This document shows, piece by piece, positions 1-64,000 of a stretch of 64,000 bases of DNA. The position numbers and the translations under genes are program-made. Where the stretch lies: NCBI RefSeq assembly GCF_009834535.1, contig NC_045703.1, positions 47,368,001-47,432,000 on the forward strand, in the 5' to 3' direction. Position 1 is the stretch's first letter, and each line of letters begins with the position of its first letter. Under the pieces are notes generated by a model, which saw only the letters and a program-made list of their open reading frames with translations, made no database searches and was not told the DNA's origin. This DNA is from Camelus ferus (taxonomy: Eukaryota).

Positions 1-200
1 TATAGAGGCAATTGAAAAGTCAGTAGAGACTGAGTAATGTTGTGGGGACAGAAGATAGGTTGAAGTTGGTCGAGGAATGGGATGGAAACGAAGAAACAGA
101 GCCATCTTCAAAAAACAGCTGTTAAAGAAAGGAAGAAAAGTAACTGAATGTGGTAAGACAGCATGAGTCTTGGAAGAGATTTCACTTTTTAGGATAAGAA
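1..200 (-). mobile_element. L2 LINE fragment (old, degenerate)
   Basis: Purine-rich segment resembling L2 internal sequence in antisense (gaaacagagccatcttcaaaaaacagctgttaaagaaaggaagaaaag). Confidence 0.45.
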
Positions 201-3200
201 GCAGTTCAGCGCTCCTGCACGTTCTTGTAATACACTTTTCCCTCTTTTCCCGTGCCCCTCCCTTCTCTCTCTGTCTATTTTTTATTACCAAGTTAAATTA
301 GTCTCTGTTGTTTGCAAACAAAATAAGTCTGTTTAAGACAAGCATCCTTTTTGGAAATAACAGAACGAGTTATCCCTTCCTACTATGTGTCAAAGGAACT
401 TTAGAGAAAATTCAGAATCGTGGAGAAAGAAACCAACGTGAAAGAACAGTATTAATAGAAGTTTGCATTTATTAAGAGTTTATCACATTCCTGGCACTAA
501 GCTCTTTAAAAACATCATCACTTATAATTCTCATGCAGCCCCTTGACTTTGGGGCTAAATATAAATACCAAGTATAGAATTGGCTAATTTGAAGACCTCA
601 ATCAATCATTTAAACAATGACCTGTAGATGGGGGAAGATACAGTCAAAGTTGAACCATTTTACCTGGTTAACAAACTGTTGCTATGCAATAACTTGGACT
701 GTGTCAGATTAAACATTTGAGAGTCATAACTGATCAGATGAAAGAAAGTAAAAATATACCTGAAGAACGTTATTACATGGTAACACTTTAGTACTGAGTT
801 TGTACAAAACTTTTGGAAATAAAATGGCATTTAAATTAAAAGGAGGGAAGTTTCTAAAATGTTCCAGTAGCAGATCGAGTCTGCTACTGGATATAATTTG
901 AAAAATCACAAACTACTTCTTTTTCACTTCTTCCTAGTTCTCAGTACAGGTTTCTCTCTTTGCTGGGGGAGGAGTATTTGAAATTTAACTTTGATGTCTT
1001 TTTTCAGTAAAGTCAGTGGAATCAAAACTCCTTGGGACCAAAAAGACATAAAACAAATGTACATGAACAGTACTTTAAAATGCACTCTAATTCATTAGAG
1101 TCATATCCACTGGTCTTATTTGTGTCATATAGAAATATGAGATGGTTTAAAAATAATAAACAATTTTTTTTCTCTCAACAAAAAGCTCCATTTTCTACCT
1201 CAGATAAGGGTGGTCTCAAGTAAATCTGAAACAAATTGCTGCCATGATAATCCCTCTCTGATATGACATGCTGGTCAGGAAAGAAATCACAAGTGTCTCA
1301 GAAATGAGCTGACTTAGCTGGTGAACAATACATTCATTGTCATCTGATGAGATGAATATAATCTATTATCTTTACACATAAAAATAAAGTATTTTTTAAG
1401 AAAGGAGTATGTTTATCTGGATAAAATAAATTATCACCTAATTATCTTTAATAATTTTGAACCCCATATAAATAATTTAAAATGAATACATTTTGTTTGA
1501 TCTTTTATTGATTTAAATTGCTGGTGATCTCTGTATGAAATGTCATTAGATAAAATAATAGTCATGTGAAACTCAAATAAGGCTTAATTAATATAAGTAA
1601 GTTTACTGAACAAAGAAGTATCTTTGTTCAAATATCTCTTGGGATGAAAATGGAAAAAAAATGAATTTTTAATGCCCAAGTTTGATTCTCATCCCTGATT
1701 TTGTACTGAAATGATCATCTTGCCTTCTAGAATCATATTTTATGTGATGTTTCAGGACTCCCCTAGTAATACCACAATTACTGACAAAATCACAGGTCTA
1801 GTCACTGAGACAGCAAGAGTTACATCACAGGCTAAAGGCTCGACCTGGAGAATAGAAGTAAAAAGCCTTTTTTTTTTTTCATTCTTAAAAAAGTCTTTAT
1901 TTTGGTTGCTTACATTTGAACTTAAACTTGTTTTTATTTAGTACATTTCATTTTGTTTAAGTCCAGACCTTTGACTAGCTCAAGAAATTATTCCAAACAG
2001 AGTTACAGAGGGGCTGTTTCAAGTGGATTAAAATATGGTACTTGTGATAATGTTAAATAGCTTATGCAAAAACAGTTTTTGATGCAATAAACAACTTTTC
2101 TGAAAATATGAGAAATGACTTAAATATAGATTAGGTTTGAAAACGTATTATACTAAAGCCTCAGAAGCAAGTTTTTTTTTTTTTAATTCTAATATTTTTA
2201 AAAACTCTTCAATAGTATGCAATTCGAAAATACCAATTTTTTCTGGACAATTGATACAGATACAAATCCAAGTGTACCAAAAAATGGTACTTAGATTTCC
2301 TGGCAGGCCAATTCATGTTAAGTTTCAAATCTAGCAAGGAAGACCCAAGTGTGTTTTTTATTAAAGCTTAAACAACCAGCTAGTGTAATGTTCCTGAAGT
2401 TTCATCCATCATGCTACCAATTTCTTCATACTAAGGAAACATTATATTCTCTTGTTATGTCTCAAAGACAAGAAATACATTCAAGAAGTTTTTCCAGTGA
2501 CAAATGAATAATTCAGGGAATGAAAGTCATAGACAGCATTGTGCTTGCTAGAAGGTATTCAGAAGGGGCAAAGAGATTTCCAAAGCATTTTACTATAGTA
2601 TGAACCATGCCTAGTTGAGCCTTAAGTGGTGAAATCTAAGGACTTATGTTTGCATTTTTTTCTGGTCACACAGAATTCAGAGCTCATTCACCAGTGAGCA
2701 GTGGGAAATAGTCCCAGAAATCACCATGCTTTCAAGGGGGGGAAATATGTCTTTATGGAGAACATGTAACACAATCACAATTAGGACATAGTTTCTGATA
2801 GAAATTATAGCATGATGCAGGTTTTGTAAGAGAGCTCGCTGTTCTCGTATTGTCGGCAGATTGAGAGAGTTTGGATGTTCTTAAACAATGAGAAAATATT
2901 TGAAAATGAAAAATCAGACAAATGACTGTGATATGCTTCAGTAAAAAGGATTTAAAAATTTTAAAAAGTAATGGAGACTATAGCAACATTGAAAAATGCT
3001 CAATTTTTCATTGACTATGAAAAGTTAAGCTTATGGACAAAGACACAAATATAGAAAGAGTTGCATTAGTGTTTTGGGATGTATGTATAATTTTTTCCCC
3101 AAACAAATACAGTTTGGCCATGGCAATTAGTGTCCTTAGAATAAAAAAAAAAAATCAGGCAAATGAGGTGAATTTTGCTGCTGGAGAAATTACTTATTTT

Positions 3201-4439
3201 AGTTCAGTGGAAGGAGGCTGTTACATCTGACACGTTCAAGAAAACTCACGTTTCCCGCTGGTGCTGGCCCTGCTCTGATGTCTCATTATGGGAAGCAGAA
3301 AGTTTTGATCTCAACATTCTAAGGTTCTCCTCTGCCATTTTGACTCAGGAAAAAAAATGGTCTCATTAAGTAATTAACAAAAAAATCAAGTGGATGAAGA
3401 TCAAATCTGCATACAACTCTTCCTAACCCAAATTTAGATATGCAAAATGAGGTCAAGGGACATTTTTCTTGGACCAATAACAGCCAAGCACGTAATAAAA
3501 AAACAAAAACCACACAATGACTTAGGTAAAAATTGGTAATTAGGTAAAAAAAAAAAAAAAAACTATACATTAGCTAAATCTTCATTGATGATTTATATTA
3601 TAAAATTATTTTGAAAATAAATTCATTAAATCTGTAAAAAGTAACAAAAAATGGAAGTGGGTAACTGTGCTACTTCACAAATTACCAAGAGATTAGACTA
3701 ACAATACATTTTATAAGAAATCAGTGAATATATAAAAATTGATCTTTAAAGGTAAAATCCGGATGAGAACATTTATTTTCATAAACATGGATTCAGACTG
3801 TACTCAGATATAATATGGTAGATCCAAAATGACCACAAATTATAATATTCTATATTAAATTTTTTGAATTATTGTTCACTTATTGACAATTAACTTTTCA
3901 TGTAAAGCCAGTTACAAAGATAAGATCAACTATGTACTTCAGTGTTTCACCCAAAATAGTTACATTCTGTGAGTTCACTGAAAGCTCTGGCACAGTAAAT
4001 ATCTACTGCTTTCTGATGTGGTCACTCTCATCCAGTTTTGATTTGGTTAAACATAACAATCATTTCATACTCATGGCATTCTGCCACTGTTAATTTTTAA
4101 AAAGAAGAATAATTATGCCTAATTAACATTCTCTATATTGCTAGACCATAATAAATTCAAAGAGATTTTCTGTATTTATTTGAGTATTTAATAAAGAAAA
4201 AAAAATGGAACCATAAAATTTAATTTCAGCAGACCAGGGCAAGTTTCATGTTTAATAACTAAATTCTTAATAATAAATCTACTCAATATATAATATTTTT
4301 AGAATATTTAGGACTAGGGTTTATTTCAGTTGTATTGTCACCATTTTCATGGTTATCCAGGCTTGAAAATGTAGTCATCTTTATTTTCTCTCTCTTGTTA
4401 TTAATATCCTTTCTGTCATCAATCTCTTTATGTATCATT

Positions 4440-4950
4440 AATACGTATTTCCCTCCCTTTCCTCATAGCCACAATCAGCCTATACACAGAATGCTTCATG
4501 CCTGGATTACTCTGATTTGCCTGCCTCTAGCCTTTTCTCACTCTTCCCAATCATTTATATATTGATTACTTACAGCTTAGATTTCCTTTAAGTGTGTATA
4601 AAAACTCCATTTGTATCAGACTCAAGCTTCTGGTTCTGGTATTCAAAATGTCCAAAGTCTGGCTCATTTTACCATCTAATATTATCTTCCCCACTTAATC
4701 AATCTTCTTTAATCAGCTCACCGCTCTCAGAATTCCCATGCATGTATCCCATCCTCGCTTTGTTCACACACTGTCTGCCTCTCTTCAACCAGAATGTCCT
4801 CAGTCTTGTTATTACCACTCTATTATTCCACATCAACCCACTTTTGAATATGCATTTCAATTTCCACCTCCTCCTTAGAGTATTTTCTTGACAACCCCAG
4901 CTTACGCTGAAACTCTACATATAATTGTCTTTACCGTGTAGGCTTAACCA
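4440..4950 (+). mobile_element. L2 LINE 3' region fragment
   Basis: Pyrimidine-rich L2-like text (ctgcctctagcc..., ttcacacactgtctgcctctcttcaaccagaatgtcct); approximate boundaries. Confidence 0.5.
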
Positions 4951-5967
4951 TGGAAGTTTCTTGAATTGCTTTTTTTAAATGAAGTCTTTCTCCCCAGATT
5001 TTAAATTCCAGAAAGAAAAGTTAATGCATCAGCCTCTGCTGAGCAATGGAAATCATTAAGTCAGTGAATAATAGATGGAATTGAAATGAAGTTGTGAGAT
5101 CTAAAGAATCAAAATGGCTTAAAGTGTTCTGTCAATCATACCAGATAGGCACTGTTGTCAGGTTTTACAGACTTTATATTGGTAAACAAGAGAAAGGACT
5201 CATAATGGAAACCTAAATTGCAGGAATTCACATATTCCCTTGTGATTACACAACATACAACAAAAAGTTAGAATTTAAATTTAATACAGAAGAAAGTTAT
5301 TCAGTGAATAGGGCTTTTTCTATAAGGATAATTTATTTTATCAGAAAGAGTAATTAGAGTTTATCTCAAGAAATGACTTTGTACTGATTTTAGCAACCCT
5401 AGTACTTGACATAAGAAAAGTTCTTACAAAGAATCAATTTAAGAAATTATGTCGGTATACAACTATCTGACATCACAACTATTTGCTTGAGAAGGTGAAA
5501 GTCATAAATTAAAACTAGACTTAAGAAACGTGTTTTAGTGGCTTCATCAATTCTCTGAGAGAGTAGGAAGAACAGAGAAACTGAACTAGATTTCTCTTAA
5601 CTCTTATCTCTAGTTTGATTTATTAAGATCAAGCATTAATTTCAGTGTTCCCCACAAAAATGTTTCATCTCACATGGCAATTTAAAATACGTTTATCACT
5701 TCATACATGCTCAGTCGACGCCACATTCGATATTCTTTGAAAGTTAGAAATGCCTTGTTTCTTATCTCTACTCTGACTTCCAAATCATAGTCATCCTTCA
5801 TTTTACAGCAGAAAGAGTTTATCCAGTGTTTTTCTTTCCCTTTTCCTTTACAAGCGCCTCGGTTTTTCACCTTTAATAATCAAACTGATTTGAAAGTATA
5901 GAACTCATGAATCCAAGATTATCCAGATTTAGTCTTTGGTAGATATGTTAACCTTCCCTTTTTCCTC

Positions 5968-6115
5968 TAGAATCTGAAGACCAGAGATTCAAGCTTACTT
6001 CTGCCACCTACAAACCACTGACCTTAAGCCAGATAATATCTCGTAGGCTCAGAGTGTTTATCTGTAAAACCTGTGAGTGATAATAATGCCTGCTTTCATA
6101 AAGCTATTGGGGATG
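5968..6115 (+). mobile_element. MIR SINE
   Basis: MIR core-like ctgccacctacaaaccactgaccttaagcc...tttatctgtaaaa...gataataatgcctgc. Confidence 0.6.
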
Positions 6116-6843
6116 CTGAACTCTAAAGTTTCTGGCTATGGTGTGCCTTCCGACGTTGAAAAAATATATTTTATGACTGAGTCTGGATATGTTGTGATGT
6201 AAAAGTTACTGAAAATTAAATTACAATACACACTGATTCAACCTGTAATACATTTTTGATCTGATCTTCTGCATGTGATGCAGAACCAAGAAAAGGGTCA
6301 TCGGTGCTCACTGAAAAAAGGAAAAGCAAAAGACAGGAATTTGGATGAGTTTACAGACCCTGCATGAGTGGTTCTTTATCCATCTTTCCAACTTTTTCCA
6401 TCACTGTTGGCTGCAGTGTGTTTGCACACTTCATTCATTTATTGAAACATGTTTATTGAGTGCTTACTATTTGTTAACACTCCCTATGCTGTTAAGACTT
6501 TTTCTAATGGTCATAGGATAACATTCAGTTGTTTCTAAGAAATATCAAAATTCTGACCTGTTACTGTCTGATTTAATACTAATAGGTTAACTTAAAGTCC
6601 CTGAGCAAAAATATGAAGAAAATTTTAGAGAAAATAGTAGTATTATTGAACATTTGATAGTTTTAAACAAATATATCATTATTGTCATATATAGCAATTG
6701 TAAGAAAAAAATTCAAATTAATCTCTATTATTCCTTCTTCAGTGGCATATCAAAGTCAGGGTGGTGGGAGCAGACTACCCTGAGGGAAAATAGCAAGGGA
6801 TGCGCTGCCCTTGGAGAATTTAAAAACAATATTACAATCAACT

Positions 6844-6970
6844 ATAATGAAAAAGAATATGAAAAGGGATATATGTATGTATATATATGACTGAAACATT
6901 ATGTTGGACACCAGAAATTGATACAACATTGTAAACTGACTATGCTTCAATAAAATTTTAAAAAAGAAAA
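6844..6970 (+). mobile_element. L1 3' end, heavily 5'-truncated (camelid-type tail)
   Basis: gactgaaacattatgttggacaccagaaattgatacaacattgtaaactgactatgcttcaataaaa, then A-rich tail; same 3' end as the copies at 30884 and 35751. Confidence 0.85.
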
Positions 6971-7697
6971 CAACCCAATTTTTTAAAAAAGAGTTTAAAC
7001 AAAATACATAGACAGTCAAGGACAGACATTGTTATTTTTTAAATTATTTTCTTGTTGAAAGACAAGACAAGGAAGTACTAAGCCAAGAGCTCTATGTGGA
7101 GATAACCACCATCATTTGAACGGCTAGTCATTATTAAGATAATTCCAAGAATTGTTAGGTAGCATAATTGGTGCCATGAAAATTTTTCCCCATATTTCAG
7201 AGATGCCAGTGAAATGACCGCCTATGGACATTTTTAAAAAATATTTTAAAATTGTGTTCCAAAATTTATGTTTAACCCAGGTTAAAAAATCCAAAGCAGA
7301 CACTGATTGCACTTCATTTCCTTTAGTAGATTTTATGTTGTAAAACACAAAACAGATCAGGAAACTTTTTTGTCCAAATGTGGTTTACTTCCTTATTTTC
7401 AGTTCCCCAATCCCTAATTTCCCTTCTTTTCACTTCCCCCAATCAGGAGGGCTAGACTAAACTAGATTCAATCTTCTCTCTCTCTCTTTTTTTGGATCTC
7501 TCTAAACCAGAATGGTCTTACACATGATTTATCTTGGTGAAGCTATTAGACATATGAGGAACCCAAAGCAACAGAGAGATGAGAGCCAACTGTAAGCCTT
7601 TGTACAGCAGGTGAGAGCCCACAGCCAATGGCTATATCTTCCTAAGGCAGACAGACCTGTCTTCAGGTTGTTTGTGCTGTTGTTTCTGTTTTTCTGG

Positions 7698-7783
7698 TTT
7701 TTTTTTTTTTTTGATTGAACTATAGTTGATTTACAATGTTGTGTTAGTTTCTATTGTACAGCATGGTGATTCAGTTATACATA
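7698..7783 (-). mobile_element. L1 extreme 3' end (second variant)
   Basis: poly-T then gattgaactatagttgatttacaatgttgtgttagtttctattgtacagcatggtgattcagttata; reverse complement matches the end of the L1 at 14829-15416. Confidence 0.85.
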
Positions 7784-9549
7784 TTTTTAAGCTTGGAGAT
7801 CTTTCTTAAGTGATTAAATAGCAGGTAACATGTCCTATCTCATTAGGACTTGCAGGTTTTTCTTAAGTGTTTGAATATCCCAGGTAATGCAGCCTGTGCC
7901 ACCAAGGGCATGGGGAAGACTTCCAGGTAAAAACGAGCCCAACTCCTTCCAAAATGCTTGGAACTTCTTTAAGTGAGAAGCAAAACTTTTCACTCCAGAA
8001 TTAAAAGAAGGCTTAAAAACCAAAGTGCAAGTAGTTTGCATCAGATCCTTTCAGATGCTTTTCCCAAGTAGGGTATTTGCTAAGGAAAAAGGTAGTAGCT
8101 GTACAAAAGGACATTGACTACATGATGGGACACAAATGAAGAGGGATGGCATGAAGGAAGGCAAAAGTTGAAGACTGAAGACTTACCTTTCATAAACTCT
8201 GCAGTGCAGGTCATCTTCAGTTCACCTGTTTACCCCTCTCTTAGATACCTGATATCAAGCTGCTCACTGGGTGCCTAAAGCCTTTTATTTCATTACATCA
8301 CATGAATCTGTTTTGCTGGCACATTTCAAGCCCTAGAACATTCATGACCTCTTCCTAACATCAGATTGACTTCTGCATCTGATTACTCAAAGAAGGCCTT
8401 GAGGAATGGGAAATGACTAATCTGAAAAATGAGTCTCTGTCAAGGTAATGATTTAGGGGCATTATCCCTTCCCAGCCATATGAGACTATGTATCCTGAAA
8501 TTCTCAGTCCAAAGTCATTCCGATGGCCAAAGTAGGAAGATAGTTTGGTTGGAGTGGGGGCAGAGTCCTTAAACAATTCTGAATCAACAACTTCTTACTC
8601 TACTATGATGGAGCTGGCCCTGTGTCTAGATATTCTGTAATAGTATGGAAAAATCTATACCAGATTCATGCCTTTTGCAGCCAAGACTAAGCCATTCCCC
8701 AACAAGCAAGACTCTTTGGTATGAATCTAGTAGTCTATCATCTCAACAGAGACTCAAAACATTTTATTAGACCCACGTGCTATCACAGTAGCTTACATAA
8801 AAGCAAACATCTAGGGTATCCTAGGTATTGATTTAAGTGTTTCACATGCATTAATGTTGCTAATCCTTACAACAATTTATTGTTATTATTTTATTATCCC
8901 TATATTTTCCCTTTCTATATATCCCTATATAAAGAAGCCAAGGCAGATAGAATTTTGATAATTTGAAATGGAGTTGCTGGGATTTGAAACCAGATAGTAA
9001 CATTACCAGAATCCATGTTCTCTCAGCCGCACTCTAAACACCCCTCTGCCCGACTTAGAGAAAGCTTAGTTTGCTATCAAAGAAGAAGTAACCCCAGGCA
9101 GGTATCCCCATGACACTGTTTATCCCTACAATTACAGTTGCCACATTTTGCTATAAATTGTACCTTTGTGCCCACTAGAGTGGGGTCTTCTTGAAGACAG
9201 ATATTTTTACTTTATTATTCATCTTTGTTTCCTGTTTGTAAAATGGATCAGTTTGTGTGATTTTTTTTGTGGAAGGCAGTTGCAGGAGATGTCAGAGTTA
9301 CACAGGAGAAGATCTGGTCTGTGTCCGAGGAGCCTACATTACTGTCACAGGACCCCTGGAGCTGTGCTGTAACTGGCTCCATAACCAAGTCTGAGCTGGG
9401 CATTCCTCTCACAGTAAAACAAACACATAATGGACCTTTCATGACCCAGACATAAGTCTTGATAAAACCCTCCAAGCATCAATCGTTAGCAAAACAAAAA
9501 ATTTTAAAATCTACCTAGAGTATACCAACTTTCTGGTTATCACCACCTG

Positions 9550-10103
9550 AACACACGAGGAAAAGGAACTTGTTAAACCAAACCATAGAAATACAGCTGG
9601 CAATATCCAGACTATGAGAAATTGGACAGGCAAATGACTAGGGCTCTTCAATAAATAAAATACGAGGGAAAATTAAAACAAGAGGGAGAGCCCATAGATT
9701 TTTTAAATGATAGAAGCAATAAATCAAAGTAAATGTACTGTGTGAATCCTGACTAACAGACTGAAACAAAGCAAAACCCTTTAGAGACAGTTGGGGAAAT
9801 CTGAACAGTGATAGGCTACTCAGTAATATTAAGGAAATGTTAGTCACTTATTGTCAATTTCTTTTTAGATGTGAAAATGTCAATGTTACATTTTAAAAAA
9901 GAATTGTGGTCTTTTAGAGACACACTCCAAAGTATTTAACAGTGAAATGATAGGATGCCTTGGATTTGCTTTAAAATCCATGGTGGATTTACCATGAGTT
10001 GATAATTATTTAGAGTGGGTCTTGGGTGCATGCATGATGGATAGACTCATTTCACTATTTTTGTATGACTTAAACTTTTCCAGAATAAAAAGTTAAAAAA
10101 AAA
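9550..10103 (+). mobile_element. Old L1 3' UTR (L1MC/L1ME-like)
   Basis: gaaatgataggatgccttggatttgctttaaaat...ttgataatt...ttcactatttttgtatg...aataaaaagttaaaaaaaaa, typical of eutherian L1M 3' ends. Confidence 0.7.
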
Positions 10104-10209
10104 ACCCTTTTCTTTAGCAAAATGGCTTATAAGTCCATCATGGTTTTCTTACATGAAAATTTGGTCTGGAACTGAGCACTTTCTTGTCATTCATTAGCAA
10201 ATTACCTGC

Positions 10210-11162
10210 TTTATCAGTTACATATTGCTGTGTCCCAAACCACCCCAAAACTTAGGGTAAAATAACAACCAGCATTTATTTTGGTCCCCAACTTGCAATT
10301 TGGGTGAGGCTAGTGGGACAGCCCATCTTTATTCCATGCAGCATCTGATGGGGAAGCGTACCGAGGGTGTGGAGGATTTACATTCAAGATGACATTCATA
10401 TTGGCTGTGTTAAAGAACAGAAAAAATCAGTGATATTTGTTAATGATGGAAAAGGCAGACTTTATTCAGGACCATCACCGTAAGGGTAGGGACCACTGTA
10501 GTTAACTTGACAATGAGGGGGAAAGATTAGGCTCAACTCTGAACACAGCAGAGGCAAGTGGAAACTTATAGCCAGAGAGCAGGGTTGGGGCCAGTGGATG
10601 GAAATTTACTAAGAGGAAAAATCAGTGGTAAGGGAGATTCTGGCTAAGTTAACCTAACAGGACTCTTGCTGAAAATCAGACATCATCTGGGTGATGGTAG
10701 CAGATGAGAAACCTGATCAGATAATAAGGGTGATTAGAGATCAAGGGGCGGAGGGGAGTCTGGTTAAACTGACTTAGCAGAGTTCTTGCTAAAACTAGAT
10801 TTTATAAGGAAGTTCACAGACAGACCCAGGAAAAGGTTCAGGAGAGTTTGTTCAAGGCAAGAATCTTGGTGGCAAGATGGTGCTGGCAGTCAGGTTAAGA
10901 GTTCTGCCAGGGATGTGAGCTGTGGGCCTTGGTTCCTCTCTACCTGAGCTACTTGGACTTCCTAGGGGCATGTTCCAGGAGCAAGAGTCCCAAGAGACAG
11001 AAAGAAGAAATTGCCAGCTTCTTAAGGTCTGAGTGCAAAGTGGGCAGGGCAGCATTTCCTTTGGCTGTGGGTCTTGCAATCACACCACCTAGATTCAAGA
11101 GGGAGGAACACAGATCCACCTCTCAACAGGAAACTGTCAAGAATTTTGAGGCCATGTTTTAA
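10210..11162 (-). mobile_element. MLT1 (MaLR, F/G/H-like) solo LTR, interrupted by MER31
   Basis: attgctgtgtcccaaaccaccccaaaacttag at left, aagaattttgaggccatgttttaaaac at right; the halves rejoin across the 10408-10871 insert. Confidence 0.75.
10408..10871 (-). mobile_element. MER31-like ERV1 solo LTR
   Basis: Reverse strand reads ...ttagcaagaactctgctaagtcagtttaa...atctgatcaggtttctcatc...gtcctgaataaagtc...ttctttaaca, matching the MER31 consensus as I recall it, including AATAAA. Confidence 0.85.
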
Positions 11163-12014
11163 AACTGACCTATCAGCCTTTACAGTCAGTCACAGAGCCT
11201 CAGGACAGGTGTCAAACCACAGAACCATCTTATGAGGATAACTAGAATAAATGTTACTGATATTTGGGGCTTGAAACAGCAGCAGCTCTCCGGATGGTGG
11301 GTCCAGCCAATGAGTAGAAATGAGCACAATCTTCACATAGACCATACTCGGGCTGAGGTAAGGAAGGGTGAAACAAATCACTGCAATTGTTTGGTGTGGC
11401 TGAGAGTTAAATGTGGTAGCAAGGAAAGTAAACGATAGCCAATGCACTGAGTGTAACTGCCCTCCCAGTATCCTAGCTGGGTCATAGAAATGTCCTCAGC
11501 TGGCTGGGCCATCAGAGGCTGCCCTCACTCTTTTTTTCTACTTTAATTGTGTGATATGCCAAGTAGTCACTGCCACCCAATTTTGCCCATGATTTTGGTA
11601 GAAATGGGATTTGGAAGTAGGGTGGAAAAGTTGACAATGGACATGTTTTGTAGACAAGATCGAAGGCTAAGAGAGTGACTGGGGAAAGTTGGGTAAAATG
11701 AGAGGTAGTTGGTGTTCTCCTTGATTTGTACCAGACAATGAAAAACTCAGATTTTCCCCTACAAGTCTGAATACATTCATTCAGCTAAAATGTTCTCAAG
11801 GTTAGAACCACAAGTAAATAATGATTTGAAATATACATTTTTCTTCTGAGACTTTTAAAAGCTCCTTTTAAATTGTGTTTTGTGCCAACCATCTCTTTTG
11901 GGAATCTTTTTCCACTTAACTGATTTCCATCCATCTGTCTTTAAGGAATTAATTTAATTGATACATTTGCTTTGTAACCTGCTTCTGATGACAGTGTCAT
12001 TTTAGACACTTCTA

Positions 12015-12920
12015 GATTCAGTTGTCCAATAGACATTTGTTAAGTGCCTTCTGTGAATTGTGCTTAGCCCTGGAGATCCTGGCTATTGAGACTGTAAATG
12101 AAAAATATATTTCATGGAGAGGTCCAAAAACACTGTGGGAACACAGTGGAGAGGAATAAACTCTGCCTTGGGAAGTAGGGGAAAGCTGCATAGAGCAGGT
12201 GACATTTGAGCTGAATCTTGATGGATGGGTGGAAGCCCGCTCATTGGAGAGAGAGGAAATAACATGTTCAAGTGTCCAGAGCTGTGAAAAATTCATGGTA
12301 TGTTGTGTGATAGAGAGAAGTTTAATGAAATGACTCACTGGGAGAAATATGATTGGTGAGGTGCTCTTTCTCCTGTTGTTGGTTTTTTGTTTTTTTTTTT
12401 TTTCCCTCCTGACCTAGACTGAAAAGAAAAAATTCCAGAGAACTAAAGCACTCTACATCACAGATTAGCAAAACACTGGCCCCAGTAAGCATCCCCCATG
12501 CCTGTCTTGGGTACTGGGAAGAACCATATATGCTGTACCAAGGAACTTCCACTTACAGGCAAAGGAGATGGGAAACGTTAAGCAGGTGAATGAAATGATC
12601 CTCTCTCTTTAACAAGGCAGTGGCTGGGAGGGGACGGGCTGTATGGATTTGAGGGAAATGGAAGAGGCAGAGTCAACAGTATTTACTGTTTCATTGGCTG
12701 ATGAAAGAGACAAAGGGAGGCATTGAGTTTGGGCACCTGGTACTATGGTGATGTCATTTTCAGACGAAAAAGGGGGAGCTTTTTGGAGAAGAGGGCAGTG
12801 AAAGAAATAAGTTCATCCCTGGGCAACTGACACCTGAAGAGCCTGAAGTACATCCAGGTATTGTTAGGGATCAGATACTCAGGAGGGGTCAGGATGAAGT
12901 TTATGTGCATGTAGGGAAGG
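12015..12920 (-). mobile_element. L2 LINE fragments
   Basis: gacatttgttaagtgcc...gtgacatttgagctgaatcttga..., then further L2-like purine-rich text at 12610-12920. Confidence 0.65.
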
Positions 12921-13589
12921 GGCTGTTGAAGTTGTGGAAATAGATCCCTTTTAACATTCTTTTCTTTCAAAGACATCTTGAACTTCTTCATTCTATTTAA
13001 AGTAATGCTTGTGAACTTTATATATATTTCTGGACTTAAAATTGAGTTTTAAATGGGTTCTGTAGAGTTTGGTTAATTTGACAATACATCATTATTTCTC
13101 AGAAACTTACTACCAACAGCTCTAAGCTTTAAGATGGTTTGGGGAAGTCACATCCCTTTAATGGTTATGTACTCTCCTTTTAACCTCTAGATTCATGGTT
13201 CTTCATGAGTTCCTACTTCGTTTCCTTGACAAGCATTTTTTTTTCTTTCAATTTTCTCTTTCTCTTTGTTCTCGTGTCTCTTGTGAACAATCATCTTTAG
13301 TCTAAGGCTTTTCTTACTCGGTTTGTCTCAGAAACCGTCACTCTTAGTCACCTTAAGATTCCTCTTTAAGAAATGCTTCTTGCCTTTTTCCATATTGGTG
13401 AGCTTCTCACAGGCCCTGGGTTACTACTTCTTGTTTTGGAATGAACTGAGTTTGCATTGTTTAATTAATCTCTGCAACCTACTGCCATTTTTTAGCTCCT
13501 TCTAGAAATTATAGCAGAAGTTATAGGTAAGTTGTAGCTGTTACGTACTGGGCCCCACCGAGCACTACTGAAGTAGCAATAGTAGCAGT

Positions 13590-13760
13590 GACAAAGGCTT
13601 GTGTATGTGCCAGGAACACCTTTAAGGGTATTGTATATATATAATTTTTTTATAGTCACTTAATACTTACTGCAGTGCCATCAGGTAGATACTATTATTA
13701 TCCTCACTTTACAGCTGAGGGAAGTAAGACACATTGAGTAATTTGTCCAAGGTCTCCAAA
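13590..13760 (-). mobile_element. MIR SINE
   Basis: aggtagatactattattatcctcactttacagctgagggaagtaagacaca...aatttgtccaaggtc. Confidence 0.7.
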
Positions 13761-14337
13761 CTTCAAGGTCATCAACCAGATTCCTGTCTGCAAACTTTAT
13801 TACTTTGGCGTCCATAAGTTGTTCTTGTTCAATCATAGCATCTTACAAATGTGCAGCACTGGTTTTAAGTGCTGAGTGTGCTTGGCACCTTTTCTAAAAT
13901 CTAGATAATTATATAGACGCAGTAGGTAATTGCATTTACTAAGGTCAAACTCACGAATACTCTGGTTGACTTGTCATAGGAAACAAGTCTTGAATTTGAC
14001 CTCTGTGAGCTCCCTGCATTACTTATCACCTGTGACATTTCCTCCTAAAATCCCGTGTGGCTGAGGAACGCTTATTGGAACCTCATTCAGTGATTCAAAG
14101 AAAGTCAGTGAGCACTTCCTGTCAAACCCTGCGTTCTCAGTGTCAAAACACACAAAAACTGTGATAAGCATCAAGTGATGTTTGGTGTCTAAGATCTTTC
14201 TGAAAGTGTCTAAGGAAACTACCCTTCTGAATTATCCTGAGGATTTATTGGATGGGTAGGTTATTATTGATCATTCTGATTACAATATAAATTATATTGA
14301 CCACCGAGGCCTGGTCAGTATTATGAAGGATTACACT

Positions 14338-14370
14338 GGTTTTTGGTTTTGGTTTTGGTTTTGGTTTTTT
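14338..14370. repeat. (GGTTTT)n microsatellite
   Basis: ggtttttggttttggttttggttttggtttttt. Confidence 0.85.
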
Positions 14371-14828
14371 TGGGAGGTCACAACCTCTTTTTTAAGCATT
14401 GGATTCATTTGTAAGCAATACTTTTCCCCACTAAATTTGCAGACTAGCCAATGTTACTATACATAAAGATGTGCTTCCTGGTATCCCCGCAATACTATCG
14501 ACCAGCTGTTCCATGTGAAGAGCAGTAGTGAGACATCCTGTTGGACAAACTACATGGATAAGATCCTATCACTGTGTGGTCAAATGACATTTCTGTGTGA
14601 AAATCTGAAATATCAAATTCACTATTCTTCAGAGAATCATGGTTATTTATAAACATGACTTTATTTTTGCAATATGACTATTATATTTAGCTATTTAAGA
14701 AAGATCTTTGCCTTTTAATGTCTTTTTTTAACATCCAACATAGAAAAATAAACTTACTGTGGCAATATGTTGCTCTTGACCAATTTCAACTACCTGTTAT
14801 GAGAGAAACCCTCTCAAGAGCAGTATCA

Positions 14829-15416
14829 CATGCACCCCAGTGTTCACAGCAGCACTATGTACAACAGCTAAGACATGGAAGCAACCTAAATATCCATTGA
14901 CAGACGACTGGATAAAGAAGTTGTGTTATGTGTATACAACTGAATACTACTCAGCCGTAAAAATAATGAAATCACGCCATTTGCAACAACATAGATGGAC
15001 CTAGAGATTATCATACTAAGTGAAGTAAGCCAGAAAGAGAAAGAGAAATACTGTATGATATCACTTACATGTGGAATCTAAAAAAAAAGAGACACAGATG
15101 AACTTATGTACAAAACAGAAACAGAAACAAGCTCACAGGTATAGAAAACAAATTTATGGTTACCAGTGGGGAAAGGGGGTGGGGAGGATAAAGTGGGAGT
15201 TTGAGGTTGACAGATACTAACTATTATATACAAAATAGGTAAATGACTAGGTCCTACTGTATGGTACCGGTAGCTATATTCAATGGCTTGTAGTAATCTG
15301 TAATGAAAAGGAACCTGAAAAAGAATATATATATATATACATATATAACTGAATCACTATGCTGTACACCAGAAACTAACACAACATTGTAAATCAACTA
15401 TAGTTCAGTTTAAAAA
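14829..15416 (+). mobile_element. 5'-truncated L1 (ORF2 C-terminus plus 3' UTR)
   Basis: catgcaccccagtgttcacagcagcac...atggacctagagattatcatactaagtgaagtaagccaga...acaacattgtaaatcaactatagttcag; flanked by near-TSD agcagtatca (14819-14828) / agtagtatca (15417-15426). Confidence 0.92.
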
Positions 15417-18400
15417 AGTAGTATCAAAGTTTTATACATTCTGTGAATCACATTTATAATGGTGAGAGTTGAAATGCAGATGGTCAGTAAAGATTTCTTC
15501 TATTTTCTGATTCTATTAGTGCTTTAAGGGCAAAAATCATATTGTCTACTTTCTTATTATTATGGGAAACAAGATCGTCTAGGATATTTCTCTTGTGCTC
15601 TTTTTTAAATCTTGTGACTCTCCAAAGGGTATCAATCACTCCATTAAATCTTATTTTTCATTTAAAAAAAAATTGCCAGGGGTTTCCTTTCAATTTTCGG
15701 TCAAAGAACTCTTTACTTGATTGCTTTATGTCGAATCCACATAGAGTTTCTAAAGTGGGCTCCACGCCGTCTCCCTACCTAAGAGAATACTAGATTTCCT
15801 GCTTCCTCATTTACATGGCTTCTCAAAGTCAGCATTTTGATAATGACTTATAGTGAAAACGATCCTTTTAGAAGGAATGGCTTGCTATTGCTGTGGGCAG
15901 GAGGCATTTTGGGTGACTGAACAGCTTAAGTCATCTTTTTATTTGAGAATAAATGATGAAGGGGAATTTGAATGGGTTACCAAGTTATAAATTCATCTTG
16001 AGGTACTCAACTGATTGTAAACCACCTGAGCTTTCCTCTCAGCTTTTAAATCATATGATATCAATCTTTGCTCATTTTCCTCTGGGTAATTTGTTATTAT
16101 GCTTATGGTAACCAACTCCACGAGACATTAACCGGCAGTCCACATTACCAGTGAGTATACATTACAGCACTAAAATAAAAATAAACTCATTGAAGAAATA
16201 GCTGGAGACCTCAACCATGCTTCTCTGTCTGCAAAATGGCATGACAGTTTGGGGATTTGTAACTGAAAATAAATTTAATTATGTCACTACCTTGCTGCTG
16301 CTAATTAGTGCCTGAGATGTGTATCAGAAGGGCAGCCCAGTACAGATTTGGAAAAAGAGGGTTTGTTACAAAGCAGGATGAAGAAATGGGCTGCCTCTCT
16401 CACTCATACTATCTAAAATGACTTTTAAATTAGATCCTGGAAATGACGTTTTCTGTTTATATTAGCAGATATTTTTCTCTTTTCTTTAGGGGAATAGGGA
16501 AGCAGCTTTGTAACATTTTGCATTGCCTGCATGAAGTGCTTTGCATACCTGTAACCTTTCAATTAATGTTATTTATGTTTCAATAAACCACCATGCTACT
16601 TTTCCAGATGTTCTAATCCTTCATGTAAATGAATTTATTAGATCCAGCCACCAGACTCAATGAAATCTGCCAAATTCACTGTCTGGGCCACATACCATGG
16701 TGTTTAAGCTGTATTTGCATAAACTTGTCCTGTAAGTGTAATCTTATGTATCATCTGCAGAGTTAAAGTTTCACTAATGTAAATCCCTGACAAATCAAAG
16801 ACAGATGTAGCTTTTTGCCCTCAGGGTTGAGCCTGTCAATTCTTCCTTCTCCCATCTACCTCCTCCTCTTGGCACTGGCCCCCCCATCCTCAACTTTTTT
16901 TTTTCCCAAAAGGGCTAATCTTTTAAAATTGTTTATGTAAATACATTGCAGGTACTAAACATGGTTGTGCATGGTTGTGAACAATGGTGGCCCCGGTCTT
17001 CTTTTAATCATTCTGCCAGACTAAAATACGGTTGGCAAGTCATTTGAGGGGCAGTGGTTGTACCACCTGGAAAAATTTGCCCTGCCAATCAGTGGATGGC
17101 AGACAGATTGTTTCAGTTTGCCCAGAGATGTTTTAGATAAGGAGGAGTCAAGCTCAATAAATGGATTAATGTCAGCCAGCAAATTCCATAACGTGGCCAA
17201 GGCAAATTCAATAATGGATCAATAGAGAAAGAGGAGGGGGTTGGCTTGAAGAAGCGGGGGTGGGGGTAGGGGGAGGGTCTATCTATTCATGCCCAGTCTT
17301 TTTGGTTATTGTCACAACCTCAGTGAAAGGCAGAATTCTACTTTAGTTTCAGTGATTAGCTTCAAAAACTCTTGACAGGTTTAAGCCCTGTATAAAAAGA
17401 AGGAAAATATGACTGCTGAATGTGGAGGGTGTTAGTGTTCTTTGGGTTTGTTTTTGATTATTTTAAAGTCTAAATATGTTTCCTCTGCTGGTGCCCAGTT
17501 GCTATTTATTTGGCTTTAGCCTTTGATCCCCCTTTTGCTGGCACATCATAAAAAACATATTCCTGCTCAAGTCTTATATTATGTAGTTTGTTTCTGCTCA
17601 GGGTGTTCACCAGGCAGGGCTGTACCCACTGAATAAACCTCTCTTTGTTTTTGATAGACTCCAGGTGTTTATCGCTATAAGTTAGTAATGGAGTTAACCG
17701 CAAGAAGCAAACTGAAAAAAGAAGGAATTGAGAAAAATTTTGAGTTTGATAACTTAGGAGTCTGCCTTCTGGCAAAACCCCTAGGGGAATAAATGCTCTA
17801 AGAAAAAGGGGCCTTCCTTCTGCTTTCTAATCTAGTTGGATGAAACTGGAGTTTGAGTATGCAGAAATGTTCATTCATTTTATTTCTTCTGTGAGTTTCT
17901 TTGAAAGTGGTGCGCAAGCCTTTCTTCCACCCTTGCATTTTCATCGTGGTACTGAAATGAATAACGACGGTGATTGCAGAAGAGATTACTGTTATCCATA
18001 TTCCTGATCTGAGCTAGAAGGATTAATGCCAGAAGCAATTTTCCACCTGTGTTAACTTTTCCTTTCCTCTTTTGAGTGGAGGGCAGGGGACAGCAATAAG
18101 GTTGGGAGGAATGTCTGACAAATAGGCAGTGAAAGTGGTCAGAAGAGTCCCCCTCTTTTCTTTTCACTTTTCGACTATGGTTCTTATTTTTGCATTTCTT
18201 TTCTGTTCAACCAGACATGGTTTTAGTGAGTTAGAGACCAACTGAAGGGCATTTGTGATTGTGAGCAAGATTATTGAAAAGCTTTCCCACTGGGAGGAGG
18301 TCTACCTTCTCTGTTTATACAAATGTATAAGGTCCCTTCTGTTTTAAGGATCAAAGCTTCATTTTGGACACCTTCAGGACCCAAGGACTAAGGTCAGGGC

Positions 18401-18644
18401 TTCTGAGAAGTGCAGATTTGCTTTTTATCATTAAAGTAAGACTCTTGATTTTTCATAAATTAGTTTTTCATCTTGTTTAAGTATTACGGTCTTAGGCATA
18501 ATAAAAATGTATGGCCAGATAAAGTTGTGGGGTTGAAAGAAATTTTCTTACAAAGCGTATGACAAAAAGGTGCAGTTGTCTAAGGAATATGTATTTCATA
18601 AAGTACTACTATTATGAAATAAGAAAGTACTATTTTAAGAAATT

Positions 18645-18860
18645 TTTAGTATGTGCTAGACATTGTTCTAATGTCTTTTCCACAAATTAACTTACTTAAT
18701 TCTCTCACTGACAGATCTACGAATTTGTCACTAGTATTATCTTTATTTATTGAGAAGGAAACTGAGGCACAAAGAATTTAGCTCATTTGCCCCAATAGCA
18801 AGAGAAAGGCGTAGTCAGGAATAAATCATAGGCAATTTGGCTGTAAAGCTTGTGCTCTGT
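18645..18860 (-). mobile_element. MIR SINE
   Basis: gagaaggaaactgaggcacaaagaatttagctcatttgccc core. Confidence 0.7.
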
Positions 18861-20418
18861 ACTAGGTTTGTGTAAGATGCAAATAAGAATGGATTAAATT
18901 TCCTAACTTCCGGAAAAGTATGCTGCTAAAACAGAATTTCTAGTTATCAATATTTTATTTAAAATATTTAAGACAAATAAGCTCCATAAAACGTATAACT
19001 TAATACTAAATGTTCTCTTATCTTGCTTGACGATTTTACCGCACAATATATAGTGGGACTGACGTGGTAAGTCAACTCAGAAGTTAACTTTTGTTCGGCT
19101 TTCTCTGAATAAATTTTTCTAATATCATTTAAAACTCAATTTGGTATCTACTTTCTGTGTCTAAATAGGTGTAAATAATAAATATATATATTTCATCTCA
19201 ACCAAAAATGGTGCTCATAAGACTACAATTGAAAGAGACAAAAACCTATTCTTTCTTTGGTCTTTTCAGGGCAGTAAGTTGTTTGCCCTTTCTTCTTTCC
19301 CTCCTTCCTTCCTTCCTTCCTCTTTCTCTCTCTATTTCTTTTTTTCTAGACTGCAGTGTTAATCTAATCCAAAGTTGTGAAGCTCAAATTAGATTCTTAA
19401 GTTCTCCAAATAAAAAAATTGATAAATTCCTAGTTCTTTATTATCGTAGAAGGAAAGGGTAGCTATTAAGAAAGTAGAAATTGGAAAGAAAACCAAATCC
19501 TAAAGAAACTCTCCAGTTCGCCTTCCCAAAGGAAAAGGAATATTTTCAGCAATCGGGTTGAGTGTTTGAGCCTGCTGTTTATGTGCCAATAAAAGGACTA
19601 GGTTGGCATTCTTGATAACCGCAGGTCCCTACTTACTGAAACTCCATTTCCCTGCTGGGAGCCATATGGCTGAGAAGGAAGGATTGAGAGAGTGGCAAAA
19701 AGTTCCCTTTTCAGGATGCACCATTTGGTAGCACCTTGCTCTTGGGCCCTCTTCACAGACATTTCTGGATCCATATATATTCTGTTTACAAAGATGCATA
19801 GTCCTTTTGGATATTCTCCCACCTCTCTACTCCACAAACACACAAAGTTTAAGAATGTTTTAACATATGTCAACAGTGGCAGAGTATAGCATTTCTTTAT
19901 GTTTATGCATTTCTTTCCTCTTTGTGTTTCTTGGAATATATATGATGGTATTCAAACATGTGTGGAGCACATCGTTAGGTCTCTCTGTAAAGGTCAATAC
20001 AAAGATTTGGAATCACCCCTGGACGGTCTTCACAAGATGCCTTTTGAAGTACCTTGCAGTTGTGGGTTTTACATGGCAAAGACTCTTCCCAAGGAGTGGA
20101 CCTGGGCTTAGCACTCAGGTCAACAGAAAGTCTACCATTTAATCAGCTGAAGCCCCACCAAGCAGGCTTGAAACTTAATGGTTCTCCGTTGGAAAATACA
20201 CACAGCTGGTGCCAGAAGACCAAAGTTCACTCCAAACAAGACCAGGGCTGCTTGTACATTTGCAAAATGATGACAAGCAGAGCAGTAAGTTCTAAGCTGC
20301 TACCTACCGCAACACCCCCGGCAGCAAACATAACAACACCCAGCAGCAGGACAGCAGCCCAGCAGCACGTAAGCCACACAGCCTTGTGGTGTTTATTGCC
20401 TCCTCTCTGCCTTTTCAG

Positions 20419-20601
20419 CTGCTCAACTCTTGTCATGGATTTTTGTTTCAAGAAATAATATTTGGAGAGCAGTGCAATTCATCTACGTCTCCAATTTTTC
20501 TAATATTTGCCAGCCTACCAGACAGTGGTGTATTTTGACCAAATTGCTTTGTCTCTCTGTGGAACTGTTTTTACAAAACTGCATTTGGCATCATGCCCTC
20601 G
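20419..20601 (+). other. Candidate exon (183 nt) ending in a 3-codon coding start M-P-S; host gene unidentified
   Basis: Acceptor gcctcctctctgccttttcag (AG 20417-18); ATG 20593 in context ggcatcATGC; donor TCG|gtaagc (GT 20602-03); in-frame upstream stop at 20536; repeat-free surroundings. Confidence 0.45.
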
Positions 20602-21392
20602 GTAAGCATTGAGATGGGCATGGAGAAGCAGCCATAGGAAATGACTGTAGTTTTTATTGAAATGCTGTTCTTAAGTGTATTGTTTAATCAATGTCTTCTT
20701 TATGAGTCCCGAAAGAGACATTTGTGTTAAGCATGGGCCAGGAAAAGCTGTCCTCCTGAGCAACTGTATGTTTCTATCTTACAGACACGAGGCATCTTGT
20801 AACTGCTAACTCAACATGTAGTCAAGTAAATAAAATCTTAAACTGATAGCCAGGATACATGATTTTCATGTTATTGCCGATTTTTCATTAAACAAATGAG
20901 CTCCAATTCTTTTGAAATAAAACTGTTCTATCACTGGTTATGGAAACTGCCATTCTTTAAACGTGATGGGGAAAATTGTTTGGGTTTCAGCGTCTTCCTT
21001 CCCGAGAGATACCTGTGCTTCCAGATAGATGAGGCTGCTGCTGCTGATGAGGTTTTAGGAGTTTTTTTCTTTTTTCTTTTTTTTCTTTTTCAACCTAGTC
21101 ATATGATTTCAAGGATTTTGGTTTTGGTTAATTGATAAGAAATTGGAGGTGATGAGGAGGTAAATGGTAACTGAGAAACTCTGCTTGGGGTAAGGCAGGG
21201 AAATTTATCACGGTAAAGAAAGAAAAGAAATCCCAGGGACTACAAGGCTCCAGAGATTTTACTCTCAGTATTGAAATGTTAATTGGCTGATTTACTTTGA
21301 ATTCAAAAAGGTATAGGCTTTAAAATGGGGAAGACTCCACTTCTAACGGTAAAGAACAAAAGACTTGAAAAATGGAGGACAAAAATCAGCCT

Positions 21393-21633
21393 CAGTGCCC
21401 GCAGGATAGTGGTCCAGGGACAGCAGCTGTGGTGTCACCATCATCTGTGGACTTGTGAGAAATGCAGATTCATAGAATAATAGAAACTCTGAAACAATAG
21501 AATTAATAGAAACTCTGAAACAATAAAACAAAACAATTCATAGAAACAATAGAAACTCTGGTGGGGGGGCAATAATCTGTGCTTTAGTAAGGCCTGCCAG
21601 TGATTGCGAGATAAAAAAGTTGGAGAACCAAGG
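21393..21633 (+). mobile_element. MER5A-like hAT-Charlie MITE with internal tandem expansion
   Basis: gtggtcc...cagcagc...acttgtgagaaatgcagattc ... agaaactctggtggggggc...aatctgtgcttta...ggagaacca. Confidence 0.8.
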
Positions 21634-22458
21634 CCGTAGAACACATCTCAAACCACTCTATGGCGATGGCACCGAGTCTAACACTTTCTCACCCAGATTG
21701 ATTATCCAAAGGCTTAATTTCTCAGAAGGAATTGTTCCAGGCCCTACTATAAAAAATTACCTGATGAAGAGAGTATCACTGATCAATTTTACGTTTCCGC
21801 CTGCATGACAAGTTATTGACTCAAACAAATAAACAGAAAAGTTATTCAAGTTTGTAAATCAATACATTGATCTTCATATGGTACTTTTTCTTCAAAGAGA
21901 TAACATTTTGCTGTGATCTGGTGAGATTTTCGGTGAAGATATATTTGCAGTGGCTGAACTGACTGAACTGTCATCCTGAGACATCTCCTAGGGGAAAGAT
22001 CTGACCATGCCATTTAGAATTGCTGAGCAACACCTCTAGAAACATACAATATTCATAAAATGGAAGCGAGTCACACAATGCCTATTCATTCTGTCATTTT
22101 TTTTGCAAGCTTTTGAAATCATAAAAATAATGATCATTATATAAAATTTAAAAAAACAGTATAATATTTTTTCAAAGGGAAATTAAAGTCTTTTATTGTC
22201 CCCACCACTTCTCACCATCTCACCAAAGTCCTGCTTACTTATTTACTCCTCAGAGGTAGTTACTGTAAAAGTTTGGGGTGCATGTTTCTAAAACGTTTCC
22301 AGCCTATGGAAACACAAAAATTTACCATATTTTTAAAAACACAAATTAAAATATACTGTGCATCTTATTCTGCCACTTGTTTTTTCTGTTAAAATATACT
22401 GTGGGACAAGTTTCTATAGCTAGAATTGACCAAAAATATAATTATGAAGAATCAACTA

Positions 22459-22600
22459 GGGGGAGGATATAGTTCAGTGGTAGATTGCATGCTTAGCATG
22501 CGCCAGGTCCTAGGTTTAATCCCCAGTACTTCCATTAAAAATAAACAAACAAACAAACAAATAAATAAAACGAAACCTAGGACCCCCCCCCCCCAAAAAA
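22459..22600 (+). mobile_element. Camelid tRNA-derived SINE (vic-1 type)
   Basis: ggggaggatatagttcagtggtag (A box) ... ggtttaatccccagtac (B box), (AAAC/AAAT)n tail then cctag..ccccccc; followed by an L1 ORF2 scrap (aacagtatagttttggcataaaacagacac). Confidence 0.9.
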
Positions 22601-23675
22601 CACAACAGTATAGTTTTGGCATAAAACAGACACAGACATCAATGCAACAGAATAAAGAACCCAGAAATTTCTCTAAAAATCAGTGAATGTACAAGATGTG
22701 ATCACTCAAGTTGCTAAGCTAAGAGAGGACCAAATTGCTCTCTGTAGGTCTAGCATGTAGTTAGAAAAAGAACACTGATGTTAGTGAATCAGACAACTAA
22801 GAGCTGGGCTGGCAGGGACTAACTACTTCATGTATAGTTTGGTAATGAAGACGTGTGAGAGATACCAGTACAGCTCAATTGCCAAAAACTTGTTCATACG
22901 AGAAGCAGCAGATAAAATGCAAAGCATCAGGACAAGTAGAACAGAAGTGTGTGTGTGTTGGGTAGTGGTAGTAGGGAGTTTGAGTTAAACTTTTCAGGTT
23001 TTCTCAAGCAGGAGCAAAGTCACAATAATAATAATGGCAGAATTGAGTATGGCATCTGGAAGGATAAATTAAAAGACTGGTCTTGGGGGAAGAGGAATGT
23101 TTAGGATTAGTGAGAAATCCACTGGGTTAGTGACAGAGTGATCATACATTTGACATGAGGAGATAAATTTAGACTTGATATCTTAAAATATTTAAATAAA
23201 AAGAATGAAGACATTAAATAACATGGCCAAGAAGGAACACCTTTCCTTTTTCACACTTATCCAATAGATAACATCATCTTTTTGAAAAGCAAACATACAC
23301 ATAGCCCTTCCTTTTCAAGCAGTTTTGTAAAAAGAGGAATTTTTAATAGTATCTAATATTGTAGAATGGATATTTCAGTAATTAATATCAAAATTTGAAC
23401 TTGCATGATTTTATTATGTGATAATCTATAACTAAAGTATTGATTTGTATAACAGTTAAACACAGGAGATTAGATGCATGGCTTTAGAAACTCTTGAGTG
23501 TGTGTTGAAGTATAGTTTGATTCCGTATTTTTTGTAATAAGAGGGTTCATTCTGAACCACAATCAACTCACTACTTGTCGCTCATTAACAAACACTGTTC
23601 ATGGTAATAGTTTTATTTTAAAAATACATAAATGGTAAATGGCATATGTTTGATAGTTTTCCAAAATGAAACTTT

Positions 23676-23693
23676 CTCTCTCTCTCTCTCCAT

Positions 23694-23726
<33 letters not shown>
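23676..23726. repeat. Compound (CT)n(CA)n(TA)n microsatellite
   Basis: ctctctctctctctccatacacacacacacacacacacacacatatatata. Confidence 0.95.
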
Positions 23727-23727
<1 letters not shown>

Positions 23728-24583
23728 CTTTGGCCCACAAGATTCACTAAACATTATGGCATTAAAGTATAATCATCATGGCCTGAGAGTCCAGCACTGG
23801 GGATAAGCTGAGTGTTAGCTGATTTTGAAACAGACTGAACAGTTAGCAATTTGTTTACTCTTCCTTAGACAAAGATCAAATGAACCAATTCCAAGTGAAT
23901 GTTATAGTAGAAGGAGATGAGGGGAAATGAGCAACAATATTCCATAGCTGAACTTTCCCCCTGTATTAAGATATGATGTCCCAGACTTCACAGTTTGTCT
24001 CATGGTCCTGATTCATTCATAGGATAAGTAAGATTTTCCCCAAGGAAAGCAGCAGAATGTCATGGTGTCACAAATGTGTATTTTTATGCCTCTAAACCTT
24101 TTAAAATGTAGTTGAATGTCTTCATAAGAGAACACAGCACCACACTAAAGAGCATCTCTAGGCTTTATCCAATAACAAAAGAGGTTGAGTGTGTTTTGTT
24201 TATTCCCTTTCTAAGTACTACACAAATTTAAATATGCAATTTGTTTACAAAGTTCTGAAAGGATGAATTAAATTGTTTCCAATAGGATGGAAACACATGA
24301 AAGGGAGCAATTTGGAAAAAGCCAAAGAAAGTCAATCTATGCATTCTTCCCAATCTAGCTCTGCCTTGTTTTTCAAAGTCCAGCTTGTATTTTAGGATTG
24401 AAAAACACTATAAGTAAAACCTTCCTCTCTCCCTCTTTCCATTTGGGATTCTGCCTCTCCCCCCCGCCCCCCCAGCTTTACACTGTTGAGAATTTGGCCT
24501 ACAAATCTGGCAGTCTATGGGCACCATTTGTTTTGGTCTACTAATCTTTCCCAGGCTCTCCCTATTTTTTAAGACATATTCTA

Positions 24584-24771
24584 NNNNNNNNNNNNNNNNN
24601 NNNNNNNNNNNNNNNNNNNNNNNNNNNNNNNNNNNNNNNNNNNNNNNNNNNNNNNNNNNNNNNNNNNNNNNNNNNNNNNNNNNNNNNNNNNNNNNNNNNN
24701 NNNNNNNNNNNNNNNNNNNNNNNNNNNNNNNNNNNNNNNNNNNNNNNNNNNNNNNNNNNNNNNNNNNNNNN
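24584..24771. other. N run, 188 nt (gap or masked sequence)
   Basis: Counted directly. Confidence 0.99.
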
Positions 24772-25159
24772 GTTCGGGGTAATTTGGGATTCAGGGCAGC
24801 TACCATTGCAGCATACACTTAGATTTTTAGATGTGGTGGTGAACTGTTGAAAAGAAACTGGCTGAGATTTGAGCATCATCTAAAGTGGAAAAAAGAAATA
24901 TAGCTTGTTTTTGGGCTTCATGCCATTTTCTTCCTTTGGTATCTGAAGACGATTTTTTTTCTGGTTTTGGGGAAAAGTAAGGCACCAAAGACTCTGATAG
25001 TAATCAAAAAATGGTTTCTCTGTAAGCAAGGGGTATCTGTCCAATATACCTCAGAAAAGTTAGGTCTAGGAAATTATACACAGACTCTCATTGCTGGGAT
25101 TAGAATAAGAGGACGAGAAGATTACATGTTCTCTTCTCCAAAATGTTTGATTTTGAGTT

Positions 25160-25420
25160 GTTTAGAGCCGTTTTGGCTGCAAGTAATAGAAACCTGACAT
25201 GAACTGGTTTAAGATAATGGAACATTATTATATTACATCCCAGAAATCCCGGAAGTAAGTGTGGTTAGTTTAGTAACTTGGAGACAGCATCAGGACCAGA
25301 GTTCTTTGCCTCTCTCACACTCTGCCTGGGACCACCAGGCTGTTTCCTCTCCTGGGTGGGAGAGAACAGCCAGGGGTCATCAGGACTGTTCCTTCCTGGG
25401 TCACTTCCAAAGGGAGTCAC
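25160..25420 (-). mobile_element. Old MLT1 (J/K/L-like) MaLR LTR fragment
   Basis: ggctgcaagtaatagaaacctgacatgaactggtttaag resembles the MLT1 terminus in antisense. Confidence 0.6.
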
Positions 25421-27766
25421 AAGAAATAACCTCTCCTTCAAACAAGGTAATGACCTTTCCCTTCAGTCTGGTTACACCTTTGACTCCATAGGAATAGTCA
25501 GGACAATGTCATATGCCGAGTGACTCCCAGTAGTCAAGATTCACCCCAAGAGCTGTGCTAAACCTCAACTCCTGTTTTGTTCACTGCAGTACTGAAATAC
25601 TGTTTGTTTGCCACCATTTGTGGAAAACATTTTTATGTGCCACTATTTAAATTTTATTCTTATTGGAGAGAACGAAGTTACTACTGGGAAGTTAGCACTT
25701 TTGCAATATAGGATTGGGAACTGGGGACAAAGAATGAATGCAATAGAACTGTATGAAATAGAAATTGATTTGTGGGGATCATCTGGGAACATAACTTCCT
25801 TTAAAAGCACCCCTTATATAGAAAAAGTGCATTTTAAATTAAAAAATTAACTTCTAATGAAGTAAGCTGTGTTTATTCCCAACATTTAGCACAGAGTCTG
25901 CCATAGGATAAGTGATCAATAAAAACATGTTGAAAACATGTATAATTTTGAAAATGCAACCCATCTGTAAGTTAAGAATGTCTGTCTGCAACTCAACCCC
26001 TCTTCCAAGGGAGCTATGACACATATAAGAAAGTATTAGTGATCAAAAGAAGAAAGCATGTAATAAAATACTAAATCGAATACCACCAAGAACTCCAAGT
26101 ATAAAGTGTAGCCATTAAGATCTAAGAGTAAAAAGGGAAAAAAGATAGCAATAATTGCCAGAATATGTATTTTTAGAGAGTTAAATGAATGTTGAACCTG
26201 AAAAAAATAAAAGGGACAATCAATATCTTACAGTATTTTTAAACTTATAACTTAATAAACTGTGAAATTTAGAAGAATTCTCACCATATGTTTGGTATTT
26301 AGGGTCTATAGCGACAGGTGTATGTTAAAAAATATCAATAACAATTTCTTAAATCAAATGGGTATTGTTAACATGTGGTCATATATTTTTTCAGCCATGT
26401 GATTGCAACATGTGTTAGAATTTCATCAGCAATAATTCTAAGAAAAATATTTTTCTGTTTTAAAAACCCACCTCATCAAGGACAATGTCCTAGATGTAGC
26501 TTTATTTCTTTAGAGCAGAGCAGCACGTGGTCCTGCTAGAGTAGGACACTGCCTTTGGGGATGAATTGAGGAAGCTAGGAAGCCTCTCTTGGCTCAAAAC
26601 GCCTTTCCTGTTCTGCTGTCTCCCTAGCAAAATCGCACCACCAGATATTCACTCCTTTGAGTCAGCATGTGTGCTCTTTCAAAAAGCTAGTCGTTCACCT
26701 CTTAATATAAAAAGTAGCTCTAATATATCCTTCCTTCTCTACGATTAAATGTGGCCACTGAGGAAGTTCATTAACACATTATCATTTGTTGACACCTGCC
26801 ACGAGCTGGACATTATGTAAATCGCTGGGTTACAAAGGTAGATTGTAAGCAGTCTGTTTTTAGGAGTCCATCATTTAGTGGAAAGACAACCTTAAACACT
26901 ATGACGTGATCGGAAGTGTTACGGGAAGACAGTGCGGATTCACATACTGGGTGGGAAGGAGTGATTATTTTATCAGGATACAGAAGTCCGGTATAGGGCA
27001 GATGGCCAAAAGAGGGCGCTGAGTTTTGGTGGGATGGAATTTCTAGGATAAGGAATAGGGAAAGAGATGGCAAAATGAAGTAAAGATAGCATGGATCCTA
27101 TTTTAATTATTTAAAACTAATTTTCTAAGTGAAAGCTTTTATAAAATAATCTCTTCAATTGAGACATGCATGTAACATTTGTTTTAAATTTAGAATCAAG
27201 ATTGTAGCCAATTAATAACCTTTGACAACAAAATGTGAAAGACAAATGTTACAAGATACTTCTGAACATTGTGGTGATGTCACCCTTGTTCTCCTTCATC
27301 TCCCAAATACATAACAGATGAAGGTAAAGTGACAGACATGTACACAAATGATGGTAATAACTGTAGGATTTGAAGTTACTCATGACTGACAAACCGTCAC
27401 AACATTCGTTACTTTTTTCCAAATACCCCTCCTCATGTCAGCAACAATTTCCTGTGCAAAATACCAGAACAATTTCTCCCAAGATACAGTCTCACAGTCA
27501 TCACCCAGACATTATTTCTAAAGTATTTTAAATATTGATTTAGACCATAAGTTCTGATGGTAAGGTACATGAATGCCTATGTTGATTGGTCAATAAACCT
27601 GGTTCACAGCACTATCTTCAGTCATAGATTGCATTTGTGTAATTGCCAACCCACAAGAAACCACCATCCATGTCTGAAGGCTGAGCTCTTCTAAGACTTA
27701 AATGTTAAAGCATTTGCAAGTTTCCCAGGTCTCCTTTTAAGTATGAATTATACTATCATGGGACCA

Positions 27767-27953
27767 CATGGGTTCTCACTCTTGGTACTTACTAACATTT
27801 TGAGCCACTTTTTTTGTGGGGGAGTGGAGGAGACTTCCCTTAGCAGCATCCCTGGCCTCTAAGCACCCCACCAAGTCGTGACAACCAGAAATGTCTCCTA
27901 ACATGGCCAAATAACCTCTGAGGGGCAGAACTGCCCCCTACTGACTCCCACTG
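27767..27953 (-). mobile_element. MER20 hAT-Charlie MITE
   Basis: ttagcagcatccctggcctct...gtgacaaccagaaatgtctcc...acatggccaaat...ctgaggggcagaactgcccc. Confidence 0.85.
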
Positions 27954-28298
27954 GGTTCATACCATACCAATATCCACTCTTCAGTAATGTAATTGATATT
28001 GCTTATAGATCTATTTTATAGGGCCCATAACATGTTGAAAGGAAGCCTACATAGGACTCATTGAGAAAGAATGGCCGACCAACCAGATCAACACCCATAG
28101 CCAATGATACATCAGAACTCATTTGACCACAGATGACAGCCTATATAACTCAATCAGAAGGAAGTTAAGCAGGAGTGAACCATGTGGTATGACACAGTGG
28201 ACTTCCTTCTATGTGAGACATTTTTTTTTCTGCTTGTAAATGTAACACATGAAGAAAACAAAAATTAGCCCTTATATCACCACCAGGAGATAATGGTT

Positions 28299-28712
28299 AT
28301 TGTGGTAAACTTTATTATTTTTTTCCTGATGTTTACCACTTCTCCATGAGATGTGTGGGGTCTTTTCTGTAAGAGATTATTCCTTTTACCCCAGTGAAGC
28401 CAGTCTTGTACACAGGACTCACTTTGACCAATGAAATATGAGTGGAAATGATGTGCTACTTCTTGGTACAATCTTTAAAAGGCATCACATGATTTCTCCG
28501 GGGCTCTTTTCTCTCTGCCATGTGAAAGACAAAGTACCAAAGAAGGGCTGTTCCTTAAGACCAAATACCAGGACAAGAGGGACGCAAGAAGCAGAGCTAC
28601 AGCTGACTCTCAGCTGACATGAAACAAGAGCAAGAATCTAACCTTTACTGTTATGCCACTAAATTTTAGGATTGTTTGTTACTGCAGCATAACCTCATAA
28701 AGTCTAACTTAT
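28299..28712 (+). mobile_element. MLT1 (H/I/J-like) solo LTR
   Basis: actcactttgaccaatgaaatatgagtggaaatgatgtg...aacctttactgttatgccactaaattttaggattgtttgttactgcagcataacc. Confidence 0.75.
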
Positions 28713-28729
28713 AGTATATCTTATTCTAG

Positions 28730-29150
28730 TCTTTCTGTATATGTATGTGTATACATAATGAATAAAATTTAAATATATTGTTTAAAATTTGTATGTTTCT
28801 ATACAAATATATTTATAATACTTGGGGTAATTTTCACTTAACATGTTTCTCTTTTTGATAGCTTTCAAGTATAATTCTCCCTATTTTACATGAATTTTAA
28901 TAACAGCCTGGTATTCCATCATAGTAAGTCAGCTCCTCCATGTTATTACATTTTTACTTTATTTTCAATTAACACTCTTACATATAATATCCCCATGCAG
29001 AAATATTTGTGTGAAACTTCGATTATTTTCTTAGGATAAGTCAAGGAAGTGAAATTGCTGGGTAGAGAGGGCAAATGTTTGTAAGGCTTTTATTAGAGAT
29101 GGCAGAGTGGCTTACCATAATTATCACACTCATAGACTCTGTCCAGGGTA
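28730..29150 (-). mobile_element. Old L1M fragment
   Basis: ttttaataacagcctggtattccatcata...ataagtcaaggaagtgaaattgctgggtagagagggc (antisense ORF2 end). Confidence 0.6.
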
Positions 29151-30883
29151 GATCTAAGTGTTATTTCTTTACACCCTCACAGCAACACTGGAGATTGACA
29201 TTAAGTTAAAAAAAAGCCAAACTTTGAAAATGAGAGCAAAATACTATCTTGTTTTTGGTTTCTTTTCCTGGCTTGCTAGTGAAATTTTTTTTTTTTGTAT
29301 TATTTTAAGTACTCCATTCCTTATTTTCAAAGTCAACAAGAAATAGTTTTATGAAACCTGGTTTTCCGACTCAAGTTAGATAGCTAACATGAATAGGATC
29401 CAGAGTCCAAATCAATAATCCAATAATTAGCCCCAAGTAATTTAGAACAATAAAATACAGTAGAAATGTTAGTATGAAAGAAATTCATGTAAAGATGATT
29501 TCAAGGGATCCTTGAAAGGAGTGAAAAGGTTGAGAAGCAATGCTATGGGTCACTCATTCATCCATGAACTCATTGAACAAATGAGTGGCTAGAAAGAGCC
29601 AGGTATTGTGCAAATGCTGAAGACATGGTGTTGCACAAGACAGACAGGCCTCCTGCACACACAGACCTTGCAATCTATTAGCCAAAGACAAACCATTACA
29701 CTAGCAATAGCCATTTAACTTGATAATGGCCTGATAGGATATAGGCAGAGCCAAGAGATCTGGTGGCAGGAGTTCCCAACATTGCCAGATGTCCTCTTCA
29801 AAACATTCCTAGATGGAACATGCCATTTAACAAGTGGCAGATTTAGATTCGAAACCAAGTCTCCTTGATGCTCCATGTCAGCATTCAGCCAAAGAATTTT
29901 TCAATATAAGTTAGGAGGGCAGTACATAAAATATGTAGAAAAAGAGAACATAAGGACAAAACAATCTCACCTTATATTTCAAGTCCATGTATGTGTAGCT
30001 TTAGCCTAGGAAGTAGAATGCATCTTAGTTCTTTCCTAATATTGCTTTGTTGACATTTATCTGTGAAGATTCTTTGTCATTATTATTTCCACTAATAATT
30101 TCCTATATAGTACATTGGAAAGTTGAGTTCTTTGGCAGACATTCTTATTACCATTTATTTATATGCACAAATATATTTATTTTGTCCTTGTGATTAAATG
30201 TTAGTTCTTAAAACAGAAATGGATTTTTAGAAGCTGGATGGCTGTTTGGGTTTGTAAAACAAGTTAAACCTGACAATAAGTCATGTGCTTTAAATTTCCT
30301 TGGTTGGCAGCACTGTTGACTCTGGTGGCAGCACTGTGTGTAAGTCAAGCCTTCTTGCTGTCTTCCATAAACTGTTGCATGGTAGACCGATGTCAGCCAA
30401 CCCTGAAGGAAATATCCGAAAATAACACATTTATTTTTGATATGATATTGACCTGTCATGCCTCCAGTTTCCTCATTACATGGTGTGGAAAAGCTTTCAA
30501 AGTCTGAGAGAACACCATTACCTGGGTCACTAGAATTTGAACATTTTATGGAGAGGAGACCATCATAATTTAAATGTGTCTTTGCAAAGTTGACTGTTGT
30601 TTGTCTAGCTCAGGGTCTCAACATTGTCATTAGCTTATTTTAACAGAATTCTAAAGTAATGGTTCACAAGATGATCAAAAAGTATATTTTTATTTGTTTG
30701 TCTCATTTTATATTTTAGTTAATGGCATTGATTAGTCTTGATGTTTGAGTCTTGGCTGAGCAGAAAAGGCATGTCTTCATGTATGTATTTGTTTTCTTTA
30801 TTTGCTTTGGACCTATGAGATAGCCTCACAATTAAAAAGAAACTTAGACAAGAAGGATCCTTTGAAAGCTCAGATAACTTCTT

Positions 30884-31491
30884 CTTTTAAAAACTTTTTA
30901 TTTATTTATTTATTTATTTATTTTACTGAAGTACAGTCAGTTTACAATGTTGTGTCAATTTCTGGTGTACAGTATAATGTTTCAGTCATACATACACATA
31001 CATATATTCCTTTTCATATTCTTTTTCATGATAGGTTACTATAAGATATTGAATACAGTTCCCTGTGCCATATAGTAGAAACTTGTTGTTTATCTATTCT
31101 ATATACAGTAGTTAGTATCTGCAAATCTCAAACTCCCAATTTATCCCTTCCCACCCCCTTTCCCTCCTGGTAACCATAAGTTTATTTTCTGTGTCTGTGA
31201 GTCTGTTTCTGTTTTAAAAATAAGTTCACTTGTCTTTTTTTTTTTTTCAGATTCCACAGATAAGTGATATTATGTGCTATTTTTCTTTCTCTTTCTGGCT
31301 TACTTCATTTAGAATGACGATCTCCATGTCCATCCATGTTGCAGCAAATGGCATTTTTTATGGATGAGTAGTGTTCCATTGTATATAAATACCACAACTT
31401 CTTTATCCAGTCATCTGTCAATAGACATTTAGGTTGTTTCTATGTCTTGGCTATTGTAAATAGTGCTGCTATGGACCTTGGAGTGCATGTA
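30884..31491 (-). mobile_element. Young 5'-truncated camelid L1 with perfect 14-bp TSD
   Basis: (TTTA)n tail, gaagtacagtcagtttacaatgttgtgtcaatttctgg...; tcagataacttctt at 30870-30883 and 31492-31505. Confidence 0.95.
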
Positions 31492-32009
31492 TCAGATAAC
31501 TTCTTGAGCAAATTGAAGGCCTATTAGTTATTCAAGGTGTTAAATAATTTTGGTGGGGGGTAGGGTTCTGCATGTTGCTGCAGAAGGAATCATTTTTCTG
31601 CTCTGTTCATTAGCACCACTATAGTTGGATGCTTCCATTCATTTCTAGACAGAGTCTCCACCAAACCAAGTGTTTTCATTCATTCATCATGCATTTATTT
31701 GTTTATTCAACAAATGCCTGTGGGCAATGTACTATGTTCCTGTTCTCTGTGTTATGCTAGGGCTAGATCAAAACTACAAAAATCCATGCCTTTGATTCAT
31801 AGCCTAAAAAATCATAATGCTTACATGTGAGTGGCACATTGTGGCTTACAGAAATATTCACTTGCATTATGTCATTTGATTCACAACAACCTTGTGAGAC
31901 AGAGAAAATGGATACTGTTTGCATTTCACAAATTAGGTAGCTAATCTTTGTGCTTCTAAGTAGATTTTTGTCTACCAAATATTAATCTAGCATCATGAGC
32001 TGAAATTTT

Positions 32010-32560
32010 ATCTATATGGTACCTACAAATGTTGATCTAGACAATAGCAGTCTCAGTGGAGTCAGTGGTGGGGAGGAAAGGATGATTGGTTGAGAAGGGT
32101 GGAGGAGAGAGGAAGTGAGAAGTGGAGACAGTGAGTGCTTAGAGACCTCTTTTGAGGAAGTGGTGGGATAGGCAGACAAATGAAGGAGGACATGAGGTCC
32201 AGGGAGGTTTAGTTTTTTGAAGCATGTTCACATGCTGATAAGGATGAGACAGTAACAAGAAGAGTATTGATGATGCAGGGTAGAGGAAGGGGATAATTGC
32301 AAGAAAAAATTCTCTGAAAAGCTGAAAGAGGAAAAAAATCTGGGGTGAAAAATAGTCTTAGAAGAAAAAAAGGAGTGAATTCAGTTTAATAGGAAAAAAG
32401 ATAAAAGTACGGATATGGATAGGTATGTTGGTAGATTTGGAAGCAGTAAATGAGATTACTTTCTTCTAATTGTTTCTATTATCTTAGTGAAATAAGAGAC
32501 TAGTTAGCTAAGGGTGAGGAGCAAGCAGATGGTGTTTGGTTTTTAAGGAAAAAGGAAAGG
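32010..32560 (-). mobile_element. L2 LINE fragment
   Basis: agcagtctcagtggagtcagtggtgggg...gagaagtggagacagtgagtgcttagagacctcttttgaggaag. Confidence 0.7.
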
Positions 32561-33005
32561 TATAAGACAATCATTACAGATTCCATTTTACATTTTTAAT
32601 GTCATAGTTTTTCCTTCAATTTCCTACATAAAGATGAAAACATACTGACTTCTAGAAATTTACATAATTGTAAAAGTCTTCGCTATTGTCATTATTATTT
32701 ATTTATTTTATATCCATCCATAGGAATATTTTACCTTAATGTAAGATCATTTGGACTAGTTGAACATCCTGTCTTAATGGAAAAAATTTGTATTGTGTCA
32801 CATGCAAAGCAATGTTTAATATGTCAAAACTTTTACTGCTGATAATGACGATTTGCTAGTTTTGAAGTTCGAAATATTTGTGAATTAATGGTGGTTATGT
32901 TTGTTGCCAAACTCTGCAGTAGTATTTTATAGATTTGAGTGATGGTCCTTACAAAATTTCAGTGAATTTTTTATATTTTTAAAGACTACATCAAGGGGTG
33001 GATAT

Positions 33006-33477
33006 TGTTCAGGTTAATTCTTCATGGCATTTCTACATATATTGTTACAGCTTTTGTTCCATTCTGTCTTTTCATGGCTTTTTCTTGTGCACTTGACATG
33101 GCATATGAAAGACCAAGATCCTTCTACAAGAGGGCAGATTTGCTTTCTAACTGTATAAAGATAATAGCTCCCTCTGGAAAAGGTTGGGTAGACTTGTTAG
33201 CAACTCCTTATAAGACTGGAGTTTTCCTAAACTTGGAATACAGACTCACTATGGATACAGCACCTACCTAGACCCACCTACACCACTCCCATGGGATTTG
33301 GGGTGCAGGGTGAAATGACTCAAACATGAAGTTCATACTATCTGCTGTGCTGTGAGTAATAAAGTCTTTTGTCTCTGACCCAGGAGTCTTATGTCTTCTG
33401 ATAGCATTTATGAAACTGTGGCCAGCTAACTTGTTAACTTACAAGTAAACATCTCAGACTTCTCAAAATTCCTGACA
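33006..33477 (+). mobile_element. ERV1-type solo LTR (eutherian MER class; subfamily not assigned)
   Basis: TG...CA ends; AATAAA at 33358-63, then gtcttttgtctctgacccaggagtc...gaaactgtggccagctaacttgttaacttacaag...cctgaca. Confidence 0.75.
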
Positions 33478-35014
33478 TTTCAAAGGGCTACATCAGCACA
33501 ACTATTTAAATATCATTTTAAATACAAATATCAGGTACATGGATGTTTGCTCTTTATGCCATTTGTTTCAATACTCTTCAATTAGTTTTTAGAATTCTAC
33601 CTTTGCCCTTAATCTTTTTCTTTCTCTCTTTTCTTTCTTTTATTGTTTCTAATTTTAAGGACTGAATTTAAGCACCTAATTATTTCATTCAACATTTAAG
33701 ACACATAATATGTTTTCAAGTCTTTTAGTAATATTTAAATGTTTGGCTTTTAAAAATGACAACTTTTCCTAAATTTGTCTGTATTAAGGATAGTTATTTC
33801 AGAAGAGTTTTCTTTTGAGTGAAATAGTAATTGTTTCTGAGTCACAGCAAGCAAGGGATTGAATTTTAAACTCTGAAGATCACATTCCAGCCAAGACATT
33901 TCCCAAGGAAAGAAGCCCATGCACTTCCCTAAATATTAAGCAAATGGCAACAATAATTAGTAGAGAACTGCTTTGAACTGATGATGGAGAGCAGCTCACT
34001 GAAGCTTGCCAAATTTAGGCTTGGTAAAATGAAACTTAGTAGGTACAGGCACAGTAGACACCAAGGTCAGTCATCGTGGCAGGTCAGGGAGGGCCCAGCT
34101 GGCTTCTTTCAAAGGATACAACCAAAGAGAGGGTCTTGGAAGTCATCAAAGAGTTGAGACATGAGCAGAATAAAATGCTCTGGAGATGGCAAGGGAAAAT
34201 TACATCCTGTGCTTTCAGGACTGCAGGATGTGGGTTGACAGAATCAAGCATGGAACTTTCCTACTCAAAACGAGTCAGGGGGTAAGACTGGTGATCAAAG
34301 GCAGGAAGTAAATAAAGATCCCATGCAGCTCAGACTCATGATGCATACTGCACAGTGAAACCCAACTGAATTGTTTCCCAACTGGTAAGGAAACATGATA
34401 AAACAAGTGAGAGCATGCCTAATTCTGGAAAACTTGGTGGGTCTTAGTTAAGCCCTGAATTGCCCAGATTAAAACATCACTAAGTATAATTAACTATCCA
34501 TTTATTTGGATATGCGAACATTCATCTAGTTTAAGGAGTTTAATATAAATTTATGGAATTAAAGTTATAGACCATTAAAACACTCTTAGTATGAGATGTG
34601 TTAATTCAGTGTTCATTGTGTTACATTTCTTCCTAAACTCATTAAAGTAAAAAATATTTATAGAAATGATAAGCTTTTATAGGTATTATTTGGGGGGGGG
34701 GATAAAATATTGTCAAGTAGCTATGCTAATGAGCTACTTCTACCTGTTTATAAAAGCACTTGGACTTTGACATCTATTTTGGATAATTCTAGATGCTAAG
34801 CCTCTTTTCTTGAAAATGAGTTCAGAGAGGATCACTGGTGTTTAGTGGCTTTCCTTCATGCCAATTGAAAGGAATCACCAGGAGAATCTTCATTACAATT
34901 TTAGTCCTCATCTTTATAGGCTGTTAGCTACTACACCAAAATAGGTTGCCCCCAGAAGAAAAGGCAACCAAATAAATGTACGAGTCTGAAAGTGAGAAGT
35001 TTGCTCCATATGCC

Positions 35015-35740
35015 ATTTATTTCATAAATGCGTATCTATCTGTCCTTATGGGGCTTACACTCTGGCAGTGGGAGACTGACAACCAACCAACAAATCAAAT
35101 AATATGTCAGGTGGTGATAAGTGCTGTGGAGGGAAGCAGAGCAGGGGAAAAGGAATAAGGAGTGCTGAGAGTGGGATGGGTGTGCTGTTAGTCAGATATT
35201 CCAAAAACACACTTTGATGTTCCTTTGCACAAACCCTTCAAAGCCATGCCATGCCATTCAGCACCAAAATCACACTTGCAAGCCCAGTTTATCCCACCCT
35301 GCATGGTTTAATCCTTGACAAAGTCTCCATTCTCAACTCCTTTGATGCCTCCAGACACACTCTTCATTTTGGCCATAGTTACACAAATTCCCAGATTAGG
35401 CCATGCTGTCTCATGCCTCCACACATCTACTTGTTTATGCACCTGAAAATACCTATTCCTTCCTCCCCAATTCTGTCTACTAGTTAGTTTCTTCTTATCC
35501 TTTAAAATTCAGATCTAGCGTCATATCTTCTTAGAAGTGCTTTTTGATCCATTTTGTCTGCTATCACGCATTAGTTTCAAGCCCCTCCTCTTTTCAGGGT
35601 GCTGTAAAAGCCTTCCCCCAGCCATGCAACCTGCTCCCAATTCCACAACACTGTACTCTGTCCTTCTCTCTGTTTGAGCACCTTTCACATTGTGTTGTTC
35701 TGTATAGAAGTTTGGAAGTGATGGGCACAAACAAATGATG
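35015..35740. mobile_element. Two L2 fragments in opposite orientations
   Basis: ggggcttacactctggcagtgggagactgacaa (antisense, 35015-35200); pyrimidine-rich L2-like text at 35280-35740. Confidence 0.55.
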
Positions 35741-35750
35741 TCCTCACTTC

Positions 35751-36215
35751 TTTTTTTTTTTAATTGATTCATTTCTTTCTTTCTTTGTTATTGAAATATA
35801 GTCAGTTTACAATATTGTTTCAATTTCTGGTGTACAGCATAATGTTTCAGTCATACATACATATACATATATTCATTTTCATATTCTTTTTTATTATAGG
35901 ATACTACAAGATATTGAATATAGTTCCCTGTGCTACGCAGTAGAAACTTGTTATCTATTTTATCTATAGGAGTTAGTATCTGCAAATCTCAAATTCCCAA
36001 TTTATCCCTTCCCACCTTTTTTTCTCCCCAGTAACCATAAGTTTGTTTTCTATGTCTGAGCCTGTTTCTGCTTTGTAAATAAGTTCATTTGTGTCCTTTT
36101 TTTTTTTTTTTGAGATTCCACATATGAGTGATATCATATGGTATTTTTCTTTCTCTTTCTGGCTTACTTGACTTAGAATGATGATCTCCAGGTCCATCCA
36201 TGTTGCTGCAACTCA
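35751..36215 (-). mobile_element. 5'-truncated camelid L1
   Basis: poly-T, gaaatatagtcagtttacaatattg...ttagaatgatgatctccaggtccatccatgttgctgca; candidate TSD ctcacttc at 35743-50 / 36216-23. Confidence 0.93.
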
Positions 36216-36547
36216 CTCACTTCCAATCGGCTCCCCTCACCCCAGTGTGAATTACTTGAGGAAGGTTTGCATATGTTTGCATTTACACTACTTGCCTGAC
36301 CACAGTCCCTCGTACACGGAATGCATCTCACAAACATTTGTTTCATCAGTGAATTCTATACATCAACTTTCTAATCAAACTCTAGATCTTGATTGACTTA
36401 GTGCCAAAGATCCTCCATAGTATTTTTCTACACACTGGTATTAAGATATGGTAACATGAACATCTCTAGCCCAGTTTCTTTCTTTTTTGTTCTTTTCCTA
36501 CTGTAGATGCCATGTCATATTCTGAGGACATAATATCTAATGCTCAT

Positions 36548-36755
36548 TGAATTCATACTATGGCCAAGTTCTGTTCTAAGCATTTTGCCTCTAACAACTT
36601 ATTTATTCCTCATGACACCCCTAGAGATAGGTATTATCAATTTTCCCATCTTGCATGGGCAAAAAAGTGCTTAAGCAGTTTGTCCAAGGTCAGTCATATA
36701 ACTAGGTTTCCAACCCCTTGTAGCCTGACTCCAATTCTTGTGTTTTTAACCACTA
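36548..36755 (-). mobile_element. MIR SINE
   Basis: gataggtattatcaattttcccatcttgca...agtttgtccaaggtca...gcctgactcca. Confidence 0.7.
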
Positions 36756-37718
36756 ATATACCATATTATCTAATTTTCATTAAGCTTCTGAAAGTTAAAT
36801 TATTCATTTCTTAAGAGAGGGGAAAAGAAGCAGTTGAGAAAAATTGGCAGAGAATCTGAACTACTGAAATTTTTGAGGGTTGTTTGGTTTGGTGTGGAGG
36901 GTGCAAAGTACCTTAGGAATTGTGCCAAAGCTTTAAACTTAAGCCTCTAGGTACAGTAAATTAGATGCATGATATTCTTGTCATCTGCTGTCTTCAATAA
37001 TAATTCATTTAATCCAGTGAAGGATGGTAAATACTTTGGAATAAATACAAGATGCTGTGGTTTCCATGGGGTGAGGTAAGAAGACATAAAGCAAATAGCC
37101 AACTCTTTGTAGCTTGCAAATAGTTTTTCCACTATATACTATATGTCCTGTTGGCCTAATAACAACAAACATTTGAAAAGCATGCTCACATGCACTATTT
37201 CATTTGATTCTTTCCACAACTCTGGATGATAAGTAGCTCATAGGTAATCCACGTCTTACAGATGCAGACTCAAAATGTAAAAAGCATGAATGAAGCACGT
37301 GAATTACATTGCTTCTTTTGTCCTCCTTTTCTTGCTTTTTGTAAATTATATCAGATATTTTAATTGCAATTGATGCTGTTTATCTAATATAAAATGATAG
37401 CAAATTTGGTATAGCTTTTCATTAATGCTAAAAAATGATTCGTTGAGAAACCATCCCTAAAGTCACAAAAATGGATATACAGGCCATCTCTACACAATCT
37501 CTTAACTTAGAAGTTTTTAATTGCTGGTCTTACTTACAGCTCTTCTGTGCCCATCCTTGGAGGCTCCTGCCTCCCGCATTCCTACCGGAGGAGAGAACAG
37601 AAAAACTTAGAATGGTGGTTCTCAAAAATCTGTGTGAAGTTCTTAATAATATTTTAGTGATAGTGACCCACAATTTTCTAGAGAAAGCAAAGAAACTTCA
37701 TATCTTTTTTTCCAATAC

Positions 37719-37808
37719 TTTTTTTTTTTTTAATGCATGTACTGGGTATTGAACCCAGGACCTCGTGCATTCTAAGCATGCGCTCTACCACTGACCTATA
37801 CCCTCTCC
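37719..37808 (-). mobile_element. Camelid tRNA-derived SINE (vic-1 type, short form)
   Basis: Reverse strand ggagagggtataggtcagtggtagagcgcatgcttagaatgcacgaggtcctgggttcaatacccagtac plus poly-A. Confidence 0.92.
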
Positions 37809-38019
37809 TGAATCTTTTATCACACTGGGTCATTATCACAGCCGTCTGAAGTATGTGTGGTAAATGTTAATATTCCAGGTTTATAGGTGAAGAATTGGCA
37901 CATACCTAGGATAAGTGACTCAATATTCTTTTCAAAGATTTCTCATTGGCCTCTCCATGTGTTTCTGTGAATTTATGTCTGCTCTGAAGCATGAGAAGGT
38001 TTTTCTTCATAAAGCAACT

Positions 38020-39143
38020 CCTTCTCACTTACCCCATCTAAATAAACAGCTCCATCATCTACCAGTTGCTTGAGTAACAAATGTGGGAGGATTTCTCTCC
38101 TTTTCTTCTCCCCACATCAAATTCACTGGCAAATCCTGATGACTTTATTTCTGAAACATAGTCAGAATGTGTCAAGTTCTTTACTGTACAGATGTTTTGG
38201 TTATTACATTTAAAGCCAGCAGTCCTAGGACCTAGAGAACTCTTATGTCATAGGTGCTCAACAAATATGTGTAAAAATGAGTATTTTCATTCCTACACAA
38301 GGAGTGATAATCAAAGTATTTAGCAATATATATGGCAGGAGTTTGGACCATGAGCAGAAATACTAAAGTCCTGTAAGTTGCCTGCTATGCTAGATCTTAA
38401 CTCTTCTATTACTGCATCCTGAGGCTGTTTGGAGGTTCTGGAGAGAGGATAGGATGGGACAGGAAGGTGGCAGCATTTGGGGGACTCAGAACAAGGGCTG
38501 CTTATCAACATGTAGAGAGAAATTTCTATATCTTAACAACTGAACGTTACATTTTGACTTTACCTGGTGTAATAGCCAAATATCAGCTACCACTTAGTTT
38601 TAGCTACCACCATTGCTCCCAGGATTTCTTAATTTCCAATATCTACCTAATTGCTAGAATTATGATTTAAATACAATAGTCATTCATCTTGTTCCCCTGT
38701 TTGGAATCTCCCAAAGGACTTCCCATTACCCTTATAATAAAACCCAAATCTATTCAGCCTTACAGATCTTTTTAGATTCCTTGACTCTGTCTTTGGACTA
38801 GATATTTCTTCTCTAATCCTCATGTGGCTGCCTTTTTCTTATCTTGGAAAAGAACTGAGCTGTAATCCTCTTTCTTCAGAGGGTAATTCTTTTGACTACC
38901 CAACATTAAGGAGCTTTCCCAGTCATTCTCTATCTCACCACTCTATTTTAATCCTCTGCCTGGAACTCCTTGCTACCAACTGTGTTTGTGTTTTCAGATT
39001 TGGTCTCACTCTCCTCACTTGAATTAAGCAGAGCACTGGAGCTTTATCTCCCTTGTTCATGACAGTATCCCAGGACCACCCAGAACAGTGCTGAGCACAT
39101 AGTAGGCTCTTAGTAAATATTTATCTCTTGATTGAATGAATGA
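38020..39143 (+). mobile_element. L2 LINE, fragmented 3' kilobase
   Basis: Ends with an L2-type terminus cagaacagtgctgagcacatagtaggctcttagtaaatatt...gaatgaatgaa. Confidence 0.75.
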
Positions 39144-39948
39144 AGTAGATATGCATCATAAGCCAGAGTGTTAATTATTCCTCACCTTAGTATCAGCATT
39201 TCTCAAGTGTTCAGAGCTACTTAATTTCCATCATTGTGCTTATGAATGTCACAACAGAAGAAGTACGTGTACCCACATTTGGGAGACGATCCCATCAATA
39301 ATTCACTAAAATTGAAGTGCTAAAAAAATATAACTCTACTAGAGAAGGTAAAAATACTTATTTTATCATAGAAGCAAATTTTTACCTGAAGTATGCGGTT
39401 CTGGTAATGCTCCTGAAAATGTATCCTTTCTCCAAGAAAAGTAACTTGAGTATTCATTTCATTTGCTAGAAAACACTCTGGCTGCCAATATAATCACCTT
39501 GCAGCAATAACAAATAAATGTACTTGTTACCTAAATATTACCTAAATATTAACCAATCATCATGAATACAGAAAAATACACCTTGATTACAGAAAAAGAT
39601 ACTTAGGTACAAAGATTATAAATATTAAAATGAAGTAGGAAAGAAGAAATCTGGTAAGTTTTCTATTCGATTTTAATTTTTATTCCATCTTGTAAATTCT
39701 AAGTAGTATCAGGCAAGAGTGAATTATTGCTTCATAATCCAGCAGCCCCGTGATTTGTAGACTATTTATTTACTACATCAATAAAAGGGTGGACAGGCAA
39801 AAAACCCCGTGAATCCTGAATTCATACATGGATGTGAAAATATTACTACTCTGCTCGACTTAACTTGTCCTCGATTCCTCGGGAATAATGAGTTTGAGAG
39901 GGTCCAGGGAGAGCTTTTCCTGTTGCGTATTTTCTTTGTTTCCGTCAG

Positions 39949-40176
39949 NNNNNNNNNNNNNNNNNNNNNNNNNNNNNNNNNNNNNNNNNNNNNNNNNNNN
40001 NNNNNNNNNNNNNNNNNNNNNNNNNNNNNNNNNNNNNNNNNNNNNNNNNNNNNNNNNNNNNNNNNNNNNNNNNNNNNNNNNNNNNNNNNNNNNNNNNNNN
40101 NNNNNNNNNNNNNNNNNNNNNNNNNNNNNNNNNNNNNNNNNNNNNNNNNNNNNNNNNNNNNNNNNNNNNNNNNNNN
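39949..40176. other. N run, 228 nt (gap or masked sequence)
   Basis: Counted directly; begins immediately after ...tttctttgtttccgtcag. Confidence 0.99.
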
Positions 40177-42046
40177 TCAGAGGGCTGTAAGGGCTGTATT
40201 GTTTTGGTCTTAAAATCATTTTAAACAAGTTGGGTTTCTGAATTAAAAATTGCAGAGGAATAAGGAAGTCGCACATGAAATGCGATCTTACACGTTTGGT
40301 CCAAGAAACTGAAAGTTCTTACTTTGCCATAGACAACTGGAAGGAAGGCAAATTGTATTTATTTTATTGGTAGCCTTGATGGTTGATGCCATCAATAAAA
40401 ATCTGTACAGGCTCTCCGATTCTCAAGATATGTGAAAATCCAGGTGGTCTTGCCTTGGGCCTAGAGACTTGCGATTTCTGTCCCCCTTCCTGTGTCTCCC
40501 TGTTCCAAGAAAGGACCATGGGATATGGAGACTTGCCCGGACTGCTTCTGAGAAAGTGATTTCTCAATCCTGTCTCGTGCAGAGAAGGTCAATGGCTGAC
40601 CCACAAACCATTTAAAGCGGGAGGAGGAATTAAGCAATACCCTAGGAGACCAATGGCATCAGCCTTTCCCTAAAAGTTAGCTGGGACAGGAGGGCCATTC
40701 ACTAACTTTCATGACTCCTCCCCCAGCCCTCTGCTTCCCCATGACTACTGTCCAACAGCCCACATGCTGAAGTCAGCTCTGCTGTTGCTGCATTCCCATC
40801 CTCGTACGCAGAAGGAGGGTGGGACGAGTCCCATCACTTCACACAGACTTCCATCAGGAGGAGAGAAATAAAACCAACCTTTTCCTGTCAACTTCCCTAC
40901 TGGCTGTCGCACTGGAGGCCTAAGTGTTTGGGGGCATCATGTATGAGATTCACATACATCGTCCTCTGAGCGACATGGCATTTGTGTTTGTTGAGTTGAA
41001 CAAGGGCAGAAAAACACTATAGACATTGAAAATTGGCAATAATTGAAAGAAACTTTAAAAGTTATTTCTCACTGTAGTTTGTCTAATATCTACCTTCATC
41101 ATTTCATCCAGCGGTGACTTAGGAAACTCAGAGATTCAGAAATTTCCACTGAGATAAAATGGATGTGTTGGAGACTGTTTCTGAATAGTGGCAGGACTTC
41201 CCCCGAGTTCTAACACCGTCTCCTTCCCCATATCCTCCTGACCCCCAGGCCTCTAGCCAGCTCCAGCATATCCATCCTCTCTGCCTTTGAACCTTCTCTT
41301 TACTCATGCAGTTCCTCAAGGAGCCTTCTCATTGGCTCCTGGTGTTAATCTCTCAAGCACTGGAGCACGATGGAAGCAAACATGCGTGTTCTGTACCAGA
41401 AGACCATCAGTTGCACCAACATCTTGATGTATTAGGTTTGGAAATTAGGGAATGGTTCATCACAACAGTGAGGAATCTGTCCTTTTAAACTGTATTTGCT
41501 GCAAATGTGATTTGGCTTATACAAATGTGACCTGCTGAGAGGTCTGTTTCGGAGTACTCTAAGTCACAAACTGAGATATCCCTGGCATAAAGATGCCTAA
41601 AAGAGAATATGCAGATAAGTTCACATGTTCATAATTTTACAAATAAATTTGCAAATGAGATAAAGAGAGCAATTGAACAAAGGTGGAGAAGATATTGAGT
41701 TGGTTGGAACAGCATGTGAGATACTGTTTCCCCCCAATTCTGTACAATGTAACCATAAAACTTATCAAATACTGATCTGCATATCAAGATAATGGTAGTT
41801 TTCACTTCTGTTTCATTCTGCAACCAACCTATGAAGAGGAAAGCAATGCAGCATTTTTCCATCCCCCACCTTTTCCTTAAGAATTCAGTAATCCAGATAA
41901 CATGACTTTACCTGTGTATCACTTATGAGACATCACTGGCAATTGAAGAAAAAGGAAAAAAAAAAAACCAAAAACAGTTCCAGGGTGAGACATCTTCAAA
42001 GATCACATTAAAAGCACCGTTCTTAGTATGAAAGCAAAACTGTATT

Positions 42047-42200
42047 CTTTTCTTTCTTTTTAAAACAACTTTATTGAGATATAATAGACAAAAAACTGTA
42101 CATATGTAATGTATATAATTTAACGAGTTTGGAGATAAGAATAATACATAAGGAGAATAGGAGGAAACTTTTAGAGGTGATGACTATTTTACGGCATAAG
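42047..42200 (-). mobile_element. L1MB-like 3' end with inverted upstream segment
   Basis: Antisense 3' end 42047-42147 (actttattgagatataat...gagtttggagataag); sense segment 42150-42200 (ggaggaaacttttagaggtgatg). Confidence 0.75.
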
Positions 42201-44144
42201 CACTCTCTTAAAAATGAACTGTTCTCAAATTCTAATTGTCCTTTATATCTTGCCCTGGCCAAGACTTGTATATCTCCTTCTGCTAGCATACTGAACTCTA
42301 TTTCTGCTTTTTATAATAACTGGCTATGGTAACAAAACATCTATTCTATAGCAAAACTGTATTTTAAGTTGTGTAACTTATTTTTCTAAACCTCTGAAGT
42401 AAGACTAAGAGTGTCTGGCTAAATATAAAGAAGAGAATTCAATATATGTGTAAAACCAACATACCTAGCAGAGAATGTGCAAATAAATTTAAGGTTCTCC
42501 ATCTCTCTGTACCTATTCAGTAGGCAGTGTACTTCTTATACACTGATTTCTGATAGCAGAGGTGAACATGAATGAATTCCCATAATACAGTCTTTAAAAA
42601 CACGTATAACTTAACAACCCAGTAACATTAGCTTTGAGGAGACACTCGCTTTCTCATTCAGAGCATACTTCATCTTGGCATTTTCTTCAGAATTGTTACA
42701 ATGTGTGAATACATTCAGTGGGCAATAAGCAAACAGAAATTTCACATCATCTTCATCTTGGTTTGGAAGGAATAGAAACAGCATAACTGTTGGCCACGGA
42801 GACGCTGTGCCTTTCCCAAGAGACAAGAAGTGCTGGGCGTGGAGGCTTAGCTGTGGAGGCGCAAGATTACAGGTCTTGGAACAAAATATTATTCTACATG
42901 GCCCAACAAGGCATGTTATCAGATACTTAGTACTGGCTGCCTACCTGGGCAGCGCACCAAGAGGGAGAAGCGTGTGGGATAGAGAAAATAATTATTTGGA
43001 GGCTGTTATTCAACACTTAAGACCCATGTGAGGGAGCAAGGGGACAATGTCTCATACCGCAGTCTGCATTAAAATGTCTCCTACTTCTGTTTTTAGAAAT
43101 ATGTTGTTTTATTTGAGTCAAAATTTTATTTTTTAAATACAAAATTAGAACAATAGGAATAATAGCATATGGTTGAGCAAACAGAAGGGGTCACCTGCTG
43201 CTCTTGTTAGTATTAGCCACTGGGAGAGCCATGCTGAGTTGAATCTGAGGAAAAGATGAGGGTCTCCCCCTCTCAGCTGTGACTCCCTTGTCACAGGGCC
43301 CTTTGGCCCTGGAAAGCGAGTGAAGAATTGAACACCTAGAGAGATGGCTGACTCTTGGCCAGGTTACCTCTGCTTTAGGGCTAAACAGAATAAACGAGGG
43401 GCCCGTTGCAACACTGGAGAACTTTGCTTTGATAACTGAAAATCTGAAAAAGTTTGCCTGGAGAGACTCACAAGTTTGCCCTCCTGAAGAGCTTGCTATC
43501 CTGATTGCCTAAGTCTGACTTTTTTGTCTATTCTAAAATTGTCTCTGAGGATGAGCATTTTCATGTATGGACCGTAACACATAGAGTATGTGCATGTCTT
43601 TGCTTACCAGGGGTCAGATTCTCCCTGGAGTCTCTAACTGCTATTAAAAGTCACAAAACAAGTACAAGATGGTAGGATGAAGCTTGACAAATAGCTTTCT
43701 AGAGATGACATTGTGAAGTAAATTTCAAATGCTTCAAACTCTCTGTTTTATTACCATTTACTTCAAATGGTAAATTATTTAAAAAGAGATTTTATGTTTT
43801 CTCAATCATGTACTGCAAAATGAAAGACTTTGGGGAAAACATTTTAACAAACTAATAAATCTCAGTAAAGTTCCATAAATTTGCTTTTTAAAATTATTTA
43901 TTACATCAAGGCCAAATATAAATTTTATAGTTTTGTCAGAATAGTGTCTGTGGGTCTTTAAGAGTAAAGTTTTTTTTTCCCTAGAAGACATTTAATGAAA
44001 CACCAATCTCATTTCTAACTTGTTGTTACCCTTTGCAATTTTCACAGTTAGATATTATTTTGTATTACTATATCTGCTATTAAGATTTACCCAAAAGCTT
44101 GGTTTTCTCCTCTGTCTTCTTTACTCAATGACAGATCTCAATAA

Positions 44145-44182
44145 CATCATCATCGCCATCATCATCATCATTATTATCATCA
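44145..44182. repeat. (ATC/ATT)n microsatellite preceding a MIR (to about 44330)
   Basis: acatcatcatcgccatcatcatcatcattattatcatc. Confidence 0.8.
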
Positions 44183-47100
44183 TATCACTCGCTGGGAGCC
44201 CAATATATGACAGTCACTTTGTGTACATTATTTTGTTATGAAAACCCTGCAGTGTTTACAGGTGAGGCTTAGAAAGTTAAATAAGGCTCCACGGCTAGTA
44301 AGCAGTGGCTCTAGTAGAATCAGGTTTTTCCCTTTCAAAATTCTTTACTGTCCCTAATTCTGAAATAGATACAATTATCAAAAACATATAAAATACTGGC
44401 TATCTGAGCATGGCAAAAGAACATTTATAAGCATTAATATATCCATTGGAGCAAATCCTTTGCAGTTAAAATGTCCTGTGTTTGTGTCTTTAAAATCTGA
44501 GAATCTGGGGCTCTACCACACCATAAACTCTGTTGGTTTTTGTTCTGTTCTCAAAGCACTTAACTCTCTGCCAGAGAACAGTTCAAACATGTTGGAAGCA
44601 TCAAGCTTCCTGAATTGGACAATGCATAGTTTGGTTTAAAACTGATATAACAATCGGAAATTCTACTTATCCACTGAATCATATTGATTACACGCCAGAG
44701 TCTTGTTCTTTATCCTAACCACACTCTTCCTATTTTTTTTTTTTCATCTGCAGAATTCTCATAGCCTACAAAGCAAATTTCAAAAACCAATATTCAAAAG
44801 GATGAAAGGGCTTAGGTAACTTGATAAAAATTATAAAGAGGAAATCAATTTCAAAGATAACTCTAAGTATCATGAATCTATAAGTAGCATCTGAGCTCTT
44901 GACAACAAAGTCATGTTACTTTATATTTTCAGAAAATCAAAAAAGAAAAAACTTAGAATAAAAATAAAAGTAGAGATAAGGCTTAAAATTGGAAAGCAGT
45001 TGTGGAGATGGAGAGAAAGACACACAGGAATGTTTAGAAAAATCAGTTAACAGTGATCCAAAAGAGACAACCCTCGGGGCAGAGAAACATACAAAGATAA
45101 ACACTGATGGAAAATAATCAGGGCACAAGGTTTTAATTCAAAATAAATTTTCCAAATTGCGGATCCTGTTTGGAATATGTGTCTTAGAGTTTTTGTGAGC
45201 CTATTGCAGTGGGAAAGCACACTGCATTTGGAATCAGAGGTCCTGGTTTAGGTCTAGCTCAGACATCTATCTATGTTTTCTTGGAAGAGCTACTCACAGC
45301 CATGTTTTCTTACGTATAGATCAAAGAGATGCTATTAAATGCCTCCTAGTCCTAAAGAACTCAATCTAGCAGTGAGTAGAATTTAGAATGACACCTTATT
45401 CCATGGCAAGATATCATTTTCTTATCATTTACTGATACTATACTGATAACAAGCTGCTTAGAACCCAATAGCATTCAGAGAACCTATTCCTTTAAGTAGT
45501 AGCTTTACTCTGTCACTGCCACAGCTATATGTTGCTAATATTATTCCAGTATCTTCTCAGATCTTACTGTATACAGCGCATATTTGATCTTCCTTACTAT
45601 GCAAATAAAAGGTTGATATTTTAAGGTTTGTTGCTGTTCTTGAGGTCTAGATTAAATCATTGTACAACTGGTTGCTACTGTAATTTGGGTCCTCTGTAGA
45701 ATATACTTTAGTTTTTTGCTTAAATTCTCCCTATAATTGCCAAAGTAGCAAACCCTTTCATTACAAATACACAATAATGCATGAAAGTATAGCGTTGTAG
45801 TTAGAATAAATTCTAACATGGCCTAATGGATTGCATGTTAGGAAAAAAGGCAGGGTGAGTTTCACATTGGAATGTTCATACAGATTTTATGGTAACATGG
45901 ATAATTATTTTTCTTCTGGCAATAAAGAGAAGGAGTTCTTTTTCCATCTCTTTTGGTGCTTTTTAAATCCCTGCCAATACATTTGAATTGTATAAAAATA
46001 AGTTCTCTCTCCCTCTCTCTCTCACATGCACACACACATCCACACACACACACCTCTGGGCAAATCAATGGGAAATCTGGGCATTTCTCCTGTAGGAGAT
46101 GATCACTGGGGGCCGTGACTGTTGAACTGGGCTTCATTATGCATTAAGGAAGCCTAGTGCTAACTATGGGCCCATGCCGGAGTTTGAGAGGCTGGTTTGA
46201 GGGAAGGAAACAGAGAAAGGAATCAGTATTTCTCTGAACATAACTATATTTTGTCTCCTAATACGGTAACTTTTAGCTCTGTGATCTTAGGAAAGCACAG
46301 TATCCTATTCTGTAATGGAAGTATAAACATAGTATCTTTGTTGCAGAATTATCAGTAACAAATGAAAATATTCACTTCTGTGCTCTGTAAGCTCTTGAAA
46401 GAGTAACCTGTTTATTATCTTTTTTAGAGGTGGGTGGATCGACTTTTTTTTTTCTTTTTTATCAAATGAAAATAAGGGAATATTCCAACAAATAGAAGTT
46501 AAAATAAAGCAAATGGGAAACGTTCATGAGGATTATAGGAGAGATTTTTGAATTCTAGATTAACAGATGTTTAGAATGTTGGAATGAGTAAAAATCAAAT
46601 CATGAACAAATCAGATCCTTTTATCTTCATAAAAAAATGTAAATAATTAATTCTCCAGGAAGTGTTTTTAGATCTATAGAATGTATTTACACGGGAGTCA
46701 GAAAAAAAATAACTTTTCATTGAGGCTGAAACAGATTTATAGAAGTGGGGCTAACATAGACTGGTCCCTCTGTTCCCTCAAAGAGTTTACAAAACCAAAA
46801 TGGTCCCCTGGTGCAATGATATCTATTTAAAACTGTTCTTTTTTGGTCAGGGGTCTTAACTTGGAAGATTTCTTTCTTACTGGTTTTCTCAGCCATCCTG
46901 GTATGAGCAGATGTGAAAAGCATCTAATGTCAGCTAGTGTTTAGAGAATCAATAACCATTCACAAGAAAACATTAGTAGAAGTAGGCAGAAGGCAGTGAC
47001 ATAGAAGGATCCCATGTGCTTTTATCTCCAAGGTGGCCGAGAAGGTGGTCATCATGGAGAGGAAGGACCTGGGTCAGTTAAGACTCCTGTTCTTCATTTA

Positions 47101-48181
47101 CTGCATTTTACTCAAGCCTTAGTAATCACAGGACCCCAGCATGGGTGAACAAGGCAGTGGTTCAGGATCAATGAACTCCCAGTGACAGCAAGGAGCCTGG
47201 TCATTCTCCAACTACAGTGGTGCACAGTGAACAGGTACATGGCTTGCTTAAGGTAGCTGAAAAAGTGGAGATTCCACCATGACATGATAAAGAGCCCTTT
47301 CTACCATATCTCTCAGCTGTGGGACTCCTTAAAAATATCACATCCCTGTATTTTAACTAGTCTTTAACATTAGTCTATCATATCTGAAGGTATGCTTACA
47401 TGCCTGTTTATGTTTCTCATAAGTGAGAAGCCACTTTGATGAATTCAAATGCTGCATAATTAGAACTTTGTTTCATATAACGATTATTTTTTATATGGAA
47501 AAAATTGATATGGGTAGAAAACCAGTCTCTTAGAAATCAGGTTCTTAAATATGTTAAAACAGTGAAAACTACAATAAATTTGTAGAAGTGTAAGTTTTAT
47601 ATTTATTTTTGGGTATGTAAATATAGTCTACTCTTCCAATTTGCTTCTAGGGTGCTAATTAAATTATTTTGCTATATAATCTGAGGCTTTTTAAAAGTTC
47701 TAAAGTTTATAGATGTAAAATCTATACTCCTTCTATATTATAAATTTTATTTTCTAGAAAAATGAATATTGTTTTGGCCTTTATCCACAACATGTATAGG
47801 CAATGAGGGGCCATAGGCAAGAAAAGATAGTACATTGCCTATAAAACCCTCCTTTACTTGGACTTATTTAATGCATACCAAAAGCACACATTATAAAGAC
47901 AATTTATTCATGTTGTATATAAATAAGTAATAAAAAGCAGATATATTGCAGAAACAAATAGTATAAAGATTACAGCACTTACTAGATTTCAGGACTGTTG
48001 TTTCCATTTGTTTCCATAATATTTTAAAATATTTTCCAAAACGTGCAGTTTTAAATTTTGTGATATTGCACCGAAGGAAATTTGCTTCAAGTAAATTCTT
48101 AAGAAGCAGGAAACATCCTGTAGTTTGTTGTCATACCACAATAAAAAATACTCAGTTATTTACCTAAAGCATAGGTAAATA

Positions 48182-48591
48182 CAGGTTTCCCCACTATCTG
48201 AAAGTAGATCATTGATCTGAAACCTTCTGTAAGCCAAAACAGTGTGAAGCGAAGAAGCAGTTACGTTAGGACACAACTTGCTAAAGGATGCACAAAATAA
48301 ATCGAGATAAAGCACAGAGCCTCACGGACACAGTTCAAAGCTATGGTAGCGAGATGCTGGGCGCAGTTTCCAGGGAAGGATCCTGGGGGAGCCACTCTTG
48401 CTGCCTCTATTCAGCTAACTGCAAAACAAACACTGACTACTATTTTCACTTTTCACCTTTTTTTTTTTTTTAAAAAAAAAAGCAAAAATCCTTTCTAGAT
48501 TTCTTCCTGTTAGTGAAAATAGGTATTAATGTAGATCTTTTGTAAAAGTGAAGTGGACGAAAGAGAACTTTCGAAAAGCGAGAGAGACCAG
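48182..48591. mobile_element. TcMar-Tigger-type MITE, full length
   Basis: Degenerate TIRs caggtttccccactatctgaaagt / actttcgaaaagcgagagagaccag, TA on both sides (48180-81, 48592-93). Confidence 0.8.
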
Positions 48592-49084
48592 TAATTCTTA
48601 TAACACTCATTTGGGCCTCCGTTTTACTGATACCGACATGATGGGAACATTGTTTATGCAAAATCTTGGACTTACACTTGAAATTGTTTGCTTCTTTTTG
48701 CTTTTATTTATTGGAACGGTGAAGATGGAAAACCAGGAGCACCCGGGAGCACATTTCAGAGGAAGCTCTGAGGGCAGGAGGTAGACCATGTTCCTGACTG
48801 CCATCAGGAACTGGGCCACGGGAACACGGATGTCACTTTCCCAAAGGTACATGAATTAGGTACATCTTTATTTTCATGTTCTGGTCTCTCTCTTTCCACT
48901 ACAATATTTCTGTTTTTCTATTTATTTTTTATGAGTCTTTATTAGCTATGGTCATGAGAGAGAGCACTGATACCCATCAAAGGCAGTGCTCTGAAAATTT
49001 TCAGCAATAATGACTGCTAACGTTTTTTTGAATGCTAGGTGTCAAGTACTTGATTGAATTCTTCATTTTTAAAGACACTTGTTT

Positions 49085-49900
49085 TTATTGTTCAATGCCT
49101 TGGACAAAGAAAGAAGTTTTATCAAAATTGCAAGTGACACAAAATTAGGAGGATTAGCTAATGAGTTAGTTAGAATGTTTGTATTTTATAAGCTTGAAAG
49201 ACTGGTTGGAACAAAGAAGTTGAAATGCAACAGTATAAACAAAAAAACCTTACGTTTAGATTCAAATAATCAATTTCTTGGATGGATAATGGTGAAAATC
49301 TGATTTGGTAGTAAGTGTAAAAATACTTCAGGTTTTACTGCAAGTTCATGTAACACAAGAGTGTGGCTCTCTTGCTAAACACCTAACTCAGTCCATCCTC
49401 TATTAACTGCAACATGGCGTCCACATCACGGGAATTATTAGTCTAACCTCATTCACTGCCGGTCACACAGGAAGTGCTGGACACCACACTTAAGGGGAGA
49501 AGTTGACAGCAAACTGGAACATGTTCAAAGGAGGGATGGTGAAGGGTCTGGAAACCATATCATACAAGGAATAACGGAGGAATGTGTTCATTTAACCTGA
49601 GAAAATGACGAGTTGTGTTAAAAATTTCAAAGGCTGTTCCACAGAAGAGGTCAGTTTTTCTGCAGAGTTATAGAACTACAAGTGAACAGGGGTAGTCACA
49701 GGGCAGTAAATTTGAGCTCATGGAAGAAAATACTTTTCTGACAATTAAAATGATCACGAACGGGCTGAGACAGTAACAGTGAGTTGCTGGCCACTGAGAC
49801 TGCAGGCAGGGTCTGTGTGCCCACCTGTCAGAGCAGTAAAAGAAGATAGTCAGGGCTGCAAAGTCTTTTTGAGTTGAGGTAGAATCTATGAGAATCTATG
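49085..49900 (+). mobile_element. CR1/L3 LINE 3' fragment
   Basis: RT remnant IKIASDTKLGG (CR1 SKFADDTKLGG-like) in ORF 49079-49303; atggtgaagggtctggaaaccatatcatacaaggaa. Confidence 0.8.
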
Positions 49901-50024
49901 ACAGAAGTTTTATTTACTTCCTTTAAGAAGCATGGTCAGGATCTCAGGCAAAATTTCCATGACAAACCAATTAGGATATTCTTATGCCTTCGGGGAAAGT
50001 GGTTCCCTAAAGCTGAGGCTCCCT

Positions 50025-50054
50025 CCAACACAGACAGACACACAGACACACACA

Positions 50055-50089
<35 letters not shown>
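50025..50089. repeat. (CA)n microsatellite with CAGA variants
   Basis: caacacagacagacacacagacacacacagacacacacacacacacacacacacacacacacac. Confidence 0.95.
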
Positions 50090-50092
<3 letters not shown>

Positions 50093-53000
50093 CCCTCTAC
50101 ACTTGTATGTTACATCTTCCCTTCTTTGCCATCTCTTCATATGTTAAAAAGGGGACAGGGTCCATAAATGAAAAACAGAAGGATACGTTTAAATCAAAGT
50201 CAGGTTCAGCAACTGTAGCAGAAGCATTTTCCTTAGGTATATTTCTGATTCTAACCACAATGGTTCATGATCTAGCTCGGTGCACTTGTGCACATCAGCC
50301 AGGCTGTTGCCTTGTACTTTGTGTGGGAAAAGGTGTCCTGGAGACACAGTCAGATCTAAACACTAGTAATGTTTGTTGTATAACCGAGGTCATGAAGGTG
50401 TTGCATTAAATTACAAAAAATAAAGTCACAGATGCATGTGTATTTTCTTGGGGACTGTCGGGTAGAAACAATCTATGAAAGGCTAAGATGTACTGTTGTC
50501 AGCATCCATCTGTACGTAGGTTTGTAAGGCTGCTGGGGCATGTGTATTGGTGACCACTGTATTCTTCAGTGTAAATCCTTCACACTCGATGGGAAGAGCA
50601 GGTCATGCATTTAGGAACTGAGAAATAGACACGGTGGGGATGAGATTTTCTCCTGATTCCTCCCTCCCTCCTTCTCTTCCTTCTCCTCTTCCTCTTTTTC
50701 TCTTCTTTTCCTTTTTCTAACAAAGGGGCACAATTTTTTTTTTGAGCTCCTGCCCCATCCCCAGCTGGTCTTCAGTCTAGAGATTAAGAATGTTCTTTTT
50801 GTTTAGGTCTGGCCTTTTAAATTTTTCCTGTGCGTTGCTGTTTGTTGCCTCCACAGCTTTACAGTGTATTTTTCTTTTTGTCAAACAGGACAGCTTGAAC
50901 TATGGAGAAACTACTAATAAAATTTCAAGAGGTCAGCCCAGCACATATTGAATAATGACTGCGGAATGTTTTCCCTATTGTTGTGCGGTTCCGGCCTGGC
51001 AGCCCTGGCCAGGGTGGCTCGGCCCAGCCTGCCCGGTGCAGTGTGGGGCCTTTAACCACGGGGCAAGCCATTAACCGGCCGGTGAAGGAGCAGCACATTG
51101 TTGTGTTAAACCACAACAGCGTCTGTGGAATCCAAGAGCCATAAAGCCCTAGCTCTGATGCTGCCTGACACAGGCATAATTCATGAACTCTGTAATTTAA
51201 AGGGATTTCAATGCAATTGTAAAACTAATAAAAAATGAAATGCTTTGGGGAAACATTGGTACATTTTAAAATCAACGGATTCTACTAATTTAAAAATACA
51301 ATCAGCCTGGTAGCTCCTCTGTGTGTGTGAAGGTAAGTCAGATTAAATCTGATGCCAGTAGTTTCAAGTAAGTTCATAGTATTGCTGTCGGACCCAAGAG
51401 AAAAAAAGGAAAGAAAGAAAATGCCAGAACAATTTATGGCCTGTAGCCAGTAACAAAGTGTTTCTCCCTGTACCTTTTTATCATTTACCTCCCATATGTT
51501 GATTATGCCCAACTTAAAAAAAAAATTTTTTTTGAGGAAGGTAACTTTCTAGAAGGTTTAGATTTCAGTCTGGATTAAAAAAAAAAAAAAAAGCCTCAAA
51601 TGAAAGGCTCTCTTTAATCAGATAATTGACTAGTCCGTAATTTTAGCCTGTCTGTGACACACCAGTTGGCAGGTACGGAGGTGCGCAGTCCTGAGCCTCC
51701 ACCTCCTTTCCCCCTTCCTAACCCCCTGGGACTGTCACTGAGCTTCCCTGTCTTACTGCTGGTCTCCAGAGACTGGCCCCAAATATTTTGATGTTCAGAA
51801 AAGGAGAGCCAGCTGTCAGAGGTGACCAGGCAGATGGCACAAAAGGGACGGAGTCACCCACCAAGGGGGGAAGTAGGGCCCCACCAAACAGCTGTCTTAG
51901 ATCCACAGCACCCACATTTCAAACTGATCCCCGGTTTCCTGAAATCCTGTCTCTGAAGTTGTTTGGGAGGCTTTGGTGGGGCTTTGAATACAAGCACATT
52001 AACTCTTCTATTTTAACTCACCCATCATGAGTAATGGCAGCTCAGAAATGCCCTCTATAATGTCACGTCACAAAAAGCTCAGAAAATTATCCCTTAGCCC
52101 TATTGTCTGCCTGTTTTCTTTTATTCCTTCCCTACTCATCACGTTCCCTGGCAGCCATGAATGAAATGTAACATGCTAAATGACTGACATCCATTAAAGC
52201 TCCTCGACAAACCTTGGACTGGGTTTTGAAAGGCCCTTGGAAGAAAAAGGATTGTGTGCTCTTTGAATCTTGGTCTGCTGAATGGCTGCCAAGTGAGGGC
52301 TGCTCCATTCAAAGGGCTGAGTGAATAAATGAGAATAACATCCTTGGGGACCTGCAGGATCGGTTTACTCTGAAAATGCTCAGCTTCACAAAGGGTCAGA
52401 GTCACAAGGTAAATGAAAATGGCTAGGAGGGGACTTTGATGGCCGAAACACGGTAACCGTAGAGGACTTGAAAGAAAACTTTATTTTAAAAAATTTTTTA
52501 AAAGAGGAAAAAGAAAGAAGCGGAGGAAAGGGAGGGAACCTCAGAACTGCAAAGTCAATTGATAAGAACAGAACATTTTGACAATGACGTCCATGAATAT
52601 TCGTTTGTAATTTACACACAGGAGGGATACAGACAGGTATATATGCTTATAAAATTGTATTAAGTCTTCAACTACCAAGAAAAAAAAATTGTATAAACTC
52701 CCCACCTGTCCACATCTGTAAACACTGTAAATTAATTTTATTTTACATGTGAATAAAAACTAGGTCAAAGCCTGTTAGCTCAATTTCTTGGTGAGCTATG
52801 ACCTAAGTGCTCTAATTTTCATCTTAGCTGCAAGTGATAAAATCTAGTGAGAAATCAAACATGCCATGTCTTTTGATCACTCCTTGTTTTTTCTCTACAC
52901 ACGACTTCTCAGTTAAAGTGATTTCTATTAGACCACTTTAATGGAGGTGCATTAAAAGCAGTTTATAGGCAAGAAAGTCAGAAAAACCACTGGAATTCTT

Positions 53001-53322
53001 GACACGTTTCCACAGAGATCCTGCATGGCTTCTGTCACAGGATCACTCCTAGGAAGTCTCTCTGGCCCCTGACTTTTTCAGATCATTTTTAGACATGTAG
53101 ACTGTGGTGGTGTAAAGAAATCTTACAGAGTTAGTTACATCAGATTATCTGCAGTGAAGATGTAAATAGAGTTCTGTTCCCTCCTTTTATTCAGCAGATG
53201 ACAATTGTGATGGAGGCAGGAGCTGATGTGGATGAAGACTGGTGGCAAATGGCCACCTGGCCCCTGTAGGTATGATTTCCAGTAGAGGTGAGATGTCATC
53301 ATACAAATTCAAGCTCGGAGGG

Positions 53323-53759
53323 TGCAGTGGATTGGATAGTGCCCTCCACTTCCCCCAAAAATATATGTCTCCCTAGATTCTGTGACTCTGAGCTCATTTG
53401 GGAAAAGTCTTTGCAGATGTAATTGTTAAGGAATTCAAGATGAGGTCTTCACGGATTAGGGTGCGCTCTAAATCCAGTGACAAGTGTCCTTATAAGAGAG
53501 GGAGAAGGGAATGTAAAGACAGAGGAAGAGATTGGAGCAAAGTGTCTGTAAATGAAGGGATGCCCAGAGTTGCCAGCAGCCACCAGAAGCTAGGAGGAAG
53601 GCTGAGAACAGATTCTCCACAGAGCCTCAGAAGGACTTGCCCCACTGACACCTTCATTTTGAACTTCTGGCCTCCAGAACTGTGAGAAAATAACATTTTG
53701 TTATTTTAAATCCCCCAGTTTGCGATAATTTGTTACAGCAACTCCAAGAAACTCATACA
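53323..53759 (+). mobile_element. MLT1C-like MaLR solo LTR, full length
   Basis: TG...CA; gtctttgcagatgtaatt...aaatccagtgacaagtgtccttataagaga...gacttctggcctccagaactgtgaga-like text...gaaactcataca; near-TSD gaggg/gatgg. Confidence 0.9.
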
Positions 53760-55505
53760 GATGGCAATGACTGCGTGCTATCGCAGTCACAAGGTCGTCC
53801 AGCTCGGGCTTGCTCCTCTCCAGGAAGAGGGAAATTAGTGCCTGGTGAGGCAGCCCATTGAGTGATTGGGTCACACTGGCCGTACAGTGGGAAATTGGCT
53901 TTCAGTTACTGTTTTCTTTCAGAATGTCTGATTCGCAAGAATGGACAATGGATGTTATATATGAGAGACTGGTACTTCCTTTTGTTTGTATATGTACATA
54001 TTTTAAAAGAGCATGACTATACCCTTGAAGAAAATCTTGTTAAAAGAGACGAATTACTGTATTTACTTAATTGTCTGAATTCAAAACTTTAGGGGGTGGC
54101 CAATTTGATTTAGACTTAATTGATGACACTGGCTGAAAGAAATTTTGAGTAAAGGTAATTTATTTAAAATAGACCGTTTTCAGGACATAAAAAAAGTTAA
54201 AAGAATACATTTATTAAGCTTGAGTTTTGAGGAATTAGATTGATAGCACAAAATGCTCTCTATTCATTATAAAAATTTCAAGGAATACAATATTCAAAGA
54301 AGAGTTTCAAGTATGCCTCACTATCAACAAAAAAGTTTTTAGGTTTCAGTGGCCTGAAAAAGTTGATCTGTTTTCCTACTTCAGTAATTCCCAAGAAGTA
54401 AGATATTGGGGAAAAAAGTGACTGAAAGTGTAAATTTAGAAAGCAGGAGTTATAACCAGCAGTAAATATGTAAATGCCCATTTGGCTGTTTAAAATCTGT
54501 ATGTGGATGGAAATGTAGTGGAAAAGAAAAACATAAATTATCCAGAGTGGATTTATCACAATTATGTATTCTAAAAATCCTATCTTAAAAAAATGCCAAA
54601 GAAGACTGACACATGGAATTCATTACATTTTAGCTAATGGTTTCAATCAAATTTATACCAGAGCTGAGTAGGCAGCAAGTATTTCTGGACCTGTGTCTCC
54701 AATCACAGGGTACCCAGAGACAGAGGCATTCACACACAGAGGAAATTCAGTACCCAGACTACTGAATGCTAATGCCTTTCCCACCCACACTTTTTACTCC
54801 AGGGATAAAATGATTTTTTTTTTAAATTTAGGCTCTATGAAAGGCCAAAATAGTTAGTAGGATAAGTAGTATTTTTTTAACATTATTCCATGACAAGTTT
54901 ATAGTAGAATTGGATGGGATGGAAGGAGAACATTGCAGTTGTTTTTTGTGGCATGGCATGATACTTTTTCAAAACTTGGTAGTTTACACATAGAAGAAAT
55001 AAGAAAAGAATGATTTATTGACACTGGCCATGCAAATTTGTGTTATTCTTTTTTTTTCATGCATTTAAATGTGATTTAATGTTGACATCTATCTAGATAA
55101 TCTTTAAATTCTAATTTTTATTTGGAGTATTTTGTTAATTCTTCATATACTAAATATATTTTATTAACTTGGACAAATGAACTATCCTTTTTTGTTTCCT
55201 TTGAGGTGTGGGGATTGGTGAAAAGGAGAACTCTACGTGAGAGTTCTGTTTGGTTTGTTAATTTCTTTTCGCAAGGTGGCTTTGAAAGGAATCGGTTTGA
55301 AAGTTATTGTCAGCTATGGATTCTGTTGAAGTGGGATGGGGGAATTCTTTGCCTGCGTGTACAGTTTTGGCCTTCAGGGGGCAGCCAAGTGCAGCGAAGC
55401 TAACTGAACTGGCAAGCACTGCCCTGTTTTCATGTTACCTGAGTAACCCTAGTTCCCCTAAAATGCAGCAAAAGCCAAAGTAAGCACTCCTGCACCATCT
55501 GTCAC

Positions 55506-55701
55506 NNNNNNNNNNNNNNNNNNNNNNNNNNNNNNNNNNNNNNNNNNNNNNNNNNNNNNNNNNNNNNNNNNNNNNNNNNNNNNNNNNNNNNNNNNNNNNN
55601 NNNNNNNNNNNNNNNNNNNNNNNNNNNNNNNNNNNNNNNNNNNNNNNNNNNNNNNNNNNNNNNNNNNNNNNNNNNNNNNNNNNNNNNNNNNNNNNNNNNN
55701 N
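55506..55701. other. N run, 196 nt (gap or masked sequence)
   Basis: Counted directly. Confidence 0.99.
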
Positions 55702-56959
55702 TCAGAACCAAAAAGTAAGGTGACTGCCTGCAACATCCAGGCTAGCCCAGATGGCATATTATGCCATGTATCATAGGCATTCTAAACTCTACAGTCTGAC
55801 ATCAATTGGTTATAATGCATTTGCAAAAAATAAAAAATACCCCCCCAAAAAGAGGATTTTGGCATTTGTTTCTTATTTCTGCTTTTTTACTTCTTAACTG
55901 GTAGACTTATGTTCTTGGTGAGAAGATACTGCACTTAAGATATTTTGTGTGGGTGGTTTGGATAAGAAACTCCCCTCCCCTGGAAGATTCATTGGAAATA
56001 ATAATACATTTGATATTTATGTCGACTAGAGTGCTGAAATTCTTTCCTCTCTCTTCTCTCAGAAGTAAAGGAGGACAGTAAACATTTTCTTTCTTCTTAA
56101 TGACAGATACCAGGTTGAAAGAGGAAGCTCTGGTTGTTGAATGAATAAGTGAGGGAAGGGAGGAAGGAAGGAAGGCAGAATGGAAGAAAGGAAAGGAGGC
56201 AAAGAAGGAAAATCCAGTAATTTTCATTATTCCTCAGCGATCTTCTTACTCTTAGGAAATGACCCATTGATCTCTTTTCTCAAAGTCATTTCAATTTTGA
56301 GTCCATCAGCATCCTTAAAAGTATGAATACTCTTATTTACCTTTCAGACAGTAGCCTAAAGAGTAACAGACCTCCAGATCATCCCTCATCTATACTCATG
56401 CACACATACCCTGGTGTAAAAGATCTGTAAAATACTACCTAGATATTTGCAATTTTAGCACCAACTTTTTGTTTTGTCTTGGACCCAATGGAGTAATGGA
56501 ACTTGAAATGCCCACTCTTTTCTTCCTCTACCAGCAATGTTTTTCTAATTATTGTATAAAAGACAGTCCCTGTAGTACTAGACCCGCGTTTCTGGTTGTA
56601 TGCACTTCAGGAATCTTTTGGTCTAGTGCAGTTTAAGCTTATGATTGGAATTTAGTTTTGTACAATGGTCATTATCAATCCTGCTTGCTATTTTCTAAAG
56701 TGTAAAGTTATTATGGCAATACTTTGCCTGAATATCATGAGAGAGAATAAGTCAAGAATACAATAATCACAATTGTATGATTCCATAATTGGTATTTACA
56801 ATTGGTAATTGGTATTATCATTTACAGAGCATCTTCTATGTTTCCAACACTGTATTAGGAAATTTATTTATATTAACACCCAACTCTCACAAAAATTACA
56901 AAAAGTAGGTATTATACCCAATTTGTATATGTTTAAACTGAAGCTCAGGGATATTAAGT

Positions 56960-58480
56960 AATTAATTAAGTTACTTCAAGGGAGGTAACTATTTTCTAAA
57001 GAAGAAATAAAATAAAAGCAGGATAATTCTAAGAAGAAATTAAGGAAAGACACCTAACTTAATAGATATGAAACTGTATAAAGATATAATCATTAAAAGT
57101 AAATTTATGGCACAGGAATAAACAAATTGACAGGACTGAAAAGAAAATTCAGTAGTAAACCCAAGTATGGCTAGTAACTAATTTTATTGAAACTTCCTTA
57201 ATAACAGATGCCTGGCTGCATGTTCTGCATACTTTTTAATCACTTAAACCTCAAGTGCTCCTAGGAGACATTATTATCTCTGCATTTTAGACAAGGAAAC
57301 TGAAGCTTAGACGTATAACTGTAGTAACTTGTCCAAAGTTATACAGTTAGTGGGAACATAAGTTTTTATACTTCTAGCATCAAACTGCTTTACCATTATG
57401 TCCAGTTTCTTCAGTGTATCATGGAATTTAGTGCATGTTAAAAGTAGCATTTTAAAGTCAGCTAGAGGAAAAACAATAAATTATTCAGTAAGCAGTGTTA
57501 GGATAACTCTATAAATTGAGTATTTAACTTAATCATACCAAAATAAATTCCAGATGGATAAAATATATAAATATAAACAGTGAATCCATAAACATCCTAA
57601 AAGAAAACTAGAATGAGTATTTTTATGTTCTTGGGAAGGCCATTTTAAATATGACAATAAAACCAGGAATCATAAAGTAAAATGTTGATAACTTTGACTG
57701 TAAAATGTGATAAATTTTAACTGTAAACAATTTAAAAGACAAACAAATTACTAGGAAAATATTCACAACATATATGCTAGGCCAAGTACTAATGATGTTA
57801 ATAGATACAGGACTCTTCAAATCAATTTAAAAAATCAATACTTTAATAGCAGAGTGGGAAAAGTTTATGAATAAATACTTTACAAGAGGAGAAATACAAA
57901 AGGTCAAAAATATCCATAATAATCAAAGAAAAGTAAATTAAAACAGGAATGAGATTGCATTTTTTCCCTATTTGATTGAAAAAGATCAATGCTTTGTGCA
58001 AACAATGGTTTGGGAAAAAATGGTATCTCATAAAATGTAATTTGTTACTGAATCAAAAATAAAAATACCATTTGTCCTAATAGTTCCACTTTAAAAATCT
58101 TAAGAAACTAATTATACAATTAAATAAAATATATCACAAGATATTTAAAATGTTCAAGTAGATTTATTGCCCCATTACTTATTATAGAGTAAAATTGGAA
58201 ACAATATAAATGTCTATCATGGAGGCATTTCTGTTAGAGGTTATGGTACATGGATACAATGGAATACTATGAGCCTCTAGAAGTAATGTTACAAAGCTAT
58301 ATTTATGAGCATGGAAATGTGTTCATGACATTCAAGTTAAAAAAAATGCAAGCTACAAACCAGCCGTGAAAAATCATATGTGAATACTAATATATGTCTA
58401 AAGAGAAGTCTACTAGCTATTCAACAAAACATTATGAGTATTACACTGCTTTTTAAAAAAAATCTTTATTGTATTTAAAT
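56960..58480 (+). mobile_element. Old L1M (L1ME-like) ORF2/3' remnant, interrupted by a MIR at about 57190-57400
   Basis: ataccaaaataaattccagatggat...aaacatcctaaaagaaaac...aaattggaaacaatataaatgtctatca...atggaatactatgagcc. Confidence 0.7.
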
Positions 58481-58779
58481 ACTTTGTTTTATGATGCCTT
58501 ATTTTTAGTACTAGGAAAGCAGCAACGCTATTTTCCTTTTGGGAAACTGTTGTGAAGACATACATGGGCTGGAACTGAGTGAAACAGGATGGAAAGAAAG
58601 TGATTCTGAGACTCCTTGGATTTCCTACAGGCTTTACAGCCTCTCTGGAGCATCTTTACTTCTGCCAGGCAACCACTCTGTTCTCCTTTTTGATGCAAAT
58701 GTGTTCTGCTCTGCCATTACTTTGGTTTGCACATGGCATTGGCTAGTCATGACCCATGCTGTCATGGTGCCATTTCTGC

Positions 58780-59100
58780 ATTTATGTTAACTGGCCTTAC
58801 TGATCTCTGGGAATTTCCTACTCAGAAATCTTGGAGAAAAGGAATCTGATTGACCCAAGCTATCGTTTCTTTTCTTCAACCGAGATCCTGTCAAAATGTC
58901 ATTGACAGGCTTGTGGCTTGGTTATCCTTGGGTCAGGTGTTCACTCAATACAATTACTAGGGCTGATGGGGGGTATTTCATGATACCCAGGCTACCCAGG
59001 CCAGCCCCTCAAATAGCTTGGGAGCAAGGACATTTCCTTTACAAGGGCATTCTGGTGGGCAGGCAGGGATTAGCCACTTGGCAATTGGAACTATAGTACA
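58780..59100 (-). mobile_element. Old MLT1 (K-O-like) LTR fragment
   Basis: aggaatctgattgacccaagc...ttgggtcaggtgttcactcaatacaat. Confidence 0.45.
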
Positions 59101-60398
59101 GTGACTATCCAGCTTACTTCCTCTGACTCTCCTTTAACAATTTAAAGAGCTGACAGGGAAGAACATGTCAGCATTTCCTCTATATAACTGAGTAACCTTG
59201 GAAATCTAGAAAAAAGAGGCAACCCGACCATATTCAATTGGGAAACGTTTTGCTCAGTTTAGGAAAAGTGTGCCATTGAAATAATTAGATGTCATTAGCA
59301 AATCTGACCTCTATGTGCAAAAATACACAGATCATTGAGCACTCTGGTGAACATCTTTAAGAGCCACTCAGAAATTCTTCACAGCATGAATAATATAAAA
59401 TTTTGCTTCAAGAAATATAATAGGTAACTCTCTACAAAGTTAAAAATCAAAGAAGATAGAAACATAGCCTTCAAAATGATAATTTAAATAGTTTGGTCTA
59501 AATAAATCTCTTTAATAAAAATTTATAGCAACATTAATTTGTCTGTGTTGTGCCAACTTAAAATTTGAATTTCTAATAAATTCTAAATGGCAATGATCTG
59601 TGCTGGTCAATTACTATAATTCACCATCTCTAAATATCTTACTACAAGTCACAAATCTTACTGATTCATAAACCAAGATAAGAAACTTAAGTAATGACTT
59701 TGTCCAAATTCATATATTTAATTATTTGCTTGAACAAAGCAAAATCAAATCAGGCAATTATCCAGAGGACTAATTTGCATGACCTAATGTCAATAATAAT
59801 ATTAAAATTCCGTAAGCAAAATAGAATAAATGTTGATATTACCTTAAAAGGCCAGTGTTTCCAGCCCAAATCGGAAGATTAGATTCCATGATATTACTTC
59901 TTTTAGATTATATTTATGAAAGATTTTAATGCAAGTAAACAAAATCCTTTCATTTTGTTATTCCATTATTTCAAAACTATAATTAAAATTCCTGAAGTGT
60001 CTTGGAAAATGCTAGCACTAAGGATAAGATTTAAAAAGATACAACCCTCAATATAAAGGAATTTGAAGTTTAGTAGAGAAGACAGACAAATGAAGAGATT
60101 ACAGCATGTATTTTCCTGTAAAAGTGTTCAAGATGTCATGGGAAGCCTAGGCATTATTCTTTTTCTCATTTTTGTTGGGAGTCATCTGTATATTAATATT
60201 CTCATGGACATTCAAGTGTTGCAATATCCTGGTTTTGAGTGTCTTTTTAGGATAGAGCCATAACACGTTTTGGGAGTTAATACATAGTCTACACATATGC
60301 ACACAAGCCCTTAGGCATAATTTCTACTGATATGAAACATGACTTTAAATTCTTGCCAAATAACACTTCTGTAGTTTTTTTTTTTTTAACTCGATGAG

Positions 60399-60554
60399 NN
60401 NNNNNNNNNNNNNNNNNNNNNNNNNNNNNNNNNNNNNNNNNNNNNNNNNNNNNNNNNNNNNNNNNNNNNNNNNNNNNNNNNNNNNNNNNNNNNNNNNNNN
60501 NNNNNNNNNNNNNNNNNNNNNNNNNNNNNNNNNNNNNNNNNNNNNNNNNNNNNN
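60399..60554. other. N run, 156 nt (gap or masked sequence)
   Basis: Counted directly. Confidence 0.99.
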
Positions 60555-61764
60555 TTTTTTTAACACACGCATTGTTGATTTTCTATGTAGGGTAAAAAGC
60601 ATGTGCCTTATTCAAGTAATTGGTATTCAGTCTCTTACACTTACCTTGTTTAAAATTCCTTCTTTTTCCTACTCTCTAATATCAACTTACAAGCCATTTT
60701 GTAGTGCCCTGGGTCATCGTGTTTTGTAGATAAAAATCTCTTAATACAAGGAGGTAAAAAAAGGGGAAAAGTGAATTGATACACGGGCTAAACACTTCCT
60801 CCATGGGCCATGCAAGAGACCTGAGGAATTTTCTTGATGATCCGTTTCATTTCCTAGTTATACAACTTAGAAAAAGATAACCTTCCAGAGAATCCACTGA
60901 GAAAGTGCTCTTCTAACCTAATTGTGGGATTTCAATTTCAATTAAAATAGGACTTCTCTCTACCTAGTCTGAAGCTGAGAATGAGAGTAGAATTTTTCTT
61001 TTTCAGCTAAAGGCTGCGAGCCAGCAAACTCAATGTGAAAGAGAGAAAAATGGAGAGAACAAAAACGCAGAATCTGAAGATGTGTTACTACACGTCAGGA
61101 TAAATATCATGCAAGAGAAGAGAGATGATGTTTTTCAAATATTTAAAACACAATTTACAGCCACTTGCTTCAGCCCAGTTAATAGAAATATAGTTAGACT
61201 GTGGGAAATGGATAGTTTTTTTTTTTCAGTGATCAAAATGCTAAAAGATATGTGAATTGTGAGAGAATTAAAGGCTAACTGGTCATATTAATATCCGCAT
61301 TTTGACTTGTGCAGAACTTAAAGTGCTCCTGGTTTGAGTCTTTTTTTCTCCCTTCTTCTTTTCCTCTCTTCCTCCCTTCCTTTCTCTCACTTTTTTTCCT
61401 GTTCCTCTTCTTTCAATTTGTTGAAAGAGTAAGAGAGCGGATGCAGGCACCCGTGCCGGTGTCTGCTTCTACGGCATGTTTAAGCCTAGGACAACACCCA
61501 CCTACCTACCTGGGGGTTCCCTGTCTGAATTAAAATAGTATCATTGCCACTGCTTCCTTTAAAAGAGTTATTGTAGTCCCTATTATCTTTAGGTTTAATG
61601 AATTCTTACATATGCTAATTGGAGACTCACTAAGGTAGAATCAAATTATGTTTGACCTATGTGTTCCTTGGAAACGTTTTCAACTGAATTGAGAGGAAAT
61701 GTAAAAATACATGGAATTAGTACAGACGTTTTCTTCCAAGGAGTTTACAAGGGTTTACTAAAGC

Positions 61765-62222
61765 ATCTGAGAGTATCTGTGGCCTGTTCTCAGACCCACG
61801 GACACTTCTCCAGGCTCCTGCTCCTGCTCTTGACACTTGCAGGCTACGTTTCCCAGGCTCTGCTGTCAGCCAGCCCCCGGACCAGTGGGAGGCTCTGGTG
61901 GGAGACTGGAGCGCAAGAGAAGAGAGAAGCCAGAGTGTTTCTTTGCCCATCTCTGTGCTGCTGGTGGCCTCTCTAGCAATGACTGCTTCTCCTCCATGGC
62001 TCCAGCCCCCACCAGACTTGCTGGCCATTGTTCCTTCTGAGTAATCTTGTCCCCTGTCTTTTACAATAGCATCTTCACTCTTTGTCTAACCAGCCTAGTG
62101 CTGGCAATGAATTATTTTTGTTACTCTCTCTGGGTTTCCTTACTATCACCTATGTAACCAATTCCCTGCATTAAAATCACTGGAAGTAATTTGTTTCTTC
62201 CTGGTTAGACCGTTCCTGATCT
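61765..62222 (+). mobile_element. LTR33-like ERVL solo LTR
   Basis: accagtgggaggctctggtgggagactggag...agcctagtgctggcaat...cctatgtaaccaattccctgcattaaa...gttcctgatcta. Confidence 0.7.
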
Positions 62223-63335
62223 AACTTACTTTTATAAGTCATTGTGGAATAAATTTTCAAAGAGTTGCAAATTTCAGGGGGAAAAAAGTCTAGGTTATGC
62301 CAATAATACTGGCCACATATTGCAAAAGTTACCAAATAAATCAATGGCTATTTTTTTTCTACATGAGAATAAAAAGCTAGTTTAATAGATTTATTTTCTT
62401 CCATAATTGAGTAATTTTTTGGATTTGCGTTGGTGTAATTTTATCCCATAGTTGCTGCCTCCCCTATGGTTACTTAGAGAAAAGCTACTCAAAGCATAAC
62501 ATTTGGAATTGAATGCCCAATTGGCTGTCTAAAGCTTCCTGGGGACATTTTGGTCTCAATCATACCATTGGACATGTTGCATACAAAATGAGTATTGGCT
62601 GTCTGAAAATTCTGAAATGGTCAAATTTACTGTGAGTTTAGTAAAGAAAAGGAAGGACAGAAGAGGAGAGGAAAAGAAAGGAAAAGACCCACCTGAAACA
62701 CATGGGTGCCATGAAGCCTGGCTCTGTCACAAACTGCTGCTTTGGGAAGATCATTTAACTCCTTCCAGCCTCAATTTAACAGGAAGGGATTTGAATGAGT
62801 TCAGATGATGCTCCATGAATAACAGAACAGTAAACTCAAAACTCATCCAGTTTAAACATTAAGGACAATTTGTTATTATAAATGACAAAAGCCCATAGGT
62901 GGAGCTGCTCCAAGTTGTCCAGACTTGGTAATGCGGGAGCTCAGGGCATCCCCCAAGGCCAGGTTCCTTCCCTTATTCTCTCTACTGTCCTGGACTCCCT
63001 TGCGGTCACAAAGTTCAAGACAGAACCTGCACATGAGACAAAATCGAGCAGAAGATGTCTTCTCTTCTTTGAGTCTCTTCTTTAAGAATGCAAGACCCTT
63101 TCCCAGAAGCACCCAGGTGACTCTTGAAGTTGGAATGAACCACGCTAAAATTTGGACATATTTTACAGATAATTTTAATTGCTATATTTGCTTATAACTC
63201 TTAGGGAATAAGAGTAGTATAAAAGTCAGAATTACTAGATGACATAGCAAGAAAAACATATCTCCTATTTCTTATTTTTAAACATGTTTTTGGATTGTTA
63301 CATAGAGAATGGTTTGGAATGTTTTCCCCCTCTAG

Positions 63336-63800
63336 TGTTATGGAAATGACAGGCCAGTCTAGAAACAAGCACCACTCGGAGGGTTGGAGTACTCAGATGT
63401 ATTACGCCGGTGGGCTCAGAGGGCCTTCTGCTCTGAAGCTCTGAGGACCTCCAAGACGTGCGCATGAGGTTTTATAGGGTAAAGTACAAGCTTGGGGTAT
63501 TAGGCCAATAGGCATGGAAAAGCTTTAGCAGCATTATCATCACAAAAGTGGAGGCGGGGAGGCAGCAAACCAACATTCCAAAGCCAGATACGTATCTTTG
63601 AAAACCCAGCTGGCTAGCAAAAAATCATGAACAGCAAACCAACACTAATTAACCTAGATTTACAAGTTAGTCTAGCAGAACTCAGATCAGTATTCCAATA
63701 CTTAGATTTGTGAGTTATCTTGTTAGTCCAGCCCAGCCTCTCCTTCACATTCCTAGACTTGTGAGTTACCTTGTTAGACCAGCCCGGCTTTTCCTTCACA
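63336..63800 (-). mobile_element. Young ERV1-type solo LTR (465 nt) with 4-bp TSD
   Basis: TG...CA ends; ctag on both sides (63332-35, 63801-04); minus-strand CCTATAAAA TATA-like box at plus ttttatagg (about 63471-79); CpGs retained. Confidence 0.85.
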
Positions 63801-63811
63801 CTAGGAAAGAG

Positions 63812-63970
63812 TAATAATTACTAAACATATTGAGCATTTACTATATGCCAGGAGATGGGGTAAACACTTCAATTTCACTGCTCCTTACAACCACTTAACT
63901 AATTAGGTACTATTAATATCACCCCATTTTACAGATGAGACATCTGAGGTACAGAGAGATTAAATAATTT
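63812..63970 (-). mobile_element. MIR SINE
   Basis: ttgagcatttactatatgccagg...taggtactattaatatcaccccattttacagatgagacatctgaggtacagagagattaaataattt. Confidence 0.85.
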
Positions 63971-64000
63971 TTCTGCTTTTCCTCTGGCAAATTTGGCAGA

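What the first reader, a model, noticed from the sequence alone, without database searches (positions are those of the whole stretch)
24584..60554. Four UCE-sized N runs sit in unique conserved-looking sequence, not in repeats: possibly masked ultraconserved elements or exons
Seen: N runs of 188, 228, 196 and 156 nt (24584-24771, 39949-40176, 55506-55701, 60399-60554). Three have repeat-free flanks; the fourth has only a T run on its left. All have CpGs in their flanks, while the young L1s, LTRs and microsatellites that normally break assemblies are fully resolved. Known: ultraconserved elements are about 200 nt and cluster around developmental regulators. Inference: these may be segments hard-masked because they were nearly identical to human (for example by a contamination screen), so the hidden bases could be the functional core of the locus.
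Basis: partly seen in the sequence, partly recalled or inferred. Interest (0 to 1): 0.7.

Follow-up and report, generated by a model that had tools for sequence, protein, structure and literature searches.

The report
Deliberate masks over conserved camel DNA
The four N runs are not assembly gaps but exact, letter-for-letter masks laid over single-copy, conserved camel sequence, three of which look like exons, so this is mostly an artefact of masking and not new biology.

Summary
They are not estimated scaffold gaps. Gap-free short-read contigs from independent camel runs cross runs 1 and 2, and the DNA between the abutting flanks is exactly 188 and 228 nt. A contig from a distant mammal crosses run 3 with exactly 196 nt. 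Its flanks are only 72-79% identical to the window and carry about one indel per 46 nt. Run 4 could not be tested.

The hidden DNA is therefore real, single-copy, easy to assemble and, for run 3 at least, free of net indels across species.

On length, only run 2 reaches the 200-nt UCE minimum.

The flanks point to exons for runs 1-3. Plus-strand acceptor and donor signals bracket them (p 0.004-0.02 each; joint 0.0004-0.03), and the minus strand shows nothing. Run 2 starts exactly at a textbook acceptor. Contigs from RNA runs pass through these sites unspliced. Ordinary; low interest.

The parts
24584..24771 (.). N run 1, 188 nt: a letter-for-letter mask over real single-copy camel DNA
   Evidence: Two gap-free Logan contigs from different runs (L002, 7224 nt; L004, 1735 nt) are 100% identical to both flanks. 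Each holds exactly 188 nt between 30-mers that abut the run.
24555..24778 (+). Candidate exon around N run 1: acceptor-like sites 29 and 10 nt before the mask, donor-like GTAATT 7 nt after it
   Evidence: Rough splice-site scoring matrix (PWM): joint acceptor+donor statistic p about 0.02 against random placements on the plus strand, 0.76 on the minus strand. Inference only.
39949..40176 (.). N run 2, 228 nt: a letter-for-letter mask over real single-copy camel DNA
   Evidence: Logan contig L001 (5260 nt) matches the flanks with one mismatch in 5032 nt and holds exactly 228 nt between the abutting anchors. The tool's gene table lists a 138-aa ORF at L001 2760-3176, the same 417-nt span as window 39860-40276 on the minus strand. 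That frame is therefore open through the whole hidden stretch.
39925..39948 (+). Polypyrimidine tract plus CAG: a splice acceptor ending exactly at the left edge of N run 2
   Evidence: The score is in the top 0.04% of all positions on both strands of the window. The chance that any of the 8 mask edges falls on such a site is about 0.3%. Sequence read.
40177..40192 (+). Ten visible nt, then donor-like GTAAGG; the candidate exon would be 39949-40186 (238 nt)
   Evidence: The donor score is in the top 0.3% of positions. Joint statistic for run 2 on the plus strand: p 0.001-0.016 over five window choices.
39649..40476 (.). CpG-retaining flanks of N run 2
   Evidence: 13 CpG in 600 nt, o/e 0.60, against a window o/e of 0.19; top 0.4% of random placements.
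55506..55701 (.). N run 3, 196 nt: a mask whose length equals the orthologous stretch in a distant mammal
   Evidence: Logan contig L011 (another species; flanks 72-79% identical, 78 gap openings in 3558 aligned nt) aligns up to both edges. It holds exactly 196 nt between them.
55306..55901 (.). Conserved shoulders around N run 3
   Evidence: Against L011, the first 37 nt on the left match 35/37. Positions 38-200 on the left are 83-88% identical with 2 indels. The right 300 nt are 72-86% identical with 3 indels. Further out, identity is 67-78% on the left and 69-74% beyond 800 nt on the right, with many indels.
55469..55719 (+). Candidate exon around N run 3: acceptor-like ...aaaatgcag 37 nt before the mask, donor-like GTAAGG/GTGACT 13-18 nt after it
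   Evidence: Donor scores are in the top 0.07-0.12% of positions. Joint statistic p about 0.015-0.03 on the plus strand for search spans of 40 nt or more upstream, and not significant for 10-20 nt. The AG and the GTAAGGTGACTGC are unchanged in L011. Conservation also continues beyond both sites, so they do not mark a sharp boundary.
60399..60554 (.). N run 4, 156 nt: nature and true length not tested; taken to be a mask by analogy
   Evidence: No contig that reaches it was found. No splice-like bracket on either strand (p 0.3-0.96 over the five search spans). It lies between T13+AACTCGATGAG and T7+AAC.

Best explanation
The four N runs are deliberate, length-exact masks written over real, single-copy camel sequence, almost certainly because those stretches resemble human DNA. 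They are not unread assembly gaps. The DNA on both sides is continuous, and reading frames across a run are as the N count implies. What is hidden is ordinary deeply conserved sequence. Runs 1-3 are most likely (about 50-60% for run 2, a little less for runs 1 and 3) three exons of one unidentified plus-strand gene with introns of about 15 kb. Otherwise they are conserved non-coding elements. Run 4 is a conserved element of unknown kind.

Shown: exact length for runs 1, 2 and 3; clean short-read assembly through runs 1 and 2; conserved, nearly indel-free shoulders around run 3.
Inferred: the reason for masking, the exon reading, and everything about run 4.
For: Same-species Logan contigs L001, L002 and L004 are 100% identical to the flanks apart from one mismatch. 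They carry no N and hold exactly 228, 188 and 188 nt between anchors that abut the runs.

An orthologous contig from a distant species, L011, holds exactly 196 nt at run 3. Its flanks have about one gap opening per 46 nt, so about 4 would be expected in 196 nt.

All four run lengths are multiples of 4 while the starts are not in register. That suggests a program.

For exons: the acceptor exactly at the left edge of run 2 scores in the top 0.04% of positions. The plus-strand acceptor+donor bracket gives p 0.02, 0.004 and 0.015 for runs 1-3. The joint p is 0.0004-0.03 over five search-window choices, against 0.34-0.83 on the minus strand. Run 2's flanks retain CpG. RNA-labelled runs from three studies hold 36-100% of the sampled words of two stretches.
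Against: Run 4 was not tested at all. For run 3 the exact length comes from another species, not from a camel contig.

The reason for masking (human-likeness) was not measured.

The contigs cross the candidate splice sites of runs 1 and 2 without a break or a splice. The runs they come from are probably, but not provably, the RNA libraries. If they are RNA, the candidate exons are not visibly spliced in those libraries. DNA carry-over in those libraries would explain the 'expression' equally well.

Around run 3, conservation continues past both candidate splice sites, as it does at non-coding conserved elements.

Three exons over 200 nt in a row would be unusual.
Confidence: 0.85

Rival explanations
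1. The hidden stretches are non-coding ultraconserved or highly conserved elements (enhancer cores) clustered in a gene-poor, AT-rich region. The splice-like signals would then be chance.
For: The window is 37% GC and has no ORF above 138 aa. The four elements lie within 36 kb. Run 3 sits in a block of roughly 500 nt where conservation falls off gradually and continues past the candidate splice sites. RNA-run contigs are unspliced. Run 4 has no splice bracket. About half of the classic ultraconserved regions are non-exonic (PMC12660711).
Against: The plus-strand-only acceptor/donor bracket on three of four runs has joint p 0.0004-0.03. The acceptor falls exactly at the edge of run 2 (about 0.3% by chance). 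Three runs are shorter than the 200-nt minimum for UCEs. Identity to human, mouse and rat was never measured.
Confidence: 0.38
2. The N runs are ordinary scaffold gaps of estimated size in a short-read assembly.
For: The scan's program labelled them as assembly gaps. Variable N lengths do occur in paired-end scaffolds. Run 4 is bordered by T runs that could stop an assembler.
Against: The length equals the N count to the base in 3 of 3 tested runs and in 4 contigs. Short-read contigs pass straight through runs 1 and 2. All four lengths are multiples of 4.
Confidence: 0.03
3. The hidden stretches are copies of slowly evolving multi-copy sequences, such as snRNA or other small-RNA pseudogenes, or fragments of retrocopies. 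They would match human DNA by paralogy, not through conservation of this locus.
For: Run 4 (156 nt plus 8-11 visible nt) is flanked by a 10-nt direct repeat TTTTTTTAAC. That could be a target-site duplication. A tRNA-like SINE head occurs elsewhere in the window.
Against: De Bruijn contigs run unbroken through runs 1 and 2, which a multi-copy or abundant RNA sequence would tend to break. Run 3 is orthologous and collinear in a distant species, with conserved shoulders. Rfam finds no partial family match at any run edge.
Confidence: 0.04

Closest known systems
Hard-masking of sequence by a screening pipeline (N substituted base for base)
   Same: The N count equals the true length. The flanks are continuous, and the real sequence is present in independent read sets.
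   Different: Who applied the mask, and the exact rule, cannot be read from the sequence. The multiple-of-4 lengths are the only trace of the rule.
Ultraconserved regions of Bejerano et al. (481 segments, 200-779 nt, identical in human, mouse and rat; 225 exonic, 256 non-exonic; as summarised in PMC12660711)
   Same: Similar size range. Single copy. For run 3, no net length change against a distant mammal, and conserved shoulders.
   Different: Three of the four masks are under 200 nt. Identity to human, mouse and rat was not and could not be measured here. Membership is therefore not claimed.
Conserved internal exons with conserved intronic flanks (for example regulated alternative or poison exons; PMC11357089)
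   Same: Run 2 starts at a strong acceptor and is followed by a GTAAGG donor. Its flanks keep their CpGs. Around run 3, conservation extends into the presumed intron.
   Different: No spliced RNA was seen. The gene is unidentified and its coding capacity is unknown. Introns of about 15 kb differ from the compact splicing-factor genes where poison exons are best known.

Membership tests
Assembly gap of estimated size | The N count is an estimate and generally differs from the true distance between the flanks | tested here: not met
   True distance 188, 188, 228 and 196 nt in four contigs, equal to the N counts of runs 1, 1, 2 and 3. Run 4 not tested.
Assembly gap of estimated size | The hidden sequence is hard to assemble (repeat, low complexity, extreme composition) | tested here: not met
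   31-mer-based Logan contigs of 1.7-7.2 kb pass through runs 1 and 2 unbroken. The flanks have no in-window repeat copy.
Ultraconserved element (Bejerano definition) | Length of at least 200 nt | tested here: inconclusive
   Mask lengths are 188, 228, 196 and 156, so only run 2 reaches 200. A mask may be shorter than the identical stretch. For example, the 10 nt left of run 3 are identical in L011.
Ultraconserved element (Bejerano definition) | 100% identity between human, mouse and rat | not testable with these tools
   The operators barred reading the hidden letters or looking them up in human sequence. No such comparison was made.
Conserved non-coding element | Orthologous, collinear and much better conserved than the surrounding DNA in distant species | tested here: met
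   Run 3 only. There is no net indel in 196 nt where about 4 gap openings would be expected. Shoulders are 83-95% identical, against 67-78% further out. The identity of the core itself was not measured.
Conserved non-coding element | Not part of any exon | tested here: inconclusive
   Splice-like brackets on the plus strand argue the other way. No annotation or junction reads were available.
Internal exon of a spliced gene | Acceptor (polypyrimidine tract plus AG) upstream and GT donor downstream on one strand | tested here: met
   Run 2: acceptor exactly at the edge (top 0.04%) and a donor 10 nt after the mask. Runs 1 and 3: both signals within 37 nt upstream and 18 nt downstream. Plus strand only; joint p 0.0004-0.03. 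Run 4: not met.
Internal exon of a spliced gene | RNA evidence of splicing at those sites | tested here: inconclusive

The most novel reading that the evidence does not exclude
The window holds a tight cluster of genuinely ultraconserved segments. One would be an ultraconserved exon (run 2) whose intronic flanks are also under strong constraint, belonging to a long, sparsely annotated plus-strand transcript expressed in the camel reproductive tract. That would make it a regulated, poison-exon-like or non-coding-RNA exon system, not routine coding exons.
Probability: 0.1. Interest if true: 0.3.

Novelty: already known. Interest (0 to 1): 0.12.

Why it matters
The main value is for reading this scan. 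Variable-length N runs in this genome are exact masks, not gaps. Frames and distances across them can therefore be trusted, and they flag the most human-like, conserved DNA in a window. Biologically the hidden elements are of familiar kinds (conserved exons or conserved non-coding elements), and nothing here suggests a new mechanism. The plus-strand splice bracket gives a cheap, letter-free way to guess which masks hide exons.

Tried and rejected
ARAGORN and my local scripts did run over the whole window file, including that place.
- **A contig across run 4, or a camel contig across run 3**, was not found. About 30 exact ORF look-ups and three homology searches gave nothing. The P0003 contigs L007-L010 reach only window positions 61190-63476.
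- **Two exact-pattern scans of JGI metagenome contigs** with edge sequences of runs 2 and 3 were blank. This is uninformative.
- **Rfam at a permissive threshold** found nothing touching any run edge.
- **Cross-species holders through the look-up of sequencing runs**: only three coded organisms (A, B, C), all at share 0.99-1.00, plus RNA runs. No distant species was listed.
- **Strand skew** is weak: G over C is 1.9% on the plus strand, and there is no T/A skew. I did not use it.
- **The locus or gene was not identified.**
- **Hidden letters.** Only distances, N counts and flank match flags were computed.
Full report
**Observation.** The window holds exactly four N runs: 24584-24771 (188 nt), 39949-40176 (228), 55506-55701 (196) and 60399-60554 (156). 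The window is AT-rich (36.8% GC, CpG o/e 0.19). No flank within 1 kb of a run has a second copy in the window, apart from 5% of the left kilobase of run 1, and no tandem repeat touches a run. Run 4 lies between T13+AACTCGATGAG and T7+AAC.

The CpG claim holds only for run 2: 13 CpG in the 600 flanking nt, in the top 0.4% of random placements. The other three runs are at background. 'Young L1s' is not supported. The longest ORF is 138 aa, and repeat copies within the window are 75-91% alike.

**Continuity, tested first as the scan's program asked.** Three spurious ORFs in the flanks exist, with identical sequence, in the protein collection built from Logan contigs. Their contigs were fetched.
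- L001 (5260 nt) covers window 37776-43035.
- L002 (7224 nt) covers 23700-30923.
- L004 (1735 nt) covers 24492-26226.

A script that printed only coordinates found the 30-mers abutting each run, and then the 30-mers 20 and 60 nt further out. The distance between the abutting anchors is 228 nt in L001 (run 2) and 188 nt in both L002 and L004 (run 1). These equal the N counts. None of these loci contains an N. blastn shows the contigs are 100% identical to the window, apart from one mismatch. The alignments stop exactly at the run edges.

For run 3 no camel contig was found. A profile-free search with a flank ORF found a 64%-identical ORF. Its contig, L011, is the orthologous locus of a distant mammal. 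The flanks are 72-79% identical to the window, with 78 gap openings in 3558 aligned nt. The alignments reach both run edges, and exactly 196 nt lie between them. At the flank indel rate, about 4 gap openings would be expected in 196 nt.

Three of four runs are therefore length-exact. An assembler's estimate would not hit the true length to the base three times. Run 4 remains untested despite many look-ups.

**Why they are masked.** This part is inferred. The operators state that N stretches are gaps or purposeful masks. An earlier follow-up on other DNA of this genome reached the same conclusion (s1-149256), so the scan has found this before. The chance of that is 0.4% for the four runs alone. 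It suggests a program that works in steps of four.

I did not read, print, translate or compare the hidden letters. Identity to human was therefore not measured.

**What the hidden DNA is like, judged from outside.**
- It is real and single-copy. 31-mer-based contigs run through runs 1 and 2 without breaking.
- No RNA family ends at any run edge.
- Around run 3, conservation against L011 is 35/37 in the first 37 nt on the left. It is 83-88% with two indels out to 200 nt on the left, and 72-86% with three indels over 300 nt on the right. Further out it falls to 67-78% on the left and to 69-74% beyond 800 nt on the right, with many indels.
- Run 3 is thus the core of a block of roughly 500 nt with elevated conservation.

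- The left edge of run 2 is a polypyrimidine tract plus CAG that ends exactly at the mask. Its score is in the top 0.04% of all positions on both strands, so about 0.3% chance for any of the 8 edges. A GTAAGG donor follows 10 nt after the mask.
- I compared the best acceptor upstream plus the best donor downstream with 6,000-20,000 random placements. On the plus strand this gives p 0.02, 0.004, 0.015 and 0.7 for runs 1-4.
- The sum over runs gives p 0.0004-0.03 for five search-window choices. The minus strand is never significant (0.34-0.83).
- In L011 the AG before run 3 and the GTAAGGTGACTGC after it are unchanged, but conservation continues beyond both.
- The tool's own gene table shows a minus-strand frame open through all 76 hidden codons of run 2. 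That happens at coding exons but also by chance in a few percent of cases.

Against the exon reading, RNA-labelled runs from three studies hold 36-100% of the words of two stretches. The contigs cross the candidate splice sites of runs 1 and 2 collinearly with the genome. So either the RNA is unspliced or there is DNA carry-over.

I put the exon reading at about 50-60% for run 2 and slightly less for runs 1 and 3. Non-coding conserved elements take most of the rest. Run 4 shows no exon signal.

**Comparison with known kinds.** Classic ultraconserved regions are 200-779 nt and identical in human, mouse and rat. About half are exonic (PMC12660711). Only run 2 reaches 200 nt, and the identity criterion was not testable, so I do not claim membership. 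The thing works like a screening hard-mask over conserved exons or conserved non-coding elements, both familiar.

**Verdict.** The UCE label and the developmental-locus story are untested. The finding is mainly an artefact of deliberate masking, and its interest is low.

Noticed in passing
This is probably a trace of the masking program (for example seeds every 4 bases) and not biology.
   Followed up: partly
window 37734-37805 (-) and 22460-22549: A tRNA-Ser(AGA)-like sequence scores 37 bits in Rfam. It has an 83%-identical 90-nt copy in the opposite orientation 15 kb away. These are most likely heads of a tRNA-derived SINE and not a working tRNA gene.
   Followed up: partly
window 60374-60398 and 60555-60564: N run 4 is bracketed by a 10-nt direct repeat, TTTTTTTAAC (T13 AAC on the left, T7 AAC on the right). 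It could be chance in T-rich DNA, or a target-site duplication around a small inserted element.
   Followed up: no
window 39860-40276 (-) = L001 2760-3176: The collection's gene caller called a 138-aa ORF that runs through the whole of hidden stretch 2 on the minus strand, with no Pfam hit on record. An antisense open frame of this kind is common opposite coding exons.
   Followed up: no
window 23700-30923, 37776-43035, 55001-61000, 61190-63476: Contigs from 2025 runs labelled reproductive-system (meta)transcriptome cover long non-coding stretches collinearly with the genome. Either the whole 24-63 kb span is one unspliced transcription unit, or these libraries carry host DNA.
   Followed up: partly
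L011 (SRR21357950) and L012 (SRR29428515): Runs in the Logan-derived protein collection carry host DNA of a distant mammal that is orthologous to window 54037-57900. Spurious ORFs called on such contigs can serve as handles for cross-species comparison of non-coding DNA.
   Followed up: partly
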